A stretch of DNA of 51,987 bases from a phage, in the sequence record PZ715803.1; one strand, given 5' to 3'. The position numbers were made by a program, and so were the translations under genes. The notes under the pieces are model-generated. The model worked only from the letters and a program-made list of their open reading frames with translations, was not told the DNA's origin and made no database searches. Shown here in pieces: positions 1 through 51,987 of this stretch. How positions within the stretch are numbered: position 1 is the stretch's first letter; each line of letters opens with the position of its first letter.

Positions 1-5
1 AAAAT

Positions 6-28
6 GCCCCGCATATGCGGGGCTTTTT
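6..28. terminator. GC-rich hairpin (GCCCCGCATATGCGGGGC) followed by T5; candidate bidirectional intrinsic terminator downstream of ssb and, across the window junction, of the tail fibre gene
   Basis: Perfect 8-bp stem with 2-nt loop, T-run on plus strand and A-run upstream (T-run on minus). Confidence 0.6.
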
Positions 29-32
29 GTTA

Positions 33-485
33 TTAGAATGGTATATCATCGTCAAAGTCAATCGGAGGCTGATTGCTTTGCTGCGGCTGCTGTTGAGCGT
101 TTTGTTGCTGTTGCTGTTGTGGTTGCCCCCAGCCTCCTTGCGTTCGCTGCTGATATTGTTGCTGGCTTTCTCCGCGCTGGCTAAATAGCAGGTTTGCAAA
201 TCCGCCAGGCTGCACGGTGCTGTAAATCTTTCCGTTGTATTCTCGCGTTTCAACTCGCAATGTATCGCAGGAAACAGAAATAACCTTTCCTACCTGGAAA
301 GCCTCAGCATACCAACCATTCAGGCCGTCTGTTTTCGCGTTAAAGAAAAACACATAGTTTGTATACTGCCAATTTCCCTCTCGGTCTTTGTAGCGCTCGG
401 AAAGCTCAACAACATATAGCGTGCTGCCGTTAGGCATTTGCTTTACTTTTGGCTCTTTTCGAATCTCACCTGTAATAACGTGCAT
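33..485 (-). CDS. ssb: Single-stranded DNA-binding protein
   Basis: OB-fold-like N-terminus, Gln/Gly-rich linker, acidic C-terminal tail DFDDDIPF; start moved to ATG at 485 preceded by AGGAG. Confidence 0.9.
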   Translation of the reverse strand: MHVITGEIRKEPKVKQMPNGSTLYVVELSERYKDREGNWQYTNYVFFFNAKTDGLNGWYAEAFQVGKVISVSCDTLRVETREYNGKIYSTVQPGGFANLLFSQRGESQQQYQQRTQGGWGQPQQQQQQNAQQQPQQSNQPPIDFDDDIPF

Positions 486-507
486 TTTGTTTTCTCCTAT
501 GACAAAA

Positions 508-523
508 GGGGCGCAAGCGCCCC
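508..523 (-). terminator. Hairpin GGGGCGC-AA-GCGCCCC with T-run on minus strand between erf and ssb
   Basis: Inverted repeat followed by TTTTG on the transcribed (minus) strand. Confidence 0.45.
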
Positions 524-528
524 GTTTA

Positions 529-1185
<657 letters not shown>

Positions 1186-1258
1186 CTAATTCTCCTGTTA
1201 TCTGGTTGGCGAATTATATCACCAACCATTATAAAAGTTTAGCTATTTGCTTAGTTTG

Positions 1259-2314
1259 TTATAGATACTGCCTGAATTGAGCGCGCACCCAATCAGGAGT
1301 ATCAAGATCAATTTCTGGCTGCCCGTTTGCATACGAAGGCCATTCATCTAACTGTTGGCAAACGTTGAACTTGTTGATCACGCTCATGTACTGGATACGC
1401 CCAATCTTCAATTGCTCAATGTTCATGCGGAATGCGAGCGGCAAGTAAGGCTCTTTCTTCTCTTGAGCAAGCAATCTCACAATTACTGGCCTTTCCTCGT
1501 CTGGATAAGCCTTTTTGAATAAATCATGCTGCAAAGCCATTTTGAGATAATAGCCGTGATTGTAAGCCAGACGCTGGAAGTCAACCGGATTTGCGCTAAC
1601 CGTTGTTTTATAGTCAGTGATAATCACAGCTTCTGGATAGATGACTTCTTCATAAATCGGTCGGCCTTTTTCGTCGTAACCGTTAATGATTGTGGCCTTT
1701 ACATCCTTGTTTACGTCAACGTGATCAAGACGCACTTTAACTTTTACGCCATTGATGATCCCGAATATTGACATTTCACGCTGCGCGGTTGGGCTATTCA
1801 TGCAAGCATTATGCTCAGGTATTGCCTCAAGTACGCGCCGCATCGCTACACAGGCATCATAATCTTTCGCGTCGATTAACTGCACGCCGTCCGCTGCGGC
1901 CTGGCATTCTGCCATCATTTCGATAAGCCACCATACATTGAGATCCTCGCCGCACTTGTACAGCATTTCCAGCAATTCTGGATATTGCTTACCCGTTGTA
2001 CCTTTCAGGCCAAAAGATTTCAGCTTTGAGGCTAACGCCGTTTGACTTGTGATCAGATCTTTAAAATCATCCTGCGACGGTGCGCGGCGATATGTTTTTT
2101 CGAATAACTCCTTGCTTTCAAAATTGGTATGCGACTGCGTACCGAAAACAAGTGCCTTAGTTTCCTGGCGAGGCTTGTACTTCCAGTACGCCGGGCAAGT
2201 GCTGTAAATCTCCGCCAGGCTGGAACCGCTGACATATTCAGCCGTCCATGCGTTAGGATCATGATAAAGCTCGTTGCTCATTTCTTCGCTAGTGTAGGCG
2301 TTAAAATCACTCAT
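1259..2314 (-). CDS. PD-(D/E)XK-type 5'-3' exonuclease, recombination partner of ERF
   Basis: 351 aa; D...E-x-K-like segment (ITDYKTT); first gene of exo-erf-ssb operon. Confidence 0.7.
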   Translation of the reverse strand: MSDFNAYTSEEMSNELYHDPNAWTAEYVSGSSLAEIYSTCPAYWKYKPRQETKALVFGTQSHTNFESKELFEKTYRRAPSQDDFKDLITSQTALASKLKSFGLKGTTGKQYPELLEMLYKCGEDLNVWWLIEMMAECQAAADGVQLIDAKDYDACVAMRRVLEAIPEHNACMNSPTAQREMSIFGIINGVKVKVRLDHVDVNKDVKATIINGYDEKGRPIYEEVIYPEAVIITDYKTTVSANPVDFQRLAYNHGYYLKMALQHDLFKKAYPDEERPVIVRLLAQEKKEPYLPLAFRMNIEQLKIGRIQYMSVINKFNVCQQLDEWPSYANGQPEIDLDTPDWVRAQFRQYL

Positions 2315-2344
2315 CTTTAATGCTCCTATTTGCTTTGTGTGTGC

Positions 2345-2372
2345 ATTGTAGCCATTTGGTTGATTTAGTCAA
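2345..2372 (-). promoter_or_regulatory. Sigma70-like promoter for the exo-erf-ssb operon (TTGACT-16 bp-TACAAT on minus strand)
   Basis: Near-consensus hexamers with 16-bp spacer about 30 bp upstream of exo start codon. Confidence 0.5.
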
Positions 2373-2742
2373 TAGTTGTTTTGTTTTTTCTGTTTTCTAA
2401 ACGTTCTCAGATGGCAAGAAAACAAATCTGACACGTAAGTTAATGATTAACATGTGTTATTTTTCTTGTTCCCTTGTTCTCTCAGATACGCCGGATTATA
2501 TACATACACATGAATGATGGCACATGCAGATACTCAGAAAGAAAAATCACCACAAACAACCAAAACCACAAGAAACACAGATAACAAGAAAAAACAAATA
2601 TACATACATAAATAAATAAACTATTGATTTTATATGTATATATCTATTTTATTGATTGTTTATTGCTCTTATGTTGTCTAAAATTTGCGCTAAATTTACG
2701 CCGTCTTAAATTCGATAACGCTGGAAAACAAAAAATAACAAG

Positions 2743-2784
2743 TAGCACTTTTTGCTAAACTCGGCTTGCCGGATCGTGTATAGT
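2743..2784 (+). promoter_or_regulatory. Variant copy of the 19-bp element (TAGCACTTTTTGCTAAA) followed 21 bp later by TATAGT; promoter of the lipoprotein cassette
   Basis: Same architecture as the element copies upstream of early genes; CAACAACAA leader then AGGAG RBS. Confidence 0.45.
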
Positions 2785-2815
2785 TACAGCCAACAACAAC
2801 TAAGGAGTATTGAAG

Positions 2816-3091
2816 ATGAAAAAATTAATCGCAGTTATCGCCACCGTAGCCGCCCTGACCGGATGTTCTTCTTCGCCTACTGGCAACTTCAAGGAGATCG
2901 ATTGCACGGCAAAATTTAACGTTAAAACATTCCCTGTTAACGGATTCCATGAAGTTAAAATTAATGCGGTACGCGAAAACAGATTCAGCCAAAAGCAATA
3001 CAGGTTGAGCGTTGACAATAAAGAAGTTAAATTTATCAACCGTTGGCAAGATGAAAGAAAATTCATTGATTTGAGGTGCAAAAATGGCTGA
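2816..3091 (+). CDS. Outer-membrane lipoprotein, candidate Cor/Llp-like superinfection-exclusion protein
   Basis: Signal peptide with lipobox LTGC; AGGAG RBS; ORF-track start at 2810 is a TTG, ATG at 2816 preferred. Confidence 0.8.
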   Translation: MKKLIAVIATVAALTGCSSSPTGNFKEIDCTAKFNVKTFPVNGFHEVKINAVRENRFSQKQYRLSVDNKEVKFINRWQDERKFIDLRCKNG

Positions 3092-3362
3092 ATATGGGTA
3101 TGCAATATATGATGAGCAAGGTAGAAATGTTACTGGCCTTTTAACTCCAGTTTTTTTCTTGGATAAATTTACTCAATCATCCGGCAGTAAGACCTACTCA
3201 AACAGGCCTCCAGGTAAGTCTTTGAAAGCAATATATGTTGGAATGAATTCGTGGCGAGGAGGCGATCCAGGCGCTCCAAAGTTGGGTGTAAGTGGTGATA
3301 CCGTTACATGGAGTGGACTTTCTGGATCTGACTCAAGATATATATATACTTTTTGGGGGTAA
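3084..3362 (+). CDS. Hypothetical protein
   Basis: 92-aa ORF with GAGGTG RBS; start overlaps lipoprotein stop. Confidence 0.55.
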   Translation: MAEYGYAIYDEQGRNVTGLLTPVFFLDKFTQSSGSKTYSNRPPGKSLKAIYVGMNSWRGGDPGAPKLGVSGDTVTWSGLSGSDSRYIYTFWG

Positions 3363-3364
3363 TA

Positions 3365-3979
3365 ATGTACGGGATGAGCATAAAAAAACCAGACGGTTCA
3401 TTGTGGTTAAGTCCAGATTTCACTCCTGTTAACCTTATAGATAAAGGGAAAATATCAGCAAGAACAGGAACCGTTTTTAATACTTCTATACCAATAAATA
3501 GACCGTGCTTCTTTTTTGTAAGGTTAACATCAAAATCATACATAGCATTTACTCAATTTAATAATGGTGGGAAGCACGCAATAAAGATAGAAAAGTCCGA
3601 CAATCAAGGTGAGGTATTTGTTTATGCTTTTAGCAATATGGTTACTCCTCCTGGTAGTCACGGAATAGCTTTTTATAATGCTAATGGTGAGATGGTTTAT
3701 CATGGAAAGATGAAGCCTTTGGATGCAAAACTTGTATCTGTAAGCGGGATCACTTTTGACGTTAACTTGGGATACCCTTGCGCAATCATGCCATCACTAA
3801 CAGCTTTAAACTCTGTGCGTAATCCGTCTTTAGGTGGATTCATGATATTTGAGTCTCAAGCTGCCGCGTATGGCAACGGGGTATATTCTTTATCTAGGCA
3901 GGTTGCGCAAACTCCTGGTCCTGTTGGTATTTACACGGCATCATCTGTTTTGGTTATAAATTCATCGCACTATGATTAA
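3365..3979 (+). CDS. Hypothetical protein
   Basis: 205-aa ORF; ATG at 3365 after GGGGG; followed by a strong terminator. Confidence 0.6.
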   Translation: MYGMSIKKPDGSLWLSPDFTPVNLIDKGKISARTGTVFNTSIPINRPCFFFVRLTSKSYIAFTQFNNGGKHAIKIEKSDNQGEVFVYAFSNMVTPPGSHGIAFYNANGEMVYHGKMKPLDAKLVSVSGITFDVNLGYPCAIMPSLTALNSVRNPSLGGFMIFESQAAAYGNGVYSLSRQVAQTPGPVGIYTASSVLVINSSHYD

Positions 3980-3986
3980 AATTAAA

Positions 3987-4009
3987 GGGGGCCATGCCCC
4001 CTTTTTTTT
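3987..4009. terminator. Bidirectional intrinsic terminator (GGGGGCCATGCCCCC plus T8) between the plus-strand cassette and the J-like gene
   Basis: Perfect hairpin flanked by A-run and T-run. Confidence 0.7.
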
Positions 4010-7000
4010 ACCAACTTCCGGTTATTCTCCCTATCTCAACCCTCAATCGTCCATTTGCATCTTTCACCTTTAAGCCTTCGTTAGTGAATTTTGTAGCTCC
4101 TTCCCCCGCTCTCGTTCCGTAGTTCTCAAAGTTACCATTTTTATCAAGCCTCCATCCTTGCTGATTCTGAACAAAGTTGTTTGACTGAATAACATTTCCA
4201 ATCATGGCATTCGTGATGGACCCGTTTTTCACTAACAAGCTGTTAATGAAAACTTGGTTGTTTTCAACAACGAAAGGCAAAGTAAACTTACCGCCAGTAG
4301 AGCTAGTCATGATCGCGAACCTGTTAGCATCGAACAAGATTTGCGAGATCAGGCCTTGAGAAGATTGCGACAACTGCATGATCATTCCCGCGCTGTACTT
4401 CTGCCCCTTGTAAGTAAGGCCCAATTTCATAGCGTACTTAGCGCCAACCGAATCAACGTTAGCCCACGAATCAAGTTTTTCGGCTAGTGCTGATTCAACG
4501 TCTCCGAATTTGGCTGTTAAAGCCTGGTCAGCCTGAACCCTTGCCTCTGTCTCATTAGCGATCGCCTGTCTTACTTCTGATATGTTCGCCTCAACATCAA
4601 CCTTGATTGCATCGTTAAGGTCATTAATCTCTTTCGAAAACTTAGCGTCAAGCTGCTGAACGGCTTGCGCACGCGCTTCTGATTCATTGGTAATGGTTTG
4701 CCTTACCTCGCCAATACTTGCAGCCGTATCTCGTTTTACGCCGTCTATTTCCTGCGTAAATTTAGAATCAAGTTGCTGCACTTGAGTAGCTCGCGTCTCT
4801 GATTCGTTGGCAATCGCTTCCTGAACGGTTTTGATACTTGAAACTATATCTTCATCAATTGACGCCCTTAACTCTTCGATTTGAGTTACGCGCGCCTCAG
4901 TTTCGTTGGCGATAAGCTCAAGAGCATGACCATATTCAGCCTTACGCTTTCCGTTTTGTACTCGCGTCCACTTCACATCAGCATCGTTTGCCAATGCGTT
5001 CTGGATGATTGATTGCGCCTGGTCTTTGATTTTGTTGGCACTGTCTATGGCGTTCTCTTTGATTTCTTGACCCGCTTCGGTATCAAAAATCTTGTCCAGA
5101 ATGTCGCCTAAAACAGATTCAACATCATCTGACGCCATGCCGCGAACAAAGTCAGTCCAGCCTGAAACGTTGCCGATCCTGTCAACGCTACGGATTCTAT
5201 ACCATACAACTTGACCCGCTGGTAACGTGCTATGCCAATACTCATATTGAGGATATGGAATCAGCGTAAGCAGGCTTGAGTTTTCAACCGTTCCGTCTGG
5301 AGATTGGTGAAGCTCAATGTAAGCCGTATCGCCTGATCCTTCCGGCATACCCCATTTGACACGAATGCCAAAAACTTCATTATCAGAAGCTGTAAGATTA
5401 ATCGGCGCTCCTGGCTCGCCAACTTTACCTGTCAGGGTGGCGGTTGCAATCTTTGACCACGGGGAAGTGTTCCCGCTTGCAGAAACAGATCTAACCCTTA
5501 CTTGATAGTTCCCCGAGTAAATCCCTTCTACCTCTATCTCTTTGTTAGCTGTCTGCGGCGTATTCAGCCAGTTGCCATCACCTTTTCGCCATTGCATTTC
5601 ATACAGTGACGCATAAGGCACTTTTTCCCACGACACAACCATAGTTTCAACGCTGACACCCTGCACTACGCGAGAATAAGATGAGATCTGCACGTTCTCC
5701 GGCGCTACCATCACGTCAGGCTGAACAATTGAAGTTGGTCTGTCATCAATGTTTACGCCATAATCAATCTCGTCGTATTTGTTCGGATCGTACTCTACAG
5801 CCGTGATTGAATAGGTAAACTCGTTTTCGTCATCACCCTTGCTGATAGTTGTCACAACGTATTGCTGCAACGCAAGGTCAGTGCGGTCAATCGCAAAAAC
5901 AGTGTCAGGCTTAACATCAAAACCAAATCCAATATTTAACTCAATGGTTTTTCCGTCTGCGCTAACCTTTGAGATCGTGCGCTTAACTGGCTTGCCGTCC
6001 GGCTTGTTGATGATAATAAAATCACCAGGACGAGCATCAACCTTAAACGGAACGAAAACCTGCAATCCTGAAACTTCCATCACTCGGCCCGATAGGTTTA
6101 ACGTTAGGTTGCTGCTCTGAAAATTATCAGCGATAGCAATCACATCACCTATTGATGGAATCATCCCCTCTAGTCCGGTAGCAAAGTTTACAGTAGTGCT
6201 TCTAAGGTTTGTTTTCAAAACCCACCGACCGCGACGATTCGCTTCGCTCCTGCGTGTACACCCGATCGCTGTAATGCTTGTTGGGTTGTATCCAAATCGT
6301 AATGCCGCCTCAGTATCAAAAACCCCCTCTACGTCCTGCTGATACATGTTTTGTTCGTCGTCAAACGTCACGTTACACTGCGTGTACATGCTTTTTTCGC
6401 TTGCGGTTGTGTACTGAAAATCACCGTTGATGACGTTTTCATTAGTAAACACGTATGATGGATCGCGCGGCTTATCAATCACGATTGATAAACTCTCACC
6501 ATTCCAAAAGCTCATTCCGCGAAAGATTGAGCAAATGTCACGGATTAGCTGATAAGCCTCAACCTGATTCTGGATCACCACATCGCATAGGTAGCGAGGC
6601 TCTGTACCGCCCTTACCGTCTGGAACTTTCTGATCACAGTAAACACCAGCCTCGTATAAGCTCCACTTGTCGATCTGTATTCCTAACTCTCGCTGGTCAA
6701 GCCCATAACGCTGATTCGTTACCAGATCATAAAGAACCCAAGCAGGATTATTTGACCACGCTTTTTTAAAAGTCCCATCCCATGACCCGCGATATTCTCT
6801 TGATATTGGATCGTAGTTGCTTGGCACATTAATAATCTTCCATTTCTTTTTTATAGAAATGTTAGGGATTTGCGTAGGAAACAATTCGCTGTCAAATTCT
6901 ACGAATACAAGGCCAGTCAGAGGATAACGGAATTTTGCATCTACAACCTCAGCGTAACTTTGCAGTTTGATTTTATCAGTCACCTTTGAAGATGTGCTGT

Positions 7001-7586
7001 CTGGAGTCAGTCGCTTGACCCTGATTAAAACGCGCTCATCAAACTTAGGAAGATCAATCCTTCTGCTGCGGTCATATCCTGATCTTGTCTTGCCGTCAAT
7101 TACATCTCTCATAACCTCGCTATAAGAACCGCCATCAACAGCCATATCTACGGCATATTGAACCCTTACACCAACAAGATCGCCGTTATCCTCCTGTTTT
7201 ATGCCAGTTGGCATCAGAATCTTGATTCTGATTGCGGAAAGATTTTTGTTTGTCACAGAGATAATATAGGGATTGTCTGCTGTAATATCTCGCGAAACTG
7301 TCACCTCGCTTGATGTGTCAGTAAACCCCTGGATGTAATCTTGCGTCTGTGTGCCTGGTCTATATTCAGCCGTTACCCCCTCATAGTTAACAGTGCCATC
7401 GCTGGCAATGACAGGAACATCATCAAGATAAAGATCACGCAACGTGAAATCTGGATCGCACTCGCCATCAGATACAGCCAGCAAAACTTTAATCTTGTTT
7501 ATCGAGATCAGGTTATCTTCCATCTCTTTTGGCACGTATGGCTTTTTGCTTCCGCCCTTACTGCCGCTTATCATATATTTAGCCAT
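4008..7586 (-). CDS. Tail tip / host-specificity protein (lambda J-like central fibre)
   Basis: 1193 aa; last gene of the M-L-K-I-J order; coiled-coil heptad repeats in the C-terminal third; start at MAKYMISG. Confidence 0.85.
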   Translation of the reverse strand: MAKYMISGSKGGSKKPYVPKEMEDNLISINKIKVLLAVSDGECDPDFTLRDLYLDDVPVIASDGTVNYEGVTAEYRPGTQTQDYIQGFTDTSSEVTVSRDITADNPYIISVTNKNLSAIRIKILMPTGIKQEDNGDLVGVRVQYAVDMAVDGGSYSEVMRDVIDGKTRSGYDRSRRIDLPKFDERVLIRVKRLTPDSTSSKVTDKIKLQSYAEVVDAKFRYPLTGLVFVEFDSELFPTQIPNISIKKKWKIINVPSNYDPISREYRGSWDGTFKKAWSNNPAWVLYDLVTNQRYGLDQRELGIQIDKWSLYEAGVYCDQKVPDGKGGTEPRYLCDVVIQNQVEAYQLIRDICSIFRGMSFWNGESLSIVIDKPRDPSYVFTNENVINGDFQYTTASEKSMYTQCNVTFDDEQNMYQQDVEGVFDTEAALRFGYNPTSITAIGCTRRSEANRRGRWVLKTNLRSTTVNFATGLEGMIPSIGDVIAIADNFQSSNLTLNLSGRVMEVSGLQVFVPFKVDARPGDFIIINKPDGKPVKRTISKVSADGKTIELNIGFGFDVKPDTVFAIDRTDLALQQYVVTTISKGDDENEFTYSITAVEYDPNKYDEIDYGVNIDDRPTSIVQPDVMVAPENVQISSYSRVVQGVSVETMVVSWEKVPYASLYEMQWRKGDGNWLNTPQTANKEIEVEGIYSGNYQVRVRSVSASGNTSPWSKIATATLTGKVGEPGAPINLTASDNEVFGIRVKWGMPEGSGDTAYIELHQSPDGTVENSSLLTLIPYPQYEYWHSTLPAGQVVWYRIRSVDRIGNVSGWTDFVRGMASDDVESVLGDILDKIFDTEAGQEIKENAIDSANKIKDQAQSIIQNALANDADVKWTRVQNGKRKAEYGHALELIANETEARVTQIEELRASIDEDIVSSIKTVQEAIANESETRATQVQQLDSKFTQEIDGVKRDTAASIGEVRQTITNESEARAQAVQQLDAKFSKEINDLNDAIKVDVEANISEVRQAIANETEARVQADQALTAKFGDVESALAEKLDSWANVDSVGAKYAMKLGLTYKGQKYSAGMIMQLSQSSQGLISQILFDANRFAIMTSSTGGKFTLPFVVENNQVFINSLLVKNGSITNAMIGNVIQSNNFVQNQQGWRLDKNGNFENYGTRAGEGATKFTNEGLKVKDANGRLRVEIGRITGSW

Positions 7587-7641
7587 GACTTTTAACCTTT
7601 TGTGCTGTTTCTTGGTTTGAACATTATAAAGGCACAAAAAA

Positions 7642-7658
7642 ACCCGCGCAAGGCGGGT
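7642..7658 (-). terminator. Hairpin ACCCGCGCAAGGCGGGT with flanking A/T runs, between I-like and J-like genes
   Basis: Inverted repeat with T7 on minus strand. Confidence 0.5.
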
Positions 7659-7665
7659 ATTTTTT

Positions 7666-8262
7666 TTATGCTTTATCTTCTGCGTAGCTGCCAGCCGACC
7701 AGATCGCGCCGCCTACTGTCCTATATCCATATGGCAAAGGAACCGGATAGCCTGCCGCCGTGGTATTTACTGCGCCGCCGAAAGCGTAAGAAGGCTTGTT
7801 TTCTGCTGATTGGCTTTGTAGTTTCATTCCGCCCTGCTGTGGCGAGATCATTTGCATGACACCGCCAAGCGCTATAGCACCACCCATCATAAATGCGGAA
7901 GATGCAAAAGCGCCCATAAGCGCCAGGCTTCCACCGCCAGTAATGAACGCAGTAGCCATAATTACAGCACCAAAAACAACATTGAACAGGCCGCCGGACT
8001 TAGAACCAGTTGGAACAGGAACTATTCGAACCTCTCGCGCGCACTTCCATGATTTTTCATCATGCTGACCAATGTTTTTACCGTCAACGAATACAGCGTA
8101 TTTCATGCGCGATCCTACTTCGCTTTGCATGTAGTCTTTGAACCCTTCAACCTGGGAAGATAACGCGCGTATTGCTTCGGGGTATGAGTCAACCGCCATT
8201 TTGTGAAAGACGCCAAATCTACGCCCCAGGGAACCAGATAGCTTAATTACTTTCAATGTCAT
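7666..8262 (-). CDS. Tail assembly protein (lambda I-like)
   Basis: 198 aa, Gly-rich hydrophobic C-terminal half; position after the K-like gene. Confidence 0.75.
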   Translation of the reverse strand: MTLKVIKLSGSLGRRFGVFHKMAVDSYPEAIRALSSQVEGFKDYMQSEVGSRMKYAVFVDGKNIGQHDEKSWKCAREVRIVPVPTGSKSGGLFNVVFGAVIMATAFITGGGSLALMGAFASSAFMMGGAIALGGVMQMISPQQGGMKLQSQSAENKPSYAFGGAVNTTAAGYPVPLPYGYRTVGGAIWSAGSYAEDKA

Positions 8263-8974
8263 ATTTCAGATCCTTATGTCGGCAAATTTTTACAGTGTGC
8301 TCCTGATACCATCCAGAATACAAGTCAATGCGAGATAGCTTTCCAAACGCATGATGTAATAGCTGATTGTTACCCAAATAAATCCCCGCATGATTCCAGA
8401 CTGGCGATGATAGCTGCATAATCACCATATCACCAGGTCTTGGAGGCTCGTTAGTTTCAACAAATCCCTCTTTCAAATAATTATCCTGGTAAAGATTTTC
8501 ACCATATTCTGACTTCCACCACTCGTAAGGCTTTCGGAAGTCATTCAATACTATTCCGTGCTGTTTATGCCACGCCATGATAAGACCCCAGCAATCGAAC
8601 GACCCAAGCGACCACGGGCGACCAATAAGCGGCCTCTCCTGCGGCTCGACAATTCTCATATCACCTTCGGGCCATGACACTATAATCCACGACACACCCA
8701 TTTCATCGCACATACATGAGTCGTGCGCGCTCGGTATCGTGCTAGCACCATCCCCGCAATGGGAATGCACCACCGCGATTAATTCGCCTTTGTCGAGCGA
8801 TTCAGCGTATTCTACGGCGTCCATTTCAAAGTGATTTTCTGGATCGTCATGCACGTTGGTTATGCGGTGATATTTCTGTACCCGTGACTTTTGAGTTATG
8901 ACGCCGCAAGCCTCTTTAGGGTATTCCTCTTTAACGTGCTGCATTATTTCAAGTTTAATTTTTGCACTAATCAT
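8243..8974 (-). CDS. Tail assembly protein (lambda K-like; JAB/MPN plus NlpC/P60-like)
   Basis: HSH...S and Cys/His segments; start at ATG 8974 overlapping the L-like stop. Confidence 0.8.
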   Translation of the reverse strand: MISAKIKLEIMQHVKEEYPKEACGVITQKSRVQKYHRITNVHDDPENHFEMDAVEYAESLDKGELIAVVHSHCGDGASTIPSAHDSCMCDEMGVSWIIVSWPEGDMRIVEPQERPLIGRPWSLGSFDCWGLIMAWHKQHGIVLNDFRKPYEWWKSEYGENLYQDNYLKEGFVETNEPPRPGDMVIMQLSSPVWNHAGIYLGNNQLLHHAFGKLSRIDLYSGWYQEHTVKICRHKDLKYDIESN

Positions 8975-9735
8975 TATTGATTCCTCCGTAGCAGTGAAGC
9001 AACCGCGCAACCGCCGAAATCCAATTCGTTTTGCTGACCGAACCTCAATTTGCAAGCCGTTACAGTTCCGGCGCAATAGTCTTGTGATGGATCTGTTACT
9101 GGCTTATTGTCTTTATCGAACATTGCCGATCCGTTATAAGAGCAACCCTTTCCGCTCCTGTACCACCCCCTTTGCGCCCAATAGCAAACGCTTTGAGTGA
9201 TGCGCGGCGGGATCATTAATCCATCCATATCGTAAGGCGATGTCAGATCAAATTTCGCCACCTCTCTATTATACTGGCTTGGTCGCTCAATGTAATAAAC
9301 CAATTTTCTGTAAGCGCCATCTTTGATTGCTCCGCCTTCTCCGATAAATTCCTTTGCCGTAATCCAGAAAGTCACCTTTGCTTGCATCATGCCATTGTAA
9401 TTTCTGATCATGGCGCTAACCCTGCTGTCAAGGTTTGACACTATAAGCTGAGGCTTATCTGCCCTGCCGTTACTTGTGAAGTTAATCCCGCTCACACCGA
9501 AAGGCCGCGCTCCGTAAACCTCACCCTGGAAAATAATATCTTTCGGCGGCAAGATTCCGGTTTGCTGCGCTTGCATTAATTCTTCGGCAGTATAAGAGAT
9601 GTTCTCATTGTGAAATCGGTAAATATTTGCCCCGAACTTCGTCCCGTCAATCTCTACAAGCGTTATAATTTCACCTGGGTACAAACTTTGTAGGCAATTC
9701 TCAAATTCAACTCTACCTGATTCTTTATTAGCCAT
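8974..9735 (-). CDS. Minor tail protein (lambda L-like)
   Basis: 253 aa; conserved position between M-like and K-like genes. Confidence 0.8.
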   Translation of the reverse strand: MANKESGRVEFENCLQSLYPGEIITLVEIDGTKFGANIYRFHNENISYTAEELMQAQQTGILPPKDIIFQGEVYGARPFGVSGINFTSNGRADKPQLIVSNLDSRVSAMIRNYNGMMQAKVTFWITAKEFIGEGGAIKDGAYRKLVYYIERPSQYNREVAKFDLTSPYDMDGLMIPPRITQSVCYWAQRGWYRSGKGCSYNGSAMFDKDNKPVTDPSQDYCAGTVTACKLRFGQQNELDFGGCAVASLLRRNQ

Positions 9736-9774
9736 TTTCTACCTCCTTTTTGCTCATTGTAACATCAATAAAAA

Positions 9775-9792
9775 AGCCGCACAAAGGCGGCT
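9775..9792 (-). terminator. Hairpin AGCCGCACAAAGGCGGCT plus T-run between M-like and L-like genes
   Basis: Inverted repeat followed by TTTTTTATT on minus strand, directly upstream of the L RBS. Confidence 0.5.
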
Positions 9793-9797
9793 TTAAA

Positions 9798-10148
9798 TTA
9801 CTGCATTGATGTAAATTGTTCCGTAAAAGTGGCTTTTACTTCCTGAACGGTTGGCGACAATGGAGTAAGGCCGACGCTACCGCTTTTCACCCTAAACAAT
9901 CCAGGGCTTCCATCTGGCATGATCCACAAGAAAGGTTTTAGCCTGTGCTCATTCAGGAACTTGACAACATCTCTGTAATCAAGCCCAGCGTAAACAATGC
10001 TGAACTCTCGCCGGATTGTGTTAAAACCTCCAGATGCTACCTGTGTGTATCCGTTACCGAATGCAATCTCTCGATCGTTATTCGATGACGTCATGGCCCC
10101 GCCGCCATTCTGAACCTGCGTACACCACTTAAACTGATCCAGCTTCAT
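9798..10148 (-). CDS. Minor tail protein (lambda M-like)
   Basis: 116 aa after the tape measure gene; ATG at 10148 (ORF-track start is TTG). Confidence 0.75.
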   Translation of the reverse strand: MKLDQFKWCTQVQNGGGAMTSSNNDREIAFGNGYTQVASGGFNTIRREFSIVYAGLDYRDVVKFLNEHRLKPFLWIMPDGSPGLFRVKSGSVGLTPLSPTVQEVKATFTEQFTSMQ

Positions 10149-10150
10149 TA

Positions 10151-12832
10151 TCAACCTCGCTTGCTCATAACAAATTCGTAAACCTCGCCGCCCTGCATAC
10201 AGGAACGCTTAATCATATCAGTAAAGATCATCTTAACACCAGTTTCGATGCCCTTCGGATCGTTGCCGTTAGTGATGCTAACATCAATCCCGCCGATGTT
10301 AAATTGAGGTGCTCCACCAGTTACAGCGCCACCGCCAGTATAGCCGGAACTACCAACAACGCCGCCGTTAGCATAGCCTCGCATCATGCGGTACAAGTTG
10401 CCTACCCCGATACGCTGCGTCGCCTCCTTCGTCATGACAAATTCACCTTTATGGACAATTCCGGCTGGCTCATACTTCCCGCCGTCGCCAGTGTATCCAC
10501 CGCCAGCAAATCCGCCAATGTTCTTAAGCAAGCTCCCCATCGTCCAGGTTTGACCACCCATCAGGCCAGATAACGCATTAAAGACAACCATTTTCGTGAT
10601 CATCTGAATAATCATTTTGATGATAGCCGTCGAGAAGTCTTTAAAGTTTGCCTTGCCAGTAGCGATAAAATTCGCTAATTGGTTTGTAAGGCCGTTTAAC
10701 GCCTCGCTTGCTATCTGCTGAACATTACCATAGGCATTGTTTGCATCTTCCGCGAATAGCTCCCATGCGTTCTTTGCTCCGGCTAACCAGTTGCTTTGCG
10801 CCTCGTCTTGTGTCTGGTAATACAGCTTAAGTTTCTCCTCCATTTGCTGAAAAACTTCATCGCTAACGCTTCCTCCTTGCGCCTCGTAGTCGGTACGCAG
10901 CTTGCGTAACTCTAGCTCACGCTCGATCTGCTTTTCAGTGTAGCCAAGTTGCTTAAGGCCAAGCACATCAATAGCCGCCTGCGTTTCACGGATAAACTTA
11001 ATGCTATCTTGCTCCAGCTTGTTTTTGCGCTCCTGCAAAACAATCTGATCCCCTAGCTCCGCTTTTTGCCTTGCCATTTCAAGAACGGCTTTTTGCTCGT
11101 TTAGTAGCGCCTGTTCCGCTCCGGTCAATTTACGCTTGCTCTGCGCATCCTCCAGGATCTCGATCTGCTTTTCGATGCTCCATAAAGATTTACGCTGGCG
11201 AGAAATAACATCATTAACAGTGCGATGCTCTTTAAGCGTTTCCAGTTGCGCTTTTAAAACGTACAACTCTTTATCAAGCTGCTCAGTTGGGCCGCGAACT
11301 ATTCCGCCTTTAGCCTCTTTCTTTTTCTGCTCCTGCTTCTTGATCTCCTCAAGCTCTTTGCGTCTGAACTCCACGTTTTCAGCCGCACGCTTTTTCAGTT
11401 CTTCATCAGCAGAACGCGCCACGCCCTTCTGATCCTCAATGGCTTTGTTTAAAGCCTCTTGTGCCGCTCGCACTCTGTTTAATGACAGGTTTTCTTTGTC
11501 GATTCGCTCCGCTCGTTCCGCCATGTCCTTATTCGCATCTTTTACGACCTTTCCAATGTCTTCATAAGTGTTAAGTGCAAACTTAAGCATAGGATTAACA
11601 TAGCCAAGCTCTTTACCTAACAGGCCGCCGGACGGGGAAGCGTAATCACGCTTAGCTTTCAAAACTTCATACCACGACTCGCCCAACTCAAGGACTTTGT
11701 TTTTGTGGTTTGCAATTTCGTTATTCAAGCTGACAAAGCTAGACGCGCCCTTGTACTCGTTGACTTTCTTTTTTGCGTCATCATAAGTCATGCCAACGTC
11801 AACCAGTTTTTTAATCGCCTCGCTCGCGCCGTCTTTCGTGGTGATGTAAGCCTTTGCCAGATCTTCTGCGCTTTCTCCTGTCTTGTCGGAAAGCTCCTGG
11901 ATTCCGGTAGCAATCTTTTCGGCAAAATCACCAGTCAAGCCAGTTGTTTCCTGAACGGTTTTTTTAATTGCCTCAAACTCTGTCTGTGTTTTGTAGGCAT
12001 TATATGCAGCAATTGCCAGCGTGCCGGAAAGCAAGCCAAACGCCACGTTTACCGGATTCAGGAAAGATAGCAACGCTTTTAAAGCATTGGATGCGCCACC
12101 AAAAGAATCCTTAATCTGTCCACCCTGCTGGATTGCTACCAACCAAACGGGCATACCAGAAGCAAGTGAAGTCACCACGTCTGTGATCTGCATTGGCAAT
12201 TGCGCCATTGCTTGTTTGTATTGGCCTGTAGAAATACCAAGTTTCTGGATCTGCTTTTCCTGCTCTTTCAGCCTTGCGATGTAAGGCGCCGCCTCCTGGC
12301 TAACTCCAAGCTGTGCAGCTTTCATTTCCAGCAATTCAGACTTGCTTTTTCCGGCTGCTTCTTCCTGCTCACGCAAAGCCTGGACGAATTTTTTAGCTTC
12401 TTCCGCTGCACGCGCCTTGTTCTTTGATTCCTCAAGCGCCGCGCGGCCTTCCTCTGTCATCGCTTTTTTGGTTGCGATCAGCTTGTTTTGCTGCGTCTCA
12501 AGAATTGCCCCAAGCTCAAAAAAAGTCTCATCAGGAACAACGCCCTTTTTCCATAGCGCATCAAGCTGTGTCGCTGCCTTTCGCAGCTTATCCATCTTTG
12601 ACGCGGTGGGATCAATTGACTCCTGGATTTTCTTAAATTCTGCTTTCTGGCGCGCCAGTTCTTCGGCAAACTGTTTAGCTTGCTGTCGCGCCACAACCTC
12701 AGAATCAATAAATTCATTAACGCTTTTTTTTGCGTCGTCGTTTGCCTTCTTGAATTGCTGCAATGATTTAACAGCATTGTTGACCTGCGACACGTCAACG
12801 CCTAGCGTTAGGCCAGCGTATTTCTCAGCCAT
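10151..12832 (-). CDS. Tail tape measure protein
   Basis: 893 aa, extended coiled-coil and Gly-rich C-terminus; downstream of the G/GT chaperone. Confidence 0.9.
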   Translation of the reverse strand: MAEKYAGLTLGVDVSQVNNAVKSLQQFKKANDDAKKSVNEFIDSEVVARQQAKQFAEELARQKAEFKKIQESIDPTASKMDKLRKAATQLDALWKKGVVPDETFFELGAILETQQNKLIATKKAMTEEGRAALEESKNKARAAEEAKKFVQALREQEEAAGKSKSELLEMKAAQLGVSQEAAPYIARLKEQEKQIQKLGISTGQYKQAMAQLPMQITDVVTSLASGMPVWLVAIQQGGQIKDSFGGASNALKALLSFLNPVNVAFGLLSGTLAIAAYNAYKTQTEFEAIKKTVQETTGLTGDFAEKIATGIQELSDKTGESAEDLAKAYITTKDGASEAIKKLVDVGMTYDDAKKKVNEYKGASSFVSLNNEIANHKNKVLELGESWYEVLKAKRDYASPSGGLLGKELGYVNPMLKFALNTYEDIGKVVKDANKDMAERAERIDKENLSLNRVRAAQEALNKAIEDQKGVARSADEELKKRAAENVEFRRKELEEIKKQEQKKKEAKGGIVRGPTEQLDKELYVLKAQLETLKEHRTVNDVISRQRKSLWSIEKQIEILEDAQSKRKLTGAEQALLNEQKAVLEMARQKAELGDQIVLQERKNKLEQDSIKFIRETQAAIDVLGLKQLGYTEKQIERELELRKLRTDYEAQGGSVSDEVFQQMEEKLKLYYQTQDEAQSNWLAGAKNAWELFAEDANNAYGNVQQIASEALNGLTNQLANFIATGKANFKDFSTAIIKMIIQMITKMVVFNALSGLMGGQTWTMGSLLKNIGGFAGGGYTGDGGKYEPAGIVHKGEFVMTKEATQRIGVGNLYRMMRGYANGGVVGSSGYTGGGAVTGGAPQFNIGGIDVSITNGNDPKGIETGVKMIFTDMIKRSCMQGGEVYEFVMSKRG

Positions 12833-12856
12833 TTTAAAACCTCCAGATATTAAAAA

Positions 12857-12872
12857 AGCGCCTTGCGGCGCT
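12857..12872 (-). terminator. Hairpin AGCGCCTTGCGGCGCT plus T-run directly upstream of the tape measure RBS
   Basis: Inverted repeat followed by TTTTTTAAT on minus strand. Confidence 0.45.
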
Positions 12873-13506
12873 TATGTTTTGTTTGAATGAATCATTTCTA
12901 GCGCCTTTTGTTCCATGATGCGCAAATCATTTAGCGCCATCTCCCGATCCTCAATCTTGTAAATGTCAAAAAGCATAGGCAAAACGTTATAGTCGAACCC
13001 ATACACACTGCCGCTAGTCGATCTCCATTGCGTTTGCATTGCGCAAAACAGATCCCAAGATTGAAACATTGATTCATCAAAAATTACCTCCGGCGGCTCC
13101 TCCCCTTCGTAGTCTGAACGGGATAGGCCGACGGCCTCTAGTTGTGCGTCAGTTGGCGGCTTGAGGTAAAACAGGTAAACCGCCCGCTTTAGTTTTTTAC
13201 CCGCTGCCCCGCAAGTGCTTTCATATAATGACCAGTCAGCGATAATGACGCAGAAGGGTAATAATCCAGCAATTTAGCAACGTTTTCCTCGTTAAATTCA
13301 TCTTCCAGATCCCAACCGGAAGCAAGAAAGGTGATCATTTCTACGTCGCTCATCGGCTTTTCTGCCGTGTATCGTTCGTGAATCTCGCTTGCCTTCTTGT
13401 GGCGCACGGTAAAAACAATAACTTGCTCATCACCATTTGGAAGCACGAAAGAAACAGGTAGCTTAAAATCAGGCAGTGGGCCTAACGTTAGTTTCATCTT
13501 TGCCAT
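12872..13506 (-). CDS. Tail assembly chaperone G-T fusion made by programmed -1 frameshift at about 13192-13198
   Basis: Slippery heptamer A AAA AAC in register immediately before the G stop; -1 frame stays open for 106 codons into ORF 12872..13069. Confidence 0.6.
13189..13506 (-). CDS. Tail assembly chaperone (lambda G-like, zero-frame product)
   Basis: 105 aa between major tail and tape measure genes; ends at slippery site. Confidence 0.75.
   Translation of the reverse strand: MAKMKLTLGPLPDFKLPVSFVLPNGDEQVIVFTVRHKKASEIHERYTAEKPMSDVEMITFLASGWDLEDEFNEENVAKLLDYYPSASLSLTGHYMKALAGQRVKN
13192..13198 (-). other. Slippery heptamer AAAAAAC (X XXY YYZ) for -1 ribosomal frameshift
   Basis: Zero-frame codons GTA AAA AAC TAA read directly from the minus strand. 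Confidence 0.6.
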
Positions 13507-13520
13507 CTCAAGATCTCCTT

Positions 13521-13539
13521 ATAGCACTTTTTGTTAAAA
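13521..13539 (+). promoter_or_regulatory. 19-bp element copy (ATAGCACTTTTTGTTAAAA), antisense to the late operon; abuts the RBS of the G chaperone gene
   Basis: Exact consensus; followed on plus strand by TTGATT repeats and TAGATT. Confidence 0.5.
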
Positions 13540-13583
13540 GTGGAATTGATTTATTTGATAGATTGATTTTACAGGAATGAAAA

Positions 13584-13602
13584 AAGGGGCGCAACGCCCC
13601 TT
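13584..13602 (-). terminator. Intrinsic terminator (AAGGGGCGCAACGCCCCTT plus T6) after the major tail gene
   Basis: Strong hairpin and T-run on minus strand. Confidence 0.6.
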
Positions 13603-13605
13603 GTT

Positions 13606-14268
13606 TTACTTAACGTCAGAAGGTAAGAACGTGAATCGACCTTTCAGAGATACGGAAAGGGAAACAGTTTCCATTTCGTTCATAGTGGTTTGCGGAATGT
13701 CATTAAAAGACAATACGCCAGCCCAGCAACGCATCTCTTTAGCTTTCGGCACGTACATACGCAAAGCGGTTACGTCGCCGGATTCCTCAGCCTCGCGCAA
13801 GATCGGATAAATCGGATTATCATATTCATGTGCGAAAGTATAGGTAAGAGAAACGGCGCTCTTGTAGGTCGGCAACTGCTGTTCCTGGTCATCAGCCAAA
13901 CACTGATAAGTGTAATACTGTTGCTCGCCGCCGTCCTGCGCAAGATCCTGTACGCAAGGAATCTCTACCCATGATTTTACTTCTCGGAAGGTTGCTGTAT
14001 TAGAACCAGCCGGAAACACGTTTTGATCGGTTGTGTCTACACCTTCAAGAGTTACGCTTGCGTTATCAGATACTTCTTTTACCCGCAACACACGACTAAC
14101 CAGTTTACCCCAGGAAGACGTTTCAATCAGAACATAAGCACCTTTTTTGATCTGCTGTGAATTACTAACAGTAAAAACCGGATCTTTAGCGTTTGAAATA
14201 TCAGTAGCGCTAATTGGCTCACCCATATTAACGCCGATGAAAATTTGAGAACCATTAGGCAAGTGCAT
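13606..14268 (-). CDS. Major tail (tube) protein
   Basis: 220 aa directly upstream of chaperone G; strong AGGAGG RBS. Confidence 0.7.
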   Translation of the reverse strand: MHLPNGSQIFIGVNMGEPISATDISNAKDPVFTVSNSQQIKKGAYVLIETSSWGKLVSRVLRVKEVSDNASVTLEGVDTTDQNVFPAGSNTATFREVKSWVEIPCVQDLAQDGGEQQYYTYQCLADDQEQQLPTYKSAVSLTYTFAHEYDNPIYPILREAEESGDVTALRMYVPKAKEMRCWAGVLSFNDIPQTTMNEMETVSLSVSLKGRFTFLPSDVK

Positions 14269-14270
14269 GA

Positions 14271-14672
14271 TTATTCCTCCTTTGTATCAAGCCTAACACT
14301 GAAACGGATCGGCAAAAACCAACCTGTTTCACTTTTTAGTAATGCGTGGACGTTTGCCCCCTCGCTAATATAGCCAGTTTCAAGCATTCTACCATCATAG
14401 AAAAATCTCGCAATCTCTTTAGCCAGTAAACGCGCTTTATCAGTGCCACCGCCAGGAGGAATGACAATTCCAACCTGAACCAAACCGATATAAGAAACAC
14501 ATTTTCTATCAAGAGATATGCGATCCGTGTCTGCTTCCATGTAGTTAAATTTTAACCACATAGAACCGTCGCCAGGCGGTACAAAATCAACGTTTTCATA
14601 GGAGATCTTGAATCGTGATTCATATTCCGACGCCAGCGCCTTTCTTGCCGCCAACATTAAATCATAGTGCAT
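14271..14672 (-). CDS. Tail terminator / tail completion protein (U-like)
   Basis: 133 aa; position between neck proteins and major tail gene. Confidence 0.45.
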   Translation of the reverse strand: MHYDLMLAARKALASEYESRFKISYENVDFVPPGDGSMWLKFNYMEADTDRISLDRKCVSYIGLVQVGIVIPPGGGTDKARLLAKEIARFFYDGRMLETGYISEGANVHALLKSETGWFLPIRFSVRLDTKEE

Positions 14673-15105
14673 TTTTTGCCCTCGAATCCTTTATTGCCTT
14701 AGCCATATAAGATCGCAGCTTTACCGCCACGATTCCAAGTACGCCGGACGGCGCTTGTTTTGAATGACCGTATTCAAGCGCGTTGGCGTAAATAAGCATG
14801 TTTGAAAAATAGATTGACCGCACCGCGCCACCGCCACGCATGATTGCATATATTGCTCGCTTGCCTTCTGCAATGGTTTTACCACCATCGCGATCGTATT
14901 GGTTGAGCGCATATAGCGGCGGCTTGTTTGCTGTTATCTGCCAGTTAGCTTTATATCGGCCCGTGTCAACTGGCGAGCGATTTACAAGATCCTCGTGGAC
15001 GTTTGTCGCGAACATTTCAACGCAATCAACAAGGCCGCTGCTTACTGAATCAATCCACCTGCTTATATCACCGTGAAATTCCCTGATCTTATAGTTATCA
15101 GCCAT
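14662..15105 (-). CDS. Neck / tail-completion protein (HK97 gp10-like)
   Basis: GRYKANWQ motif; ATG 15105 with AAGGAGG RBS. Confidence 0.5.
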   Translation of the reverse strand: MADNYKIREFHGDISRWIDSVSSGLVDCVEMFATNVHEDLVNRSPVDTGRYKANWQITANKPPLYALNQYDRDGGKTIAEGKRAIYAIMRGGGAVRSIYFSNMLIYANALEYGHSKQAPSGVLGIVAVKLRSYMAKAIKDSRAKNAL

Positions 15106-15469
15106 GCACAGCAACCCTCCTTAATATCGGACGATAAGCCGCCGTGATGTTAGTCTGCCTGACTGGTCTTGCTTCAACGACAACATAACGTTCGCCATCA
15201 ATTTCAATCTGATAACCATTTTTGATCTCAGTTTCATTGGTGAATATCCCCAACTTGTCGGTTACTCGGATTGTTTCACCGTCAACCTCTCTAGTCCTCG
15301 GAGATCTAACAAGCCCCTTTATCATCACTGAAATCTCCGGCTTGGTAACTTCCTCTCCTCCGATAATCTCAACCCCTCCCTGCTGCGTGATGCACTTAAA
15401 CATACCGTTAGCGTCGCTGAAAAAGTTAATCCCAGCCGTAGCCATTCTTGCAATCTCATTGTAGTTCAT
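15098..15469 (-). CDS. Head-tail joining protein
   Basis: Position and size; GGAG RBS before ATG 15469. Confidence 0.45.
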
Positions 15470-15885
15470 CGGCAGCATCTCCGGCGCAATCCAGTCACAA
15501 GGCCAAAGCCGCCACCGTGCTTACGGTTTAACACTTCGTACATTTTGCCCCACGGCGTTTGTCGGATCTGCTTTCCGCTTGTATCGGAAGAAATTCGATC
15601 AAACGTCTGACTAAACTCACCAGTCAGAGTGAACGAGGCAACTCGGCGGGAGTAGCTTTCTACGCTTTCACCTTCCTGTTTCATTGCTCCGTCTAAGGTC
15701 ATAAGGTGAAGAGTGTAAAGCGCAACCGCTTTCGGGTATGAGTTTTTAAACCGTTTTTTGCAAACAAACTCTTTAGCAAGCTCAATCCATGCCACAATTA
15801 AATCGGGATCAACCTGTTGCATTGGTGGGGCCAACTTTACGATTTGCTGAACGATTTCAGCGTCTGTGTAAAATTCATCTACCAT
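15466..15885 (-). CDS. Head-tail connector / head completion protein
   Basis: 139 aa downstream of the capsid gene; GGAG RBS. Confidence 0.45.
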
Positions 15886-15931
15886 TTTGTTTTCTCCAGA
15901 TGCGACAAGGGGCGCATAAGCGCCCCAATTA

Positions 15932-16198
15932 TTAATATTCGCCGCCGTCCTCTAGCTCTTTGCGGCTCTTACCCTCGGTAGGATCTTTTTTGCGCTTCTT
16001 CTCCGCTTTCGCCTTGATTTGCTCGTTAATTTCGGAATTGTCTTTAACTTCAACATCACCGCGAGCGATCAGGTATTCAATTGCGGAATCATTAATGCGA
16101 TCGGATTCAATTTCAATTTCATCACCAGGATGATAACGCTTACCGTCCATAATAATCATGCAAACGCCAGTTACTTTAAGTTTTAAAGTTTTGCTCAT
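15932..16198 (-). CDS. Hypothetical head-associated protein
   Basis: ATG 16198 with GGAG RBS; basic Lys-rich C-terminus. Confidence 0.55.
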
Positions 16199-16223
16199 TT
16201 TGTGTACTCCATAAATAAAAAAA

Positions 16224-16244
16224 GGGGAACCCTTAAGGCTCCCC
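16224..16244 (-). terminator. Hairpin plus T-run after the major capsid gene
   Basis: GGGGA...TCCCC stem followed by T7ATTTAT on minus strand. Confidence 0.45.
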
Positions 16245-16255
16245 ATGTTATCTAA

Positions 16256-17227
16256 TTACACAGCTTTTTTCAAGCCAGTAATAAGCACCATCGTAAACGG
16301 ACGATAAATCGTAAGGCCAGTACACTTGGAAGTGCAAGGAACCTTGAAATGTAGGTCTTTTGGCTGCGCCGGAAGCATGTTAAACGCTTCTGGAATCTCA
16401 ATGCTCATGTTCATTGGATCTTTTTCGTAAACCAAGCAACCTTTCGTACCTTTGCCGTCAATATCCTCAAGCTCTGCAATAGAGTCGATAGTGATACCGC
16501 CGTTTTGCTTCTGGAAGTATTCCAGATAACTTTCAGTGGTATTTTCCATTCGAACCGTCAGGACTTTGCGCATGGACGGCGGGATCAGGATGTTGGTCGC
16601 GCGGTGCTGACCTTTGGTTACTTCCTCGATCGTTTCGATTGCGGCCTCCAGTTCATCGCTTGCCACTTCCGGGAACTTGGTATTGCCGTCATTGCTCATC
16701 CAGCCTTTAGAAACAATTTTCGTAAGGTTAGGGTGATCGAAAACGGAAACGATCTTATGAGGCTTGGAACCTTTGAACACCAGGAAGTTAATCAACTGAT
16801 CATGCGCATTTTGCGCAGCGTTAGCCTTGCGAGTTGACAGGCTCTTGCCAGTTCGCTGACCTGCTTTAATCTCATCAATGGAGATCAGATAAGCGTTACC
16901 CAGGCGGAACACTTTGCCAAACTCAGAAGTCATCAACGCGTCCACAGTCGGCAGATCATCGGTGTAGTCGGCGATAATTTTCGCGTAGCCAACCTTATCA
17001 AAAGTCTGATATTCGAAAGTCTTGTCAGTATCAGAAAGCTCGTTTGTTACAGGGAATACGCGAAGCGCGGAACCTGCCGGATATTCTTTCTCGTATGCGG
17101 TTGAGCGGATCTTGTGTAGCTCTTGAGCGGTCCAAATACCCATATCAGAAGCATCACCCTTAACGCCCTGAACCTGTAAATGATTTGCTACAATAGTAGC
17201 ATCTAATTCATCGTATTTTTTAGCCAT
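16256..17227 (-). CDS. Major capsid protein
   Basis: 323 aa from MAKKYDEL; position after scaffold and decoration-like genes. Confidence 0.75.
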   Translation of the reverse strand: MAKKYDELDATIVANHLQVQGVKGDASDMGIWTAQELHKIRSTAYEKEYPAGSALRVFPVTNELSDTDKTFEYQTFDKVGYAKIIADYTDDLPTVDALMTSEFGKVFRLGNAYLISIDEIKAGQRTGKSLSTRKANAAQNAHDQLINFLVFKGSKPHKIVSVFDHPNLTKIVSKGWMSNDGNTKFPEVASDELEAAIETIEEVTKGQHRATNILIPPSMRKVLTVRMENTTESYLEYFQKQNGGITIDSIAELEDIDGKGTKGCLVYEKDPMNMSIEIPEAFNMLPAQPKDLHFKVPCTSKCTGLTIYRPFTMVLITGLKKAV

Positions 17228-17244
17228 TTTGTTTCCTCCATAAA

Positions 17245-17266
17245 AGGCCGCTAAATGTAACGGCCT
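17245..17266 (-). other. Hairpin AGGCCG..CGGCCT between the element copy and the capsid RBS
   Basis: Perfect 6-bp stem, followed by TTTTATGGAGG on minus strand. Confidence 0.4.
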
Positions 17267-17271
17267 AGATG

Positions 17272-17290
17272 ATAGCACTTTTTGTTAAAC
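17272..17290 (+). promoter_or_regulatory. 19-bp element copy (ATAGCACTTTTTGTTAAAC), antisense orientation upstream of the major capsid gene
   Basis: 18/19 match to consensus. Confidence 0.5.
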
Positions 17291-17315
17291 GTGCAATGTT
17301 TTTTTATGCTATTAG

Positions 17316-18098
17316 TTATTCGCCTACGGTTTTCTCAAAAACTATATCGAACTGATCCGCAACGCCCGAACCGTCATTTGCGGTCCAGTTAACATTAACA
17401 CTACCCCCAACTCCAGAAGGAACAACCAGACCTGTTTGGCTAATTGTTGCCACCTTTGGACTTTGAGGATTTGTTATTACCCATTGACCAGTCTTATCAT
17501 CTGCCCACTCAGGAGCTACGGTTACTTTAAGCTGAACGTTGTTTCTTGTTGGCGTTCCCTCAACATAATCGCCATCTGCCTCAATTATTGCCGCTGTTAG
17601 TGGGTATTTTCTGTGATGCAAAGGAGTGATTCTAACTCCAACGATATTGATTGTTTCATCAAACTTGTAAAAATCACCAGTAAAAATCCAGCCATCAACA
17701 ATTTCATCCCCGTCACTCTTTGCTACAAAGCCATCATTGTTAACATAAACAAGATCACCATGTTCAGGTGGCGAGTCAATTGTTTGAGTTACACACCATA
17801 CGACACCTCTTGTCAAAATGTTGATGGAGTCTCCTTCCTTGTAGTCAGAATACCCATCTTCCTCGTTAACCGTTGTTGTTATGTTGCTCCTTAGCGCTAC
17901 GCCAGCAACAACCGCATCATACTCTTTATGATCAACAAATATGTTATAACCTTCCACCCTCTCTTTGAAGAAAACAACTTTGCCAGCAATGATCGACTCA
18001 GATCCGCAAACTCCAGTGCCATCAATATTGTAGCGAGTAGAATCAACCAAACAACCAGGGCAAGAAAGACCCATAACAGATGAATAATCTTTAGCCAT
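17316..18098 (-). CDS. Head decoration-like structural protein, paralog A (with C-terminal extension)
   Basis: N-terminal 120 aa related to 18150..18659 (MAK..AYNIDG..C motif). Confidence 0.5.
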   Translation of the reverse strand: MAKDYSSVMGLSCPGCLVDSTRYNIDGTGVCGSESIIAGKVVFFKERVEGYNIFVDHKEYDAVVAGVALRSNITTTVNEEDGYSDYKEGDSINILTRGVVWCVTQTIDSPPEHGDLVYVNNDGFVAKSDGDEIVDGWIFTGDFYKFDETINIVGVRITPLHHRKYPLTAAIIEADGDYVEGTPTRNNVQLKVTVAPEWADDKTGQWVITNPQSPKVATISQTGLVVPSGVGGSVNVNWTANDGSGVADQFDIVFEKTVGE

Positions 18099-18123
18099 TT
18101 CATTTCTCCTTACATAATAAAAA

Positions 18124-18143
18124 AGGCGCTCAATTGAGCGCCT
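18124..18143 (-). terminator. Hairpin AGGCGCTCAATTGAGCGCCT plus T7 between the paralogous head genes
   Basis: Perfect palindrome followed by T-run on minus strand. Confidence 0.55.
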
Positions 18144-18149
18144 ATTATT

Positions 18150-18659
18150 TTAACCAGGGAACACCTGAACTTCAAACAAAGTCAACACATCTTCGCCAGT
18201 TCCAAATGTGGTTTTATCTCCCGTGTAAATCCAATTGGTGTTGATAGCACCAGCACTTTTAACCTTGCCAGTGTTTTCATCAATTTTTACAGGCTCACGA
18301 TAAGATGGCTTTTTGCTCTTATCGGAATCATCGCCAATCATCCAAACGCGGCCCTCGGTCATAACGTTGATTCCGCCGCCAGCCTCATAAACCATTCGAC
18401 CATTATCAGCCGTGGTTTGAAAGTGCGATCGGATGCCAACGCCATAAGGAACATCACCACCACCAGAAATAGCGTCGATCAGCTTATTACCCATTGAGTC
18501 AACGCCTTTTAGCTTAACAGCCACGCCAACCAGGATTGGGATGCCGTCTTCCTTGTCAAGAACGCAAGCGCCGTCGATGTTATATGCCGAAGTATCGGAT
18601 ACCTGACCAGGAAGCGCACGCGCCATAGTGTCAAAATAACTTGCTCCAATTTTAGCCAT
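18150..18659 (-). CDS. Head decoration-like structural protein, paralog B
   Basis: 169 aa; shares N-terminal motifs with 17316..18098. Confidence 0.5.
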   Translation of the reverse strand: MAKIGASYFDTMARALPGQVSDTSAYNIDGACVLDKEDGIPILVGVAVKLKGVDSMGNKLIDAISGGGDVPYGVGIRSHFQTTADNGRMVYEAGGGINVMTEGRVWMIGDDSDKSKKPSYREPVKIDENTGKVKSAGAINTNWIYTGDKTTFGTGEDVLTLFEVQVFPG

Positions 18660-18671
18660 TTTAATTACTCC

Positions 18672-19787
18672 TTATTTCAGTTTCTCAAAACGAGCGTTAG
18701 GATTCAGCTTAGAACCTGCGTCATCCTGCTTTTCATTCGCGAAAGAGTCACCTTTAATGCTCTTACGCTGCGCCGCCATTTTATCAGAGTTTTTGGCGAT
18801 GTCGAAAGCTGTTTCGATATAGGCATCAGTTTTATCGGAAACGTCATTGCCCATGACTTCTTTGATGTATGCAACCTTGATTGCTTTCGCATCCAGACCG
18901 TCGCACTTGATGCCTAACTCTTTAGCGTCTGCCACTAATTTAGCATATTGCTCGGCATCTTCTTTGGCCTTCTTGACTGCGGCATCAATCTGATCCTGAA
19001 TGCCATCTACTTTGGATTGCAGCGCATCGCGCTCAGCTTCCAAGCTGTCCGCCTTTTCTTTCTGTGCTTTGGCATCAGCTTTCAGTGATTCAATGTGATC
19101 CGCAACTGCTTTCGGAACATCAAATTCTACAGCGCCATCCAGTTTAATTTTTACAGTCATGATTTGATCCTCTTTGTTGTTAATAACTTCGTCACTATAC
19201 GGAAAATCTTGCTGACTATCAAGGTTTAATTTTGCGATACCAGCACGGCCTCTGAAAACTAACGCGATGTGGTTTACCTTGATTTCAGTCTGGATTGCAT
19301 CAAACTTAACCCAATCAGGAGAATCAGGTTTCCAGTCTTCGCTAACATCCTCATCGAAAACGTACTCACCAGTTTTATTATTGCCCCAGCCTGGTTTATC
19401 AATATCAACCGATGTATAACCAACCGAAATTTCCGCCGTATCTCGCTTCTTCGCGCTTTCGATTGCTCGTTTTGAGTAAATGCTTAACGGAACCTCTACG
19501 CCGATCCCGTTCGGCACGCCAGCGCCAGCACAAGAACCAACCACAACCTTTTCGGCGTTTTCTGGCGTTACCGTGACGTGACCAACCGTGACTGGCTTCC
19601 CTGCGAAGGTGGCGAGCGAGTCGGCCTTGAATACTTCGGACGCAGGACGAAATTCTCGGCGCTCACCGAAAGGAGTCTGATAGACTTGTAAACCAATTCG
19701 CGCCACGATAGGGCGATCAACTAAAAACCCGTTATCATCAAAGTGCGCCTTTACTTTGGCGCTATCAAATCTTTGTTTTGCCTTCAT
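18672..19787 (-). CDS. Scaffolding / prohead core protein with coiled-coil C-terminal half
   Basis: 371 aa; coiled-coil segment (KADAKAQKEKADSLEAERDALQ...); position between morphogenesis and head genes. Confidence 0.5.
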   Translation of the reverse strand: MKAKQRFDSAKVKAHFDDNGFLVDRPIVARIGLQVYQTPFGERREFRPASEVFKADSLATFAGKPVTVGHVTVTPENAEKVVVGSCAGAGVPNGIGVEVPLSIYSKRAIESAKKRDTAEISVGYTSVDIDKPGWGNNKTGEYVFDEDVSEDWKPDSPDWVKFDAIQTEIKVNHIALVFRGRAGIAKLNLDSQQDFPYSDEVINNKEDQIMTVKIKLDGAVEFDVPKAVADHIESLKADAKAQKEKADSLEAERDALQSKVDGIQDQIDAAVKKAKEDAEQYAKLVADAKELGIKCDGLDAKAIKVAYIKEVMGNDVSDKTDAYIETAFDIAKNSDKMAAQRKSIKGDSFANEKQDDAGSKLNPNARFEKLK

Positions 19788-19797
19788 TTAACACCTC

Positions 19798-20553
19798 TTA
19801 ACTGTTCCAATCTGGTATGGCCCAACAGCGACAACCGAAAGGCTCACCAGGAAAATCATGTTCAGAATCTAGCGCAATGCGCTTACCCTCCCATTGTACA
19901 TGCTGCAATCGCTCTCTGTCATCAAGCATACCATGCCAAAAATAATGAGTTACTTTTGCATCATAAAGACGCTGGCGCATGAGTCTACTATTCCAAGCGC
20001 CTATGATATTTTCAGCCCTTGTCTTACCCCAAGAGCTATACACTGCAAATCTCTTACCAGCCAATTCATTAACCTGACTATCTCTCATTCCGCGAAAGTT
20101 TGCCGATCTAATATTGGTTGACCAGTCAGACACGATGTTTCCAAATAGTTTTTGAAGCGATGCGATCGTCATGTCATGCCATTGACCGTATAGAGTCCTA
20201 TACCAACTCTCATTCGCATTGGCCCCAATAGCCATAAGGATGATAACGGCTGAATTTGACTTGCCTCCCGTTGATTTCGCTACGTTAATAAATTGCTTTG
20301 CGTTGAATTTATAAACAGCAAGGCCGATAGCCGGAAGTGATGCGGCGATGCCAGCTATTAGCTTTAACGCGAAGCTACTAATCTCATCCTCTGCGGCGTT
20401 GATTTCTTCGGTGTCCGCGTCAAATTTCATTTCCTTTGTTTTGCTGCGCATCAGCACAACAAGATCCCTTATCGCCTCCTGAATTGAGCGGCGCAATTGC
20501 CGCTCGCTTGCTTCAGGAAAGCGCCATTGTTTAACGACGCCTTTCACTATCAT
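19798..20553 (-). CDS. Head morphogenesis protein (Mu F / SPP1 gp7-like)
   Basis: 251 aa immediately after portal with overlapping start/stop. Confidence 0.7.
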   Translation of the reverse strand: MIVKGVVKQWRFPEASERQLRRSIQEAIRDLVVLMRSKTKEMKFDADTEEINAAEDEISSFALKLIAGIAASLPAIGLAVYKFNAKQFINVAKSTGGKSNSAVIILMAIGANANESWYRTLYGQWHDMTIASLQKLFGNIVSDWSTNIRSANFRGMRDSQVNELAGKRFAVYSSWGKTRAENIIGAWNSRLMRQRLYDAKVTHYFWHGMLDDRERLQHVQWEGKRIALDSEHDFPGEPFGCRCWAIPDWNS

Positions 20554-21842
20554 TGATTGCTACCCTCGGTTGTTCCTGGCTCCGGCTCTACGTCCTGCTC
20601 AGGTAATTTAATGTTATTGCCGTCCTTTAGTTTAACGTTAGGCGCAATGGCTCGCAATGTGTCGCGCGCCTCCTCTGTATCCATGAATTGACCGTCAATG
20701 GCCTTGCTCAAAGAATCAATATTCTTGTTCAAGATCTCGGCTTGGTCCTTTTCGCTGGGAACGCTTAACGGCGCAAACTGAATACTCCATTCTTGCTCTT
20801 GAATCAGGAACGGGATCAGAAATTCAAGGATTGGTTTGTATTCTTCCTTTCGCTTTCGGTCGATCAGCTTGTAGAAGGTTTCAAGCGCCGTGTTTTGGCT
20901 CGCGCTAACACCGCCAACGTTCTTGTTTTTGAGGATGATTTCATGGATGCCGGAAAGAGATACAATGCGATCCATCTTCTTTTCCAGGAATGAATCGACG
21001 CCGGAAATATCAGAATTTAAAACATCATATTCCTCATCTTCCGCATCAATGCCGATCGCACGGCCCACGCCACCCTCATCATCAACTTGAGCAAGGCGCA
21101 AACGTGCGGCGTTAACACCATCATCATCATCACAAAGATCGGCAAGTCCTTTAGCTTTCCATACTGCCTGTTGCTTACGTCGCAACAATTGAGTTGCTAA
21201 GTTTTCGCAGTAGTTGTAATCACAAATAGCCTCAACCAATCGCTTATTCAGGATTGACTCACCCCACCCATCATTTGATTGACGTCGCTGATTTGGTAGC
21301 CGCTCACCGTCGATAATACAGACTCGCGAATAGTGAACCTGGTATTCTGGCAGGTCAGCACCAGGTGTAATAGTGTAAATCAATGGCTCACCATATCGCA
21401 CCTTGCGCGGATTAGTTTCTCGCTTTTCTACGCGAACCTGAAAGCGATCGTAAACGCGAACATCTTCAAGGATTGCACCAGGCGCTACAGGTGACTTTAA
21501 TGCCCTGCCATCCTGAACGATTGCCACGATTGCAGCGCCACCAAAAAGACGCGACCAGCAAAGCGCATCAATGATTTTATCGTTTAGTCGCTTCTCATCC
21601 CACAAAGATCTAAAACTCTCCTCATCTTCCACGCCATCAATATTAAATCCAGGTGTCACCATTTCTTCTGGAACAACGTCGATGATTCGTTTCGCTAGGC
21701 CGTCGCGAATGTAAAAATCAGCGTGCGTGGTGTATTCGAACCCTTGCATAAAGAAAGGCAACTCCACACGCCCATTGCCCTTGCTACCCTTGAAAATCTC
21801 GTTGTATCCATCGGCCTTAACTAGCCTTGTTTTTTCGCTCAT
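20550..21842 (-). CDS. Portal protein
   Basis: 430 aa downstream of TerL; ATG 21842 with GGAG RBS. Confidence 0.85.
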   Translation of the reverse strand: MSEKTRLVKADGYNEIFKGSKGNGRVELPFFMQGFEYTTHADFYIRDGLAKRIIDVVPEEMVTPGFNIDGVEDEESFRSLWDEKRLNDKIIDALCWSRLFGGAAIVAIVQDGRALKSPVAPGAILEDVRVYDRFQVRVEKRETNPRKVRYGEPLIYTITPGADLPEYQVHYSRVCIIDGERLPNQRRQSNDGWGESILNKRLVEAICDYNYCENLATQLLRRKQQAVWKAKGLADLCDDDDGVNAARLRLAQVDDEGGVGRAIGIDAEDEEYDVLNSDISGVDSFLEKKMDRIVSLSGIHEIILKNKNVGGVSASQNTALETFYKLIDRKRKEEYKPILEFLIPFLIQEQEWSIQFAPLSVPSEKDQAEILNKNIDSLSKAIDGQFMDTEEARDTLRAIAPNVKLKDGNNIKLPEQDVEPEPGTTEGSNQ

Positions 21843-21863
21843 AGTCAAATCTCCATAATAAAA

Positions 21864-21885
21864 AAGGCTGGAAAAATCCAGCCTT
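21864..21885 (-). terminator. Hairpin AAGGCTGGAAAAATCCAGCCTT plus T-run between TerL and portal
   Basis: Perfect stem followed by TTTTTTATTAT on minus strand. Confidence 0.55.
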
Positions 21886-21912
21886 GATTATATAACTTTT
21901 TAGCAATTAGTG

Positions 21913-23481
21913 CTATTTATTGCGTAGACCTGCCAGCTTTTTCATCCTTGCTACCGGATCATCTGCCAAATTCATTTCGACGTTAACAGCATCAACTATA
22001 TTATCGACAATATCATCATGGGGATGAGAATCATCAAAAGTGAATGCTGCAACCTCTGCCAGTATCTCAGGCAGCATGGGATGATTTTCTGGCAGTGCCA
22101 CACGTCCGGCCCTCATTACTGGCGCGGCGTCCATTGCTCGCGTCACCTTGTCATTGCTTCGCTGAACGGGATTTATATCAATCGGGATCTTCTTTTTGGC
22201 CCCCTGAATCAAACCCGTGCCGCTGGCCTTATCCTCAATGTGGATACGTCGCAAGCTGCCACACTCCTTATTGCGCTTCCAGCACTGGTTAACGAAGGCA
22301 ATAAAATTTAATTCAAGATCCGGCGCTTCCCACTTTCCGCGAATGCCATCAATGAAGTAAACGCGATTCTTATACATCCCCCAATAACAAAAAACCGAAT
22401 AGTCGTTAAGCTCTCCGGCCTTCTGCGCGGTATCTCCAGTAATAAATGTGTATTCAAAGCGATCCGGTTTTGGTAGTGCGCACTTTTCGCCGCTGCCGTA
22501 ATACTGGAACCACTCTGTTTTAAACACGTTCCCGCCAAGCGCGATTGGTTGCTGTTGGTATTGGCTGGCGAACGTGTAAGGATCTGCATTGCGCAATGCA
22601 AGCAACTCCTCCGCGCTTTCCTTCGCAGGCCAAAATGAATAATGAGCGACGCCATCTATCATCACTGGCTTACTTGACAGCACATCACGATCAAATTCAG
22701 GCTTCAACCAATCAGGAAGCGTTTCGCGGTATTCTTTCGTAACCAGCGCCGGAATGCTCACGACTTTAAACTCAATACCACCCATCCCGCCATTAAGCAT
22801 GAACCAGGTGGAATCATTAACGTGTAGTCGCTGTTGCACCATAACAATTGGCGTGGTGTCTTTCATTCGACGCGATCGCACTGTGTTTTTTAACCTCATG
22901 TGAATAGCCTCGCGCTTGACCTTAGAAAGCATATCATCCGGCTTGTCTGGATCGTCAAGAACCAGCATACCAGTAAAACCATCATCCATATAGCCGCCAC
23001 GCAAACCTGTTACCTGGCCGCCAATAGAACGTGAGTTGACTTGCAATTTAACCTTGCCGCCTTCGGTGACTATCAGATCTTTAGCGCTCGCCTTTGCCAG
23101 TTTTCCAGGCCATAGCTCTTGCCACTCAGGAGAACCGATAATCTCCTTTATCCGGTTGCTGTTTTGCTGGACAAGGCCATCACTAAACGAAAGGTTAAGG
23201 TTTCTCACTTTCCGGCTTTTCAATGACGCGTAGGGTGACATGTGGATCGAGAAAATCTCAGTCTTGCCGCTACCTGGCGTAATGTTGAAAATCACATTCT
23301 GCGACTCTCCATTGATGATCTTCTCTACCTCACTGCACAATAAGCTAAAATGCCAGTTGCTCTGGAATTTTTGCCCCTGCAATAATTGGAACCAGATTCT
23401 GATCATCTTTTCGAATGAATGCTCACTGATTTCTTTAATGGCTCGCTTTTGCGCCGCCGTCAAATCTTCCCATATGATCAT
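21913..23481 (-). CDS. Terminase large subunit
   Basis: 522 aa; ATPase Walker A (TPGSGKTE) and Walker B-like VLDDPD; start overlaps TerS stop. Confidence 0.9.
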   Translation of the reverse strand: MIIWEDLTAAQKRAIKEISEHSFEKMIRIWFQLLQGQKFQSNWHFSLLCSEVEKIINGESQNVIFNITPGSGKTEIFSIHMSPYASLKSRKVRNLNLSFSDGLVQQNSNRIKEIIGSPEWQELWPGKLAKASAKDLIVTEGGKVKLQVNSRSIGGQVTGLRGGYMDDGFTGMLVLDDPDKPDDMLSKVKREAIHMRLKNTVRSRRMKDTTPIVMVQQRLHVNDSTWFMLNGGMGGIEFKVVSIPALVTKEYRETLPDWLKPEFDRDVLSSKPVMIDGVAHYSFWPAKESAEELLALRNADPYTFASQYQQQPIALGGNVFKTEWFQYYGSGEKCALPKPDRFEYTFITGDTAQKAGELNDYSVFCYWGMYKNRVYFIDGIRGKWEAPDLELNFIAFVNQCWKRNKECGSLRRIHIEDKASGTGLIQGAKKKIPIDINPVQRSNDKVTRAMDAAPVMRAGRVALPENHPMLPEILAEVAAFTFDDSHPHDDIVDNIVDAVNVEMNLADDPVARMKKLAGLRNK

Positions 23482-24008
23482 TAAAGTTGCTCCAGAATAT
23501 CAATCACAGCCTCTTTCACCTCATCGGCAGTTACTGCGTCAATGCTTGCATTAGCTGCCGCGCTCGCTTCAACGCTCACTGTTGCTGGCTTCTCTACTCC
23601 GATCTCTTTACCGATAAATCCAGCGTTAATCATGTTATTTGCCGCAAGCTGGAATTTTTGCTCGTAAATTACTTTATCAACAAACTCCATCACATCGCAG
23701 AATCCAGGCTCTTTACGCCATTTGCTTACGGCAGCCTCAGTCACGCCGAGATACAAGCTGAATCCGTTAACCGTGAAAACGCGAGGCTTGTAAACTCTGC
23801 TCTCGTACACGTCACCCTGAAAGGAAGCAGTTTCAGCCGCCTGGATGTGATTCTCTTCGGCCCAAGTGAAATAGCGGATCGCCATATCAAAAACCTGTTC
23901 CGGCGTGTACTTGTGGCGGTTATTTAGCGTGACAATATCGCCATAAGTTTTATTGTATAACTCTTTGAAATTTAATGCCTTTACAGCAGGCTCAACATTT
24001 TTAGCCAT
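23481..24008 (-). CDS. Terminase small subunit
   Basis: 175 aa directly upstream of TerL; ATG 24008 with AGGAGG RBS. Confidence 0.6.
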   Translation of the reverse strand: MAKNVEPAVKALNFKELYNKTYGDIVTLNNRHKYTPEQVFDMAIRYFTWAEENHIQAAETASFQGDVYESRVYKPRVFTVNGFSLYLGVTEAAVSKWRKEPGFCDVMEFVDKVIYEQKFQLAANNMINAGFIGKEIGVEKPATVSVEASAAANASIDAVTADEVKEAVIDILEQL

Positions 24009-24036
24009 TATTAATCCTCCTTTGGTTAGATGCCTG

Positions 24037-24045
24037 ATTATACCA
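24037..24045 (-). promoter_or_regulatory. Extended -10 promoter element (TGgTATAAT) upstream of terS
   Basis: Consensus TATAAT preceded by TG at -15/-14, about 25 bp upstream of terS start, just downstream of a hairpin. Confidence 0.35.
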
Positions 24046-24061
24046 GACAACGGGCAATAAA

Positions 24062-24080
24062 AAACCCGCCGTGCGGCGGG
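24062..24080 (-). terminator. Hairpin ACCCGCCGCACGGCGGGT plus T6 separating early genes from the packaging operon
   Basis: Inverted repeat with T-run on minus strand. Confidence 0.55.
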
Positions 24081-24086
24081 TAATTT

Positions 24087-24311
24087 TTAAGCTGTATATT
24101 TTACTTTTCCATCTTTGGCTCGAATGGAATTTAGGATCTTGCTGCCGATCATCAGGTATTGACCACGGACAAGCCATTTCTTTTGTTTTTCGCTCCAGAT
24201 TGCAGAAGCGTACCAGCCTTTATTAATAACGAACTTATAAGCAAAGCGCATGACAACGGAAAAGATAATGATAGCCATGATAAAACCAATGCAGAAAGAT
24301 AATGCGCTCAT
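24087..24311 (-). CDS. Small membrane protein
   Basis: 74 aa with N-terminal hydrophobic helix. Confidence 0.55.
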   Translation of the reverse strand: MSALSFCIGFIMAIIIFSVVMRFAYKFVINKGWYASAIWSEKQKKWLVRGQYLMIGSKILNSIRAKDGKVKYTA

Positions 24312-24475
24312 TGTAAAGCCCTCACAAGGTTAATTGAAAATTGATGTGTTTCAGGATTAGCGCCCGATTGCTCTTTTGCTTTTGCTACTGCTTCCAGTTC
24401 ATCAAGAGCATCAACTACGCATTCATATTCCTGTTTGCATGATTGGCAATTACGCCCCATTCGCCGGATCGTCAT
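24308..24475 (-). CDS. Small Cys-containing protein (start uncertain)
   Basis: ORF overlapping the 24450..24683 gene in another frame; CxxC pair. Confidence 0.3.
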   Translation of the reverse strand: MTIRRMGRNCQSCKQEYECVVDALDELEAVAKAKEQSGANPETHQFSINLVRALQ

Positions 24476-24683
24476 CTTCACTTTGTAATTCATCAGCGAC
24501 AACCTCACGCTTAATGCTGGTAATGTTGTGAATCGGGTAAGCAACATTTCCAATAGAAATGCAAGTTTCGTCACCGTCTAGCTGATCCTCTGTAACTTCT
24601 ACTGTAAAGCTGTTAACAAAGCTATTGTAGAAAGGATGAATAACGGTATCACGGAAAGAAACGGTTAATTTGTATTTGATCAT
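24450..24683 (-). CDS. Hypothetical protein
   Basis: 77 aa, GGAG RBS. Confidence 0.6.
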   Translation of the reverse strand: MIKYKLTVSFRDTVIHPFYNSFVNSFTVEVTEDQLDGDETCISIGNVAYPIHNITSIKREVVADELQSEDDDPANGA

Positions 24684-24845
24684 TTTGAATCTCCATTAAA
24701 AAAGGCGATACGTCTTACGGATTATTTTGCATTGCAAAAACCTCCTGCATATCGCCGTTGTTGTGTGACTATCGCGTCACGCGTTCGGACTAAGCCGCTC
24801 TTATGTAAACGACTCCATGCTAACCAATCAGGAAAGAGTTGTCAA

Positions 24846-25076
24846 TCATTCCCTGTCGAAAGCGTTCCCCCAACGTCCACGCAAGTAACCACATAGCCAA
24901 ATGAATTGAGTGATCGTCAACATTGGCGCGATTGGCTGGTAGTGTTCTGCAATGATGCCCTTCATTACTTCATCAACATACTTCCCGCGCTTTTCCACAT
25001 CAGCTTTCATCGCCTCGCCGCACTTTTTAGCCTGGCGTTTAGCTGCGTTGAATTGCGCCTCGTTCATTCCAAACAT
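24846..25076 (-). CDS. Hypothetical protein
   Basis: 76 aa; start overlaps stop of the upstream small ORF. Confidence 0.6.
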   Translation of the reverse strand: MFGMNEAQFNAAKRQAKKCGEAMKADVEKRGKYVDEVMKGIIAEHYQPIAPMLTITQFIWLCGYLRGRWGNAFDRE

Positions 25077-25204
25077 TACAGACCTCTACCCTTCCACAAG
25101 TTGTACATTTCGAAATAGTGCATTGCTGTTTCAGTGTCGCCGCGCTCCAATGCTTCCTCTTGCTTCTGTGCGCACCACTGCGACGGTTTTATGTAGTTAT
25201 CCAT
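25076..25204 (-). CDS. Small hypothetical protein (about 41 aa, below ORF-track cutoff)
   Basis: ATG with AAGGTGA RBS; TAATG overlap with downstream gene; fills an otherwise empty gap. Confidence 0.4.
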   Translation of the reverse strand: MDNYIKPSQWCAQKQEEALERGDTETAMHYFEMYNLWKGRGL

Positions 25205-25260
25205 TGAATCACCTTAACTAAAAAATTCATCGTTAGAATGAGATTTATGCGCTCCTATGG

Positions 25261-25584
25261 CTATTCATTTTCGTTAAATTCTCCGCGCATTATGCGCTTG
25301 ATGTTTTCCAGTGAGTTGTGCTTGTACTCGTTCCACTGCTCAGTGGTGAAATTCATGCTCCTGGGAGATCCCAATTCTTCGCTAATTAGATCGTCAATCA
25401 ATTGGCTCACCTCGTCGACAACAAGTTCGTTGGTTTGTTCGATGTTCTCCACGCATTCAAAACCCTGAATGCATCCACCTAAAACCTGTTGACGCTTTTT
25501 AGCCTCATCAAGCGTGTCACAAATTGCGCGACGCTCCTGCTTGTTTTCGTTAGTTCCGATCTTGTAGTAGTGAATGAAAATCAT
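25261..25584 (-). CDS. Hypothetical protein
   Basis: ATG 25584 overlapping upstream stop (ATGA). Confidence 0.55.
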   Translation of the reverse strand: MIFIHYYKIGTNENKQERRAICDTLDEAKKRQQVLGGCIQGFECVENIEQTNELVVDEVSQLIDDLISEELGSPRSMNFTTEQWNEYKHNSLENIKRIMRGEFNENE

Positions 25585-25844
25585 AATCCGCACTCCTCCA
25601 CAGTCTCGTTTTTGCGCTTCCAGTTTTCGACTTGCTGATCTCTGTATCCGTTCTCTCCGAACCAAGCCGCTGTTTCTGCCTGATCAGTGCCAACAGGAAC
25701 AAATGCGTGTTCAAGCTGGTTAAAAACTTCACGCGCCACTGGCTCAGGAATTTTAACAGTTGCCTGGATGCCGTCATCATCTCGCCAGCCAAAGGCCGCT
25801 AACATAATGCGCGCTTGCTGCTCTGACAGGTTAATCGTGATCAT
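25581..25844 (-). CDS. Hypothetical protein
   Basis: ATG 25844 overlapping upstream stop. Confidence 0.6.
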   Translation of the reverse strand: MITINLSEQQARIMLAAFGWRDDDGIQATVKIPEPVAREVFNQLEHAFVPVGTDQAETAAWFGENGYRDQQVENWKRKNETVEECGL

Positions 25845-26053
25845 TCTTCTACTACCTCGCATTCGTCATGGTTAACACTAATATTGTCGCCAGCCTTGAT
25901 AAACTCGCTGTTACGCGGCGCAATAACACAATAAGATCCGTCGCTGAAATGACCGTCAACTTCCAGCACATCACCAACAACCAAACCGCATTGCTCCAGA
26001 GTGATTGAACCGTCTCCGTTGATAGTGTCGATTTTGGTGATTTTGATTTTCAT
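25841..26053 (-). CDS. Hypothetical protein
   Basis: 70 aa; element promoter upstream. Confidence 0.6.
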   Translation of the reverse strand: MKIKITKIDTINGDGSITLEQCGLVVGDVLEVDGHFSDGSYCVIAPRNSEFIKAGDNISVNHDECEVVEE

Positions 26054-26110
26054 TGCGCTTTCCTCTGTTTCGCTTCAATAAGGGCACTTTACCAAATGCC
26101 CTTGCGGAAG

Positions 26111-26129
26111 TTTTAACAAAAAGTGCTAT
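26111..26129 (-). promoter_or_regulatory. 19-bp element copy, then 22 bp, then TAAAGT; promoter module for 25841..26053 and downstream genes
   Basis: Exact consensus on minus strand abutting the stop codon of 26129..26416. Confidence 0.55.
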
Positions 26130-26416
26130 TAGCTCAGATAGTAAAGCTCATCGCGCACAAAATCGTCAAAATCAGATTGCGTTAATGGTCGATCCTCTAA
26201 TGCTGCCTGTTCAATCATTTCAACCAGGGCGCAATCCATATCAAGGTAATGAGCATCAAAATCATACCATGACGCCATTTCACGCGCCCATGAGCGGCAA
26301 TTCTTGAATCCGTAACTGCGGATACAGTTTGCCGTGTGAAATGAGTCATTCCAACCACGCTCAAGCGCTGCCTTTTCGAATGCGTTAATCAACATCTTAC
26401 GATTGCTTTTAGCCAT
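26129..26416 (-). CDS. Hypothetical protein
   Basis: 95 aa; GGAGG RBS. Confidence 0.65.
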   Translation of the reverse strand: MAKSNRKMLINAFEKAALERGWNDSFHTANCIRSYGFKNCRSWAREMASWYDFDAHYLDMDCALVEMIEQAALEDRPLTQSDFDDFVRDELYYLS

Positions 26417-26458
26417 TTTTTCCTCCTTTTAGCGCCACCGAAGCGGCGCGATTAAACA

Positions 26459-26635
26459 TTATTTCTTCCCGGTCAGGATGTAACGCTTGCCGTTTTTAAA
26501 TCCATCGCCGTAGCCGTAACATGCGCCAGCTAGGAAGATAATCATTCCGCCGATTGACTCAACAATGCCGCTATAACCATATGCCAAGTGGGAACCAGCG
26601 ATAAGGGCAATAAAGGTGATAATTACTCTTTTCAT
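26459..26635 (-). CDS. Small membrane protein
   Basis: Hydrophobic, Gly-rich; ATG 26635 overlapping upstream stop. Confidence 0.5.
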   Translation of the reverse strand: MKRVIITFIALIAGSHLAYGYSGIVESIGGMIIFLAGACYGYGDGFKNGKRYILTGKK

Positions 26636-26895
26636 TCGTGATCCCATACGTCGCACTTTTTGACAACCAGCAAACGCAGCTTGTAAGGTCTGAACTTGTG
26701 CAACTTTTTAGCGTATTCGCGCGCTTCGCTGTAGCTATTGAACTCCATAGCCCAAAAGCCGAAAGCATCATCCGTCAGATATTCCCAATCCCCACTAATA
26801 ACGCGGCGGCGTTGCAGATAATAAATCTTGCATTCTGTGCAAGCAACGATCCGGTATTCCGGCTTAAACAGTCGTTTCAATGCGTTAAAAACCAT
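26632..26895 (-). CDS. Hypothetical protein
   Basis: 87 aa. Confidence 0.6.
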   Translation of the reverse strand: MVFNALKRLFKPEYRIVACTECKIYYLQRRRVISGDWEYLTDDAFGFWAMEFNSYSEAREYAKKLHKFRPYKLRLLVVKKCDVWDHE

Positions 26896-26994
26896 AGTAG
26901 CGCCCTCATGCTATAAAGAAAAAGTAGCATTGATAATACCGCAATCATTGCGGAATGAAAATCAAAAGGTGGCTTAGGATTCGTTGCGTTATTG

Positions 26995-27375
26995 TTATTT
27001 CCCAGCATTGCGCGCAATCCTCTTGTATCCATAGTAGAAATCATCGCCTACGCCACGGAATTTTAACGCGTTACGCGCCAGGCGGCGGATTCGACGATTA
27101 TCCAGTTTGCCGTAATTTATCGGTGCTTTAATCGTCTTGATTGGGCAGCCGCGATGATTAGTGATTCGTTTAAGAGTGGCAACAATACCCTCAAGCGCAC
27201 GGATAGCGAATCCGTCGAATCCAAGATCTCTATTGATTAGATAGCCATTGATACCAGGGATTCCGAATCTTTTGCTATCAACCTTAACAATCTGGCCCTT
27301 CTTCATTCCGCTATCTGGAATTGCGTAAGTAACTAAGAATTTAGTGCCGACGCGAATTTTTCTGATGTTAACCAT
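26995..27375 (-). CDS. Hypothetical protein
   Basis: 126 aa, basic. Confidence 0.65.
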   Translation of the reverse strand: MVNIRKIRVGTKFLVTYAIPDSGMKKGQIVKVDSKRFGIPGINGYLINRDLGFDGFAIRALEGIVATLKRITNHRGCPIKTIKAPINYGKLDNRRIRRLARNALKFRGVGDDFYYGYKRIARNAGK

Positions 27376-27445
27376 TGTGATTTCCTCTTGATTGTTGATG
27401 TGAGCATTATAGCGGGGCCGATAACCCCGCGTTTAGCAATTCGTG

Positions 27446-28036
27446 CTATTTAATCTGTGTGTGCTTCCATTTGACAGTATTGACGATCTCGTTTACAGCC
27501 AGCTCCGGCTTGCCGTCCTGCAAGTGGAAATCATAGTGGTGGATTCGATAGTGATAACCGCTCAGGTCAATGTAGTCTCTCGAATCGCCAGCAAACGTGA
27601 AGCCGTCGCGATGCAATCGGCAAATATGCACTTCATGCCCTGCCTTAACCAGCGGCTTGATTTCTTCGGGGAATCCGCCATCACTGATCACAACCGCCAA
27701 ATCTCGGTACATCTCGTGAATCTCTTCAACCATTCGACGCCCGAAATAGTGATCTCCAAAAACTGGCTTCATTACATCCTCGCTAATCCAGATCATGAAT
27801 TGTCGAGGTGACTTGCCGCCTAAGATAACTTGAGGCTTTTCTTTTTGTTCTCGGTCGTTGTACAGGTCCATAAATTCATCGTATCTGTACACGCCCAGCA
27901 TGGAAAACGCAATATCGAACATCGGCTGTTTGAATGACGCCTTAACCGCTGGGTAACGATGGCCCGTTAGGTAAGCTGCAATAGTGTCCTTTCCACAACC
28001 AGGCGGCCCATTAAGGATAATAATGTCTCGCTTCAT
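27446..28036 (-). CDS. P-loop kinase (polynucleotide kinase-like)
   Basis: Walker A GPPGCGKDT at N-terminus; 196 aa. Confidence 0.75.
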   Translation of the reverse strand: MKRDIIILNGPPGCGKDTIAAYLTGHRYPAVKASFKQPMFDIAFSMLGVYRYDEFMDLYNDREQKEKPQVILGGKSPRQFMIWISEDVMKPVFGDHYFGRRMVEEIHEMYRDLAVVISDGGFPEEIKPLVKAGHEVHICRLHRDGFTFAGDSRDYIDLSGYHYRIHHYDFHLQDGKPELAVNEIVNTVKWKHTQIK

Positions 28037-28038
28037 GA

Positions 28039-28230
28039 TTATTCTCCCCTTGCTTTCAACACAGTAATTTCTGTTGTCTCGCTTAAAACCTTGAAATTTC
28101 TATTCTCGCTTTTAATCGTCATATTGACAATCATAACCTGACCGCGCTCTATCATGTCGGCAAGCTCTCTAAGGTGACATGCAGTTTTGGCAATCTCTTC
28201 GCTTTTTTTGTCAAATGGCGGCAATTGCAT
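28039..28230 (-). CDS. Hypothetical protein
   Basis: 63 aa. Confidence 0.55.
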   Translation of the reverse strand: MQLPPFDKKSEEIAKTACHLRELADMIERGQVMIVNMTIKSENRNFKVLSETTEITVLKARGE

Positions 28231-28374
28231 TTAGTTTTCTCCATAGCGTGAGTTGATATTATGCAGCATTTCGCGTCTATGGCGCTTCTTGCGCTGTTTG
28301 TTCACAAACTCCACATGCTCATCGTACCCGCGACGCTTCTTTTTGGTAATGATTTTTTCAAAGTTACGCATCAT
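28231..28374 (-). CDS. Small basic protein (47 aa, below ORF-track cutoff)
   Basis: ATGATG start with AAGGGGG RBS; stop adjacent to next start codon. Confidence 0.4.
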   Translation of the reverse strand: MMRNFEKIITKKKRRGYDEHVEFVNKQRKKRHRREMLHNINSRYGEN

Positions 28375-28430
28375 TTCCCCCCTTAGGTTTTCTCAACATG
28401 GCGCACTGCATGAATGCGCCATAGCAAGAA

Positions 28431-28616
28431 TCACCAATCAAATTTCTGTTTGTCTCTGATGATCTCGTAAATTACTAACCACACCCAAACAAACCAGAAA
28501 GCGAGAACTATTTTATCGTCCTTGTCTGTCGCGCCAGAATATTTCGCAAACGCGCGGAACGTGAATAATCCTGAAATGTAAAGAAAAACAACCAAAAAAG
28601 CAAGTAACCAAATCAT
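28431..28616 (-). CDS. Small membrane protein
   Basis: Two hydrophobic segments; start overlaps upstream stop. Confidence 0.5.
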   Translation of the reverse strand: MIWLLAFLVVFLYISGLFTFRAFAKYSGATDKDDKIVLAFWFVWVWLVIYEIIRDKQKFDW

Positions 28617-28876
28617 TTATTTTCTCCTTCTACTACCAGAGTGTAAAGCAGAACAGGCTCTACCATGTCGCGGCGGCGTGGCTCTCGTGGCGAATCGGGC
28701 CATGCGCATTTCCCGTTTGACACAATATGTCCTACCAGGTCGCTAAGTTTTGAGATTCCATCTCGACGAATAACGTTGTACCCAATATCCTTGCCGTCAA
28801 TAGAATGGATCGCAAAGAAGCTCGGAGCGCCATCAATAATGTCTACCGCTTTAAAAAACTCGATCTTGTTAGCCAT
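28613..28876 (-). CDS. Hypothetical protein
   Basis: 87 aa; element promoter upstream. Confidence 0.6.
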   Translation of the reverse strand: MANKIEFFKAVDIIDGAPSFFAIHSIDGKDIGYNVIRRDGISKLSDLVGHIVSNGKCAWPDSPREPRRRDMVEPVLLYTLVVEGENK

Positions 28877-28932
28877 GATTTAATCCTCGTTTGTTGTTGA
28901 TGGGCTTACTATACCGCAAGCCCGTTGAGATG

Positions 28933-28951
28933 TTTTAACAAAAAGTGCTAT
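28933..28951 (-). promoter_or_regulatory. 19-bp element copy, then 22 bp containing a hairpin, then TATAGT
   Basis: Exact consensus; last base overlaps the phosphatase stop codon. Confidence 0.55.
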
Positions 28952-29742
28952 TACGCATTAACAAAATCGCCGTCGTCGTGTTCAAAGCACCAGCCAAAAC
29001 CTTTTTCATCCCACAAAAAGAATCGGTTTTTATCATGGCTATGAACATCATAAACCTTGCCTTTGATAAAGCTGGCATTGACCAGGCTGTCTTTGCTGCC
29101 GACGAATCGGGCGCGCTTCGTGATCTTGATTGATTCCACGCCGCAACGCAAACATTTACCATCAACCACGCTAAAACAGTGCTCGCCTTCGCATTCGATT
29201 TTTGACTTCAATTCATCCACGCCGTGAGATTGTATGTGAGCGTGTGGCTTGTCGTATTCCGTGACCTGATAGGTTGTGATCCCCAAGCTGCGGAAGTGCT
29301 TAACCACGTTCGGCGAATCGTCAAAGGCGCAAACAATGTTGTCCAGGCCAATAGCGCGCAAGGCTTCTTCTTTAATAACCGTATCCTTTCGGTTGTCCTC
29401 CTGGCGGCGCATGATGATTTCGTCAAACTTCACGCCGTTCTCATTCAACCATTTGCAGGTTTCATAGCGAACCTCGTCGCTGCGTCCGGTCAAGATGACG
29501 ATGGCAAATCCCGACACCCATAAACCGTTAATAACCGCGATAGTGCTTTTAATCGGTGAATCTCCGGCGGCGGCCCTGTTAAACTCGCGCCACGATTCCG
29601 TAAGGTGCAAGTTTTCAGTTGGCAGCAAATGCAAACGATGCGATCCGTCCGATAGTGTTCCGTCCAGGTCAACGATAACAATCGGCTTGCTGGTGATTAA
29701 TTCGTACTTCTTGCCCCACAGTTCGAAAGTGTATTTTTTCAT
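28951..29742 (-). CDS. HAD-family phosphatase (polynucleotide 3'-phosphatase-like) with Cys-rich C-terminal region
   Basis: DxDGT motif (VDLDGTLSDG) near N-terminus; C-terminal CxxC...CxxC. Confidence 0.75.
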   Translation of the reverse strand: MKKYTFELWGKKYELITSKPIVIVDLDGTLSDGSHRLHLLPTENLHLTESWREFNRAAAGDSPIKSTIAVINGLWVSGFAIVILTGRSDEVRYETCKWLNENGVKFDEIIMRRQEDNRKDTVIKEEALRAIGLDNIVCAFDDSPNVVKHFRSLGITTYQVTEYDKPHAHIQSHGVDELKSKIECEGEHCFSVVDGKCLRCGVESIKITKRARFVGSKDSLVNASFIKGKVYDVHSHDKNRFFLWDEKGFGWCFEHDDGDFVNA

Positions 29743-29753
29743 TATCAAACCTA

Positions 29754-29975
29754 TCAATTAAAATGGATTTGCCTGTATTCTATTTCATCTGCCAGATCAT
29801 TTAACTTATCTGCCAGCTTGCGCACTTGGTCAACGGTAAGTATCGACCTAAAATCCGGCCTACGACCACCTTCAAACGTGCCATCAATAAACACGCGATC
29901 GCCGAACTTGTATACATCAATCGCGTCGCCGTGGTTATCAGTAAACCTGTGCTTGACGCGATTATTTGTTTTCAT
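29754..29975 (-). CDS. Hypothetical protein
   Basis: 73 aa. Confidence 0.6.
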   Translation of the reverse strand: MKTNNRVKHRFTDNHGDAIDVYKFGDRVFIDGTFEGGRRPDFRSILTVDQVRKLADKLNDLADEIEYRQIHFN

Positions 29976-30192
29976 CTTTCACTTCCTCAAATTCAGCCAT
30001 TACCATAGCGTGTGCCATAACCTTAGTGCCTTCGCCGCCGTTCAGGAACATGCGATGCCCCTTACTATTGCTCACGTAAAAAGATCCGGTTGATGATTTC
30101 AGTTTTTGCGCCGTATAGATTTCGCCAGGCTTGAACATGCCAGAGCAAGCATAGTTAACGGAAACGCATTTCATCTTCTTTTTAATGTACAT
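29962..30192 (-). CDS. Hypothetical protein
   Basis: ATG 30192 with AAGGAG RBS; element promoter with consensus TATAAT upstream. Confidence 0.6.
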   Translation of the reverse strand: MYIKKKMKCVSVNYACSGMFKPGEIYTAQKLKSSTGSFYVSNSKGHRMFLNGGEGTKVMAHAMVMAEFEEVKDENK

Positions 30193-30246
30193 CGTTTTAT
30201 CTCCTTCGTTGAAAGTGAGGCCATTATACCTGGCCCCACATTTGAG

Positions 30247-30265
30247 TTTTAACAAAAAGTGCTAT
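30247..30265 (-). promoter_or_regulatory. 19-bp element copy, then 21 bp, then TATAAT
   Basis: Exact consensus element and consensus -10 hexamer. Confidence 0.6.
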
Positions 30266-30414
30266 TTCTTAATACATAGCGTGTGAGTGTACGCATAAAA
30301 CCTGTTGTTGTTCTTGATCTGCTCTCGCGCCTCAATGCAAGATTGCTGGCTATTCATTTCGATATGGTCAACGCCGCCATCAATCATAAGAATCAGCAAA
30401 ATCCAGGTAGCCAT
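30262..30414 (-). CDS. Small hydrophobic protein (about 50 aa, below ORF-track cutoff)
   Basis: ATG with GAGGTGAGAG upstream; stop codon TAG lies inside the element copy. Confidence 0.3.
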   Translation of the reverse strand: MATWILLILMIDGGVDHIEMNSQQSCIEAREQIKNNNRFYAYTHTLCIKK

Positions 30415-30490
30415 CTCTCACCTCAATAAAAGCTAAACAGGTAGGCAAACAATCCGATCCATGCGGCGACGTGCGCCGCAGTGAGCAAAC

Positions 30491-31384
30491 TCAAATCTTC
30501 ACCTTCCACTTAACCATCGTTCCGCGCTTGATGCTGATCTCACCCGCAACAGTCCGGTTTTTAGTGCCGCCGTAGTGAAGCAGGAGAATAACAACATCAT
30601 CATGAATCTCGATCGTCTTTGGTGTAGCCGTTAATTCATACCATGTGCCGTCATCAAGCCGGACTCCTTTTAGCGTGGCTGCAACTGGCATATCTTCAAT
30701 CGCGCCCTGCGTTACGATTTCTTGATAGGCAAAGGCGCTCTTATCAATACGCCAGCCTCCAGGCGCTTTCATTTCGGCAGCCGCTTTGTGGATCTCCTCG
30801 CCAATGATTTTTTGAATTGACGTCTTTCCGCCGCCGAATGGAGTTTCTCCAAACAAGTGTTTTGTAATGTCTTCCACGTAGTACACTTTATCCTCTTCGT
30901 TGTGCGGATTGAATTTGTTGTGACCGTTGACAAAGAAATCAACTTTCAACTCTGATTTCGTGCCATCGCTATAAACGCCATTGTCGCGCGATGTGTAGCG
31001 AATCGTTGACTTACCAGTCGTGTGGAACGTGATCGGATACTTGATATTATCCACGCTTAAGCACCACAGCTTTTTGTAGTCGCAGGTTTTCATGTGGACC
31101 ATCGGAATCTCTGCGCGTTCCGGTGAGCGCACTGGTAACACCTGGCCCTTATATGGCTTGTAGTGCAAACATGTGTAGCCTGGCATTGCATAGCCATAGT
31201 CTTTAAGGGCGTGGTAGTGCGTATTGTGTGCATCAATAAAGTGTTCAATCTCCATTGTTGATGGGCTTAGTTTGTCGCTATTCATATCAACCTTATGGCA
31301 TGTTTTTTCATCGGTAAAAATGTAATGACCAATGCCGCGAGATTCGAAGGTGATCGGGAATTTAATGTCAGCAAGTTTTAACAT
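30491..31384 (-). CDS. Hypothetical protein with internal tandem duplication
   Basis: 297 aa; repeated IK(F/Y)PITF..G module at residues about 7 and 115. Confidence 0.75.
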   Translation of the reverse strand: MLKLADIKFPITFESRGIGHYIFTDEKTCHKVDMNSDKLSPSTMEIEHFIDAHNTHYHALKDYGYAMPGYTCLHYKPYKGQVLPVRSPERAEIPMVHMKTCDYKKLWCLSVDNIKYPITFHTTGKSTIRYTSRDNGVYSDGTKSELKVDFFVNGHNKFNPHNEEDKVYYVEDITKHLFGETPFGGGKTSIQKIIGEEIHKAAAEMKAPGGWRIDKSAFAYQEIVTQGAIEDMPVAATLKGVRLDDGTWYELTATPKTIEIHDDVVILLLHYGGTKNRTVAGEISIKRGTMVKWKVKI

Positions 31385-31463
31385 GGTGCTTTCTCCTGAT
31401 TGGTTTTGTGGGCGACGCCGTGCCGCCCTATGTGATTTATTATGCCTGGTTATCGCTTTCGAG

Positions 31464-31482
31464 TTTTAACAAAAAGTGCTAT
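31464..31482 (-). promoter_or_regulatory. 19-bp element copy, then 22 bp, then CATAAT
   Basis: Exact consensus; directly downstream of the stop of 31483..31668. Confidence 0.55.
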
Positions 31483-31668
31483 TTAGAATTTTACCTCTTC
31501 CACAAGCTCAACCATCTTGTAACCAAGACGATAAGAGTCACCGAACAACAAGATCCCCATAAATTCATCGTGGCTTATTGACTCTTTGCCAACCGTTCTA
31601 AGCTCTCCGTTGTGAATCACAGTATCGCCGATCTTGATTTCTGATTTATGGACTAATTTCGTTTTCAT
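31483..31668 (-). CDS. Hypothetical protein
   Basis: 61 aa. Confidence 0.55.
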   Translation of the reverse strand: MKTKLVHKSEIKIGDTVIHNGELRTVGKESISHDEFMGILLFGDSYRLGYKMVELVEEVKF

Positions 31669-31683
31669 TTATTCACCCGCTAA

Positions 31684-31869
31684 TTAAAAGAAAGCTACAT
31701 AGTTTGCAATGCCTTTTGCGTCGTCGTTTGGCATTGCTTTTACAGCCAGGTCATAACCCGCCTCTACCTTCTGCTTTGCTGTTTCTTCGTTGTAGCCCCA
31801 GATAACCAGGATTTTAACTACGTTTTCTTTGTTCAGGACTTTAAGGTCTTTGGTGATGCGACGTGCCAT
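31684..31869 (-). CDS. Hypothetical protein
   Basis: 61 aa; element promoter with hairpin and CATCGAAAC leader upstream. Confidence 0.6.
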   Translation of the reverse strand: MARRITKDLKVLNKENVVKILVIWGYNEETAKQKVEAGYDLAVKAMPNDDAKGIANYVAFF

Positions 31870-31926
31870 TTTTGTTTCCTCAATCTCGTTTCGATGAGGC
31901 TATTATGCCAGGCTTTGCGCCTGGCG

Positions 31927-31945
31927 TTTTAACAAAAAGTGCTAT
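31927..31945 (-). promoter_or_regulatory. 19-bp element copy, then 22 bp containing hairpin GCCAGGC..GCCTGGC, then CATAAT
   Basis: Exact consensus; stop codon of the upstream lipoprotein gene embedded in the element. Confidence 0.55.
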
Positions 31946-32202
31946 TTAATATCTGTTGTGACTTGCTGGTGCATTACGTTCTTTCCGCTGTTGTACGTGC
32001 TATCCGTTGCGCCTTTGCAATTGGTGTAATAGATCGCGCGACCGTTATCATAGAATCTGTATGCTGTGCATCCGTCAACAGTGAACAGGCGACCGACTTT
32101 GAAATCTGACTCCACGCCTACGACAACCGTTGATTCTGATGCCTTTTCGCATCCGGTCAGGAGTGTCATTGCCGCCAAAACGCCGATTAATGCCTTTTTC
32201 AT
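31942..32202 (-). CDS. Lipoprotein (second predicted lipoprotein; candidate receptor-masking / superinfection-exclusion protein)
   Basis: Signal peptide with lipobox LTGC; two additional Cys. Confidence 0.7.
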   Translation of the reverse strand: MKKALIGVLAAMTLLTGCEKASESTVVVGVESDFKVGRLFTVDGCTAYRFYDNGRAIYYTNCKGATDSTYNSGKNVMHQQVTTDIK

Positions 32203-32666
32203 TATTGCTCCTCCTCTTTGATGATTTCGCGGATCATATCCTGGTAGCGGCTTACGCCCTCACAAGCTCCAGCCAGTTTATCCCCTTCCAGGTCCACGAT
32301 GTTCGGGATTGCTGCCAGTAAGCGATCGGCAAACTTTTTGATCGCCCTTGCCTTGATGGCTGGCAATTCTTCGGGTGTGATGATTTTCCTTTTCGATTCG
32401 CGCACCATGCGGAAAACGTAAAATTTATCATCTTCCGTTTCCTCGACCTTGATACTTACCCGACCTGCGGCCCTTACTTCTGGAACGCGGTTGATAATGG
32501 TCCGGCTGTAGGATGAACTGCGCGTGATCTTGTAGCAGTCGTCACCGCTTAACATTCCGGCCAGGTCAATTAGTGACATTTTATACTCTTCAATATCGCC
32601 ACTAGCCAGGCGGCGACCAAGCTCGCGAAGCCAATCGCAATAGTCCTTAGTGGTCTTCTGTTCCAT
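32202..32666 (-). CDS. Hypothetical early protein (first gene of leftward early operon)
   Basis: ATG 32666 with GGAGG RBS downstream of a near-consensus sigma70 promoter. Confidence 0.65.
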   Translation of the reverse strand: MEQKTTKDYCDWLRELGRRLASGDIEEYKMSLIDLAGMLSGDDCYKITRSSSYSRTIINRVPEVRAAGRVSIKVEETEDDKFYVFRMVRESKRKIITPEELPAIKARAIKKFADRLLAAIPNIVDLEGDKLAGACEGVSRYQDMIREIIKEEEQ

Positions 32667-32697
32667 TTCCTTTCCTCCAGTTGTTGACTGTTGGCGC

Positions 32698-32725
32698 ATT
32701 ATAAAAGCTATTTGGTGCGTGTCAA
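32698..32725 (-). promoter_or_regulatory. Near-consensus sigma70 promoter (TTGACA-16 bp-TATAAT) for the leftward early operon
   Basis: Both hexamers consensus, read on minus strand about 30 bp upstream of the first early gene. Confidence 0.55.
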
Positions 32726-33159
32726 TGTTTTTGTTGTATTCAAAACGTTACCAATATCGAAAAACTACAAAATCATGCGCAAGTTATTGATTTCGCGGCT
32801 GTTATTTTTCTGTTCACGCTGTTAACGCAATCCGCCGGAAAAAGTATATATACATATGCAATCCGCCGCGCGCGCAACTATCCATATATGCCCACACACA
32901 ACCACACCATAACCAACAAAAAGCACTGTAACAGTGAGAACAAAAAGAAAACATTATAGATATATATAAATAAATAATCTTTATTTTCAATGTATTATAG
33001 AGGGATTTTTTTGTTTTTTCCGTTTTCGCTACACCGGAAAACCGCGCGGAAACATGCCGCCTGAAATCGGTAACAGGGGTGAACAAAAGACAACAACCAC
33101 TGACAGCCAGGCAAAAAAGTGAGGCAAGAGGGGAAGGTTTCACTATCTCCCCTGCAACC

Positions 33160-33250
33160 AATGATTAAACGTGATTGCTTTTCTCATCAAATTTGCAAAG
33201 GCAATCATCATTTTGACGTGATTTGATTACGAATGATTACTTTTGATTAT
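33160..33250 (+). repeat. Cluster of TGATT(A) direct repeats at 10-11 bp phasing (iteron-like)
   Basis: TGATTAC, TGATTAC, TGATTAT at about 33224, 33234, 33244, plus TGATTA/TGATTG at about 33160-33180. Confidence 0.45.
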
Positions 33251-33280
33251 TTCTATCGCAATCCTGGCGCTAACCGTCAA

Positions 33281-33299
33281 ATAGCACTTTTTGTTAAAA
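33281..33299 (+). promoter_or_regulatory. 19-bp element copy, then 22 bp, then TACATT; promoter of the rightward early operon
   Basis: Exact consensus; CATCGAAAC leader and GGAGA RBS follow. Confidence 0.55.
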
Positions 33300-33358
33300 C
33301 TCAGGCCACCTGATCGGGTACATTGCACACATCGAAACGAACCGCTCAGGAGATAGCA

Positions 33359-33631
33359 ATGAACATCAGCAAAACCACTTTCAATTTCGCCAAGCGTCAC
33401 GGTCTGGATCTGACTGTTGAAGATTTTGGCGATGTTCTGCAACTCTGCATTTGGGAAGCAGATAACGATTGCGAGTGGCTTTGCTCTTATCGCATCAACT
33501 ACGATTGCTTGACCTGGCACGGCAATATCTATCTGCCGCAAGAAGTGAAAGAAGAATTGCCAGCGACTATCAACAACGAGGTTTTCTTGCGTCAGGTGCT
33601 GAAATTTATCAGTGAGGAGATCAAGAAGTAA
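33359..33631 (+). CDS. Hypothetical protein
   Basis: ATG 33359 with GGAGA RBS (ORF-track start 33323 is upstream). Confidence 0.6.
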   Translation: MNISKTTFNFAKRHGLDLTVEDFGDVLQLCIWEADNDCEWLCSYRINYDCLTWHGNIYLPQEVKEELPATINNEVFLRQVLKFISEEIKK

Positions 33632-33897
33632 TGGCGGTGATTACCGAAAATGATTTGGATCTGGCGGAGGCGTTTTGCAGGGCCGCCAGGGCTAACCTGG
33701 ATGTGATGACTAAATTTCTTCCGGCGCGCACACTCTTTTCATGTGCGCCCGTGAATAAACCGACTCGCGTGATGATCGTGATTGAAGGTGATGGCCTGTA
33801 CGCTGAAAAGACGTTCCACATCAGCAACATTAAGGGCCGTGCTGATTTTATCAATGATGTTTGCTTATTGCAGGAGAAGAAAAAATGTTGGATGTGA
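33631..33897 (+). CDS. Hypothetical protein (shares F-INxVC motif with next gene)
   Basis: 88 aa; start overlaps upstream stop. Confidence 0.6.
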   Translation: MAVITENDLDLAEAFCRAARANLDVMTKFLPARTLFSCAPVNKPTRVMIVIEGDGLYAEKTFHISNIKGRADFINDVCLLQEKKKCWM

Positions 33898-34094
33898 TCA
33901 AGAAAGCACATGAGATGGGTATGGATGTTTCAATCAGTGATGCGCAACGCTATAACCGCTCAATGCCTGAAAACATGGTTGTAGTCATCGTGCATAATCA
34001 TAAGTTTGAATGCCGCGCAATTCTTGAGCGTGACAACAAAGGGGCGCAAAGCAATTTTATCAACGAAGTCTGTGATCTGTATGGGCGTATCTGA
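33885..34094 (+). CDS. Hypothetical protein (paralog-like to 33631..33897)
   Basis: ATG 33885 with AGGAGA RBS. Confidence 0.55.
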   Translation: MLDVIKKAHEMGMDVSISDAQRYNRSMPENMVVVIVHNHKFECRAILERDNKGAQSNFINEVCDLYGRI

Positions 34095-34095
34095 A

Positions 34096-34308
34096 ATGTT
34101 CAAGAAATTGTTATGGCTGTACCGCTCCAGGCGCAACAAGGGATATTGCAGGGGCACGGAAAGGAATCTTGACCGCGCTTATAAATACTGCCTGTTATTG
34201 CTCGCCAGGATGCCGGAAAACAGGAAGGAATATATTGCACTGCGGGAAATAACAATGCGGATATATAGTTACCGCAATAAACTATACGTCTTTAAATCTT
34301 TACGATAA
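34096..34308 (+). CDS. Small Arg-rich basic protein (uncertain)
   Basis: ATG 2 nt after upstream stop; no clear RBS; fills the gap to 34321. Confidence 0.3.
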   Translation: MFKKLLWLYRSRRNKGYCRGTERNLDRAYKYCLLLLARMPENRKEYIALREITMRIYSYRNKLYVFKSLR

Positions 34309-34320
34309 GGAGTAATAACC

Positions 34321-34584
34321 ATGAAAATTAATGCACCTATTCCAGTTAAGCGCAAAGCACGTTTGCTCAACAACGGATGTTACGCCCTGCGGCCTGCATT
34401 TAAGGATCGCACATTTCCGGTTATCGTTAACGTGTCTCACGTAAGCCGTAGCGGGAATATGGTATTCGTTAAAGGTGAAGATCTGACGGCGCTTGGATTC
34501 TATGGCGGTGTTCACGGCGAACCGCTCGGATTCTGGCTTGTAGATCTGTTAACTGGAGAGCGTGAAATCGAATTCTTGGACTAA
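34321..34584 (+). CDS. Hypothetical protein
   Basis: AAGGAG RBS; 87 aa. Confidence 0.7.
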   Translation: MKINAPIPVKRKARLLNNGCYALRPAFKDRTFPVIVNVSHVSRSGNMVFVKGEDLTALGFYGGVHGEPLGFWLVDLLTGEREIEFLD

Positions 34585-34603
34585 ATAGCACTTTTTGTTA
34601 AAA
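34585..34603 (+). promoter_or_regulatory. 19-bp element copy, then 22 bp, then TACATT
   Basis: Exact consensus immediately after the stop codon of 34321..34584. Confidence 0.55.
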
Positions 34604-34661
34604 CTCAATCCTCGTATTCCTGTACATTACACGCATCGACAACGAATGCGAGGATTTGAAA

Positions 34662-34814
34662 ATGGTTACTCTGATTACCTGGGAACACGAAAACAGCCAG
34701 CCGGAAGCGCGCGAATTTGAAACCGTAGCCGCTTGTTACAACCTGGCGAAAAATGGCGGATTCTACAAGGCGCAAATCGTTAACGAGTTTGGAGTTGTTG
34801 ACTATGAGTTCTAA
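34662..34814 (+). CDS. Small hypothetical protein (50 aa, below ORF-track cutoff)
   Basis: ATG with GAGGAT RBS right after the element promoter; overlaps next start. Confidence 0.45.
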   Translation: MVTLITWEHENSQPEAREFETVAACYNLAKNGGFYKAQIVNEFGVVDYEF

Positions 34815-35094
34815 GTTTTACAGCTACACCGACACAGTTGATTTTGAGGGGATACAATTGCCCCTCCCAAATATATACCGCTATATCACTCGTGACGAGC
34901 GCGGATTTATTGAAGCCTGGCGCGCTAAGCCAGTGCGGGATCTTGAATTTGGCGGCTTCCGTTCGCTTGAAGGTGAATTGCCGATCTGCTTTGGTCATCA
35001 AAGCGGTGAAAGCCTTCCTGTTGTTGCGCGTAAGTATCGCCGCCACAAGATCACAAGGCAACTTATCTCTTTAACTGGAAAAGTTGTTGAATAG
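34804..35094 (+). CDS. Hypothetical protein
   Basis: ATG 34804 with GGAG RBS. Confidence 0.55.
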   Translation: MSSKFYSYTDTVDFEGIQLPLPNIYRYITRDERGFIEAWRAKPVRDLEFGGFRSLEGELPICFGHQSGESLPVVARKYRRHKITRQLISLTGKVVE

Positions 35095-35109
35095 CACTTT
35101 TTGTTAAAA
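35091..35109 (+). promoter_or_regulatory. 19-bp element copy, then 22 bp, then TGgTATATT (extended -10-like)
   Basis: Exact consensus; stop codon TAG of the upstream gene inside the element. Confidence 0.55.
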
Positions 35110-35165
35110 ACGATGTGCGCCTGAATGGTATATTACACCCATCGACAACAAGAGAGGATTTAAAG

Positions 35166-35363
35166 ATGGAAAATCATGTTGATGTTAAAGTTGTTAAGCG
35201 CGACAAGTCTCACGAAAAAGGTTTGTTTAAGAAAGGTGCTGAAATCACCATTGACCTTGATGATATGGAGGCGTACCACTCAGGGCTAACTTGGAACGTG
35301 CGCAAATGTGAAAACGGCCTGTTCAAGTTAAATGGCTTTGAAACATACATGGAGATCATTTAA
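35166..35363 (+). CDS. Hypothetical protein
   Basis: ATG 35166 with GAGGAT RBS. Confidence 0.6.
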   Translation: MENHVDVKVVKRDKSHEKGLFKKGAEITIDLDDMEAYHSGLTWNVRKCENGLFKLNGFETYMEII

Positions 35364-35644
35364 TGGCATACGAAAAGAATGATTTCAATAGCGCAAGAGA
35401 AAAAATCAAGGCAGCGCGAATTAAACAGCGTGCCTTTAGATTCTGGCTGGACTATCGCGATCTAAGAAAAGAGATGGATACGCTCATTAAGACTGGTAGC
35501 GCATTCTGCTCTAATAGAACGGTTTGGCGAAATATGAATGCGCAGTACGGCCAGGGTAAAATTCGTGTATTTGGCGGCGCTGTTGATGCTTATGTATTTA
35601 GCGCAACAAGGGCTGTAAGTTTTAACGTAACTGGGATCGCATAA
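35363..35644 (+). CDS. Hypothetical protein
   Basis: TAATG overlap with upstream gene. Confidence 0.6.
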   Translation: MAYEKNDFNSAREKIKAARIKQRAFRFWLDYRDLRKEMDTLIKTGSAFCSNRTVWRNMNAQYGQGKIRVFGGAVDAYVFSATRAVSFNVTGIA

Positions 35645-35856
35645 TGGCAAAGCAATTAAAACTTAAATGCGTAGAAACTTATAACTCAATTTGGAAATTT
35701 ACGCGCGAAAAAGAATATCCACTAATGGGAAATCTCAAAGAAGATCCTCATGTAATTTCAGATAATGGTATTCACCTTTATTTGATGGAATACAACGATG
35801 GGTATATTGGCGCTGGTCTTCCAGGTCATAAATTTAAGCTGAAAAATAAGAAATGA
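35644..35856 (+). CDS. Hypothetical protein
   Basis: TAATG overlap with upstream gene. Confidence 0.6.
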   Translation: MAKQLKLKCVETYNSIWKFTREKEYPLMGNLKEDPHVISDNGIHLYLMEYNDGYIGAGLPGHKFKLKNKK

Positions 35857-35964
35857 GGCTATTTATTTTCAAAAACGCTTGGATGGTGGCGGTTGCAAAT
35901 GACCATTACGGCGGCGACGGAAAAAGAGCGCCACGTCATTCATATTTCAATTGAGGATATTTAA

Positions 35965-36192
35965 ATGAAAGCAAAAGTTTTAAACATTATGGCAACTATT
36001 GACGCTCATCACCGCGTGGCTGTAAAACTTGATAAGTCCTGCGGAATTAGCCAAATCACTATCACCGAGGGCAAAGGCGGCTATCTTATTGGCATCCATC
36101 CAGGCGGCAAGGTGCGCAAATACAATAAAGATCAGGTAAAAGAATTACTGGAAGAAAACGCTTTCTATATTCAAAGTTGGCGCGCTCTTTAA
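35965..36192 (+). CDS. Hypothetical protein
   Basis: 75 aa; GAGGAT RBS. Confidence 0.6.
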   Translation: MKAKVLNIMATIDAHHRVAVKLDKSCGISQITITEGKGGYLIGIHPGGKVRKYNKDQVKELLEENAFYIQSWRAL

Positions 36193-36202
36193 TTAATCTG
36201 GC

Positions 36203-36219
36203 GGCGTTTTGCCGCCTTT
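36203..36219 (+). other. Hairpin GGCGGCG-TTTT-GCCGCC followed by TTTTAAATG (weak terminator / attenuator)
   Basis: Inverted repeat with T-run. Confidence 0.35.
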
Positions 36220-36234
36220 TAAATGAGGTGAAAA

Positions 36235-36351
36235 ATGATGGATAAAGCTATTGATTTCTTTTTTTATTCGATTATTGGCGCGGCTGGCTTTTTGGTTACT
36301 GCTGCTGGCCTGGCTATTATCTTGGTTGTTATTAAGGAGATTATGCGATGA
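36235..36351 (+). CDS. Small membrane protein (38 aa, below ORF-track cutoff)
   Basis: GAGGTGA RBS; single hydrophobic helix; stop overlaps next start. Confidence 0.45.
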   Translation: MMDKAIDFFFYSIIGAAGFLVTAAGLAIILVVIKEIMR

Positions 36352-36572
36352 GTCAAGACGGATTTTTTGAACGCCTTCAAATGGCAGAAGATGCCGGACT
36401 AAATAAAGAGGCTGCGCTTGAAGTGGCATATAAAATTAAGCCTCTTGATGAGGCTTTAGGTGATATGGATATGGATCTTGAATCAAGCGCAATATTTGCA
36501 GATCCCACTATGATTGTTAATGATTGTGGATGCGATTTCGATCCTGGTTGTGCGCGCTGTTTTCCGTTTTGA
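36348..36572 (+). CDS. Hypothetical acidic protein with Cys-rich C-terminus
   Basis: 74 aa; C-terminal CGCDFDPGCARC. Confidence 0.6.
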   Translation: MSQDGFFERLQMAEDAGLNKEAALEVAYKIKPLDEALGDMDMDLESSAIFADPTMIVNDCGCDFDPGCARCFPF

Positions 36573-36582
36573 GGTAATTACG

Positions 36583-37293
36583 ATGTATAAAGGTTTAATA
36601 TTCTCCCTATTTGATGGATCTGGCAAAGCCGTTAAAGATTGGGCTGATAATGGCTATAAGTGCATTTGCTTTAATGCTGACGGTGGCGATCACGGTGATT
36701 ACCAGTCAGTGCGCATACAGCATGAGAATATCGAATACGTTAACGTCTGGATTGATGAAAGATTTTACCACCGCGCGCGCTGGGAGGAATGGGGCATTCC
36801 TGACTTTATTATGGCATTTCCGCCGTGCACCGACCTTGCAAATAGCGGATCTCGCCATTGGGCCAAAAAACGCCTTGAGAATCCATCGTTCCAGGATGAG
36901 GCCGCCGACACTTGCAGAATCGCGGCTGATATAGCTGATTATTTCGGTGTTCCTTACATGATCGAAAATCCGGTTGGCAAGTTGTCAACGTTATGGCGAA
37001 AGCCTGATTATACGTTCCATCCGTGCGATTACGCTGGCTATCTGCCGGAAGATGATAAACATCCCGACTTCCCTGATATTATTCCGGCACGGGATCGCTA
37101 TTTTAAGAAAACGTGCCTCTGGACTGGCAACGGCTTTGTTATTCCTCCGCGCGCTTTAATCCTGCCGAAAGAGGAAGACAAAGATAATCCAGGCTGGGCC
37201 AAAACTGGCGGTAAGTCATCGCGCACAAAGATGATCCGCTCCCTCACTCCGCGCGGATTTGCTCGCGCCGTCTTTGAGTCAAACTCAAAATAG
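36583..37293 (+). CDS. Putative DNA (cytosine-5)-methyltransferase-like protein
   Basis: FDGSGK (motif I-like), FPPC (catalytic Pro-Cys, motif IV-like), ENPVG (motif VI-like); ATG 36583 with GAGGT RBS. Confidence 0.5.
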   Translation: MYKGLIFSLFDGSGKAVKDWADNGYKCICFNADGGDHGDYQSVRIQHENIEYVNVWIDERFYHRARWEEWGIPDFIMAFPPCTDLANSGSRHWAKKRLENPSFQDEAADTCRIAADIADYFGVPYMIENPVGKLSTLWRKPDYTFHPCDYAGYLPEDDKHPDFPDIIPARDRYFKKTCLWTGNGFVIPPRALILPKEEDKDNPGWAKTGGKSSRTKMIRSLTPRGFARAVFESNSK

Positions 37294-37308
37294 CACTTTT
37301 TGTTAAAA
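37290..37308 (+). promoter_or_regulatory. 19-bp element copy, then 22 bp containing hairpin GCCAGG..CCTGGC, then CATAAT
   Basis: Exact consensus with stop codon TAG of the MTase gene embedded. Confidence 0.55.
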
Positions 37309-37362
37309 GCCAGGTGTAAAAACCTGGCATAATCACATCGAACAAACAAAGGAGATCTGATC

Positions 37363-37749
37363 ATGAATGTTATCTGTAATGAAACCAAAGTATTGATGAA
37401 AGGCCGTTTTAAAACGGTTTATCAGAAGATTGCAGGAAGTGATGATGTGATCGAGGTGGAAGAGTTCCAGGTTAAGACGCTTGTTAAGGGTAGCCGCTGG
37501 CTTCCAGCAAACCGAGATGATTACCGCGCCATTAACACAAAAACCGTTCTTTGCACGTTTGTAGATCATAACATGCCGTGCAAAAAGCACTTTAAGCAGG
37601 GCAAGCGATACCAGATCGAGAAAGGGCGACCGCTTGGAAGCGTTGCGGGTTATGTTTTTGATGAGTGCGGCGACCGCTGGAACCTGTACCGTGAAGAGGT
37701 CGGATTCTCTGCTGGCGGCTGTTATCTGTTTGAGGGCAAATATCTGTGA
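37363..37749 (+). CDS. Hypothetical protein
   Basis: 128 aa; AAGGAG RBS. Confidence 0.7.
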   Translation: MNVICNETKVLMKGRFKTVYQKIAGSDDVIEVEEFQVKTLVKGSRWLPANRDDYRAINTKTVLCTFVDHNMPCKKHFKQGKRYQIEKGRPLGSVAGYVFDECGDRWNLYREEVGFSAGGCYLFEGKYL

Positions 37750-37967
37750 TAAACAGTGAAAACCGTTACAAAGTAACGCATTCTACCACAAAGACTTTCA
37801 AGCCTGGCGATATAGTCAGGCCCATCAAAAAAACGGCGGTAGGTTGGCTGATTGGTTTTTCATATCATAAGGCGCTTTACTTTACGTTTAAGGATGGGAT
37901 TACAGGAGAATGCTACAGCGACCGCCAGCCTGATCGACTTCTGGTTGCAATAGAGCGGATCAAATAG
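37746..37967 (+). CDS. Hypothetical protein
   Basis: 73 aa; overlapping start. Confidence 0.6.
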   Translation: MINSENRYKVTHSTTKTFKPGDIVRPIKKTAVGWLIGFSYHKALYFTFKDGITGECYSDRQPDRLLVAIERIK

Positions 37968-37982
37968 CACTTTTTGACAAAA
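37964..37982 (+). promoter_or_regulatory. Element variant with TTGACA (ATAGCACTTTTTGACAAAA), then 22 bp, then TAAAAT
   Basis: Single T-to-C change creates a consensus -35-like hexamer. Confidence 0.5.
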
Positions 37983-38035
37983 CGGGGTAGTATTGGGCCG
38001 TTAAAATTTACGGCCCACAAAGGAGAAGCTAACGA

Positions 38036-39616
38036 ATGTTTTCATTAGAAACGAACAAATTAACTCCACAGCAAATAATCGCTATGGCTGAAAGCCAGAA
38101 CCTTTCACCAGTTCGCGTATCAATTCAGGCTAACGGCTATCGCCAGTCGTCCAGCTTTTGGGGCGACGTGAAGGATGTAAATAGCGGTCACGATCGCTAC
38201 CCCGTTATTTCTCTTGGTAATGATATTGATGTTGTCGGCAAGCTATCACGCAGCATTGCGCGATCCGTTCAATTCCCTGAATCATCGGCTTACATGCACT
38301 TTATCGGCTGCATTTCTGCCGCTATGCTTGGACGCTTTACGGTTGACTATCACGGAACAGATCAGCCGACTGCGCTTTACGTCGTTACAAGCCAGCCGCC
38401 GTCAACTGGTAAATCTGCGATCAACAGCATGGCTATTGCTCCGATGATTGCGGAAGTTGAGAAGATCAACGAGCAACGCCGCAAGGAAAGAAAGAAAATA
38501 CAGGCAAAGTTGGCAGGTCTTGCAAAGGAGATGAAAAGCGAAAGGTCCGGCGCTGATATGGAATCTCTATACCAGGAAAAAGAGGATCTGGAGGAGAAGC
38601 TGGAAAAGATGTGTGATATAACTTTCCCTGTTTCAGATACAACTCCAGAAGGCTTGGCGAAAATCAACAACAAGCAAGGTAACTTTGCCGTAATATCTGA
38701 CGAAGCAACAAGTATTAACAGTCTGTTAGGCTTGACCTATGCAAATAGCGAAAGGAAGACTAACAGTGAGCTAGTGCTTAAGGCGTGGGATAATGGTCAC
38801 GTATCAATTGCCCGTGCTAATGCCGACAATAATATGAGTTTTCGCGCGCTTGGATGTATGAGCGTTATAGCACAGGATGAAACGATAAGCGGAATCATGG
38901 ACGCTGGATCGCGCGGTATCGGTGTGAGTGAGCGCTTTTTGTTGGTCCGCGAAGAATCATTCTTAGGCCGTCGCTCATTCATTGATGAAAATGGTGATTC
39001 TACCTATGAGGCGGTGGATTCTGAATTGAAAGCCCAATATTATCAATTGGTGCATAACATCATGAGCGAATCAAATATATCGCTGAAAATAAGCCGCTCA
39101 GCTATGCGAGTGCTCAACATTGCTCGCCAGGATATGGAACCGCATCTTGCAGACGGCGGAAAGTATTCTCATACAATGTTACGCGGTGCGCTGGGTAAAA
39201 TGGATAAACAGGTGATCAGGCTTGCTTCCGTCCTGCATGTTATCCGCAACTGGTTTAATCCTGCTGGATACCCGCAGAAGTCGAAAGAGATCGACGTGGA
39301 AACAATGCAAGAGGCGCTGATCATGTTTCAGGAATTGAGCAAAACATACATTAGCGCCGCCAATGCTTCTGGTTATGCTGGTGATGATGCTGAAATGGGC
39401 AAATTGATTGAATTGATCACTAGACACGGCAAGGCTAATAAAGGGATTCTGAATATTCGCGCCCTGTACGAATCAGCGAGAAAGGTAAAACCTTTCGTTG
39501 GTCAAGCTGGCGTAATGAAGAGGATAGAAGGGCACTTGCTGCCAATGCTGGAAGAAAGAAATTATGTTTGTGTTATTAATGGTGTTATTTTTGTCAATCC
39601 AATACTGCTGGGATGA
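38036..39616 (+). CDS. P-loop NTPase with Walker A/B (putative replication or recombination ATPase)
   Basis: 526 aa; Walker A QPPSTGKS, Walker B-like AVISDEA. Confidence 0.8.
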   Translation: MFSLETNKLTPQQIIAMAESQNLSPVRVSIQANGYRQSSSFWGDVKDVNSGHDRYPVISLGNDIDVVGKLSRSIARSVQFPESSAYMHFIGCISAAMLGRFTVDYHGTDQPTALYVVTSQPPSTGKSAINSMAIAPMIAEVEKINEQRRKERKKIQAKLAGLAKEMKSERSGADMESLYQEKEDLEEKLEKMCDITFPVSDTTPEGLAKINNKQGNFAVISDEATSINSLLGLTYANSERKTNSELVLKAWDNGHVSIARANADNNMSFRALGCMSVIAQDETISGIMDAGSRGIGVSERFLLVREESFLGRRSFIDENGDSTYEAVDSELKAQYYQLVHNIMSESNISLKISRSAMRVLNIARQDMEPHLADGGKYSHTMLRGALGKMDKQVIRLASVLHVIRNWFNPAGYPQKSKEIDVETMQEALIMFQELSKTYISAANASGYAGDDAEMGKLIELITRHGKANKGILNIRALYESARKVKPFVGQAGVMKRIEGHLLPMLEERNYVCVINGVIFVNPILLG

Positions 39617-40008
39617 TTATGTTTTTGCTTGATCTGTATAAATGGTGTGAGTCATACGACTGGTTTAACAGGCAGCACATAGCCAAATTTATCTATCAGC
39701 ATAGAGAATGCGAGCGGCTCGCACGGGCCGCCGGACTTACGCCGCGAATGTTCGCCAGCCTTGCATCTAAGGAATTTTGCGCAAGAATGATGACGGCTGG
39801 TTATATAGATGGGGTCTGCGGAAAATACTGGTCCAAAGGATCGTCAAAGCGGCCTTTCGGATTCGAATTGTATAGCCTGGATGGTATGCGCAACGACTGG
39901 ATCAGGGATATGGCGAGAATAGGGGAGATGGGCGATGATGAATTGTTCCAGGCAAAAGCTAATAGACAAGATCTTGAAGCACTGCGCCGTAAATTCAATA
40001 TCACATGA
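39613..40008 (+). CDS. Hypothetical protein
   Basis: 131 aa; ATGA overlap with upstream gene. Confidence 0.65.
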   Translation: MIMFLLDLYKWCESYDWFNRQHIAKFIYQHRECERLARAAGLTPRMFASLASKEFCARMMTAGYIDGVCGKYWSKGSSKRPFGFELYSLDGMRNDWIRDMARIGEMGDDELFQAKANRQDLEALRRKFNIT

Positions 40009-40125
40009 GGATTTTATTCATGCTTTACTTACGCTACTTTATTCAGATATGCGCGCTTTTAGCACCACTGAACATGTTTTATGCAATGATGATGGTGTAT
40101 TACTGGTTACGGTAAAGCGTATGGA

Positions 40126-40144
40126 ATAGCATTTTTTGTTAAAA
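40126..40144 (+). promoter_or_regulatory. Element variant (ATAGCATTTTTTGTTAAAA), then 22 bp hairpin, then TATATT; left arm of a 45-bp inverted repeat with the copy at 43369-43387
   Basis: About 30 bp identical to the reverse complement of 43343-43387. Confidence 0.55.
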
Positions 40145-40205
40145 CGCCCGGCCTAGTGTCGGGTATATTTGTTTCATCGAAACGAAACAACCAAAAGGTA
40201 AAATT

Positions 40206-40430
40206 ATGTCCAGCAAGTTTTTAGTAGTTCGCGTATATAATCATGACAACGGATCTTCTGCTGAAATCCCGACAATTTACGACAGGGATTTTGGATGGAG
40301 TGAGCAATCGGCGGTTGAAAATGAGCGCAAGATTGCAGAAATGTACGGCGACACTTGCAGCATTGAAGTAAGGCAGTACGACGAATCGAACAAGCCAACA
40401 AACGAAACTCATATGTGGCCCGACGCATAA
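40206..40430 (+). CDS. Hypothetical protein
   Basis: 74 aa; single-gene unit between element promoter and terminator. Confidence 0.6.
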   Translation: MSSKFLVVRVYNHDNGSSAEIPTIYDRDFGWSEQSAVENERKIAEMYGDTCSIEVRQYDESNKPTNETHMWPDA

Positions 40431-40437
40431 AAATAAA

Positions 40438-40454
40438 GGAGGCATTAAGCCTCC
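40438..40454. terminator. Bidirectional terminator (GGAGGC-ATTAA-GCCTCC plus T-run) at the convergent junction
   Basis: Hairpin overlapping the spanin stop codon; T5CT4 on plus strand. Confidence 0.6.
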
Positions 40455-40840
40455 TTTTTCTTTTCTCTCCAGTAAAGACAAATCAGCACAATTAACACAA
40501 CCACGCATATGATTACTGGATCGTACCATCTGCCGTTATTACCCTGCACGACCTGAATTTTGTCTGCCTTGATGGTATTGGCCTGAATGGTTGATGTTGT
40601 GAAATCCTTCTTGCTGGACGTGTCCACCTTGTCAACCGCAGATTCCTTTATTGTGGTTTTCTGTTTTGTGCTGGCGTCCTGCTTTGCTGTAATGCCAACT
40701 GTCTGCTTCACGTTCTCCGCGCCAGCCTGTGCTGTGATTTCCGGCTTACTGCCGATTAATCCGGTCAGTGGCGTAACGCTTGAACATCCAGACAAGATCA
40801 CCGCCATTGCGATTGGTGCGATTAAAAATTTCTTCATCAT
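40445..40840 (-). CDS. Unimolecular spanin (N-terminal lipoprotein signal plus C-terminal transmembrane helix)
   Basis: Lipobox ILSGCSS, C-terminal hydrophobic helix [16 protein letters not shown]; ATG overlaps endolysin stop. Confidence 0.65.
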
Positions 40841-41328
40841 TTCAGATCCATTGTGCAATATTTGTATTCGACCTTGCGCCTGTTAAGTAAGCCTTTAGAC
40901 TTCTCGCGCTTTCCTGTTTTGGGGTTATGGTAATACGTCCAACGATAAAGCTGATCGCAAGCCTCGTTTAATTTCCCCTGGTTGATGAGTTTCAGCATTG
41001 TTGAATTTCTGAAAGCTCCCACACCTGCATTGTAAGTGAATGAGTACATTGCTGCACGCATACTATCAGGAATGTCAACCTTAACTTGCTTGTCAACTTC
41101 CTTTTTAGCAACCTGGATATGCTTAGCCAACAAAGCATCACACTCTTTTTTAGTGTACGTTTTCCCCAGGATAACATCTGGTCCGGTGATTCCTGCGCAA
41201 ACCGTCCATACTCCAGCAATATCTTTGTATGGCTTGTATCTTACCCCTTCGATCTCTTCAAGAAGTGGAGAAGTCAAGGCAACCGCAACGCCAAAGGCCG
41301 CCGCCGCCACCCTGTTCTTGATGCTCAT
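40837..41328 (-). CDS. Endolysin, phage lysozyme (GH24-like) with N-terminal signal-anchor-release (SAR) domain
   Basis: Catalytic E-x8-D-x5-T arrangement ([19 protein letters not shown]); N-terminal weakly hydrophobic Ala/Gly-rich helix. Confidence 0.8.
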
Positions 41329-41543
41329 TACTTGCCCCTGATTTCAATAGCTTTTTGAATATCACCTTTTTCGATCGCCTCGTGGAATTTTTTACTATCA
41401 CGCCAGCGAAGGTAAGCACCCCACGCACCGAATGCAGCCATTAAAACAAAGCTGGCAATAGCAATGGTTAACTGACCTGTAGCGGCGCTTGCGATAGATG
41501 AACCGCCAGATCCGGCTGTAGCTGCGTTAATAAAATCTTTCAT
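41328..41543 (-). CDS. Holin (pinholin-like, two transmembrane segments)
   Basis: 71 aa, Gly/Ala-rich hydrophobic segments and charged C-terminus; stop overlaps endolysin start. Confidence 0.6.
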
Positions 41544-41689
41544 TTTTAATGCTCCATATTAATTAAAGTCAATATATTAACCGCATAATAAACGCACATG
41601 ATAAAAATTTAAACAAAAAAAAGAGGCGACAAACGCCGCCCCTTTGCAAGTTTTTGATTTAATTTGTCATTGATTTAAATAAAAATTCA

Positions 41690-42805
41690 TCAATTCATCA
41701 TTTCTGGATAGTGAACAAATCGCCCAACTTCTCCATGCTCTTTGTCGTAAATGATAACCGCTGCACGGCGTCGAGATCTCCAGCCACCGCGCGCGGCGTA
41801 TGCGTCTTTTGCCGCCAGGGTGCTATGTACCTCCACGATCCCAAGCGACGTTTCCGTCACGGTCTGGTGATGCCAGTGCCCTACGTGCGCATACATCGTT
41901 TTTGAGTTTCCGAAGTCCTCCCGCCAATCTGACGCGCACATCATTAGCAAAGTCTCAGGTTTGCGCACTGTGTGCCCGTGATGGTACGCAAGGAAAGTTT
42001 TTCCGTATTGCGTGTGGTGAACAACGCGAGGAGAAACATCAACGTAAACGCGCGGCTCGTTCTCATATGCTGCCGCCATTGCTGCGCGTAGCCAAATCAT
42101 TCCTGATTGGTCGTGATTGCCCTCAACGATCTGGACCTCAACATGTTTATGCTTTAACAGCATTTTATTAATTGCGCGGCGCATTGCACGTATTGCAACG
42201 TAAACCAATTTTGCATATCGGCTATCTTGATCAAGTACGTGACCGCTTGCAGGGGTCACAGCCTCCAGGCCATCGCTATGAAGCATGTCGCCACCAATCA
42301 GGATAACAGCCTTTTCACTGTCAGGTGCGCACATCAAAGCATAGTCGATAAAGTTATTCATAACGCGCTCCGCCGTCGCAGTATCCCAATTTTCGCCGCA
42401 CTCGTGCTTATGGGCCATAGCGCCTAAGTGCATGTCAAAGATCGGATACAATGAAAGCGTTTCATTATAGTCACGCTCCTGCAATGGAACTGGATCTAAT
42501 CGCGGCACTTCCTCGCTAAACGCCTCCATTGCTGCGCGCATCAATGCTTCTAGTTGCTCTTTATCCTTGCTGGTTTTGGTCCACTTGAGGATTATGTTTC
42601 CTTCTTTGTCAGTCATTACTGACTCACCATGAACACCAAAACCAGGCGCTCCGATGGTTGATAACTGTCCTTGCTTTGCAAGACGCGCCGCGCGACGCTC
42701 GACGCTTCTCACATTCATTCCGTACTCTTGAGCGATCTGTTTATATGTCTTACCTGCCGCTCGTTCGATCTTGAATTGCTCATCTGTAATTTTTACATTT
42801 TTCAT
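41690..42805 (-). CDS. Calcineurin-like metallophosphoesterase with N-terminal helix-turn-helix domain
   Basis: DxH, GDxxHxD, GNHD motifs; N-terminal HTH-like segment TYKQIAQEYGMNVRSVERRAARL; ATG 42805. Confidence 0.75.
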   Translation of the reverse strand: MKNVKITDEQFKIERAAGKTYKQIAQEYGMNVRSVERRAARLAKQGQLSTIGAPGFGVHGESVMTDKEGNIILKWTKTSKDKEQLEALMRAAMEAFSEEVPRLDPVPLQERDYNETLSLYPIFDMHLGAMAHKHECGENWDTATAERVMNNFIDYALMCAPDSEKAVILIGGDMLHSDGLEAVTPASGHVLDQDSRYAKLVYVAIRAMRRAINKMLLKHKHVEVQIVEGNHDQSGMIWLRAAMAAAYENEPRVYVDVSPRVVHHTQYGKTFLAYHHGHTVRKPETLLMMCASDWREDFGNSKTMYAHVGHWHHQTVTETSLGIVEVHSTLAAKDAYAARGGWRSRRRAAVIIYDKEHGEVGRFVHYPEMMN

Positions 42806-42899
42806 TCTGCTACCTATCTCATTACTATATGGTACATAACTGTAACAGCGATGATAACGGGTAACGGTAGAACAAACAAGCGCCACATGATAACTATCC

Positions 42900-43142
42900 T
42901 CATTTATAATATTTGCGAGGCTCTCGGATTTTAGTCATTGCCTCTTTGAAATCAATTTTTGTTGGAACTGCTGGAACTCTTACCATTTTTCGCGGCCTTT
43001 CCTTGAGGAAAGTCATCTTGTCGCCGCTAATTATGCTCACATCTGCAATATCAAAGTATTGCGCGATCTTCTTTATATCGTCGGCAATACCGCATTCTTT
43101 AGCGTGATTCCATACCGCATCTCTTCCTTGCTCAACCTTCAT
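42900..43142 (-). CDS. Hypothetical protein
   Basis: ATG 43142 overlapping the upstream small ORF. Confidence 0.5.
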   Translation of the reverse strand: MKVEQGRDAVWNHAKECGIADDIKKIAQYFDIADVSIISGDKMTFLKERPRKMVRVPAVPTKIDFKEAMTKIREPRKYYK

Positions 43143-43311
43143 GCTTATAATATGCCTCCGCTTGTTCAATTGGCGCGTGACCGTATGCAACTTTCAGTAA
43201 AAACATTGCGATCTCCCAATCAAACTGGAATCCTTCCTTTGAACCTCCCTCTACTGAACCTTTTGCTGCCTCTTGAGCAAGATTAAAAGCGCGTTTATCG
43301 AATACCACCAT
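43132..43311 (-). CDS. Small hypothetical protein (59 aa, below ORF-track cutoff)
   Basis: ATG with GAGGAA RBS directly downstream of the element promoter at 43369. Confidence 0.45.
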   Translation of the reverse strand: MVVFDKRAFNLAQEAAKGSVEGGSKEGFQFDWEIAMFLLKVAYGHAPIEQAEAYYKHEG

Positions 43312-43368
43312 TTTTATTTCCTCATGTTTGCTTCGTTGAAATAATTATGCCCGACACTAGGCCGGGCG

Positions 43369-43387
43369 TTTTAACAAAAAGTGCTAT
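43369..43387 (-). promoter_or_regulatory. 19-bp element copy, then hairpin, then CATAAT; right arm of the 45-bp inverted repeat; candidate promoter of the lysis-containing operon
   Basis: Exact consensus; stop codon of 43387..43644 abuts the element. Confidence 0.55.
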
Positions 43388-43644
43388 TAGTGGATCATTC
43401 CGTGCTGAAAATTCCACGAATCGACAAACTCTTGCATGTCATTTCTTATTTGTTCGTGCCATTTTTCAAGCGGGAGTTTTCTTGTCTCCTCAAAGCTCAT
43501 ATCTAATGCGCTTGAAAATTCCCACGGATCGCAATCAATCATCTTTTTCACGTTAGGGTTTTTATCAAGTGCATCGCACACCATAGCGCGAAATAACAAC
43601 CATTCGCCAGTTTCATTTAAATAAACGCTTCTCTCTTTTTTCAT
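43387..43644 (-). CDS. Hypothetical protein
   Basis: 85 aa. Confidence 0.6.
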   Translation of the reverse strand: MKKERSVYLNETGEWLLFRAMVCDALDKNPNVKKMIDCDPWEFSSALDMSFEETRKLPLEKWHEQIRNDMQEFVDSWNFQHGMIH

Positions 43645-43648
43645 CGTG

Positions 43649-44374
43649 TTAGCTCCGTTTGCGCGCGCGGCGTTCGGTTACAGAAGGGCAAATATCGCTG
43701 ATCTTAACGTATCGCGTTTTCTGCTCCTCGCCTTCTTTAAGTTTTCGCATGACAAAAATCACGCTCCCCTTGTTGTTGCCCTGTACAGGCTCGCCAGTCA
43801 ATCCAGACACAAAGGCGATTCTTCCGGTGCGGGAGTATTCTACTCCACCCTCTTCGTAAACCTCACCAGTGATCCAGATGATTTCAGCCGCGTTTTTCTG
43901 CGCCTCATAAAACCATGCTGTAGAGTTGTCGGCTGGCAACAAAACATCAATTTGGTTGTTGTGCTCCATTTGCTCAATTGCTTTCTTGATAAATGGAGTT
44001 GGGTTGCTGTACGGCGGGTTAAGCCATACGTGCTTGTTGCTACCCCACCAACGCTTTAAGCAGTTTGTTTCCTTGCTATAGAACTTCTCGCAAACTGCGT
44101 TTTCCTGGCTTGCTGCCGCGTCGAGATCGTATTCACCAAATTCTGATTCCATCCACTCCACAATCTCTTGAGGCGTGCTCCACATATCGCGCACAACGTC
44201 CGGCGTGGTGCTTCCAGCGTATCGGTTTCCGCTTACCTTATAATATTGATTTGGCTTTACTGCCTGGTAATGGCCTCCAGTTGCAAGAGCATTCCCTATA
44301 AATGTTTCTCTCTCCAACTGCTCAAAGCTAACGAATGCGTCATTGGTGTCTTTATCTAAAATATCTTTAGCCAT
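43649..44374 (-). CDS. dam: DNA N6-adenine methyltransferase (Dam-like)
   Basis: NPPY catalytic motif (HVWLNPPYSN), 241 aa. Confidence 0.85.
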   Translation of the reverse strand: MAKDILDKDTNDAFVSFEQLERETFIGNALATGGHYQAVKPNQYYKVSGNRYAGSTTPDVVRDMWSTPQEIVEWMESEFGEYDLDAAASQENAVCEKFYSKETNCLKRWWGSNKHVWLNPPYSNPTPFIKKAIEQMEHNNQIDVLLPADNSTAWFYEAQKNAAEIIWITGEVYEEGGVEYSRTGRIAFVSGLTGEPVQGNNKGSVIFVMRKLKEGEEQKTRYVKISDICPSVTERRARKRS

Positions 44375-44438
44375 TTCATTTCTCCGCTATTAAAAGCTAT
44401 CTCGTGTTATTGAATTATGGCGCAATCCATCGCGCCAG

Positions 44439-44457
44439 TTTTAACAAAAAGTGCTAT
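44439..44457 (-). promoter_or_regulatory. 19-bp element copy, then 22 bp, then CATAAT; promoter module upstream of dam
   Basis: Exact consensus immediately after the VRR-NUC stop. Confidence 0.55.
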
Positions 44458-44873
44458 TTAAGCATGTATTCAATAGCCAACTTAAACTGATTAAATCCGT
44501 AGGCGACCGCAGCGAATCCTCCTAAGCTGCGAACTCGACGCAAAAAAGCCTTTTGTTCATCGCTGACTGGTGATGCTTTACCCTTGCCTGATTTATTCAC
44601 TCGTTTGATCTCAATCGCTGCAAATGGGTATTTCCCGTTTAAACCAATCAGGATGATGAAATCGCTTACTCCCTTAACCAAGCCGGACTGCTGATCAATC
44701 ATCGCCGTTGCTTTAGACTTCTCATTCTCGTTTACCGTATGCCACGCCAGCAAATAAGGATGAGCATAAGTCAACCACTGAAAACTATCTATCTGGTGAT
44801 TAACTTCCCTTCTCGTGTCGGTTGGATCTCTTTCGTAAAACTCAAGATAATCGCCTTTATCAGTTATAGCCAT
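44454..44873 (-). CDS. VRR-NUC domain nuclease (PD-(D/E)XK)
   Basis: 139 aa; D...E-x-K segment (SDFIILIG...AIEIKR). Confidence 0.7.
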   Translation of the reverse strand: MAITDKGDYLEFYERDPTDTRREVNHQIDSFQWLTYAHPYLLAWHTVNENEKSKATAMIDQQSGLVKGVSDFIILIGLNGKYPFAAIEIKRVNKSGKGKASPVSDEQKAFLRRVRSLGGFAAVAYGFNQFKLAIEYMLK

Positions 44874-46870
44874 TAAACAAACTCCCGTTTTGCAATGTTA
44901 TCCTCACCTTTGCCGTTCTTGCGATGCGTTACGCGTACAGGCGGCATGATGTGATGAGCGTATGACATTATTTTACGCGCATTTCTATAGCTCGCCACCA
45001 TACCAGCAATCTTGCGATCCGGTATGTGCTGCAATGCTATTTTTCTCCATATCGTACGGCAAATGTTGCTTTCTGACTCAGGGAAAAATCTTTCGTATGC
45101 CTTGAACGTGTCGCCGTTTGCCTCAAGCTCATAGCAAAAAACAATTCCTTTCTGGTTTTTCGTCATATCAACGCGGAAAGATTTAACGTTGCACCAATCG
45201 TTTTTGGTGTAGTGCTTGCCGCTTAACTTCTCGTTAGGATCGACAAGAGAAATATCGCAACAACGGCATACTCTCGCCACTACGTCGTTTTTTGTTCCGC
45301 AACCGCGCTTGATTATCTTTTTCGTTCTCGGATCTACCTGGTCCTCGCAAATTCTGTAAGTCCAAAAATGCTCGCATCTCTTCCCGTTATCGTCTACGTG
45401 CATACATCGGCGAGCGTAAAAGCTGTTTAGCGTTCCACATATCGGGCAAGTCTTAGGCTCTTTCCCGTTTGTAAACCTCTTTTGGAATTGCGCTTGCTCA
45501 AGGATTGGATCGAAATACAAATCCCCTAACTCATCCATAGTACCAGCAAAATCCAATACAAGATGGTCTTTTTTCTTGAATCCCTGCTCAATGTGCCATT
45601 GCTTAAGCAGTCGCATACCGCGCCCCAAAAGCTGGATAAGCAATGTTAGAGATCCTATCTTTCTCAGTATTACAGAAGTATCCCAAAACGGAACGTTAAC
45701 GCCAGTGGTAAGCGCCTGTACCTGGAAGATGTATTTTACTTTTCCCTCGTATGCCTCCCTCAGCCACTCTTTACGCTGATTGTCTCCAGTCTTGCCAGTT
45801 ATGATCCTGTATTCAACGCCTGGCGGCAGTGCGGCGGCGGCCTCCTTGCAGTGTCTTTCCCCTGCGCATGTAACTAAAACTCCGTTCCTGTCTTTGCATA
45901 TCTCATGGACTTTAGCCATGATTTTCTGTGTCATTGTTGCGTCTTGATGGATCTTTTCTTCCATCTTGCGCAATGTTTTAGCGTCAAAGTCTGAAACGCC
46001 ATCCTCGCTACTGGCTTCGAACTCTGAAAGGTCATACCCCAGGTCGCCTACGTCGCCGAAATTTGTTGGCACTACAGAACCGAATTTGATTAAGTAGTTT
46101 GTGTCTATGTTAGTCACCTGCTCACGCCAGAATCCCTTTTTGTTCTTATCTTCAACCAGTATTGGAACCACGCCGCGAAATTCAGATCCAGTCATACCGA
46201 ATATTCGCAATTCGTGCCCGTATGCCTCGCGACACCTGCGCATCATTTCCATGATTATTACCGTGTACTGTGTGCGTCCTGTTCCGAACATTGGATCGCC
46301 ATTGGAATCAAATTGCTGTTCTTCTCCAATCAGTACAGGCAAATCCTTCTTAGTGGTCATCTGCTGGTAAGATTCATTATTTTCTATCGCGTCGGCGAGA
46401 TCCTCCCAATCCACCTGGTGACATTCATCAATACCGATAACGTGCGGAACATAATCACCTAACGACTTAAACAATCCGTTTACCACAGTGCCCTCAGAAC
46501 CGACTACGATCGGAAAGTATGCGCTTTTTGTTTTCAGTCCGGCGCAATAGATTGAGTTTGGCACGCCAAGATTGCTGATCTCTTCTGAATCCTGATCAAC
46601 AATTTCAGCCTGACGAGCAAGCACCATCATTTTCAATCCCATTTTGCGGCATTGCGCCGCAACCATCGCAAACATCAATGTTTTGCCAGCCGACACAGAA
46701 GCCTTAACAAAGAAAGGATGCTCATAGTTTTTCATGCGCTTTGCGATCTCGGCATACGCAACGCACTGATAAGGATAAGGCACTATATTGCCAACAGTGA
46801 ATCGCTCTTGGATGCTTTTTATTACTGCCTCGCCTAACGCTGATATTTGTTTTTCGATATTTGGAATCAT
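44873..46870 (-). CDS. SF2 DExH-box helicase with C-terminal Cys-rich zinc-ribbon region
   Basis: Walker A SAGKT, DECH box, multiple CxxC pairs in the C-terminal 200 aa. Confidence 0.85.
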   Translation of the reverse strand: MIPNIEKQISALGEAVIKSIQERFTVGNIVPYPYQCVAYAEIAKRMKNYEHPFFVKASVSAGKTLMFAMVAAQCRKMGLKMMVLARQAEIVDQDSEEISNLGVPNSIYCAGLKTKSAYFPIVVGSEGTVVNGLFKSLGDYVPHVIGIDECHQVDWEDLADAIENNESYQQMTTKKDLPVLIGEEQQFDSNGDPMFGTGRTQYTVIIMEMMRRCREAYGHELRIFGMTGSEFRGVVPILVEDKNKKGFWREQVTNIDTNYLIKFGSVVPTNFGDVGDLGYDLSEFEASSEDGVSDFDAKTLRKMEEKIHQDATMTQKIMAKVHEICKDRNGVLVTCAGERHCKEAAAALPPGVEYRIITGKTGDNQRKEWLREAYEGKVKYIFQVQALTTGVNVPFWDTSVILRKIGSLTLLIQLLGRGMRLLKQWHIEQGFKKKDHLVLDFAGTMDELGDLYFDPILEQAQFQKRFTNGKEPKTCPICGTLNSFYARRCMHVDDNGKRCEHFWTYRICEDQVDPRTKKIIKRGCGTKNDVVARVCRCCDISLVDPNEKLSGKHYTKNDWCNVKSFRVDMTKNQKGIVFCYELEANGDTFKAYERFFPESESNICRTIWRKIALQHIPDRKIAGMVASYRNARKIMSYAHHIMPPVRVTHRKNGKGEDNIAKREFV

Positions 46871-46926
46871 CTTAAACCTTTAAAAAATGCCATTTGGAGT
46901 ATATAATAGACTCATTACAATAAACT

Positions 46927-46945
46927 GTTTTAACAAAAAATGCTA
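46927..46945 (-). promoter_or_regulatory. Element variant (ATAGCATTTTTTGTTAAAA), then 22 bp, then TATTAT; promoter of the helicase operon; also abuts the RBS of the divergent gene at 46958
   Basis: 18/19 match; located in the divergent intergenic region. Confidence 0.5.
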
Positions 46946-46957
46946 TGAGGTGACTAG

Positions 46958-47434
46958 ATGAAAGATGCACGAATTGCAGTGTCTACGGGTGAGATCGACA
47001 AGCGCACTATTAACGGTAACAACGGAACGCGACGAGGTAAAGACAAAAAGCCACGAAAACACCGAACCGGATTTCTTATCCTGCGAGATGAGGTAAAAGC
47101 AAGCCTGAAATCTCGCCTTGACATTCTGATCGAGTATTACGGCGGCGTTCCTGCTATGGCTCGACGTCTGCGCGTATCTCAGCAAGTCGTTAACCAGTGG
47201 CGAAAGCGTGGTATGATTTCAGCCGCTGGAGCACAAAAGGTGCATAACGACTACAAATATAATGGATGCAAAGGATACCGCGCCTCGTTTTGTCGTCCAG
47301 ATCTGCGGTTTGATTCTAACGGCAAGCCTCTTACTACCCGTTGCGACAAATACGAAATGTTGCGCGTAGTCAAAAATTCAGACTACGAACCAGGCGGACG
47401 ATTCTACAAAGGTGATAACAGCACGAATAGCTAA
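46958..47434 (+). CDS. Helix-turn-helix DNA-binding protein
   Basis: Cro/CI-like HTH segment (MARRLRVSQQVVNQWRKRG); GAGGTGA RBS. Confidence 0.65.
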   Translation: MKDARIAVSTGEIDKRTINGNNGTRRGKDKKPRKHRTGFLILRDEVKASLKSRLDILIEYYGGVPAMARRLRVSQQVVNQWRKRGMISAAGAQKVHNDYKYNGCKGYRASFCRPDLRFDSNGKPLTTRCDKYEMLRVVKNSDYEPGGRFYKGDNSTNS

Positions 47435-47441
47435 TGATAAG

Positions 47442-47476
47442 GCCCAGCGAAATGATAATATTTGCTGGGCTTTTTT
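47442..47476 (+). terminator. Intrinsic terminator (GCCCAGC...GCTGGGC plus T6)
   Basis: Stem-loop followed by TTTTTTATT. Confidence 0.65.
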
Positions 47477-47488
47477 ATTGAGGTTGCT

Positions 47489-48418
47489 ATGAATACTGAA
47501 AACTTTATGACCTATCAGAAAGAAGATGTTTTGCCATATATGAAGGGGTTATGGCGTGAAGCACTACAAAGCATTTGCGGACTGCATAGCGATGTTTTCA
47601 ACAAAAAGCATCAGCCTTGCCCACACTGCGGCGGTAAGGATCGTTTTAGATGGACTGATAAGCTAAATGAAGAGGGCGACGGCGGCGCGATCTGCAACGT
47701 GTGCGGTAACGACACGGGGATCGGTTGGTTAATGAAATTAACTGGCGAACCTTACAGCGAGGCCATCAACATTTTGGGTCGCTTCCTCGGAAAAGTGCCG
47801 CAGGATTACAGGATCAGAGCAAACAAACGCGCTTCGCGTTCTTCTGGTTACTCGTTCGGGAAACAGGCAAGTCATGAATGCTGCGAAAAAGTGATGGCAA
47901 AAACATTAAAATTCGATCGCACACCTTTAAGCGTTTATGAGGGGATATATCCGCCGGAAGGTTGTCATTATGATTGCGGCGTCAAGGATGGTCGATACAT
48001 TCACGCGCTACCTTGTCACCTGGTGCATGATGATGGGCTGGATGATGAAATGTGTAACGTGCTTTTCATTGATGAGGATGGAAAGGATTGGTTTTTAGCT
48101 CGCGACTACACGCGCGGGTCTGTTGTTAAAACAGGTAGCACAGATAAGACGATCTATTTGTGCCTTGATTGGGTTGATTCCCAGCATGTTCATTTATCAA
48201 CTGGTCAAGAGGTGTGGGCCTGCTTTACTCCTTCAAATCTTGAAATGGTTGCGCATAGATATAAAGGAGAAAGAAGAATGCGCGTAGTCTGCCGGAAGGA
48301 TGATCGTGATGTGATAATCGCGGCAGAGGAAAGAGGTCTTGACATAATGATGCCTGTTAACGATAATTTTAAACAGGGCGTAGAAAGAAAACTCTACAAG
48401 CCCGAATCACTGCTATAA
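47489..48418 (+). CDS. Putative DNA primase (zinc-ribbon CxxC...CxxC N-terminus)
   Basis: CPHCGG...CNVCG zinc-binding motif near N-terminus; ATG 47489 with GAGG RBS. Confidence 0.6.
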   Translation: MNTENFMTYQKEDVLPYMKGLWREALQSICGLHSDVFNKKHQPCPHCGGKDRFRWTDKLNEEGDGGAICNVCGNDTGIGWLMKLTGEPYSEAINILGRFLGKVPQDYRIRANKRASRSSGYSFGKQASHECCEKVMAKTLKFDRTPLSVYEGIYPPEGCHYDCGVKDGRYIHALPCHLVHDDGLDDEMCNVLFIDEDGKDWFLARDYTRGSVVKTGSTDKTIYLCLDWVDSQHVHLSTGQEVWACFTPSNLEMVAHRYKGERRMRVVCRKDDRDVIIAAEERGLDIMMPVNDNFKQGVERKLYKPESLL

Positions 48419-48435
48419 AACTCCGCTAGTATTAC

Positions 48436-48459
48436 CCCGCTTATGCGGGGTTTTTTTTT
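48436..48459 (+). terminator. Intrinsic terminator (CCCCGCTTATGCGGGG plus T9)
   Basis: Perfect hairpin and long T-run; hairpin sequence resembles the one at nt 6-23. Confidence 0.7.
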
Positions 48460-48490
48460 GCATTTGAAAATGCTATTATCTGCATTGTCA

Positions 48491-48507
48491 TTAGCAAAAA
48501 GTGCTAT
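48491..48507 (-). promoter_or_regulatory. Element variant (TTAGCAAAAAGTGCTAT on plus), inverted relative to and abutting the RBS of the tail fibre gene
   Basis: Core GTGCTATTTA shared with copies at 21892 and 27428. Confidence 0.45.
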
Positions 48508-48524
48508 TTAGGAGGATTTTACAA

Positions 48525-51500
48525 ATGGCAATTTACAGACAAGGCCAAGCGTCTATGGACGCGCAAGGTTATGTAACTGGTTACGACACAAAATGGCGTG
48601 AGCAATTAACCTTGATTCGCCCAGGTGCGACAATTTTTTTCTTAAGCGAGCAATTACAGGCCGCAGTTATCACAGAAGTGATTAACGATACAAGCATTCG
48701 CGCTATTTCAACTGGCGGCGTTGAAGTGCCTCGGACGAATTACATTATCCTTCTTCACGACTCCTTAACCGTTGACGGCCTGGCGCAAGACGTAGCGGAA
48801 ACGTTGCGTTATTACCAGGGGAAAGAGGCTGTAATTGAGGAAGCGATCGAGTTTTTCAAAACCTTTAAGGATTGGGATCGCGTAAATGAGATCGTGCAGC
48901 AAATCAAGGAGTATTCCGACTCTGCGAAAACTTCCGCAGATAATGCTGCTCAAGCGAACGTATCTGCTAATCAGTGGGCGCAAAACGCATCTAACTCAGC
49001 AAGCGAATCAAAGACGGCTCGCGATCAGTCTGTTGCCGCAAATAATGCAGCACAGCAAGCTAAGACTGACGCGCAAAATGCAAACGCCTCCGCTCAGGGC
49101 GCTAAAGATAATGCTGCGCAATCCGCAGCCGATGCGCTTAATTATAGAAATCAAGCTCAATCTATTGTTGGCAGCGACATTGGCTTAGGATCAGCGCCTC
49201 GCGATTGCCCTGACATTTCCGGCAATCCATCCGGTTATATTGGCTTTATGCGCATTATGGCAAGCGCTAAAGGTTTTCCGTCTATTGCGTCAGGCGAAAG
49301 TAGTCTTACTGGTTTTATTAGCCAAGTTGACGGAAGTCCTGCATATACAGGCATCTTCCAGGGCTGGGCATCAAGATCGCTTTATACTTACCGTTGGAGT
49401 ACAGGCACAGGCCCACAATGGACGCGACATGCTCGCAAAGATGAGGTTAGCAGGCTTTCACAAATAGCAAATGATCAGACTCGTCTTTACGCTGGAAACG
49501 GAACAACATATTTTGAGATTGGCAACGATCGCGCGTGGGGTGTTTATGATTCTGCGTCTGGTCAGTGGAAGCCATTAGATCTTGCTCAGGGTGGCACTGG
49601 TGGGAGAAATGCAGGGCAAGCAAGACAAAACCTTCAGGTTTTCCAAGAGCAAAAAACAGACCTTGCAGATAAAAACATAAACGATTTAACTGGTGAATAC
49701 AGCGGTGTTTATCGGCAAACCACAAACAGCAAAGCTACATCAGCAAATGGATACCCAGTAGAGGCAGCTGGTTCTCTTGTTGTTTTGATTAATGGTGCAA
49801 ACAAACCTAGTGGATGCATTCAGATATACTATCCATACAATGACAACAAGAAATTTTATATCCGTTTTTATGATGCAGCGACTAGCACATGGAGAGCGTG
49901 GGCACAGTGGAATCAGCCAGAAGATACGGACGATTTTAGAAATCGTATAGGCTTGGGGAGAAACAATGTTAGAGACTTTTTAACGCTTGGTTTGAGATCT
50001 ACATACTCGCAACCGCTTTCAATATCAAGCCAGAATCCAACAATTAGATTCGATGAAACTGATCGACCTTCTGGCTCGCCGCTTTACGAATTTGTTTTCG
50101 ATGGTGGCAACTGGCGAATCCAGAAAGGAGGGGAAGGATTTAAAGGTGAGTATGTTTTAAGCTATGAGTATGCCAACGATAGAATTGTTATTGGAAATTT
50201 AAAAGCTGATAACATTTTTGTTCCAAGAGACAAACTGCAAAACACGAAAGACAATCTCTTGATCCCTAATACCGGATTAGCAAGATGGATTGATTACAAC
50301 GCTCCTGCTGGTGCTGAATCTGGTAAATATTACCCAGTTGTAATAACACATCCTGCTGGATGGAATGGTGATGCGTTTATCGAAGTTTCAATGCGCACAA
50401 GATCTTTAAGTGGATCTCAAGAACCTAACTGCAACATGATCCATTTATGGATTCGTGATGCTGGATGGTCTGACATGGGGCAAGGCGCTTTCGGTCATTA
50501 TCACTGTTATGATTCTGGAGAGGTTGCGATTTTATGTGTGCGAGGAACTGATAAGGGCCAATATCCGCATAACGTTGTTTATGTTCGCGGCGATGCATTC
50601 CCGATCAGGTTATCAACCACAGTTGGTTGCACAGTTACAATTCCTACGGCAGATTGGCGCCCTAGTACAGCAAGCGATTCACCAATTTATAAATGGGGTA
50701 TTGCTGATGCTAACGATGGGACTACAAGTGAGTTTGGTTGTACAAACCTGTTAAACTTCACTCGCGGGCGAACTGGTTTCTATAGCAACAATCAATTCGT
50801 TGATGGTAACGGTAATAAATATTTGCGAGATGGGCTTGGTGACGGTGGAACTATAACGCTTGGTATTGCTAATCTTGTTAACAATGGAAAAATTACGTCA
50901 AACGGAGGTGTCATTGCTCAAGGTGATCTCACGGAAGAGTTTTCGTTTATTTCTAAGTTAACTGATGCTGGCGTGACTACTGTTATTGGTCAGTCAGAAT
51001 TCCGTGCTGGTGAGAATCAGGGGCAAGTTGTTGTAAGGGATCTAACAAGCTCTGGAAACCATAAATTTTTCAACTTCAATCTTGATGGCACTTTTGGCGC
51101 TCCTTTAGGTTATGTTACACAAACTGGAACGGACTGGAATACTCAACAAACTGACAATGTAAACAAGTTTAGACCAATTGCCGGGCAAGCTAACTCACCT
51201 GAAAACAACGTTGTTTATGGTGGATTTCACATTGGCTTTAGTGGAAGCTACGGTGCTCAATTTGCTATGCGTAATAACAGGGCCGCATTCAGGACGATTG
51301 AGGCTGGTCAATTTGGAGGTTGGAACAGGTTAGCAACATGGGCGACTGATAACGAATGGTCAGGGAAAAGCTATCACAATCAAGCTGTTATTTTGAGGGG
51401 GTCATCATCAAGCAAGGACTTTAAGATTCAAAATGATAAAAACTCAGCGATTGGTGGGACAATTAATTTGTGGGGTGCATCTTCAAGACCTACGGTTATG

Positions 51501-51986
51501 GAGTTTAAACTTGATAATGGTTATCTTTTTTATGCTCAGCAAAATACTGATAGTTCAAGGGTGCTCCAGGTGAATGGGGTTGCGCAAGCAACGGCATTTA
51601 ACCAGACTTCTGATCGTGACTTGAAGGACAACATCAAAGAGATTGAGAACGCAACTGAATCATTGCGCAAAATGAGCGGATACACTTACACGCTTAAGGA
51701 GAATGGTTTACCTTATGCTGGGGTAATTGCTCAAGAAGTAATGGAGGCAATACCGGAAGCGGTTAGCGGATTCACTCAGTACACGGATCTTGCTGGTCCA
51801 ACTAAGGATGGAAATCAGTTAGTTGGCGAGGAGAGATTCTTATCTGTTGATTATGGTGCTGTTACTGGATTGCTTGTGAAAGTATGCCGTGAAAGTGACG
51901 ATCGCATAAGCAAACTTGAAAAGGAGGTTGCAGAATTAAAAGATTTACTGTCAAAGCTAATCAACAATCCTACTACTCTTAACTAA
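48525..51986 (+). CDS. Side tail fibre protein with C-terminal intramolecular chaperone (peptidase S74-like) domain
   Basis: 1153 aa; C-terminal SDRDLKDNI...coiled-coil typical of auto-cleaving fibre chaperone domains; GGAGG RBS. Confidence 0.8.
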   Translation: MAIYRQGQASMDAQGYVTGYDTKWREQLTLIRPGATIFFLSEQLQAAVITEVINDTSIRAISTGGVEVPRTNYIILLHDSLTVDGLAQDVAETLRYYQGKEAVIEEAIEFFKTFKDWDRVNEIVQQIKEYSDSAKTSADNAAQANVSANQWAQNASNSASESKTARDQSVAANNAAQQAKTDAQNANASAQGAKDNAAQSAADALNYRNQAQSIVGSDIGLGSAPRDCPDISGNPSGYIGFMRIMASAKGFPSIASGESSLTGFISQVDGSPAYTGIFQGWASRSLYTYRWSTGTGPQWTRHARKDEVSRLSQIANDQTRLYAGNGTTYFEIGNDRAWGVYDSASGQWKPLDLAQGGTGGRNAGQARQNLQVFQEQKTDLADKNINDLTGEYSGVYRQTTNSKATSANGYPVEAAGSLVVLINGANKPSGCIQIYYPYNDNKKFYIRFYDAATSTWRAWAQWNQPEDTDDFRNRIGLGRNNVRDFLTLGLRSTYSQPLSISSQNPTIRFDETDRPSGSPLYEFVFDGGNWRIQKGGEGFKGEYVLSYEYANDRIVIGNLKADNIFVPRDKLQNTKDNLLIPNTGLARWIDYNAPAGAESGKYYPVVITHPAGWNGDAFIEVSMRTRSLSGSQEPNCNMIHLWIRDAGWSDMGQGAFGHYHCYDSGEVAILCVRGTDKGQYPHNVVYVRGDAFPIRLSTTVGCTVTIPTADWRPSTASDSPIYKWGIADANDGTTSEFGCTNLLNFTRGRTGFYSNNQFVDGNGNKYLRDGLGDGGTITLGIANLVNNGKITSNGGVIAQGDLTEEFSFISKLTDAGVTTVIGQSEFRAGENQGQVVVRDLTSSGNHKFFNFNLDGTFGAPLGYVTQTGTDWNTQQTDNVNKFRPIAGQANSPENNVVYGGFHIGFSGSYGAQFAMRNNRAAFRTIEAGQFGGWNRLATWATDNEWSGKSYHNQAVILRGSSSSKDFKIQNDKNSAIGGTINLWGASSRPTVMEFKLDNGYLFYAQQNTDSSRVLQVNGVAQATAFNQTSDRDLKDNIKEIENATESLRKMSGYTYTLKENGLPYAGVIAQEVMEAIPEAVSGFTQYTDLAGPTKDGNQLVGEERFLSVDYGAVTGLLVKVCRESDDRISKLEKEVAELKDLLSKLINNPTTLN

Positions 51987-51987
51987 A

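What the first reader, a model, noticed from the sequence alone, without database searches (positions are those of the whole stretch)
2320..2815. Large non-coding control region A, paralogous to region B
About 500 bp with no credible ORF between divergent units (exo operon leftward, lipoprotein cassette rightward). It contains, in order, T-rich blocks, a CA-rich tract of (AAC/CAC/AAG)-type repeats (about 2548-2600), ATAAATAAATAA, and AT-rich TATAT blocks with TTGATT repeats. The same motifs in the same order recur in region B (32700-33330), at roughly 65 percent identity over about 160 bp. The conserved part lies between the outward-facing promoters and is probably not transcribed, which fits an origin of replication, a DNA unwinding element or a nucleoid-protein binding hub better than a leader.
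Basis: seen in the sequence. Interest (0 to 1): 0.65.

Follow-up and report, generated by a model that had tools for sequence, protein, structure and literature searches.

The report
Duplicated origin-like module in T1-like phage
A T1-like coliphage carries two related non-coding modules of about 270 bp (260-275 bp aligned), each holding one of the two most easily melted DNA stretches in its genome, and these are the best candidates so far for the still-unmapped replication origins of this phage family, although a role in controlling the neighbouring early promoters is not excluded.

Summary
The window is a complete Warwickvirus genome (Drexlerviridae, T1-like).

- **Homology:** Region A (2382-2642) and region B (32726-32999) align over 261/274 nt. 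Identity is 79% of aligned columns, z = 8.6 against 10-nt block shuffles.
- **Genome extremes:** their AT cores (2597-2656, 32942-33001) are the two least stable duplex segments of the 52-kb genome. The adjoining A+C tracts are its two most strand-skewed 60-mers.
- **Conservation:** phage T1 shows the same two instability extremes. In 42 related exonuclease loci the least stable 60-mer lies +258 to +312 nt from the exonuclease start in 41. The core is more conserved than the exonuclease promoter.
- **Associated elements:** each module starts at a near-consensus leftward sigma-70 promoter. It contains an IHF-type site and matched GC boxes and TGTTCAC-type boxes bracketing the core.
- **Excluded:** no conserved ORF, Rfam hit, consistent RNA structure, internal promoter or DnaA box.

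Best reading (about 0.4): two paralogous origin-like unwinding modules, analogous to SPP1 oriL/oriR, opened with help from divergent transcription and used by the phage's MCM-like helicase and P4-alpha-type primase. Main rival (about 0.3): an extended IHF/supercoil-dependent upstream control region of the early promoters. Only experiments can decide.

The parts
2345..2372 (-). Leftward sigma-70 promoter of the exonuclease VIII / annealase / SSB operon (TTGACT-16-TACAAT). It is the left boundary of module A.
   Evidence: The -35 element TAGTCAA is invariant in 10 orthologues from 5 genera.
2376..2402 (-). T-block 1. It is A-rich on the transcribed-strand side, directly upstream of the -35, so it is UP-element-like. 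The A/B homology starts here.
   Evidence: TRF unit TGTTTTC x3.
2436..2448 (-). Conserved IHF-type site TAAG-N4-TGAT. It has one mismatch to WATCAANNNNTTR in A, while its B counterpart at 32780-32792 matches exactly.
   Evidence: Invariant columns T122 A123 A124 G125 ... T130 G131 A132 T133 (positions in the first sequence of alignment A1).
2454..2482 (.). T-block 2 (GTGTTATTTTTCTTGTTCCCTTGTTCTC). It carries degenerate TGTTCCC/TGTTCTC copies of the TGTTCAC box.
2486..2508 (.). GC box 1 (ATACGCCGGAT) followed by TATATACATACA box 1.
   Evidence: Direct repeat with 2697-2711, spacing 210. The 8-mers ATATACAT and TATACATA occur 4 times in the genome, all in A or B.
2539..2598 (+). A+C tract: 90% A+C on the + strand, the most skewed 60-mer of the genome. 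Composition is conserved but sequence is not.
2574..2599 (+). A-block 1 (AACACAGATAACAAGAAAAAACAAAT), the most conserved block of the module (73-92% identity across genera).
2597..2656 (.). AT core: the least stable 60-bp duplex of the genome. It contains ATAAATAAATAA, an inverted TATACAT box and an exact IHF consensus at 2617-2629 (-).
2694..2742 (.). GC box 2 (TTTACGCCGTCT) and A-block 2 (GATAACGCTGGAAAACAAAAAATAACAAG). This is the right boundary of module A.
   Evidence: an HMM of this block finds the B copy at 33067-33095 as best non-self hit, E 0.9.
2742..2784 (+). Rightward DR-type promoter of the cor-like lipoprotein gene (TAGCACTTTTTGCTAAA ... TATAGT).
   Evidence: The DR family is described in PMC11447400.
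32698..32725 (-). Leftward sigma-70 promoter with a perfect 12/12 consensus (TTGACA-16-TATAAT). It is the left boundary of module B.
32726..32750 (-). T-block 1 of module B (UP-like).
32780..32792 (-). Exact IHF consensus AATCAATAACTTG, homologous to the A site at 2436-2448.
   Evidence: There are 8 matches in the genome against 3.9 expected, and 2 of them fall in A or B.
32800..32868 (.). T-block 2 unit with TGTTCAC (32811-32817), GC box 1 (GCAATCCGCCG twice, at 32827 and 32858) and a TATATATACATAT box (32845-32857).
   Evidence: I1: 25-nt inverted repeat with 32929-32953, 80% complementary.
32894..32953 (+). A+C tract of B (83% A+C, second most skewed 60-mer of the genome). It ends in the A-block 1 unit at 32928-32953.
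32942..33001 (.). AT core of B, the second least stable 60-bp duplex of the genome. It starts +276 nt from the leftward ATG, against +283 in A.
33006..33095 (.). T-block 3 (33006-33030), GC box 2 (CATGCCGCCTGA, 33053-33064) and the A-block 2 unit (33070-33095) with the inverted GTGAACA (33079-33085).
   Evidence: (D2: 26-nt direct repeat with 32928-32953).

Best explanation
Regions A and B are two copies of one ancient non-coding DNA-level module of Drexlerviridae. Its functional heart is a DNA unwinding element, the AT core. In Tempevirinae this core is preceded by a strand-asymmetric A+C tract.

The core is bracketed by matched protein-recognition boxes: GC boxes about 200-230 bp apart, TGTTCAC-type boxes, and A/T-blocks. 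An IHF-type bending site sits on the promoter side.

I propose that these modules are the phage's replication origins, or one origin plus a related cis-site as in SPP1 oriL/oriR or P4 ori/crr. The proposed sequence of events is as follows.
1. After infection, host RNA polymerase fires the near-consensus leftward promoter, and in most genera also the rightward DR promoter. Both point away from the core.
2. The negative supercoiling left behind, together with IHF bending and a phage DNA-binding factor on the flanking boxes, melts the core.
3. The phage's MCM-like (DUF3987, SF6) helicase, which has a C-terminal winged helix, is loaded together with the P4-alpha-type primase.
4. Host Pol III elongates.
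5. The adjacent exonuclease/annealase/SSB operon then converts replication to concatemer synthesis.

Shown here: the homology, the extreme meltability and skew, the conservation and constraint, the promoters by consensus, the absence of coding or RNA signals, and the nature of the helicase and primase.

Inferred: every functional step, that is melting in vivo, factor binding, helicase loading and origin activity.
For: 1. A and B are true homologues.
2. Their cores are ranks 1 and 2 for duplex instability in this genome (z 4.3-5.0) and in phage T1 (z 5.3-5.9, next best 3.2-3.8). T1 belongs to a different subfamily, and its two regions are also paralogous to each other (score 66 vs 23+-3).
3. 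In 41 of 42 distinct exonuclease loci (57-100% protein identity) the least stable 60-mer of a ~4-kb locus lies +258 to +312 nt from the exonuclease start. The exception is L048, an apparently error-prone assembly.
4. There is purifying selection. Four-fold degenerate sites of the neighbouring gene are 36-47% identical. A-block 1 is 73-92% identical, the AT core 64-72% and the promoter itself 57-64%.
5. Box evidence:
   - In T1 all 6 genomic TGTTACA heptamers lie in the two regions, 4 of them flanking the AT core (p 2.5e-10).
   - TGTTCAC is 34-fold enriched in region-A modules (30 in about 17.7 kb against 7 in about 150 kb). It is typically an inverted pair at +161/+390, and is present at 32811/33085 in B.
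   - The left and right GC boxes change together between lineages: ACGCC/ACGCC, TGCGGTGGG/TGCGGTGGG, TGCGGAG/TGCGGAG.
6. IHF-type sites are conserved or exact.
7. The module persists in Tlsvirus without a divergent gene, so it is not mere spacer between promoters.
8. No origin has been found for T1-like phages (PMC11447400 and PMC7718038).
10. Precedent: SPP1 has two origins of similar organisation, with repeats plus an AT-rich DUE, and dA+dT islands are its strongest sequence bias (PMC6316719).
Against: - No origin activity, melting or protein binding has been measured.
- No initiator protein is identified. The winged-helix helicase and the Cro-like HTH protein (46958-47434) are only candidates.
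- Repeats within a single region of this window are not significant against shuffles. In region A of this phage the TGTTCAC boxes are degenerate.
- The module is always attached to a strong early promoter at a nearly fixed distance, which is equally what a promoter-control element would show.
- It is 4.7 kb or more from the helicase and primase genes.
- There are no DnaA boxes, and no replication-related GC-skew signal can be separated from gene orientation.
- The A+C tract is missing in the T1 group, so it cannot be essential to a family-wide mechanism.
Confidence: 0.4

Rival explanations
1. The module is an extended upstream control region of the two immediate-early sigma-70 promoters. An UP-like T-block, an IHF bend at about -105 and a distal supercoil-destabilised AT region would together tune or switch the leftward promoter. 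The model would be the ilvPG upstream activating sequence or IHF plus a distant UP element at lambda pL (both recalled from my own knowledge). Alternatively it could be an operator array for a phage regulator that shuts early transcription off. Under this reading the duplication simply copied a promoter together with its control region.
For: - The homology begins immediately upstream of the -35 and includes the UP-like block.
- Both copies sit on near-consensus promoters, which are among the few such intergenic promoters in the genome (the TLS paper found only three).
- The IHF-type site is at a fixed distance from the -35 in all Tempevirinae.
- The core-to-gene distance is conserved between paralogues and across subfamilies.
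- The module stays with the leftward promoter when the divergent gene is absent.
- A/T-blocks also lie directly upstream of the rightward DR promoter.
Against: - A 12/12 or 10/12 consensus promoter should not need help with open-complex formation.
- The best-conserved parts lie at about -240 to -320, further than known UP/IHF effects, and are more conserved than the promoter.
- Other sigma-70-like promoters in the genome have no such module.
- Predicted curvature is unremarkable.
Confidence: 0.3
2. The modules are another kind of cis-acting DNA site that needs easily opened DNA. Possibilities are a packaging (pac)-related site, a recombination hot spot for the adjacent exonuclease/annealase system, or a replication-fork barrier of the SPP1 oriR type.
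For: - Position 1 of the T1 RefSeq record, which is the start of the annotated 2800-bp terminal repeat, lies inside the region-B equivalent.
- Region A adjoins the recombination operon.
- SPP1 oriR is proposed to act as a fork barrier (PMC6316719).
Against: - T1 position 1 is about 220 bp beyond the AT core, in the B-specific part, not in the shared module.
- Two pac sites 30 kb apart would be incompatible with ordered headful packaging.
- Nothing links the boxes to terminase.
Confidence: 0.12
3. The region is transcribed and acts as RNA. This could be an sRNA, a long leader, or an A/C-rich unstructured RNA acting as a Rho-loading site, an Hfq sponge or a translational enhancer.
For: - The A+C tract would give a G-poor, unstructured RNA.
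- The minus-strand fold of A has z = -2.26.
- A conserved CTATAAT on the minus strand is present at the right edge of the core in 7 of 11 modules (by eye, from the sequences printed).
Against: - There is no Rfam hit at gathering thresholds.
- Three of the four strand folds are not different from shuffles, with z -0.7, -0.9 and +0.16.
- There is no conserved -35/-10 pair with constant spacing inside the module. The candidate spacers vary from 16 to 21 nt between genera (sequences).
- There is no conserved terminator and no conserved ORF or Shine-Dalgarno sequence.
- The A+C tract is conserved in composition only.
Confidence: 0.06
4. There is no function. The similarity would be compositional drift of two AT-rich intergenic spacers.
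For: Low-complexity sequence inflates similarity, and single-region repeats are not significant.
Against: - The alignment beats shuffles that preserve composition in 10-nt blocks (z 8.6).
- Conservation is far above neutral four-fold degenerate sites.
- The same architecture is present in 42 loci and in T1.
Confidence: 0.02

Closest known systems
Bacillus phage SPP1 oriL / oriR
   Same: - It is a pac-type siphovirus with two origins of similar organisation, each with repeats plus an AT-rich DNA unwinding element.
- dA+dT islands are the strongest sequence bias of its genome.
- One origin lies in a long intergenic region.
- Replication then switches to concatemer synthesis using a phage exonuclease, annealase and SSB (PMC6316719).
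- The T1-like phage has the analogous exonuclease VIII / recombination protein / SSB operon next to region A.
   Different: - There is no sequence similarity.
- The SPP1 initiator gp38 and its binding boxes are defined experimentally, whereas here no initiator is known.
- SPP1 uses a DnaB-type helicase plus a loader, while this phage has an MCM-like DUF3987 helicase.
- The A+C tract and the fixed linkage to a consensus promoter have no SPP1 counterpart that I know of.
Satellite phage P4 ori / crr with alpha protein
   Same: - It has two related cis regions on one genome.
- Its short type-1 boxes are TGTTCACC, in both orientations (RefSeq annotation). They share 7 of 8 bases with the TGTTCAC boxes enriched in the Tempevirinae modules.
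- The primase of this phage is homologous to the alpha primase domain (E 2e-13).
   Different: - P4 has 6-10 clustered boxes per region. Here there are at most 2 exact copies per module, and none in region A of this window.
- No homologue of the alpha helicase or origin-binding domain was detected by tblastn.
- The box resemblance may be coincidental.
SaPI (staphylococcal pathogenicity island) origins with Rep initiator-helicase
   Different: - The SaPI origin lies directly next to rep, whereas here the modules are kilobases away from the helicase gene.
- The repeats here are few and weak.
- No binding data exist.
IHF-dependent, supercoil-dependent upstream activating regions (ilvPG UAS; lambda pL with IHF and a distant UP element); also gidA transcription activating oriC
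   Same: They combine a strong promoter, an A/T-rich upstream region, an IHF site about 90-105 bp upstream and a supercoil-destabilised AT segment. Transcription away from an unwinding element promotes its opening. All of this is from my own knowledge of these systems.
   Different: Those elements act within about 100-220 bp of the promoter and are not duplicated as conserved modules of about 270 bp. Here the most constrained part is at -240 to -320, and the promoters are already consensus.
21-nt direct repeat of T1-like phages (aaATAGCACnnnTTGnTAAAA)
   Same: The right ends of A and B carry one copy each (2742-2759, 33281-33299). The family is described for TLS, T1, Rtp and Rogue1, with function unknown (PMC11447400).
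   Different: The DR is a separate element of about 20 copies that marks rightward and leftward promoters throughout the genome. It is not part of the A/B paralogous core.

Membership tests
Phage/plasmid replication origin of the 'binding boxes + DNA unwinding element' kind (SPP1 oriL/R, lambda ori, SaPI ori) | An AT-rich, easily melted DNA unwinding element | tested here: met
   The cores are ranks 1 and 2 for duplex instability in the window and in T1. The position is conserved in 41 of 42 loci. This is a thermodynamic prediction only.
Phage/plasmid replication origin of the 'binding boxes + DNA unwinding element' kind (SPP1 oriL/R, lambda ori, SaPI ori) | Multiple repeated binding sites (iterons) next to the unwinding element | tested here: inconclusive
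   - T1: all 6 of 6 TGTTACA heptamers lie in the two regions.
- TGTTCAC is 34-fold enriched in modules.
- The GC boxes co-vary between lineages.
- However, single-region repeat scores in this window are not above shuffles, and HMM hits are weak.
Phage/plasmid replication origin of the 'binding boxes + DNA unwinding element' kind (SPP1 oriL/R, lambda ori, SaPI ori) | A cognate initiator protein that binds the boxes | not testable with these tools
   Only candidates exist: the DUF3987 helicase with a C-terminal winged helix and a Cro-like HTH protein.
Phage/plasmid replication origin of the 'binding boxes + DNA unwinding element' kind (SPP1 oriL/R, lambda ori, SaPI ori) | Replication actually initiates there, or the element supports autonomous or phage-dependent replication | not testable with these tools
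   This needs marker-frequency analysis, 2D gels or plasmid assays.
P4 ori/crr | Clusters of type-1 octamers TGTTCACC | tested here: not met
   P4 has 6 (ori) and 5+5 (crr) annotated type-1 boxes, all 6 in ori exact and the crr copies with one-base variants. The window has 0 TGTTCAC in A and 2 in B, of which one is the full octamer.
P4 ori/crr | An alpha-type origin-binding domain encoded by the element | tested here: not met
   tblastn of P4 alpha against the window and T1 finds only the primase domain (aa 20-263). More sensitive methods were not tried.
UP element / IHF-assisted upstream activating region | A sigma-70 promoter with an A/T-rich block at -40 to -60 | tested here: met
   Promoters were found by consensus, with the T-block abutting the -35 and conserved.
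UP element / IHF-assisted upstream activating region | An IHF consensus site upstream at a fixed distance | tested here: met
   There is an exact WATCAANNNNTTR at 32780-32792. The A homologue has one mismatch. The core bases are invariant in 10 orthologues.
UP element / IHF-assisted upstream activating region | Promoter activity depends on the upstream region, on IHF or on supercoiling | not testable with these tools
   This needs reporter assays.
Known non-coding RNA families (Rfam 15) | A match to a covariance model at its gathering score | tested here: not met
   There were 0 matches in the whole window.
DnaA-dependent origin (oriC-like) | A cluster of DnaA boxes TTATNCACA | tested here: not met
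   There is no exact box anywhere in the window. One-mismatch sites are not enriched (43 found against 50 expected), and only one lies in A.

The most novel reading that the evidence does not exclude
These modules would be the first identified replication origins served by a bacteriophage MCM-like (SF6, DUF3987) helicase. The inverted TGTTCAC and GC boxes would position the winged-helix helicase on either side of a transcription-opened AT core. The almost G/T-free A+C strand in Tempevirinae would be a dedicated structure-free single-strand loading or priming track. The second copy would work as a partner site or fork barrier that triggers the switch to recombination-driven concatemer synthesis by the adjacent exonuclease/annealase/SSB operon.
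Probability: 0.2. Interest if true: 0.75.

Novelty: new variant of a known kind. Interest (0 to 1): 0.55.

Why it matters
T1 is one of the seven classical T phages, and Drexlerviridae are very common in coliphage collections and as laboratory and fermenter contaminants. Even so, recent genome papers state that no origin could be found (PMC11447400, PMC7718038).

A precise, family-wide, duplicated candidate of about 270 bp makes this old gap directly testable with simple plasmid, deletion and marker-frequency experiments.

If the modules are origins, they would show how an MCM-like bacterial-virus helicase is recruited. They would also give a handle for engineering or blocking T1-like phages. 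If instead they control the early promoters, they would be an unusually long and conserved IHF- and supercoil-sensing upstream element on consensus promoters.

Tried and rejected
1. **Coding.** Small ORFs cross the CA tract in A and B, but in different frames, without a Shine-Dalgarno sequence and without conservation in orthologues. Rejected.
2. **Structured RNA.** There are no Rfam hits. Fold z-scores are -0.7, -2.26, -0.9 and +0.16. Rejected as the main explanation.
3. **Internal sigma-70 promoters.** Candidates at the GC1/TATACAT junction have spacers of 16-21 nt that vary between genera. The conserved minus-strand CTATAAT lacks any -35 or TGn. Not accepted.
4. **Tandem-repeat nature of the CA tract.** TRF finds none.
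5. **Intrinsic curvature as the key property.** It reaches only the 91st-99th percentile.
6. **DnaA boxes.** None found.
7. **Iterons within this window alone.** Best direct and inverted repeat scores are not above shuffles, the flank-to-flank repeats are individually non-significant, and the HMM of A-block 2 gives only weak extra hits.
8. **Replication-related GC skew.** It cannot be separated from gene orientation. There is no difference between the two halves of the long leftward block.
9. **The same module elsewhere.** No match in 72,556 plasmids or in 5,426 E. coli genomes.
10. **Exact-pattern scan of IMG/VR** with ATAYATAAATAAATAA returned only unrelated low-complexity hits.
11. **Orthologues of region B via its left neighbour (DUF7174)** gave only 2 loci.
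12. **Literature.** No transcription-start or origin mapping for Drexlerviridae was found. The T1 genome paper is not held. A search for 'TGTTCACC' returned only primer sequences.
13. **P4 alpha origin-binding domain homologue.** Not found by tblastn.
Full report
**Identity of the window**

Megablast of both regions finds about 95 Escherichia/Shigella phages at 95-99% identity (EC167, tonijn, FritzSarasin, SECphi27 and others). FritzSarasin is classified as Drexlerviridae; Tempevirinae; Warwickvirus. The window is therefore a complete T1-like genome.

Region A (2315-2815) lies between exonuclease VIII and a small lipoprotein gene. Exonuclease VIII (1259-2314, minus strand) is the first gene of an operon that also encodes a recombination protein and SSB. 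The lipoprotein gene (ATG at 2816) is annotated as Cor in a relative. Region B (32667-33358) lies between two divergent blocks of small early genes.

**The observation**

A local alignment joins A 2382-2642 to B 32726-32999, with 198 matches and 52 mismatches. The score is 98. Mononucleotide shuffles give 22.5+-2.7. Shuffles confined to 10-nt blocks, which keep the order of compositional blocks, give 35+-7.3. The best score of A against the rest of the genome is 41, and that comes from the shared DR promoters.

Nearest-neighbour stability in sliding windows puts 2597-2656 and 32942-33001 at ranks 1 and 2 of the genome at all three window sizes (z 4.3-5.0). The A+C content of the plus strand puts 2539-2598 (0.90) and 32894-32953 (0.83) at ranks 1 and 2 (mean 0.50, sd 0.077).

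**Transcription signals**

Each region has a near-consensus sigma-70 promoter immediately in front of the leftward gene. In A it is TTGACT-16-TACAAT at 2372..2345. In B it is the perfect TTGACA-16-TATAAT at 32725..32698.

The right ends carry one copy each of the 21-nt direct repeat aaATAGCACnnnTTGnTAAAA, followed by a -10-like hexamer. This repeat occurs about 20 times in the window, always in the direction of transcription. It is a known but unexplained feature of T1-like phages (PMC11447400). The conserved part thus lies between outward-pointing promoters. No conserved promoter with constant spacing was found inside it (sequences).

**Not coding and not a structured RNA**

ORFs crossing the CA tract are in different frames in A and B, have no Shine-Dalgarno sequence and are not conserved in other genera. 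Rfam gives no hit in the whole window. Folding 300 nt of each strand of each region gives z-scores of -0.70, -2.26, -0.90 and +0.16. The one mildly low value reflects DNA-level inverted repeats around the AT core.

**Comparative evidence**

- *T1 itself.* Phage T1 (Tunavirinae) has the same two large intergenic regions: cor/exonuclease VIII at 29851-30377, and ST1/ST77 across the record ends. These regions are paralogous to each other around a TATATA core (score 66 against 23+-3). They are again ranks 1 and 2 for duplex instability (z 5.3-5.9, next best 3.2-3.8).
- *Exonuclease loci.* A scan of IMG/VR with the exonuclease protein returned 43 loci with 57-100% identity. In 41 of the 42 distinct ones the least stable 60-mer of the ~4-kb locus starts +258 to +312 nt from the exonuclease start codon. 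The exception is L048, an apparently error-prone assembly. In Tempevirinae the most A+C-rich 60-mer (0.73-0.90) lies just promoter-proximal of it, whereas the T1 group has no such tract. In region B of the window the core starts at +276, against +283 in A.
- *Alignment of ten region-A orthologues from five genera.* It shows invariant promoter elements and a T-rich UP-like block. It also shows an invariant TAAG-N4-TGAT, a second T-block, a GC box (ATTTACGCCGGAT type) and a compositionally conserved A+C tract. The strongly conserved stretch is AACAAnAGAAAACAAATAGATATATATAAATAAATAAACT...ATGTAT.ATAGA. It is followed by a second GC box and an A-block.
- *Constraint.* Four-fold degenerate sites of the adjoining exonuclease gene are only 36-47% identical to the window. 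A-block 1 is 73-92% identical, the AT core 64-72% and the promoter segment 57-64%. The core is therefore under at least as much constraint as the promoter.
- *Tlsvirus.* In GS156, Stevie and TLS there is no rightward gene. The module abuts the terminator of the tail gene, so it is not merely spacer between divergent promoters.
- *Distribution.* Region-B-type cores are found twice per genome in many Klebsiella, Salmonella, Citrobacter and Enterobacter Drexlerviridae. Nothing similar exists in PLSDB plasmids or in complete E. coli genomes.

**Candidate protein sites**

- The IHF consensus WATCAANNNNTTR occurs 8 times in the window (3.9+-2.0 expected). Two of the eight are in the regions. One is at 32780-32792, on the conserved TAAG-N4-TGAT site, whose A homologue has one mismatch. 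The other is at 2617-2629, inside the A core.
- There are no DnaA boxes.
- The 8-mers ATATACAT and TATACATA occur four times in the genome, all in A or B.
- In T1, all six TGTTACA heptamers of the genome lie in the two regions, and four of them flank the AT core of region A. Five of the six GATTAACA lie in region B.
- In Tempevirinae the heptamer TGTTCAC is 34-fold enriched in region-A modules (30 in about 17.7 kb against 7 in about 150 kb). It is typically an inverted pair at +161/+390. Region B of the window has the pair (32811 plus strand, 33079-33085 inverted). Region A has only degenerate copies.
- The left and right GC boxes, about 200-230 bp apart, change together between lineages: ACGCC.. 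with ACGCC.., TGCGGTGGG with TGCGGTGGG, and TGCGGAG with TGCGGAG. This is what two sites read by one co-evolving factor would do.
- Against this, the best direct and inverted repeats inside a single region of this window are not above shuffles, and an HMM of A-block 2 finds only weak further copies. I therefore treat 'iterons' as supported at family level, but not proven for this genome.
- Predicted curvature and A-tract phasing are elevated (91st-99th percentile) but are not genome extremes.

**Replication proteins**

- Pfam and PHROGs identify a primase with the primase-helicase zinc ribbon (47462-48418). They also identify an SF2 helicase (44873-46870), a Cro/YdaS-like HTH protein next to the primase (46958-47434) and a DUF3987 'DNA helicase' (38036-39616).
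- The primase is homologous to the primase domain of P4 alpha (aa 20-263, E 2e-13). No counterpart of the alpha origin-binding domain was detected. The P4 type-1 boxes are TGTTCACC. The resemblance to TGTTCAC is a lead, not a membership.
- No recognisable initiator protein was found.

**Interpretation**

The combined anatomy is a genome-extreme, constrained unwinding element, bracketed by matched short boxes, with an IHF-type site. It sits between promoters that fire away from it, is present twice per genome and is conserved across a family that brings its own helicase and primase and has no known origin. This anatomy is best matched by a replication origin.

The closest precedent is SPP1, with two origins of similar organisation (repeats plus an AT-rich DUE), one of them intergenic (PMC6316719).

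The mechanism I propose is inferred, not shown. Supercoiling from divergent early transcription, plus IHF and a phage factor, melts the core. The MCM-like helicase and the primase then enter, and the adjacent exonuclease/annealase/SSB operon supports the later switch to concatemers.

The main rival is that the module is an extended upstream control region of the two immediate-early promoters. In its favour, the homology starts at the UP-like block, the IHF site is at a fixed distance, and the core keeps a nearly constant distance from the leftward gene in both paralogues and both subfamilies. It also stays with that promoter in Tlsvirus. Against it, the promoters are already consensus, and the most constrained part lies 240-320 bp upstream.

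The two readings are not exclusive, because an origin can be transcription-activated. I assign 0.40 to the origin reading and 0.30 to the control-region reading. Other DNA-level sites (pac, recombination, fork barrier) get 0.12, RNA-level function 0.06 and no function 0.02. The remainder goes to explanations not considered.

**Novelty and interest**

I found no description of this duplicated module. Two recent Drexlerviridae genome papers state explicitly that an origin was not found. GenBank records mark at most short automatic 'repeat_region' features there.

If it is an origin, it is a new variant of a known kind (unwinding element plus boxes, duplicated as in SPP1 or P4). Its unusual traits are an almost G/T-free strand tract in one subfamily, tight linkage to a consensus early promoter, and an MCM-like helicase as the likely client.

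The finding is of solid but specialist interest. It turns a long-open question about a classical phage into a set of simple experiments.

Noticed in passing
window, about 20 sites, e.g. 13521+, 17272+, 33281+, 34585+, 35091+, 37290+, 40126+, 26129-, 27449-, 28951-, 30265-, 31482-, 31945-, 43387-, 44457-, 46946-: DR-type promoters have the form ATAGCAC-N3-TTGnTAAAA followed 22 nt after TTGnTA by a -10-like GnTAtAaT, so TTGTTA is not at -35 spacing. Many copies have a GC-rich inverted repeat between the DR and the -10, for example GCCAGGCGCAAAGCCTGGC, CGCCCGGCCTAGTGTCGGGC and CTGGCGCGATGGATTGCGCCA. The DR is listed as unexplained in the TLS paper, and I did not find the hairpins mentioned there (only retrieved passages were read).
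   Followed up: partly
window 33096-33278: The B-specific right part has no counterpart in A.
- It has TGATTA repeats at 33162, 33224, 33234 and 33244 (TRF period 10).
- It has a hairpin, AGGGGA...TCCCCT, at about 33129-33153.
- Its predicted curvature is among the highest in the genome.
- In T1, position 1 of the RefSeq record (the start of the annotated 2800-bp terminal repeat) falls in the equivalent part, about 220 bp beyond the AT core.

This makes it a possible pac neighbourhood.
   Followed up: partly
[not shown]
   Followed up: yes
window 46958-47434 (+) and 47462-48418 (+): A Cro/YdaS-like HTH protein of 158 aa (PDB Cro-type hits, E 6e-4) is encoded directly upstream of a primase. The primase is homologous to the P4 alpha primase domain (E 2e-13). 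The HTH protein is a candidate binder of the DR motif or of the module boxes.
   Followed up: partly
window 32698-32725 (-): This is a perfect 12/12 sigma-70 consensus promoter (TTGACA-16-TATAAT), the only one in the genome. It drives a block of small early genes that starts with a DUF7174 protein (32205-32666).
   Followed up: partly
L046, L173 and L174 (TLS, Salmonella phage GS156, phage Stevie_ev116): Tlsvirus genomes lack the cor-like gene. Their region A sits between the tail-protein gene terminator and the exonuclease promoter, yet it keeps the full module, including an inverted TGTTCAC pair at +161/+390.
   Followed up: partly
L006 (T1) 152-508 and 29938-30099: T1 has its own box set. 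TGTTACA(C) occurs 6 times in the genome, all in the two regions. GATTAACA has 5 of its 6 copies in region B, including three tandem GTGTTAATC units. The Tempevirinae TGTTCAC box is not concentrated in the T1 regions.
   Followed up: partly
L048 (Shigella phage 2019SD1 locus): The exonuclease match is longer than in the other loci, and the promoter-proximal half of the module appears to be missing or displaced. The DR there has one T fewer. This is probably an assembly with homopolymer errors, since the record is labelled UNVERIFIED_ASMBLY for its helicase.
   Followed up: no
window 32814-33161 (-): A 115-codon ORF runs through module B and is probably the source of the 'hypothetical protein' calls under region B in some GenBank records. 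Its translation is low-complexity and it is not conserved in W011D, so it is very likely spurious.
   Followed up: partly

Follow-up and report, generated by a model that had tools for sequence, protein, structure and literature searches.

The repeated intergenic element of this virulent, T1-like coliphage (Drexlerviridae; about 98% identity to vB_EcoS-95; no known repressor) appears at the sequence level to fit the marbox/soxbox consensus, a fit that is new in this analysis. The copies oriented with transcription are probably marbox promoters of class II at which host Rob, MarA or SoxS acts, and the data suggest that the phage may use a host regulator to express the majority of its early genes. 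The bases for this reading are sequence match, geometry, promoter hallmarks and conservation across the phage family, from which we infer activator binding, activation in vivo and the choice of paralogue.

Within the window, the whole stretch of 51,987 nucleotides analysed, a search with the 19-mer ATAGCACTTTTTGTTAAAA at up to 3 mismatches gave 19 matches, 12 of them exact, where 100 dinucleotide shuffles predicted 0.06. An earlier note had listed 18 near-identical copies, each placed correctly to within 1-2 bp, and its degenerate relatives at 21897, 27430 and 7589 were real box variants; the one proposed at about 26921 (ATGCTACTTTTTCTTTATAG) was unconvincing. As the note had also claimed, copies read as promoters shared the orientation of the ORF that follows (17/17), and in 14 of the 17 the upstream same-strand ORF ended within or adjoining the element. 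At 35091, 37290, 37964 and 40126 the TAG of the box was itself the stop codon. The exceptions to co-orientation, 13521(+), 17272(+) and 48488(-), adjoined the RBS of an opposite-strand late gene, and the copy at 46927(-) was co-oriented with a helicase gene yet also adjoined a divergent HTH gene.

With one base added, the 19-mer became an asymmetric 20-bp box, ATAGCAC-nnW-TTG-Y-TAAA-AC. Among copies and phages the GCAC and TAAA blocks were almost invariant, positions 0 (A), 3 (A) and 11-12 (TT) were nearly fixed, and variation fell at positions 8-10 (T/G, T/A, T/A), 14 (C or T) and 19-20. The box was A/T-rich in its 3' half. The predicted marbox promoter modules were as follows.

33281..33331 (+): class II module, box 33281-33300 ATAGCACTTTTTGTTAAAAC, 18-bp gap, -10 TACATT 33319-33324, predicted +1 A33331 (CATCGAAAC); the rightward early block begins with this promoter
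34585..34635 (+): box 34585-34604, directly after the TAA stop of the upstream ORF; -10 TACATT 34623-34628, +1 near 34635
35091..35141 (+): box 35091-35110, its TAG (35092-35094) ending ORF 34753..35094; -10 TATATT 35129-35134, +1 near 35141
37290..37340 (+): after the Dcm methylase gene; box 37290-37309, its TAG ending ORF 36514..37293; -10 CATAAT 37328-37333; spacer hairpin GCCAGGT-GTAAAA-ACCTGGC
37964..38014 (+): box variant ATAGCACTTTTTGACAAAAC upstream of the DUF3987 helicase gene (38036..39616); -10 TAAAAT 38002-38007 in the loop of hairpin GGGCCGT/ACGGCCC
40126..40176 (+): box ATAGCATTTTTTGTTAAAAC, -10 TATATT 40164-40169, +1 near 40176; hairpin GCCCGGC-CTAGT-GTCGGGT, flagged terminator-like; predicted to drive ORF 40206..40430
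2742..2791 (+): box GTAGCACTTTTTGCTAAACT, 17-bp gap, -10 TATAGT 2779-2784; upstream of a lipoprotein-like gene starting near 2814
26079..26129 (-): box 26110-26129, -10 TAAAGT 26086-26091 in the loop of hairpin AAGGGCA/TGCCCTT
27399..27449 (-): box ATAGCACGAATTGCTAAACG, 14/14 to consensus, with a consensus -10 TATAAT 27406-27411; hairpin GCGGGGT-TATCG-GCCCCGC
28901..28951 (-): after the polynucleotide kinase gene; box 28932-28951, -10 TATAGT 28908-28913 in the hairpin loop, +1 near 28901 (CATCAACAAC)
30216..30265 (-): box 30246-30265, 17-bp gap, -10 TATAAT 30223-30228
31432..31482 (-): box 31463-31482, -10 CATAAT 31439-31444; predicted to drive the 297-aa ORF 30491..31384
31895..31945 (-): box 31926-31945, -10 CATAAT 31902-31907, +1 near 31895 (CATCGAAACG); hairpin CCAGGC-GCAAA-GCCTGG
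43337..43387 (-): box 43368-43387, -10 CATAAT 43344-43349; hairpin GCCCGGC-CTAGT-GTCGGGC, flagged terminator-like
44407..44457 (-): box 44438-44457, -10 CATAAT 44414-44419; upstream of the Dam methylase gene (43649..44374)
46896..46946 (-): box ATAGCATTTTTTGTTAAAAC, -10 TATTAT 46903-46908, for the ATP-dependent helicase gene (44873..46870); the -10 overlaps TATAAT 46902-46907, the -10 of a divergent promoter for HTH gene 46958..47434, whose RBS adjoins the reverse complement of the box
47418..47468 (+): probable degenerate marbox promoter, box ACAGCACGAATAGCTAATGA, ahead of primase gene 47462..48418; after an 18-bp gap, TAATAT within a terminator hairpin; T1, TLS, Rtp and KP36 share the position

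The fixed distance described in the earlier note held: TTGTTA lay 22 bp from the -10 in 15 of 17 window promoters, equivalent to an 18-bp gap after the 20-bp box, and 21 bp from it in the remaining two (2742 and 30246). Pooled over four phages, 63 of 76 boxes had the 18-bp gap. A forward box at this distance upstream of the -10 has its centre near -41.5; it spans about -51 to -32 and covers the position of a -35 hexamer. The view that these are promoters, but not ordinary -35/-10 ones, agreed with the absence of a -35 match at 16-18 bp in the phage promoters (mean 1.6/6 at a 17-bp spacer) and with a standard sigma70 scan of the early region, which found 32 sites against 34.7 expected, not above chance. 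The TTGACA of the 37964 copy was present. The -10 hexamers were good, G occupied -14 in 55 of 65 promoters, and Y(-1)R(+1) was conserved. The GC hairpins between box and +1 and the conserved leader, C(-1) A(+1) TCGAAAC, also proved real. Mean minimum free energy of the hairpins was -10.4 kcal/mol, with z < -2 in 45 of 65; they had GNRA loops and G-U pairs, two were flagged terminator-like, most were without a U tract, and such hairpins are annotated as terminators in the T1 record.

The marbox is the binding site of the host stress and antibiotic-resistance activators MarA, SoxS and Rob. Phages played no part in the definition of its published 20-bp marbox/soxbox consensus, AYNGCACNNWNNRYYAAAYN (PMC2064960). 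Its first 18 positions found 17 exact matches in the window against 0.07 expected. A MarA matrix made from the 33 MarA ChIP-seq sites of PMC5684230 gave 22 window matches of at least 14 bits, compared with 1.0 in shuffles, and most phage cores scored 16-20 bits, a range that corresponds to the upper quartile of the chromosomal sites. At window 21897 the core was identical to the E. coli yneO MarA site, and T1 cores were identical to the E. coli pheP, yneO and grxA/ybjC sites, all of which are rated '+++' for MarA binding in vitro (PMC5684230). The variable positions of the phage box are those that the consensus gives as N, W or Y; position 19 was mostly A, not Y, and is likewise A in micF.

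The geometry of known marbox promoters was similar. The E. coli micF box ACAGCACTGAATGTCAAAAC, identical to the phage box at 15 of 20 positions, is followed after exactly 18 bp by TAGAAT, with the annotated RNA start 7 nt on; its computed centre was -41.5, as in the literature (PMC9638938). The gap from box to TATAAT was 18 bp in sodA, and that in ybjC was 19 bp. The phage boxes follow the published class II rules of a forward box, centre near -41, canonical -10 and no -35 match (PMC10268841, PMC12052159). An activator site, one of the roles proposed in the earlier note, is the best reading of this near-consensus marbox in class II geometry. The two conserved blocks differ and lie 11 bp apart, an arrangement that suits a monomer carrying two distinct HTH motifs, not a single-HTH dimer. 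The in-box TAG stop codon partly explains how tightly the box is conserved; this conservation goes far beyond the needs of a degenerate marbox and could indicate an extra or different reader.

The same repeat was published in 2024 for phage TLS, as 21-nt intergenic direct repeats aaATAGCACnnnTTGnTAAAA present also in T1, Rtp and Rogue1, by authors who treat its function as an open question and suggest stoperators, enhancer-binding sites or UP elements (PMC11447400). It is the same element as in the window, with the same consensus, a location between genes and orientation with transcription. TLS copies have the 18-bp gap to the -10, as in the window phage; neither this fixed distance nor the marbox match is reported in that paper (PMC11447400). 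The box/-10 architecture was common to T1, Rtp, KP36 (a Klebsiella phage) and TLS, which represent four other genera. Labelled hosts were all Enterobacterales, except for some doubtful Campylobacter labels, and T7 had only 3 weak matches to the marbox consensus. No binding, transcription-start or genetic data for any T1-like phage were found in the searchable literature.

In the proposed mechanism, each co-oriented copy would be the activator site of a class II marbox sigma70 promoter, with GCAC as recognition element 1 and YTAAA, one helical turn away, as recognition element 2. The readers would be the monomeric two-HTH AraC-family activators of the host, MarA, SoxS and Rob (RamA in Klebsiella), and the bound activator would recruit host RNA polymerase via the alpha-CTD and sigma70 region 4, an arrangement solved for SoxS at micF (PMC9638938). 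Transcription would start seven nucleotides 3' of the hexamer, where C(-1)A(+1) is conserved, and the frequent G at -14 may partly compensate for the absent -35. The likeliest activator in unstressed cells would be Rob, because it is made constitutively and is abundant; antibiotic, oxidative or bile stress would bring in MarA, SoxS or RamA as well. As a counterpoint, MarA and SoxS are scarce in unstressed laboratory cells, yet T1-like phages grow very fast there. Rob, too, is reported to be mostly sequestered in unstressed cells (PMC2787020). The rest of the predicted module is the stop codon of the upstream gene, the GC hairpin and the CA-rich leader. For read-through transcripts the hairpin probably serves as a 3' stabiliser at the RNA level or as a weak terminator, a role that it may have alongside that of the promoter.

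Several boxes lay outside the class II layout.

21897..21916 (-): box between the terminase and portal genes, core GCACTAATTGCTAAA; no -10 at 18 bp, but TATAAT at +4 and then a terminator, which is not class II geometry
13521..13540 (+): reverse box adjoining the RBS of minus-strand gene 13189..13506 (tail assembly chaperone); read along the box, TAGATT follows at 18 bp, with a bidirectional terminator beyond it; T1 counterpart at 18831(-)
17272..17291 (+): reverse box immediately ahead of minus-strand gene 16256..17278 (major capsid); conserved at T1 15067(-) and TLS 15023(-)
48488..48507 (-): reverse degenerate box ATAGCACTTTTTGCTAATGA adjoining the RBS of the tail fibre gene (48501..); conserved at T1 34902(+) and Rtp 33762(+)
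7589..7608 (-): box variant ACAGCACAAAAGGTTAAAAG; 2 nt separate its end from the ATG of the tail J-like gene, whose Shine-Dalgarno it supplies; not a class II promoter; conserved at T1 25021 and TLS 24908

The conserved reverse copies at late-gene RBSs and the forward copy at the tail J start are unexplained by class II activation.

The earlier note had named a phage factor among its likelier readings, a preference that the data do not support. It is unlikely, though by no means negligible, that the true reader of the box is a phage-encoded DNA-binding protein that activates or times the promoters, with the marbox likeness coincidental or secondary. The element matches the host marbox almost to consensus and has class II geometry, and the window encodes no AraC-type or two-HTH protein: six-frame translation contained no MarA/SoxS/Rob-like ORF (best E 0.38), and in a Pfam scan none of 51 uncharacterised phage proteins matched HTH_18 or HTH_AraC and no MotA or AsiA homologue was found. 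The candidates are the DUF7174 protein, the Cro/YdaS-like 158-aa HTH protein 46958..47434 and the sigma70-region-4-like N-terminal HTH of metallophosphoesterase 41690..42886. DUF7174 is the conserved first gene, likely immediate-early, and is predicted to be driven by the sole perfect canonical sigma70 promoter of the window.

32698..32725 (-): canonical sigma70 promoter TTGACA-N16-TATAAT

This promoter would need no activator and provides context for the box family rather than a member of it. The DUF7174 model (pLDDT 83) has a winged-helix-like core of three helices plus a beta-hairpin, so that, with this promoter, a phage-made factor is possible for all promoters but the first; its fold search gave weak matches to winged-helix regulators, but none at E <= 0.001. 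The two HTH proteins are kept in all four phages compared, but across genera they share only 51-67% identity, and the Cro-like protein differs in its predicted recognition helix, in contrast to the invariant box; their Pfam HTH matches are also under the curated cut-offs. Box conservation tighter than marbox needs and the reported sequestration of Rob (PMC2787020) favour a phage reader, whereas the candidates are single-HTH proteins, for which repeated or palindromic half-sites would be expected, not two different blocks. Coincidence would moreover have to yield a match at 14 positions, cores identical to verified MarA sites, and a gap of exactly the class II length, 18 bp.

Activator-free promoters, at which polymerase reads the element directly (UP-like, or with TTGYTA as a displaced -35), marbox binding is incidental and a good -10 and G at -14 are relied upon, are improbable. 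The good -10 hexamers, the G at -14 and the conserved Y(-1)R(+1) would suit them, and the literature suggests that polymerase sits at micF and sodA even without activator, but with 22 bp between them TTGYTA and the -10 cannot be recognised by sigma70 as a -35/-10 pair. TTGTTA as a displaced -35 was rejected, since it forms part of marbox recognition element 2. UP elements lie at about -59 to -38 and tolerate wide variation, whereas this element lies at about -51 to -32 with two specific blocks fixed. The UP-element idea, raised in the earlier note and by the TLS authors (PMC11447400), draws on the A/T-rich 3' half of the box and is a poor fit to the invariant GCAC, a block that is not A/T-rich. 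Very improbable is an action on elongating polymerase or RNA, as a stoperator-like roadblock, terminator/insulator or processing signal. The orientation bias, intergenic location and stop-codon overlap, the strongly non-random hairpins with their terminator-like members and T1 labels, the reverse copies in late-gene leaders and the stoperator analogy of the TLS authors (PMC11447400) point that way. However, the fixed 18-bp distance, G at -14 and C(-1)A(+1) are promoter hallmarks, most hairpins lack the U tract, and the phage is virulent without known repressor. Processing, also proposed in the earlier note, may apply to the spacer hairpins but leaves the box unexplained, whereas the marbox reading accounts for every conserved position.

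Like the phage modules, E. coli class II promoters (micF, sodA, ybjC-nfsA) have an asymmetric 20-bp AYNGCACNNWNNRYYAAAYN-type box in forward orientation, an 18-bp gap (19 in ybjC), a centre at about -41.5, no -35 and a sigma70-type -10. They are activator-dependent; the dependence of the phage promoters is predicted from sequence. Unlike them, the phage has about 17 copies in one 52-kb genome, making up most early and middle promoters, and each box is joined in one module to a stop codon, GC hairpin and conserved CA-rich leader. Whereas E. coli marboxes are degenerate, the phage boxes are nearly identical to one another and close to the optimum. T4 middle promoters, used by host sigma70 polymerase, likewise have a good -10 and no -35, which is replaced by an asymmetric box for a monomeric activator; the MotA box is centred at -30 and read by phage-encoded MotA with AsiA, whereas the box described here is at about -41.5 and is a host-activator-type site. 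The stoperators of mycobacteriophage L5, an analogy drawn in PMC11447400, are also numerous, near-identical, asymmetric, intergenic and orientation-biased. They bind the repressor of a temperate phage, block elongation and have no fixed relation to a -10, whereas the box of the virulent window phage is locked 18 bp from it.

The window belongs to a T1-like E. coli siphophage (Drexlerviridae, Tempevirinae), about 98% identical to vB_EcoS-95, tonijn and tiwna; vB_EcoS-95 is in the same subfamily as TLS. A search of the window with ATAGCACTTTTTGTTAAAA gave 19 matches at ≤3 mismatches, 12 of them exact, against 0.06 in shuffled sequence, so the repeat family described in the earlier note is real. 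The repeat itself is already known, because the 2024 re-annotation of TLS reports 18 intergenic repeats of 21 nt with the consensus aaATAGCACnnnTTGnTAAAA (PMC11447400). The window element fits this TLS-type Drexlerviridae repeat: it conforms to the same consensus, is intergenic and transcription-directed, and lies tens of nucleotides 5' of start codons. The distance to the -10 hexamer and the identity of the element are absent from that paper, which identified just three sigma70-like promoters in TLS and neither a polymerase nor a sigma gene, suggested stoperators, enhancer sites or UP elements, and posed the function as a question (PMC11447400).

Seventeen copies were of the promoter type. 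When aligned, they showed the layout proposed earlier: the end of the upstream ORF, the element, a variable GC-rich stretch, a -10-like hexamer, a conserved leader (CATCGAAAC or CATCAACAAC), the ribosome-binding site and the ATG. All 17 were oriented toward the next same-strand ORF, with orientation defined as for micF, and the upstream ORF ended in or adjoining the element in 14. The claims of stop-codon overlap and co-orientation with transcription held to this extent; the copies at 13521, 17272 and 48488 are exceptions. The sequence near 26921, listed earlier as a degenerate relative, was an unconvincing match and was rejected as a box.

The element fits both the published marbox/soxbox consensus AYNGCACNNWNNRYYAAAYN, with recognition elements GCAC (RE1) and YAAA (RE2) (PMC2064960), and the MarA logo GCAHWWWWTGYYAAA (PMC6900184). 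The first 18 positions of the consensus, that is, all but the last two, had 17 exact matches in the window where 0.07 were expected. Most boxes matched 13-14 of the 14 specified consensus positions, and the consensus search also recovered a degenerate box:

27430, - strand: box ATAGCACGAATTGCTAAACG, matching 14/14 specified positions

The variable positions of the box (8-10, 14 and 19-20) coincide with N, W and Y in the consensus, and GCAC and TAAA are nearly invariant, a pattern that was partly imposed by site selection. Positions 0, 3, 11 and 12 were conserved beyond what the consensus demands. The TG at positions 12-13 agrees with the MarA logo, and the A at position 3 completes TAG, the stop codon of four upstream genes. 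Position 19 is mostly A rather than the consensus Y, as it is in micF.

A weight matrix made solely from the 33 MarA ChIP-seq sites of PMC5684230 gave 22 matches of at least 14 bits in the window versus 1.0 in shuffles. Most phage cores scored 16-20 bits, which corresponds to about the top seven of the 33 chromosomal sites. At 21897 the core has the same sequence as the yneO site, and T1 contains cores identical to the pheP, yneO and grxA/ybjC sites. The 15-bp cores of these three sites were bound by MarA in ChIP-seq and, strongly, in gel-shift assays (PMC5684230). The phage box is a predicted MarA/SoxS/Rob site.

The search of related phages called for in the earlier note was carried out. Sites matching at least 13/14 positions numbered 20 in T1 (Tunavirus), 16 in Rtp, 13 in Klebsiella phage KP36 and 21 in TLS, against fewer than one in shuffles, and the layout was the same. 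T7 had three weak consensus matches. In a pattern scan of IMG/VR, which reported one match per locus, the contigs of about 50 kb resembled T1-like phages, and most larger contigs with single matches resembled coincidences within coding sequence. One 140-kb contig (L013, 5031-5100), far larger than a T1-like genome, carried a single well-formed box, ATAGCACTTTTTGCTAAAGA, with TATATT 19 bp downstream and a ribosome-binding site, which hints that the module may occur outside the Drexlerviridae. Twenty records are labeled 'Campylobacter phage' (MG065681, MG065641, MG065638 and about 17 others); the three examined were unannotated. These records include examples about 81% identical to coliphage T1-likes, and their host label is doubtful. 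Were the label correct, it would speak against any reliance on an enterobacterial activator.

Class II spacing was measured directly on micF, sodA, ybjC and fumC. In micF the box ACAGCACTGAATGTCAAAAC is followed after exactly 18 bp by TAGAAT, and the annotated RNA begins 7 nt beyond this hexamer, which places the box centre at -41.5; the same centre is given in the SoxS cryo-EM paper (PMC9638938). The gap was 18 bp to TATAAT in sodA and 19 bp in ybjC, while the -10 of fumC was ambiguous. In the window the gap was 18 bp in 15 of the 17 promoters and 17 bp in the other two. Among the 76 boxes pooled from the window, T1, Rtp and KP36, it was 18 bp in 63, 17 bp in seven and 19 bp in three. The phage box centre is likewise -41.5 when counted from a predicted +1; no transcription-start data for T1-like phages were found in the searchable literature. 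Published class II marbox promoters have a forward box centred near -41, a canonical -10 and no -35, with an average -35 match of 1.9 (PMC10268841, PMC12052159). The phage modules agree with every one of these rules, the centre being taken from the predicted +1, and their match to TTGACA at a 17-bp spacer averaged 1.6 of 6. The 22 bp measured earlier between TTGTTA and the hexamer is correct as a distance, but it is plain class II spacing, in which TTGTTA is part of recognition element 2.

These were rightly taken to be non-standard promoters: TTGYTA and the -10 are 22 bp apart, a -35 match is lacking at 16-18 bp, and a standard sigma70 scan of the window did not pick up the box promoters. A promoter logo (n=65) showed G at -14 in 55, a -10 consensus of TATAaT with A2 and T6 conserved, a 6-nt discriminator, C(-1) in 39, A(+1) in 51, and the leader TCGAAAC.

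A GC hairpin after the element, another feature noted earlier, was found in most modules. The 35-nt segment between the box and +1 had a mean minimum free energy of -10.4 kcal/mol, with z < -2 relative to shuffles in 45 of 65. The hairpins occurred in two registers, one with the stem ending at about -13 and the other with arms flanking the -10 hexamer and the 3' arm ending at -1. Because the hairpin ends before +1, it would exist only in read-through transcripts from upstream, and the GNRA loops and G-U pairs point to a role at the RNA level. The T1 record annotates such spacer hairpins as terminators. Only two in the window satisfied the T-tail rule, in both cases with the -10 region serving as the T-rich tail; Rfam had no family match anywhere in the window. 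We infer that the hairpins stabilise 3' ends or act as weak insulators, and that they are packed into the spacer, which in class II complexes would be free of sequence constraint.

The best explanation for these data, and in our judgment a probable one, is that the modules are class II marbox promoters that use host Rob, MarA or SoxS and together make up a regulon. Each co-oriented box would be a class II site at which a host activator serves a sigma70-type -10. This agrees with the earlier interpretation that the promoters are of an activator type, but not with the phage factor it proposed, since no MarA/SoxS/Rob-like protein is encoded: none was found among the six-frame ORFs with an HMM built from MarA, SoxS and Rob sequences. 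No AraC-type HTH was found in a Pfam scan of 51 uncharacterised window proteins, the replication and lysis enzymes and the structural module (4000-24060) being judged from the domain notes of the vB_EcoS-95 record. It is unlikely that a phage-encoded protein reads the box. The only phage HTH proteins were a Cro/YdaS-like protein of 158 aa and the N-terminal HTH of a metallophosphoesterase, both below Pfam cut-offs; these two are 51-67% identical across genera while the box is unchanged.

Direct reading of the element by the polymerase is more doubtful still. The earlier note had suggested an UP element, which is an A/T-rich site for alpha-CTD at about -59 to -38. The phage element overlaps this region, at about -51 to -32, but it contains an invariant GCAC, and an UP element has no fixed G/C. 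That the element is an elongation or RNA signal is very improbable; hairpins do follow most copies, and the copies also stand at a nearly constant gap from a -10. Among host proteins, Rob, MarA or SoxS (RamA in Klebsiella) would be the simplest readers, because the box has two distinct conserved blocks, one helical turn apart, which suit a monomer carrying two dissimilar HTH motifs. Rob is made constitutively and is abundant. Two caveats apply: Rob is reported to be largely sequestered without inducers (PMC2787020), and a perfect sigma70 promoter serves the conserved first gene, DUF7174.

32698-32725, - strand: TTGACA-N16-TATAAT, the sole perfect sigma70 promoter of the window, serving the DUF7174 gene
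32205-32666, - strand: DUF7174 gene, conserved, the first leftward gene, with the sigma70 promoter upstream

The AlphaFold model of DUF7174 (pLDDT 83) has three helices and a beta-hairpin in a winged-helix-like core, and a structure search with it found no PDB match at E ≤ 0.001. DUF7174 is a possible immediate-early regulator.

Several boxes had other layouts:

13521-13540, + strand: reverse box, facing away from the tail chaperone gene and adjoining its ribosome-binding site; T1 18831(-)
17272-17291, + strand: reverse box, adjoining the ribosome-binding site of the major capsid gene; T1 15067(-), TLS 15023(-)
48488-48507, - strand: reverse box, adjoining the ribosome-binding site of the tail fibre gene; T1 34902(+), Rtp 33762(+)
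7589-7608, - strand: box variant ACAGCACAAAAGGTTAAAAG, whose end is 2 nt upstream of the tail J-like ATG
46879-46946, - strand: helicase promoter, box-dependent by prediction, -10 at 46903-46908
within 46879-46946, + strand: promoter of the HTH regulator gene, TTTAAA-17-TATAAT, -10 at 46902-46907

The reverse boxes lie directly upstream of late-gene ribosome-binding sites, and their positions are kept across genera. Class I sites were ruled out for these copies, which are only 14-44 nt from start codons, as was the reverse complement of the box as an extended -10 for the late genes, in which case transcripts would start inside or after the ribosome-binding sites. In the interval 13521-13612 (+) the box at 13521 has TAGATT at an 18-bp gap and a bidirectional terminator about 10 nt later, an arrangement also found at T1 18831(-). 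The predicted product is a ~40-nt antisense RNA facing the 3' end of the major tail gene. The variant at 7589-7608 provides the tail J-like gene with its Shine-Dalgarno sequence; T1 (25021) and TLS (24908) have conserved counterparts. The copy at 46927(-) is co-oriented with the helicase gene and also adjoins the divergent HTH gene. The -10 hexamers of these two promoters overlap back to back and the box lies in the leader of the regulator; such a pair might work as a mutually exclusive switch.

T1-like phages lack genes for an RNA polymerase or a sigma factor, and hardly any sigma70 promoters can be recognised in them. A virulent phage whose transcription depended mostly on a host stress activator regulon would represent a rare form of control; we know of no precedent, and none was found in the searchable literature. 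In the literature searched, which did not extend to subscription journals, T1-like phages and the Drexlerviridae were never linked to the marbox, MarA, SoxS or Rob. The class II marbox reading offers a concrete, testable mechanism for the repeat asked about in 2024 (PMC11447400). The wider proposition, that the Drexlerviridae, as a whole family of virulent enterobacterial phages, have placed nearly all their early and middle promoters under the host stress and multidrug-resistance activators MarA, SoxS, Rob and RamA, is about evenly poised. If the reading is correct, phage expression would rise under bile, oxidative and antibiotic stress and in clinical marR, soxR and ramR mutants that overproduce the activators. 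Hundreds of replicating genomes, each with about 20 boxes of predicted top affinity, could titrate the activators off defence and efflux genes. T1-like phages contaminate laboratory and industrial E. coli cultures and might be curbed by decoy boxes or by a rob marA soxS background. Candidates for phage therapy include the Drexlerviridae, among them the Klebsiella Weberviruses; strains made multidrug resistant by over-expressing MarA, RamA or SoxS are the very ones in which the promoters of these phages would be boosted, which would bear on phage-antibiotic synergy. The modules would also be compact, strong, activator-tunable promoter parts.

The interval 40204-40430 has 74-aa ORFs on both strands. 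The vB_EcoS-95 record annotates the plus-strand ORF, which would be served by the predicted box promoter at 40126. Two long non-coding regions, 2315-2740 (30% GC) and 32700-33280 (38% GC), showed weak collinear similarity, with 91% over 22 bp and 75% over 65 bp, and the second region contains three TGATTA(C) repeats at about 33215-33255; these may be origin, pac or control regions. The metallophosphoesterase (41690-42886, - strand), annotated as a DNA repair exonuclease, has its N-terminal HTH at residues ~40-73. Its best Pfam match was Sigma70_r4_2 (E 0.002, below cut-off), and this HTH is kept in T1 gp16, Rtp61 and KP36 gp63.

Follow-up and report, generated by a model that had tools for sequence, protein, structure and literature searches.

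Hairpins of the late region and their conservation

The window, i.e., the whole 51,987-nt stretch of DNA analyzed (sequence record PZ715803.1), belongs to a T1-like coliphage of the Drexlerviridae (Tempevirinae, Warwickvirus) and shares 96–98% identity with phages tiwna and tonnikala. A search for tRNA and tmRNA genes in the window returned none. The late genes are transcribed on the minus strand, for which a preliminary description had proposed eight hairpins with T-runs; all eight were recovered in place, at 7642–7658, 9773–9794, 12856–12873, 13584–13602, 16224–16244, 18124–18143, 21864–21885, and 24064–24081. Three further modules, situated before the major capsid gene (17245–17266), before gp27 (15909–15926), and after J (3984–4004), had been missed. 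Every hairpin lies between a stop codon and the next Shine–Dalgarno sequence (SD) and combines a GC-rich stem of 6–9 bp with a loop of 3–6 nt, as expected of an intrinsic terminator. The GC core is followed by 6–7 T at 9 of the 11 sites, the exceptions being 15909–15926, where the U-tract is degenerate, and 3984–4004, where it is weak on the minus strand. Folding of the 45–50 nt contexts gave dG values of −12.5 to −19.2 kcal/mol (z −2.2 to −4.5). The stem length given earlier was thereby borne out, but the stems are not perfect GC, as they include A–U closing pairs and, in 16224–16244, a G–U pair, and the T-runs do not extend to the nine T ascribed to them. A ribosome-binding site within about 20 nt, described for each module, was found for portal (9 nt), the tape measure gene (TMP; 11 nt), gp24 (12 nt), and gp26 (13 nt), but not for L (24 nt), terS (41 nt), J (42 nt), or G (63 nt), and modules precede about 10 of the 23 late genes rather than most of them. 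Read on the plus strand, five of the eight listed hairpins also resemble terminators and are thus bidirectional.

Rho-independent terminators are already annotated at matching junctions in the GenBank records of T1 (NC_005833, AY216660) and Stevie (NC_027350), including those at terL/portal, at gp26/gp27, and after J. The terminators of the window correspond one to one to these annotations and to the sites in 20 clades of relatives, as the T1-type 'transcripton' terminators would. Regulatory features are absent from the TLS record (AY308796). The late hairpins are genuine terminator-like structures, found family-wide at the same junctions and already known from the T1 and Stevie annotation.

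Palindromes of this kind could also arise by chance, or be selfish REP/MITE-like repeats with no role in expression, and some cores are indeed shared, e.g., ACCCGCC...GGCGGGT in the 24064 and 7642 hairpins; most are unrelated in sequence. A strict scan of the transcribed strand from 4000 to 24400, which required a perfect stem of 6 bp or more with 4 or more GC pairs and 5 or more T in 7, returned 7 hairpins; in 200 Markov-1 simulations, the mean was 0.115, with at most 2 in any one of them. A laxer scan returned 32 against 19.7 ± 4.3. The comparison set comprised about 55 related genomes forming 20 clades, with counts made by locus, clade, or distinct sequence. A hairpin with a T-run was present at ten late junctions, whereas the other twelve late junctions showed one in 0–1 loci each. 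By loci and clades, respectively, the counts were 14/14 and 6/6 before terS, 44/47 and 14/16 before portal, 42/42 and 12/12 before gp24, 20/27 and 6/11 before capsid, 50/50 and 15/15 before gp26, 36/50 (T-rich tail) and 11/15 before gp27, 42/56 and 17/19 before G, 54/56 and 19/19 before TMP, 51/54 and 18/19 before L, and 52/53 and 18/19 before J. The core stems change among clades, with 6–16 different ones per junction, and the 8 nt following the stem hold a median of 6–7 T. The simulation and these counts at fixed syntenic junctions effectively refute an origin by chance or as selfish repeats, to which we assign next to no probability.

MAFFT and RNAalifold found no consensus structure among the orthologous hairpins, whose stems diverge too far for sequence alignment. 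Per-sequence folding and stem-anchored pair counts were used instead, where pairing is partly present by construction; the independent evidence for hairpin conservation is the presence at ten junctions versus absence at twelve. The hairpin was kept despite a decayed T-run at gp26|gp27 in the clade of the window and at MTP|G in the T1 clade, which means that the stem is of some use apart from termination. Hairpins follow the capsid and tail-tube genes, separate the chaperones G/GT from the tape measure, and precede J, a distribution that fits a function in delimiting transcripts and adjusting stoichiometry.

Predicted promoters at the hairpins

The detail added here is that 7–8 of the 10 hairpins overlap a conserved, predicted sigma-70-type promoter in one of two geometries. 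Neither the two geometries nor their family-wide conservation was found stated in the accessible papers. Among the ten junctions, a promoter is lacking only at TMP and gp27; at the 7–8 others, conserved −35/−10-like elements scored far above control anchors and are candidates for the host sigma-70 (RpoD) promoters of the T1 'transcripton' type. In the lists below, DR refers to the 19-nt repeat ATAGCACTTTTTGTTAAAA, an imperfect palindrome TAGCA-N5-TGYTA.

Downstream-type modules (terS, G, L, and J) have a TTGCGC-like −35 within the loop of the hairpin, with the T-run as the spacer between it and a TATAAT-like −10. These promoters had mean scores of 7.5–8.6 compared to 4.4 at random anchors, and most of the sequences at G, L, and J showed a TTGCGC-type −35 at a distance of 17 nt.

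24064..24081, minus strand: terminator hairpin ACCCGCC GCAC GGCGGGT, T-run 24056–24063, ending the small-gene unit upstream of terS
24037..24045, minus strand: PterS, predicted, extended −10 TGGTATAAT; TATAAT in 13/13 distinct relatives
24008, minus strand: ATG of terS; predicted start ~24030, SD 24016–24022
13584–13602 (module 13566..13602), minus strand: terminator after the major tail gene, overlapping PG
13566–13594, minus strand: PG, predicted; −35 TTGCGC 13589–13594 in loop and 3′ arm, 17-nt spacer formed by the T-run, −10 TAAAAT 13566–13571
13521–13539: inverted DR in the G leader
9773–9794 (module 9756..9794), minus strand: terminator hairpin after M, overlapping PL
9756–9784, minus strand: PL, predicted; −35 TTGTGC 9779–9784 in the loop, 17-nt spacer, extended −10 TGTTACAAT 9756–9764
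7642–7658 (module 7623..7658), minus strand: terminator hairpin after I, overlapping PJ
7623–7651, minus strand: PJ, predicted; −35 TTGCGC 7646–7651, 17-nt spacer, −10 TATAAT 7623–7628
7590–7608: DR-like ACAGCACAAAAGGTTAAAA, including the SD of J

The −35 of PG is TTGCGC or TTGCGT in 27 of 34 distinct sequences, and its −10 persists in the T1 clade as well, despite the degenerate MTP|G T-run there. A PL-type promoter was present in 14/19 clades. For PJ, 28 of 35 distinct sequences had TATAAT and 23 of 35 had TTGCGC, and a promoter was present in 17/19 clades. The inverted DR before G was considered as an extended −10 promoter (TGCTATAAG) for this gene and rejected, since its hexamer has G as the last base and overlaps with the SD, which would leave the transcript without a leader.

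In the upstream type (portal, capsid, gp26, and weakly gp24), the −10 abuts the hairpin and the predicted start falls inside the 5′ arm. Mean scores were 8.2–8.8 compared to 3.2 at random anchors, and 53–67% of these promoters scored at least 8.5, as against 1.1% at random anchors; the six junctions without an upstream-type promoter, which serve as an internal control, scored like the control anchors.

21898–21916: DR/operator-like ATAGCACTAATTGCTAAAA, occupying −36 to −18 of the predicted Pportal
21887..21892, minus strand: Pportal, predicted, −10 TATAAT, 1 nt from the hairpin; predicted start ~21879–21880, inside the hairpin 5′ arm
21864..21885, minus strand: terminator hairpin terL/portal; T-run 21855–21863, SD 21851–21854, ATG 21842
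18147–18175, minus strand: possible gp24 upstream promoter, TTGAAG 18170–18175 and TAAAAT 18147–18152; weakly conserved (4/12 clades)
18124..18143, minus strand: terminator hairpin between the htjA-like decoration-protein gene and the gp24-like Ig-domain decoration gene; T-run 18114–18123
17269..17277, minus strand: PMCP, predicted, extended −10 TGCTATCAT, partly formed by an inverted DR (17272–17290); predicted start ~17262, inside the hairpin 5′ arm
17245..17266, minus strand: hairpin AGGCCGTTA CATT TAGCGGCCT with TTTAT, directly before the SD (17235–17239) of the major capsid gene; dG −15.8, z −4.0
16245–16273, minus strand: Pgp26, predicted; TTGAAA 16268–16273, 17-nt spacer, TAACAT 16245–16250, abutting the hairpin; predicted start ~16238
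16224..16244, minus strand: terminator hairpin after the major capsid gene; T-run 16211–16223; 16 distinct core stems among relatives

The Pportal hexamer matched at at least 5/6 positions in 24/25 distinct sequences, and its promoter score was at least 8 in 10 clades. PMCP reached this score in 6/6 clades having the capsid hairpin, and its T1 homologue, TTGACG-16-TATTAT, is annotated in AY216660 as a promoter directly abutting the terminator before the capsid gene. Likewise, TTGnnn-17-TAnnAT was found for Pgp26 in 35/36 distinct sequences, and 10/15 clades scored at least 8. With the start predicted at gp24, a hairpin of 6 bp remains intact. The capsid cistron is flanked by hairpins on both sides.

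The remaining modules are the two promoter-less ones and the hairpin after J.

15909..15926, minus strand: hairpin GGGGCGC TTAT GCGCCCC, gp26/gp27; T-run degenerate in the window's clade (TTGTCGCATCT); no promoter
12856..12873, minus strand: terminator hairpin separating the G/GT chaperone genes from the tape measure gene; T-run 12847–12855, SD 12840–12844; no promoter here or in any clade (0 clades)
3984..4004: hairpin between the convergent J gene (minus) and the 3365–3979 ORF (plus); T-run good on the plus strand, weaker on the minus strand

Proposed transcription units of the late region and alternative readings

The explanation that we consider probable is that the hairpins are intrinsic terminators for the host polymerase, bounding a chain of short late units ('transcriptons') mostly by way of terminator–promoter junctions. 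The 'transcripton' model of T1 (Roberts, Martin and Kropinski 2004) is quoted in the TLS paper (PMC11447400). With a conserved predicted promoter at most of its hairpins, the window seems to have its late genes arranged as a series of short units, and not as one long operon dependent on a special antitermination factor. At the downstream-type modules, polymerase arriving from upstream would be released, and a fresh transcript would begin about 25 nt later. At the upstream-type modules, where the −35/−10 pair ends 0–4 nt before the hairpin, transcripts arriving from upstream would end at the hairpin, whereas those of the unit itself, starting in the 5′ arm, would lack the hairpin and so escape termination. 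The predicted starts on the minus strand lie near 24030, 21880, 17262, 16238, 13559, 9749, and 7616. Lacking a promoter, the G/GT–TMP hairpin appears to be a read-through site, and TMP–M and gp27-to-tail-tube, the only segments with no promoter, would be reached by read-through; the G/GT–TMP and gp26–gp27 hairpins may thus be partial terminators (attenuators), and attenuation would lower tape measure expression relative to its chaperones. Hairpins at 3′ ends may additionally shield the upstream mRNAs from exonucleases.

What the junctions show is a set of structures that occur non-randomly and keep their positions while their stems change, along with conserved promoter hexamers at fixed distances. 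It is from these features that we infer actual termination and initiation, their efficiencies, and the start sites, so that the whole explanation draws on in silico evidence. Some points speak against it: the −35 hexamers match the consensus at only 3–5 of 6 positions, the upstream-type −35, along with some of the spacer, falls within coding sequence and may be conserved in part because of the protein encoded there, and near-consensus sigma-70 promoters before late genes do not alone explain late timing. A search of the literature on Drexlerviridae/T1 transcriptomics, Term-seq, and late-gene regulation found in silico promoter and terminator counts and no mapping of 5′ or 3′ ends; the RNA-seq in PMC13250531 concerns a T5-like phage.

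The hairpins could instead act mainly on RNA, as 3′ stabilizers or processing signals with termination minor, which we regard as rather unlikely. With an RNase E site located in the U/A-rich stretch that separates the stem from the SD, they would divide a long late mRNA into segments of differing half-life, and the U-run would double as a translation enhancer bound by ribosomal protein S1. The survival of hairpins whose T-run has decayed fits such a role, as do the SD placed 5–13 nt after the U-run in the promoter-less and upstream-type modules and the paired hairpins around the capsid cistron. Nevertheless, the T-run is conserved at nearly all junctions and on the transcribed side only, which a stabilizer would not need, and the promoter hexamers would be left unexplained; moreover, RNA-level effects overlap with the terminator–promoter explanation and do not exclude it. 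The preliminary description had named 5′ stabilization and stoichiometry among the possible functions. The conserved positions agree with the latter, while a 5′ stabilizing hairpin is unlikely at the upstream-type modules given a predicted start inside the hairpin; 3′ stabilization of the upstream mRNA is plausible.

The preliminary description had also supposed one polycistronic late operon in need of processive antitermination. Under such a scheme, a phage protein or RNA would make the host polymerase terminator-resistant late in infection, yielding one or a few long late transcripts, and the terminators would keep late genes silent early. The genes beyond the promoter-less G/GT–TMP and gp26–gp27 hairpins do need read-through, the promoter-then-terminator layout of the upstream type superficially resembles lambda pR′–tR′, near-consensus promoters by themselves leave late timing unexplained, and many small early ORFs have no known function. 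Nonetheless, the conserved predicted promoters at 7–8 of 10 hairpins speak against a single operon and would be needless under a single antiterminated transcript, and the promoter that AY216660 places against the T1 capsid terminator argues likewise. In addition, the upstream-type starts are predicted inside the hairpin and not upstream of it, and a promoter-less terminator stands where lower (tape measure) expression is expected anyway. Pfam and PHROGs scans of 60 non-structural ORFs gave no Q, N, or other antiterminator family among the matches listed: the Q family had no Pfam match, and no antiterminator appeared among the PHROGs matches listed (25 of 36 and 46 families). For antitermination of the N/nut or put type, there was no N family match and no Rfam family at gathering score, as judged with Rfam models only. 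A lambda-type arrangement of a single late promoter with a Q-dependent terminator was not found either, there being several predicted promoters and, at the modules where the promoter precedes the hairpin, a predicted start within the 5′ arm. Altogether, we judge antitermination quite improbable.

Across the whole window, no Rfam family reached its gathering threshold, and at E up to 1 the late region gave only weak generic sRNA matches, the best being STnc50 at 13529–13613 on the plus strand (33 bits; gathering score 55). This match was not accepted as meaningful, since PMC5391140 presents STnc40 as a hypothetical attenuator of mutT, and it probably reflects an AU-rich stretch together with the terminator hairpin.

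Regarding regulation, no homologues of Ogr, C, or Mor were detected, and the only candidate regulator was a 158-aa Cro/YdaS-like HTH protein (46958–47434). The 19-nt repeat stands at about −40 of some 16 early/middle promoters, an activator position, while at four late promoters (portal, capsid, G, and J) it covers the core or the leader, i.e., repressor positions. The repeat itself was rejected as the −35 of the early promoters because its TTGTTA and the −10 are 21 nt apart. A single DNA-binding protein of the phage, for which the 158-aa HTH protein is a possible candidate, could switch on the early units and keep the late ones off. It is conceivable, and in our opinion distinctly unlikely, that the junctions form a regulated switch instead of passive boundaries, each late unit being insulated from its neighbour by the upstream-type start inside the hairpin, or that an unrecognized small early protein is a new kind of antiterminator.

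T1-like phages are common contaminants in laboratories and fermentations, as well as candidates for phage therapy. Exact coordinates are now available for the predicted starts and stops of their late units in the window. Should these be confirmed, each module would combine a terminator and a promoter in ~45 bp, making it a compact natural insulator part, and the modules would explain differing capsid, tail-tube, and tape-measure transcript levels without a dedicated antiterminator.

Comparison with known late-gene systems

In lambda, one late promoter, pR′, gives one long transcript by means of tR′ and the Q antiterminator. The window resembles this system in having siphovirus late structural genes, host polymerase, and, at the upstream-type modules, an intrinsic terminator just downstream of a late promoter. 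It differs in having about 7–8 predicted promoters and 10 terminators, with no Q homologue found among the matches listed, and since the predicted start lies inside the hairpin, no short terminated transcript such as lambda 6S RNA is expected. The late regions of P2 and Mu are composed of several operons with their own promoters and terminators, activated by Ogr/Delta or C. The late genes of the window are similarly divided into multiple terminator-bounded units, but their −10 elements are near the sigma-70 consensus, most with a recognizable −35-like TTG.

Partial terminators or attenuators are exemplified by T7 T-phi after capsid gene 10, E. coli rplL–rpoB, and the terminator T1 of rpsU–dnaG–rpoD. 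In these, a hairpin with a U-run after an abundantly needed gene lowers transcription of the next genes, which would fit the G/GT–TMP, after-capsid, and after-tail-tube sites; in contrast to them, most junctions here carry a predicted promoter too, so that transcription would restart as well as being attenuated. Intercistronic mRNA-stabilizing hairpins include the REP elements of malE–malF and those of the puf operon. As GC-rich intercistronic stem-loops, the window hairpins could likewise shield upstream segments from 3′ exonucleases, but the REP and puf elements have neither a conserved U-run nor promoter coupling.

The window shares with T1 and Stevie a set of ten syntenic junctions, running from upstream of terS to beyond J, at which Rho-independent terminators stand, and promoters are predicted within the late region as well. 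The window belongs to another subfamily and genus than T1, and it carries a DR over the portal promoter that is absent from T1. Finally, the gp26|gp27 T-run is degenerate in the window and intact in T1, whereas the MTP|G T-run is intact in the window and degenerate in T1.

Hairpins at the late-gene junctions

For a 12.5-kb query from the window, 103 phage records matched across 80% or more of the query, the closest being Escherichia phages tiwna (97.9%), tonnikala, atuna, and SECphi27. Because of these matches and the taxonomy of the tiwna record (Drexlerviridae, Tempevirinae, Warwickvirus), the window was assigned to a virulent siphophage of the T1 type, ~52 kb in size. The ORF list was combined with the annotation of tiwna to place the late genes, which extend on the minus strand from terS (24008) to J (4008). 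Upstream of the tape measure (TMP) gene, the G and T ORFs (12872-13506, minus strand) show the layout usual for a programmed-frameshift tail-chaperone pair, and the records of Stevie and T1 give G/T as a joined CDS.

The preliminary description had placed eight hairpins followed by T-runs between late genes, and a consensus scan recovered all eight at the same positions on the minus strand, with folding energies of -12.5 to -19.2 kcal/mol and z scores of -2.2 to -4.5 (45-50 nt contexts, against dinucleotide shuffles). A strict scan, which required a perfect stem (6 bp or more, including 4 or more GC pairs) and 5 or more T in 7, found 7 sites between 4000 and 24400 on the transcribed strand, compared with a mean of 0.115 and a maximum of 2 in simulated sequences. 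Some details required correction: one stem, described like the others as a perfect GC stem, contains a G-U pair, and the T-runs comprise 6-7 T instead of six to nine. The ribosome-binding site follows within about 20 nt, as had been proposed, at four of the eight sites (SD at 9-13 nt), but lies 24 nt away at L and 41-63 nt away at terS, J, and G. Three further modules had been missed.

Additional hairpin modules and T-runs of the late region
17245-17266, module before the capsid gene
15909-15926, module before gp27, with a poor T-run
3984-4004, module after J
24056-63, 21855-63, 18114-23, 17240-44, 16211-23, 13576-83, 12847-55, 9763-72, and 7633-41, minus strand, T-runs

With an A-run upstream and a T-run downstream, the hairpins at 7642-7658, 12856-12873, 13584-13602, 18124-18143, and 24064-24081 have a terminator score on both strands, and dual-strand terminator-like hairpins were also observed at 508-523 and 40435-40457. 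Such two-strand hairpins would block antisense transcription too. A sub-threshold Rfam match to STnc50/STnc40 at 13529-13613 on the plus strand (33 bits, where the gathering score is 55), which runs antisense to the region of the predicted G promoter (PG) up to the bidirectional hairpin, probably reflects the generic likeness of AU-rich stretches joined to a terminator.

Conservation was assessed in 53 IMG/VR loci obtained by a major tail protein search, with ±10 kb of flank and spanning the whole late region, to which T1, tiwna, pSf-1, Stevie, and Rtp were added. Twenty-three late proteins were placed by tblastn, each gene junction was searched for a hairpin abutting a T-run, and the sequences were clustered into 20 clades at 88% identity of the tail-tube gene.

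Occurrence of hairpin plus T-run at late junctions (loci; clades)
Before terS: 14/14; 6/6
terL to portal: 44/47; 14/16
htjA to gp24 (decoration-protein genes): 42/42; 12/12
gp24 to capsid: 20/27; 6/11
Capsid to gp26: 50/50; 15/15
gp26 to gp27: 36/50; 11/15
Tail tube to G: 42/56; 17/19
G/GT to TMP: 54/56; 19/19
Before L: 51/54; 18/19
Before J: 52/53; 18/19

The remaining twelve late junctions showed the structure in 0-1 loci each. Every hairpin junction presented 6-16 distinct core stems, in which many pairs had changed on both sides; the related loci had a median of 6-7 T among the 8 nt 3′ of the stem. These pairing counts are partly circular because the hairpins were located by folding, and the stems of orthologous hairpins could not be aligned with MAFFT and RNAalifold. 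The strong evidence offered by the sequence comparison is positional, namely ten junctions with a hairpin versus twelve without. The hairpins themselves are real, show strong conservation, and almost certainly have a function. Extra ORFs were found inserted at late junctions of some relatives, both with and without hairpins, including Rtp insertions at 6388-6864 and 21464-21979; HNH endonuclease genes are among the Rtp inserts, and late-junction gaps of 470-760 nt occur in several IMG/VR loci.

Predicted promoters coupled to the hairpins

At terS, G, L, and J, the four junctions with a long hairpin-to-ATG distance, a predicted sigma-70-type promoter overlaps and follows the hairpin. Its -10-like hexamer ends about 20 nt past the GC core at G, L, and J and 28 nt past it at terS, and reads TATAAT in 13/13 distinct sequences at terS and in 28 of the 35 at J (TACAAT in 5 more), with the variants TAATAT, TAAAAT, TACAAT, and TAGAAT at G and TAGAAT, TACAAT, and TATAAT at L. 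Exactly 17 nt upstream of the -10 at G, L, and J, TTGCGC, TTGTGC, or TTGCGG is situated within the loop and 3′ arm of the hairpin, and the T-run would therefore serve as the promoter spacer; at terS, such a loop hexamer occurs in some relatives and is absent from the window's junction. Mean promoter scores were 7.5-8.6 of 12; random anchors gave 4.4, and the other junctions 4.5-6.8. In the T1 clade, the T-run 3′ of the tail-tube gene has decayed, yet TTGCGC-17-TAAAAT is retained.

A second arrangement was identified between terL and portal, gp24 and capsid, and capsid and gp26, where 0-4 nt separate the end of the -10-like hexamer from the GC core that follows, and TTGnnn lies 17 nt upstream of the hexamer. 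Here mean scores reached 8.2-8.8 versus 3.2 at random anchors, and 53-67% of the sequences attained at least 8.5 versus 1.1% of controls, while the six junctions without an upstream promoter scored 2.7-4.9, similar to controls. The signal was present in 10, 6, and 10 clades, respectively, compared with 0-1 at no-signal junctions. Between htjA and gp24, the upstream promoter is weaker (4/12 clades), the window carrying TTGAAG-17-TAAAAT. At the G/GT to TMP and gp26 to gp27 junctions, no clade had a promoter upstream or downstream. Since the usual distance from the -10 to the start is 6-9 nt, the predicted starts fall inside the 5′ arm (~21880, 17262, and 16238), and transcripts beginning there would be devoid of the hairpin.

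Predicted promoter elements and starts
7646-7651 (TTGCGC) and 7623-7628 (TATAAT), minus strand, predicted J promoter (PJ), 17-nt spacer
24030, minus strand, predicted terS start
13559, minus strand, predicted G start
9749, minus strand, predicted L start
7616, minus strand, predicted J start
18140, minus strand, doubtful start between htjA and gp24

The 19-nt repeat and a candidate regulator

The 19-nt direct repeat (DR) reported for phage TLS (PMC11447400) occurs in the window in about 19 copies (ATAGCACTTTTTGTTAAAA), compared with 2.5 expected, and an imperfect palindrome, TAGCA-N5-TGYTA, forms its core.

Copies of the direct repeat
2742, 26111, 27431, 28933, 30247, 31464, 31927, 33281, 34585, 35091, 37290, 37964, 40126, 43369, 44439, 46928, and 48489, early/middle copies
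21898-21916, minus strand, late copy overlapping the predicted portal promoter (-36 to -18)
17272-17290, plus strand, inverted late copy covering both spacer and -10 in the predicted capsid promoter
13521-13539, plus strand, late copy, inverted, in the G leader
7590-7608, minus strand, late variant in the J leader, including the SD of J

The early/middle copies precede genes, and 16/17 have a -10-like hexamer 18-19 nt downstream, followed by a conserved leader, CATCGAAACGA, and then the SD. Because none of the 17 has a -35 at the usual spacing, the repeat would occupy about -49 to -31, as an activator or UP site does. In ten copies (26111, 27431, 28933, 30247, 31927, 37290, 37964, 40126, 43369, and 44439), the spacer between repeat and -10 is filled by a stable hairpin rich in GC (dG between -10.9 and -16.4, z between -2.1 and -6.2), different in sequence each time and without a T-run. 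These hairpins might act as RNA in read-through transcripts or else at the level of the DNA.

The late copies either cover predicted late promoters or lie a short way downstream of them, and many clades, not all, have kept them. An activator-like position at early promoters and an operator-like one at late promoters invite the speculation that one regulator exerts two effects. A candidate DR-binding protein is the 158-aa product of 46958-47434 (plus strand), the positional homologue of T1 gp23, which matches phrog_2856 (transcriptional regulator), carries a weak Cro/YdaS-type HTH at residues 55-90, and stands alone as a recognisable transcription factor, being also the only protein in the PHROGs category of transcription regulation, among the matches listed.

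Proposed late units and comparison with annotated T1-like phages

The best-supported reading, judged from sequence, is that the late region may form a chain of separate transcription units, as follows.

Proposed late transcription units
PterS, terS, terL, terminator
Pportal, portal, morphogenesis, protease, and decoration genes, terminator
Possible promoter, Ig-decoration gene, terminator
Pcapsid, capsid, terminator
Pgp26, gp26, weak terminator, connector genes to tail tube, terminator
PG, G/GT, partial terminator, TMP, M, terminator
PL, L, K, I, terminator
PJ, J, terminator

The capsid gene would thus have its own promoter and its own terminator. In lambda, the tape measure is needed in fewer copies than its chaperones, and the sole clear promoter-less terminator, before TMP, would fit this low-need position. 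The hairpins probably also stabilise 3′ ends. The promoters look recognisable to unmodified host polymerase, and the chain of units would therefore not account for temporal control.

Processive antitermination, one of the two options that had been put forward for a late operon interrupted so often, is not favoured, as promoters coupled to the hairpins would make it dispensable. No member of the Q, N, or other antiterminator families was matched by Pfam among 60 non-structural ORFs, which gave only the weak HTH match of the 158-aa protein and one weak sigma-70 region-4 match in a single ORF, and Rfam returned nothing at the gathering threshold and weak generic sRNA matches only at E up to 1. 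The preliminary remark that no antiterminator is evident agrees with the Pfam, PHROGs, and Rfam scans, though they do not prove that none exists.

In the T1 RefSeq record, the equivalent late junctions already carry annotated rho-independent transcriptional termination sites. These precede terS and the tape measure gene, follow the capsid gene, gp46, and the major tail gene, separate terL from portal, gp49 from gp48, and gp37 from gp36, and flank gp33 (J) on both sides. The identical set is annotated in Stevie, from a third genus. For TLS, 21 intergenic terminators were reported in a paper citing Roberts et al. 2004 (PMC11447400), and other T1-like genome papers give bare counts of 8-21; in the Drexlerviridae literature, we found no experimental transcript mapping for any family member. 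The T1 genome as re-annotated by CPT (AY216660) has a promoter, placed independently of the present analysis, whose position is 15062-15089 (TTGACG-16-TATTAT); it directly adjoins a terminator at 15095-15121 and the capsid RBS, a paradoxical layout that a start within the hairpin would be needed to resolve. The hairpins are terminators already annotated in T1-like phages, to which the present analysis adds a family-wide conservation test, two geometries of terminator-promoter overlap, and explicit testable coordinates.

Follow-up and report, generated by a model that had tools for sequence, protein, structure and literature searches.

The copies of a repeated intergenic element that adjoin the late genes of this phage are, on balance, probably DNA operator sites at which a marbox-binding factor, likely a host protein, modulates late promoters; if so, a host transcription factor may serve the phage in timing both early and late genes. 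The window (i.e. the whole stretch of 51,987 nucleotides that was analysed) is a nearly complete Drexlerviridae genome (Warwickvirus, T1-like). The element was already known as the '21-nt intergenic repeat' of T1-like phages, its function being an open question in the TLS paper; new relative to the earlier literature is the agreement of its sequence with the E. coli marbox consensus AYNGCACNNWNNRYYAAAY. Sequence comparison establishes the marbox identity, the geometry of the sites, the conservation of sense promoters and the conservation across genera; the identity of the binder, the sign of its effect and every transcription start given below are predicted.

The repeated element and its forward copies

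The element was enriched ~50-fold in the window, with 18 matches to its 15-mer core at ≤2 mismatches against 0.34 expected, a number equalled or exceeded in none of 100 shuffles. Scanning with the marbox consensus (AYNGCACNNWNNRYYAAAY(N), from PMC2064960 and PMC3709825) yielded 20 sites at ≤1 mismatch against 1.36 expected, and 0 of 100 shuffles contained as many. One copy (21897–21916) matched the ChIP-derived consensus marbox gcactaattgctaaa (PMC5684230) at 15 of 15 positions. Dyad symmetry was absent from the element.

The promoter orientation assigned to the element in the original prediction was correct: 16 forward copies (ATAGCAC...TAAAAC) are followed by a TAnnnT hexamer 18 ± 1 bp on and then by a co-oriented gene. 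Besides the helicase copy described below, these class A (i.e. forward, class II-type) promoter elements lie at 2742–2761, 33281–33300, 34585–34604, 35091–35110, 37290–37309, 37964–37983 and 40126–40145 on the plus strand and at 26110–26129, 27430–27449 (a GAA variant fitting the degenerate marbox consensus exactly), 28932–28951, 30246–30265, 31463–31482, 31926–31945, 43368–43387 and 44438–44457 on the minus strand. Across five genomes (four subfamilies or genera), almost every forward copy had TAnnnT exactly 18 bp past the 20-mer and a co-oriented gene 50–65 nt beyond. The E. coli micF promoter, whose sequence was read directly, consists of ACAGCACTGAATGTCAAAAC, 18 nt and TAGAAT; the phage forward copies have the same spacing and 15 of 20 bases in common with it. 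The Rob and RamA cryo-EM papers put the micF site at about -41, its GCAC at -47 to -44 and its AAA half across the -35; class II is defined by overlap of the -35 with a forward marbox.

Candidate binder

No AraC-type phage protein was detected below E = 0.1 by phmmer with MarA/SoxS/Rob queries against 602 six-frame ORFs, and a Pfam search of 21 phage proteins returned neither HTH_18 nor HTH_AraC, which makes a host protein, probably Rob, MarA or SoxS, the most likely binder. The element is conserved among phages that infect E. coli, Klebsiella, Salmonella, Cronobacter and Citrobacter, and each of these hosts possesses MarA/SoxS/Rob-type regulators. Expression of Rob is constitutive, and that of MarA, SoxS and RamA is induced by stress. 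Against a host factor, Rob reportedly shows little activity when cells are unstressed, and T1-like phages grow fast in unstressed laboratory cells; a phage protein of a different fold may recognise the same sequence as MarA/SoxS/Rob.

Copies adjoining late genes

All four copies of the original prediction were present (i.e. ATAGCACTTTTTGTTAAAA, 13521–13539, plus strand; ATAGCACTTTTTGTTAAAC, 17272–17290, plus strand; ATAGCACTTTTTGCTAA, 48491–48507, minus strand; ATAGCATTTTTTGTTAAAA, 46927–46946, minus strand), lying 14 nt before the ATG of the G chaperone gene and 44, 17 and 11 nt before the capsid, tail-fibre and HTH gene starts, respectively, in agreement with the predicted 14–45 nt. Direct contact with the Shine-Dalgarno (SD) sequence held for three copies but not for the capsid gene, where a hairpin and T-run intervene. 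Inversion relative to the late gene was likewise confirmed at the capsid, G and fibre genes, whereas the HTH copy serves the helicase promoter as an ordinary forward element and merely adjoins the divergent HTH gene. These four copies do not form a single class.

Upstream of the major capsid protein gene (323 aa; 16256–17227, minus strand), the inverted marbox-like 20-mer ATAGCACTTTTTGTTAAACG (17272–17291, plus strand) spans -29 to -10 of a sense promoter, P_MCP, covering the spacer and extending three bases into the -10. P_MCP comprises an extended -10 (TGC + TATCAT; 17269–17277, minus strand), a 16-bp spacer and a -35 (TTGCAC; 17291–17296, minus strand) with an A-tract upstream; this -35 matches at only 3/6 positions in the window and a consensus promoter scan of the window did not pick up P_MCP. 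The element's ATA doubles as the TAT of the -10, which puts the site edge at -12 to -10; the copy adjoins -11. An alignment of eight phages from six genera retained the A-tract, TTGnnn, 16 bp and TAnnnT, with the inverted element as spacer (in T1, TTGACG-16-TATTAT, 10/12 with TG), and the depositors of the SA32RD GenBank record annotated the homologous capsid promoter. As predicted from these comparisons, P_MCP is a sense sigma70 promoter conserved across 6–7 genera. The inverted copy was present in 9/10 phages (6–7 genera) in the same register to the -35/-10, with divergent flanks. On the antisense strand, TAnnnT was found at the -10 position in 0/9 phages, the conserved 'TA' belonging to the upstream gene's stop codon. 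P_MCP and the SD are separated by a hairpin (GGCCG...CGGCC + TTTT; 17246–17265, minus strand), which the TLS (T35) and SA32RD annotations give as a terminator, and the predicted start (about 17262) falls within the 5' arm of the hairpin. The pbpG marbox lies over the spacer, with repression by MarA/SoxS/Rob. The E. coli rob promoter carries AGCAAAAAATGCTATTAT, identical at 16/18 positions to T1 P_MCP, and reportedly has its marbox over the spacer; rob is also reported as MarA-repressed.

The tail-fibre gene (48525–51986, plus strand; frame open to 51986, one base short of the window end at 51987) is preceded by the primase gene terminator (48434–48459, plus strand) and, directly after its T-run, by a sense extended -10 promoter (TGC + TATTAT; 48471–48479, plus strand). 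The inverted marbox-like 20-mer ATAGCACTTTTTGCTAATGA (48488–48507, minus strand), degenerate in its 3' half, occupies about +3 to +22 of the predicted leader and adjoins the SD AGGAGG. Homologues of this copy occur in T1 (34902–34921; -3 to +17) and phage 26046III, with TTGCAA-17-TAAAAT and TGATACAAT, respectively, as the equivalent promoters; a sense promoter followed by the element at -4 to +22 is common to T1, the window and 26046III (three subfamilies). The antisense -10 position held TTTCAA in the window and TACCTG in T1, neither being TAnnnT.

At the tape-measure chaperone (G) gene (105 aa; 13189–13506, minus strand; SD AAGGAG at 13520–13515), the inverted marbox-like 20-mer ATAGCACTTTTTGTTAAAAG (13521–13540, plus strand) covers about +20 to +39 of the predicted sense leader. 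The sense promoter, P_G, has a -10 (TAAAAT; 13566–13571, minus strand) 17 bp from a -35 (TTGCGC; 13589–13594, minus strand) that lies within the major tail gene terminator. An antisense -10 hexamer (TAGATT; 13559–13564, plus strand) stands exactly 18 bp past the element, i.e. at class II spacing, and 1 bp from the sense -10, the two promoters being interdigitated and divergent. The antisense transcript, with a predicted start at about 13571, would head into the hairpin past the major tail protein gene (13584–13602), which was terminator-like on both strands in a scan of the window. P_G was conserved irrespective of the element, with a -10 in 10/11 phages (TAAAAT, TACAAT, TAATAT, TATAAT or CATAAT) and a -35 in eight (TTGCGC, TTGCAC, TTGCGT or TTGTGC) at 16–17 bp. 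The G copy was found in five phages (i.e. the window, tiwna, T1, SA32RD and PGN590), every one of which had an antisense TAnnnT at the exact spacing (TAGATT, TAAGAT, TACGAT or TATCAT) across a divergent 18-bp spacer; four lineages without the copy had no TAnnnT at the equivalent position. The copy is forward in Rtp and missing from TLS, YSP2, Sushi, ESP2949-1 and HCF1, indicating that it is dispensable. The antisense terminator tail was not kept in T1, SA32RD and PGN590, and hence no conserved RNA product is evident. Antisense transcription, originally predicted for all the inverted copies, appears plausible at the G copy but not at the capsid or fibre copy.

The HTH copy (46927–46946, minus strand) is the forward marbox of a leftward class II-type promoter with a -10 (TATTAT; 46903–46908, minus strand) 18 bp past the element; this promoter is predicted to drive the helicase gene (44873–46870, minus strand), which starts 56 nt on. 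The same copy forms about +13 to +32 of the leader of a gene for a Cro/YdaS-like HTH protein (158 aa; 46958–47434, plus strand), whose sense promoter, P_HTH (TTTAAA-17-TATAAT, 10/12; 46879–46907, plus strand), has a -10 overlapping that of the leftward promoter. The arrangement in T1 is the same.

Inversion is not general to late-gene copies. A forward marbox-like copy, ACAGCACAAAAGGTTAAAA (7590–7608, minus strand), forms part of the tail-tip gene leader (ATG at 7586), with its AAGG as the SD, and is preceded by a promoter, P_J (TTGCGC, 7651–7646, 17 bp, TATAAT, 7628–7623); homologues occur in T1 (25021) and TLS (DR8). The second, ATAGCACTAATTGCTAAAAA (21897–21916, minus strand), stands before the portal gene, between the terL stop codon and a terminator, and had no TAnnnT at class II spacing. 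The tail-tip copy indicates that position counts more than inversion, and the occurrence of both orientations in late leaders fits a DNA site and not an RNA signal.

Proposed mode of action

The element would be a marbox, i.e. an asymmetric 20-bp site bound by monomers of AraC/XylS-type regulators (MarA, SoxS, Rob or RamA). Forward elements at -50 to -31, over the -35 zone and 18 bp from the -10, would constitute micF-like class II activator-dependent early/middle promoters. At late genes, the same DNA site would be placed where bound protein interferes with the sense promoter instead of activating: inside the spacer and the upstream half of the -10 of the conserved sigma70 promoter at the capsid gene, and across the transcription start at the tail-fibre gene. 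At the G-chaperone and HTH genes, the element lies in the early leader and would also form a class II promoter running the other way, with a -10 that adjoins or overlaps the sense -10, such that RNA polymerase at one promoter would exclude it from the other. By occlusion or promoter competition, late output would then run inverse to the factor that drives early/middle genes, and the effect of the element on late promoters is most likely negative. The general idea of the original prediction, i.e. regulation of late genes by these copies, survives as DNA operators overlapping sense promoters, but not in its RNA-leader form. The negative sign is uncertain: with its marbox at -16 to -30, between the -10 and -35, MarA activates the sigma28 promoter flgBP2 via distorted base pairing at -11 (PMC12781870), and the capsid copy adjoins this same position.

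Alternative explanations

The flgBP2 precedent (PMC12781870) also underlies an opposite reading of the same marbox, in which a factor in the spacer or beside the -10 helps late promoters and the inverted copies are late activator sites. The sharing of the element's ATA with the P_MCP -10, at the site edge, and the need of the capsid gene for the highest expression agree with this, but the precedent is a sigma28 promoter, and the sigma70 examples with a spacer marbox (pbpG and, reportedly, rob) are repressed. Moreover, the element's GCAC (sense GTGC) overlaps the extended -10 TG of P_MCP, contacted by sigma70 region 3, making co-occupancy doubtful, and the reading is inapplicable to copies at +3 to +39; we regard it as unlikely. 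A similarly small chance is given to a phage-encoded binder, e.g. the Cro/YdaS-like product with an element in its own leader, for which the marbox likeness would be convergent or coincidental. Phages often carry their own middle-gene activators, elements flank the HTH gene in the window and T1 in a layout resembling autoregulation, and the reported inactivity of Rob points the same way. However, a site without dyad symmetry is expected of a two-HTH monomer, unlike the site of a Cro-type dimer, and the bases and 18-bp spacing shared with micF, the 15/15 agreement of some copies with the marbox consensus and conservation over phages of five host genera with MarA/SoxS/Rob favour a host factor.

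That the inverted copies work as promoters and produce short antisense RNAs that regulate neighbouring late genes is quite improbable: the G site, with its 5/5 spacing despite spacer divergence and a window transcript that would stop at the hairpin to give an RNA of ~40 nt, speaks for it, but the capsid and fibre copies without an antisense -10, the unconserved terminator tail and the forward tail-tip copy do not fit. We consider it extremely unlikely that the transcribed element (UUUUAACAAAAAGUGCUAU) acts as an RNA signal by the SD, binding a protein or pairing with AUAGCAC...UAAAAC of read-through early mRNAs to control translation or stability. The G chaperone, fibre and HTH copies do lie inside predicted leaders, 0–8 nt from the SD, and read-through early transcripts would bear >13 perfectly complementary copies. 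Yet the capsid copy precedes the start predicted for its own promoter and hence falls outside the transcript, the tail-tip leader has the complementary strand, predicted leaders folded no better than shuffles (z = 0.0, 0.0 and +2.1) and the T1 element is 8–9 nt from the SD, so that abutment is not conserved; a double-stranded DNA site is the simplest explanation for a 20-bp element conserved identically in either orientation. Finally, the inverted copies could lack any regulatory function at their sites and be either leftovers of promoter cassettes that inverted or recombined or neutral decoys, as the turnover-like pattern at the G site (forward in Rtp, inverted in T1-type phages, absent from others) and the degenerate half of the fibre copy might suggest. 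This is very unlikely given the capsid copy, held in an identical promoter register across 6–7 genera while its flanks diverge, and the fibre copy, which three subfamilies retain at the transcription start.

Identity of the repeated element

The repeated ~20-bp element was compared with the marbox, the DNA site of the host regulators MarA, SoxS and Rob (and RamA). Sites fitting the marbox consensus AYNGCACNNWNNRYYAAAY(N) with ≤1 mismatch were found at 20 positions in the window as compared to 1.36 expected. Two copies, at 17272 and 27431, were exact fits and the commonest lone mismatch was an A in place of the final Y. The published marbox/soxbox consensus is AYNGCACNNWNNRYYAAAYN (PMC2064960, PMC3709825), whilst the copy at 21897-21916 matched a ChIP-derived marbox core, gcactaattgctaaa, at 15 of 15 positions (PMC5684230). 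A search with the 15-mer core of the element detected 18 window matches at ≤2 mismatches versus 0.34 expected.

The element also conforms to aaATAGCACnnnTTGnTAAAA, the consensus of a 21-nt intergenic repeat of T1-like phages that was described in a 2024 re-annotation of phage TLS as a direct repeat with 18 intergenic copies (i.e. DR1-18) and was reported there to occur in T1, Rtp and Rogue1. This TLS-type repeat is the same element, with sub-types TTT, GAA and AAA. According to the TLS paper, the repeats are co-directional with transcription and located ~76 nt ahead of start codons. This rule was followed by 16 window copies (i.e. class A, see below) and broken by five, with copies 13521, 17272 and 48488 being inverted and 14–44 nt from a start codon, and copies 7590 and 21897 being forward yet promoter-proximal. 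Table S1 of the TLS paper places DR7 (15044..15024) on the negative strand of a positive-strand late region, i.e. inverted, despite a statement in the text that all repeats follow the transcription direction. Inverted copies are not discussed there though DR7, beside the ‘terminator’ T35, is one, and no connection is drawn between the repeat and the marbox; its authors suggested stoperators, enhancer sites or UP elements and listed the function as an open question. A literature search found no paper linking the marbox, MarA or Rob to phage T1 or the Drexlerviridae, and nothing relevant was retrieved with the sequence strings of the element. The element was previously known; in the literature searched, its marbox identity appears to be new, as does the role of the late-gene copies.

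Class A promoters

The window is an essentially complete genome (51,987 bp) of a T1-like virulent siphovirus, the closest relative being Escherichia phage tiwna (96% identity; Drexlerviridae, Tempevirinae, Warwickvirus). Structural genes occupy the minus strand from ~4 to 24 kb, early and middle genes form three blocks of alternating direction between 25 and 47 kb, and primase and tail-fibre genes are located at the right end. Once all copies were oriented alike, a majority class (class A) of 16 was apparent, with start coordinates of 2742, 26110, 27430, 28932, 30246, 31463, 31926, 33281, 34585, 35091, 37290, 37964, 40126, 43368, 44438 and 46927. Each copy, of the form ATAGCAC-NNN-TTGnTAAAAC, begins at the upstream gene's stop codon or a few bases from it. 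There follow, in order, 18 (rarely 17) bp, a TAnnnT/CATAAT hexamer, a CATCGAAACGA-like box, a Shine-Dalgarno sequence (SD) and a co-oriented gene, indicating that the promoter orientation assumed in the original prediction was right.

Relative to predicted starts, these 16 copies span -50..-31 with a centre at -40.5 and are separated from TAnnnT by 18±1 bp. Class II marboxes are forward, overlap the -35, are centred between -36 and -55 and lie at a fixed distance from the -10, a geometry exhibited by 16 window copies. The same architecture was present in T1 (Tunavirinae), one Braunvirinae phage and one Klebsiella Webervirus. Read directly, the E. coli K-12 micF promoter consists of ACAGCACTGAATGTCAAAAC, 18 nt and TAGAAT as compared to ATAGCACTTTTTGTTAAAAC, 18 nt and TAnnnT for phage class A, such that the spacing is equal and 15 of 20 bases are identical. 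The micF marbox is centred near -41 with GCAC at -47..-44 (Rob/RamA cryo-EM papers). Both promoter types have an asymmetric 20-bp site fitting AYNGCACNNWNNRYYAAAY, forward, over a poor -35 and 18 bp from the -10. In contrast to the micF class, the phage has ~16 near-consensus copies on a single 52-kb virulent genome, spacers packed with GC-rich hairpins and a conserved CATCGAAACGA box past the -10, and binding of MarA, SoxS or Rob is predicted from sequence.

The early and middle gene blocks are all punctuated by these micF-like promoters (i.e. marbox, 18 bp, TAnnnT), which are unrecognised as promoters in the published T1 and TLS annotations; using standard tools, the TLS authors detected only three sigma70-like promoters. 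The 18-bp spacer often contains a GC-rich hairpin, sometimes enclosing the -10 (43340-43367, 31898-31925, 37310-37330), and several such hairpins are annotated as rho-independent terminators in the T1 GenBank record (e.g. T1 38973-39001), so that each class A module may serve as terminator and promoter at once. In most class A promoters, and in all genera examined, the -10 is followed at 5 nt by a conserved box (CATCGAAACGA, CATCGACAACA or CATCAACAACA) in the initial transcribed region (31876-31886, 33330-33340).

Position of the late-gene copies

The original prediction had grouped four copies, upstream of the G chaperone (13521), major capsid (17272), tail fibre (48491-48507) and HTH (46927-46945) genes, as one inverted class abutting SDs. 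All four were present where stated, at 14, 44, 17 and 11 nt from the start codons of the G chaperone, capsid, fibre and HTH genes, respectively, yet they represent four different situations. Three differ from class A, whereas copy 46927-46946 is an ordinary class A promoter for the leftward helicase gene and adjoins the divergent HTH gene's SD by coincidence. The trait common to the late-gene copies was not orientation but position within, or just after, a sigma70-type promoter. Marbox repression sites can have either orientation and are centred anywhere from -35 to +25 of a sigma70 promoter. With predicted starts as the reference, the capsid (~-19.5), fibre (~+12; +7 in T1) and tail-tip (~+18) copies are centred within this range, whilst the G-chaperone (~+29) and HTH (~+22) copies are at or beyond its edge. 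Predicted leaders folded no better than shuffled sequences. This shared promoter-linked position and unremarkable folding argue for a double-stranded DNA site rather than an RNA signal, and the late-gene copies are best seen as putative marbox-type operators overlapping conserved late promoters.

An alignment of the sense promoter of the major capsid gene (P_MCP) from 8 phages of 6 genera exhibited an A-tract, TTGnnn, 16 bp and TAnnnT, with TTGCAC, TTGACG, TTGAAC, TTGATT or TTGACC as -35 and TATCAT, TATTAT, TATATT, TATGAT or TATTCT as -10. The spacer is the inverted element, whose ATA end provides the TAT of the -10; the capsid site of Rtp is a canonical promoter without the element. In T1, P_MCP is the only promoter-like site of the region (10/12 plus an extended -10 TG), and the capsid promoter was annotated as a promoter by the depositors of SA32RD. 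At the antisense class II position, TAnnnT was found in none of 9 phages, and the constant ‘TA’ there is part of the upstream stop codon. As the capsid copy lies at -29..-10 of the predicted sense promoter, it would be outside that transcript and would not drive antisense transcription. The predicted P_MCP start falls within the 5' arm of a hairpin with a T-run (17246-17265, minus strand), an arrangement present in the window, T1, TLS, PGN590 and ESP2949-1; a terminator could be formed here by read-through transcripts but not by those started at P_MCP. The TLS ‘terminator’ T35 is directly downstream of the homologous capsid promoter.

The sense promoter of the G-chaperone gene (P_G) was kept in 10 of 11 phages, with or without the element, and is built into the major-tail terminator, with a -35 (TTGCGC or TTGCAC) inside the hairpin and a -10 (TAAAAT, TACAAT, TAATAT, TATAAT or CATAAT) 17 bp on. 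The element was present only in Warwickvirus, Hanrivervirus and Tunavirus, at ~+20..+39 of the predicted leader, and is dispensable in several genera. An antisense TAnnnT at exact class II spacing, 1 bp from the sense -10, was found in all five element-bearing genomes, whilst in Rtp this place is taken by a class II promoter in forward orientation. By its sequence, this site is a predicted interdigitated divergent promoter pair. The HTH/helicase pair has the same layout, as one -10 region is common to the sense promoter of the HTH gene (P_HTH; TTTAAA-17-TATAAT) and the leftward class II promoter. Terminator-embedded promoters were observed at 13566-13594 and 7623-7651 (both minus strand), with the -35 TTGCGC in the hairpin loop or 3' arm and the T-run as spacer before the -10; this design precedes the G-chaperone gene in 8–10 phages and also the tail-tip gene. 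A 77-aa ORF (13577-13810, plus strand) that runs opposite to the major tail gene and begins shortly after the predicted antisense start is probably spurious because of poor SD-ATG spacing.

At the tail-fibre gene of T1, the element occupies -3..+17 relative to the predicted start, after TTGCAA-17-TAAAAT. The window has an extended -10, TGCTATTAT (48471-48479), and then the element at ~+3..+22, and the Braunvirinae phage has TGATACAAT and then the element at ~-4..+16. An antisense -10 was absent from the fibre copy in all three. The tail-tip gene has TTGCGC-17-TATAAT and then a forward marbox-like copy, the AAGG of which is the SD; in T1, a forward copy abuts the SD of terS. The perfect marbox at 21897-21916 (minus strand) lies between the stop codon of the terminase large-subunit gene and a terminator before the portal gene; it has GATTTT, not a proper -10, at class II spacing and a TATAAT only 4 bp past the element.

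Alternative explanations

Two functions had been proposed for the late-gene copies. Antisense transcription is predicted for the G-chaperone copy, where TAnnnT was conserved, and not for the capsid and fibre copies. A role as part of the mRNA leader was not borne out, given the unremarkable folding, the forward copy in the tail-tip leader and the location of the capsid copy outside the predicted transcript. The proposed comparison of orientation in relatives gave an inverted element at the capsid gene in eight phages, and at the G site an inverted element in five genomes and a forward one in Rtp. That the G-chaperone and fibre copies themselves form forward sigma70 promoters (TGCTATAAG, TGCTATTTA) was also discounted, since the hexamers have no T at -7, a -35 is missing and transcription would start within or past the SD. 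Class I activation of late genes, which employs a reverse marbox at -56..-85, was rejected since start codons are just 11–44 nt away and class I start sites would be inside genes.

Other identities of the element were also considered. UP elements are A/T-rich tracts (-38..-59) that have no specific G/C positions and precede a functional -35, whereas the element has an invariant GCAC at -47..-44, reaches -31 and replaces the -35 (AAAACn at -35..-30). TTGTTA within the element was ruled out as a -35, being 22 bp from the -10. Stoperators are bound by a phage repressor, in one orientation relative to transcription, within transcribed intergenic spaces. Those of mycobacteriophage L5 resemble the element, in line with the TLS paper's suggestion, in being asymmetric sites that recur many times in short intergenic spaces; they are bound by the repressor of a temperate phage and block elongation. 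The element, in contrast, occurs in both orientations and mostly at a fixed register upstream of a -10, in a virulent phage with no known repressor, the only HTH protein detected in the window being Cro/YdaS-like. Sites for IHF, Fis and CRP and the T4 MotA box, compared by eye using consensus sequences, each differed by several mismatches or wrong spacing.

Proposed mechanism and known systems

In the marbox reading, a marbox-binding protein would activate class A promoters in the manner of micF. At the late-gene copies, the same protein would make no activating contacts and would occupy the spacer, start site or early leader, whilst at two sites it would recruit polymerase to the overlapping divergent promoter. 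The location of the element at capsid and tail promoters suggests that it is used there in non-activating, probably repressing, positions. No AraC/XylS-type protein was detected among the products encoded in the window, and the factor is probably host-encoded. T1-like phages grow rapidly in laboratory culture. MarA and SoxS, scarce without stress, and Rob, described as largely sequestered (PMC5684230), are an uneasy fit with this growth; the true binder could be a phage protein of another fold.

Several known systems resemble parts of this arrangement. The E. coli pbpG promoter is repressed through a marbox over its -35/-10 spacer. The E. coli rob promoter contains AGCAAAAAATGCTATTAT, of which 16 of 18 positions are identical to T1 P_MCP, and the two share the register in which the element is fused to the -10. 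MarA reportedly represses rob. The phage sites differ from those of pbpG and rob in being at viral structural genes, with some located at the transcription start or past it and not in the spacer, and in that repression is only predicted. In the E. coli genome, the rob promoter region (NC_000913.3 4635311-4635410) has AGCAAAAAATGCTATTAT nearly identical to the core of the phage capsid promoter and also a forward micF-like CACTGAATGCTAAAAC, 12 bp upstream of TATTAT. The MarA marbox of flgBP2 likewise falls in the -35/-10 interval and is adjacent to the -11 base; that promoter, however, is a sigma28 promoter subject to activation, with its marbox at -16..-30 as compared to a core at -13..-27 in P_MCP (PMC12781870). 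Protein p4 of phage phi29 is a further likeness, as one DNA-binding factor with activation or repression depending on site position. It activates promoters without a -35 and simultaneously represses others according to site location. It is phage-encoded, binds upstream inverted repeats, activates the late promoter and represses the early ones. In the present phage, by contrast, the factor is probably host-encoded and the polarity is apparently reversed.

A wider reading, which we consider rather unlikely, is that, in T1-like phages, a host stress regulator serves as a copy-number timer of early and late genes. Rob (constitutive) or stress-induced MarA/SoxS/RamA would turn on the ~16 micF-like early and middle promoters at infection, and the same regulator would repress the sigma70 promoters of capsid, tail-assembly and tail-fibre genes via spacer and leader marboxes. 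Replication would multiply the ~20 near-consensus marboxes per genome and titrate a limited regulator pool, after which early promoters would fade and late promoters would be freed. If so, phage development would also respond to agents that alter MarA/SoxS/Rob activity, namely bile salts, salicylate, oxidants and antibiotics.

T1 is one of the seven classic T phages and, to our knowledge, the order of its gene expression has never been worked out. No transcriptomics of Drexlerviridae phages was found in the literature, the lone candidate paper having sequenced a T5-like phage. Recognition that the repeat fits the marbox consensus and has the geometry of micF provides a testable hypothesis on its function, and the late-gene copies are a part of this picture without earlier description. 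Were this confirmed, the virulent enterobacterial phages of an entire family would be dependent on, or responsive to, host multidrug-resistance and stress regulators. Klebsiella Webervirus phages, which are used in therapy studies, would be included, and antibiotic or bile exposure would be linked to phage productivity. The element is also of value for annotation, through promoter predictions for Drexlerviridae genomes.

Other features of the genome

A small plus-strand operon (2810-3979) lies within the minus-strand late region, under the control of the predicted class A promoter at 2742. The first encoded product starts with MKKLIAVIATVAALTGC, a lipoprotein signal. In tiwna, the homologues carry annotations as outer-membrane and membrane-associated proteins, suggestive of genes of the superinfection-exclusion type. 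The distant homologues of the capsid protein, from Vibrio and Shewanella, fall outside the Drexlerviridae. Approximately 20 ‘Campylobacter phage’ records (e.g. A113, MG065680) are closely related to this E. coli phage, and their capsid identity of 89% suggests mislabelled hosts or contamination in these records.
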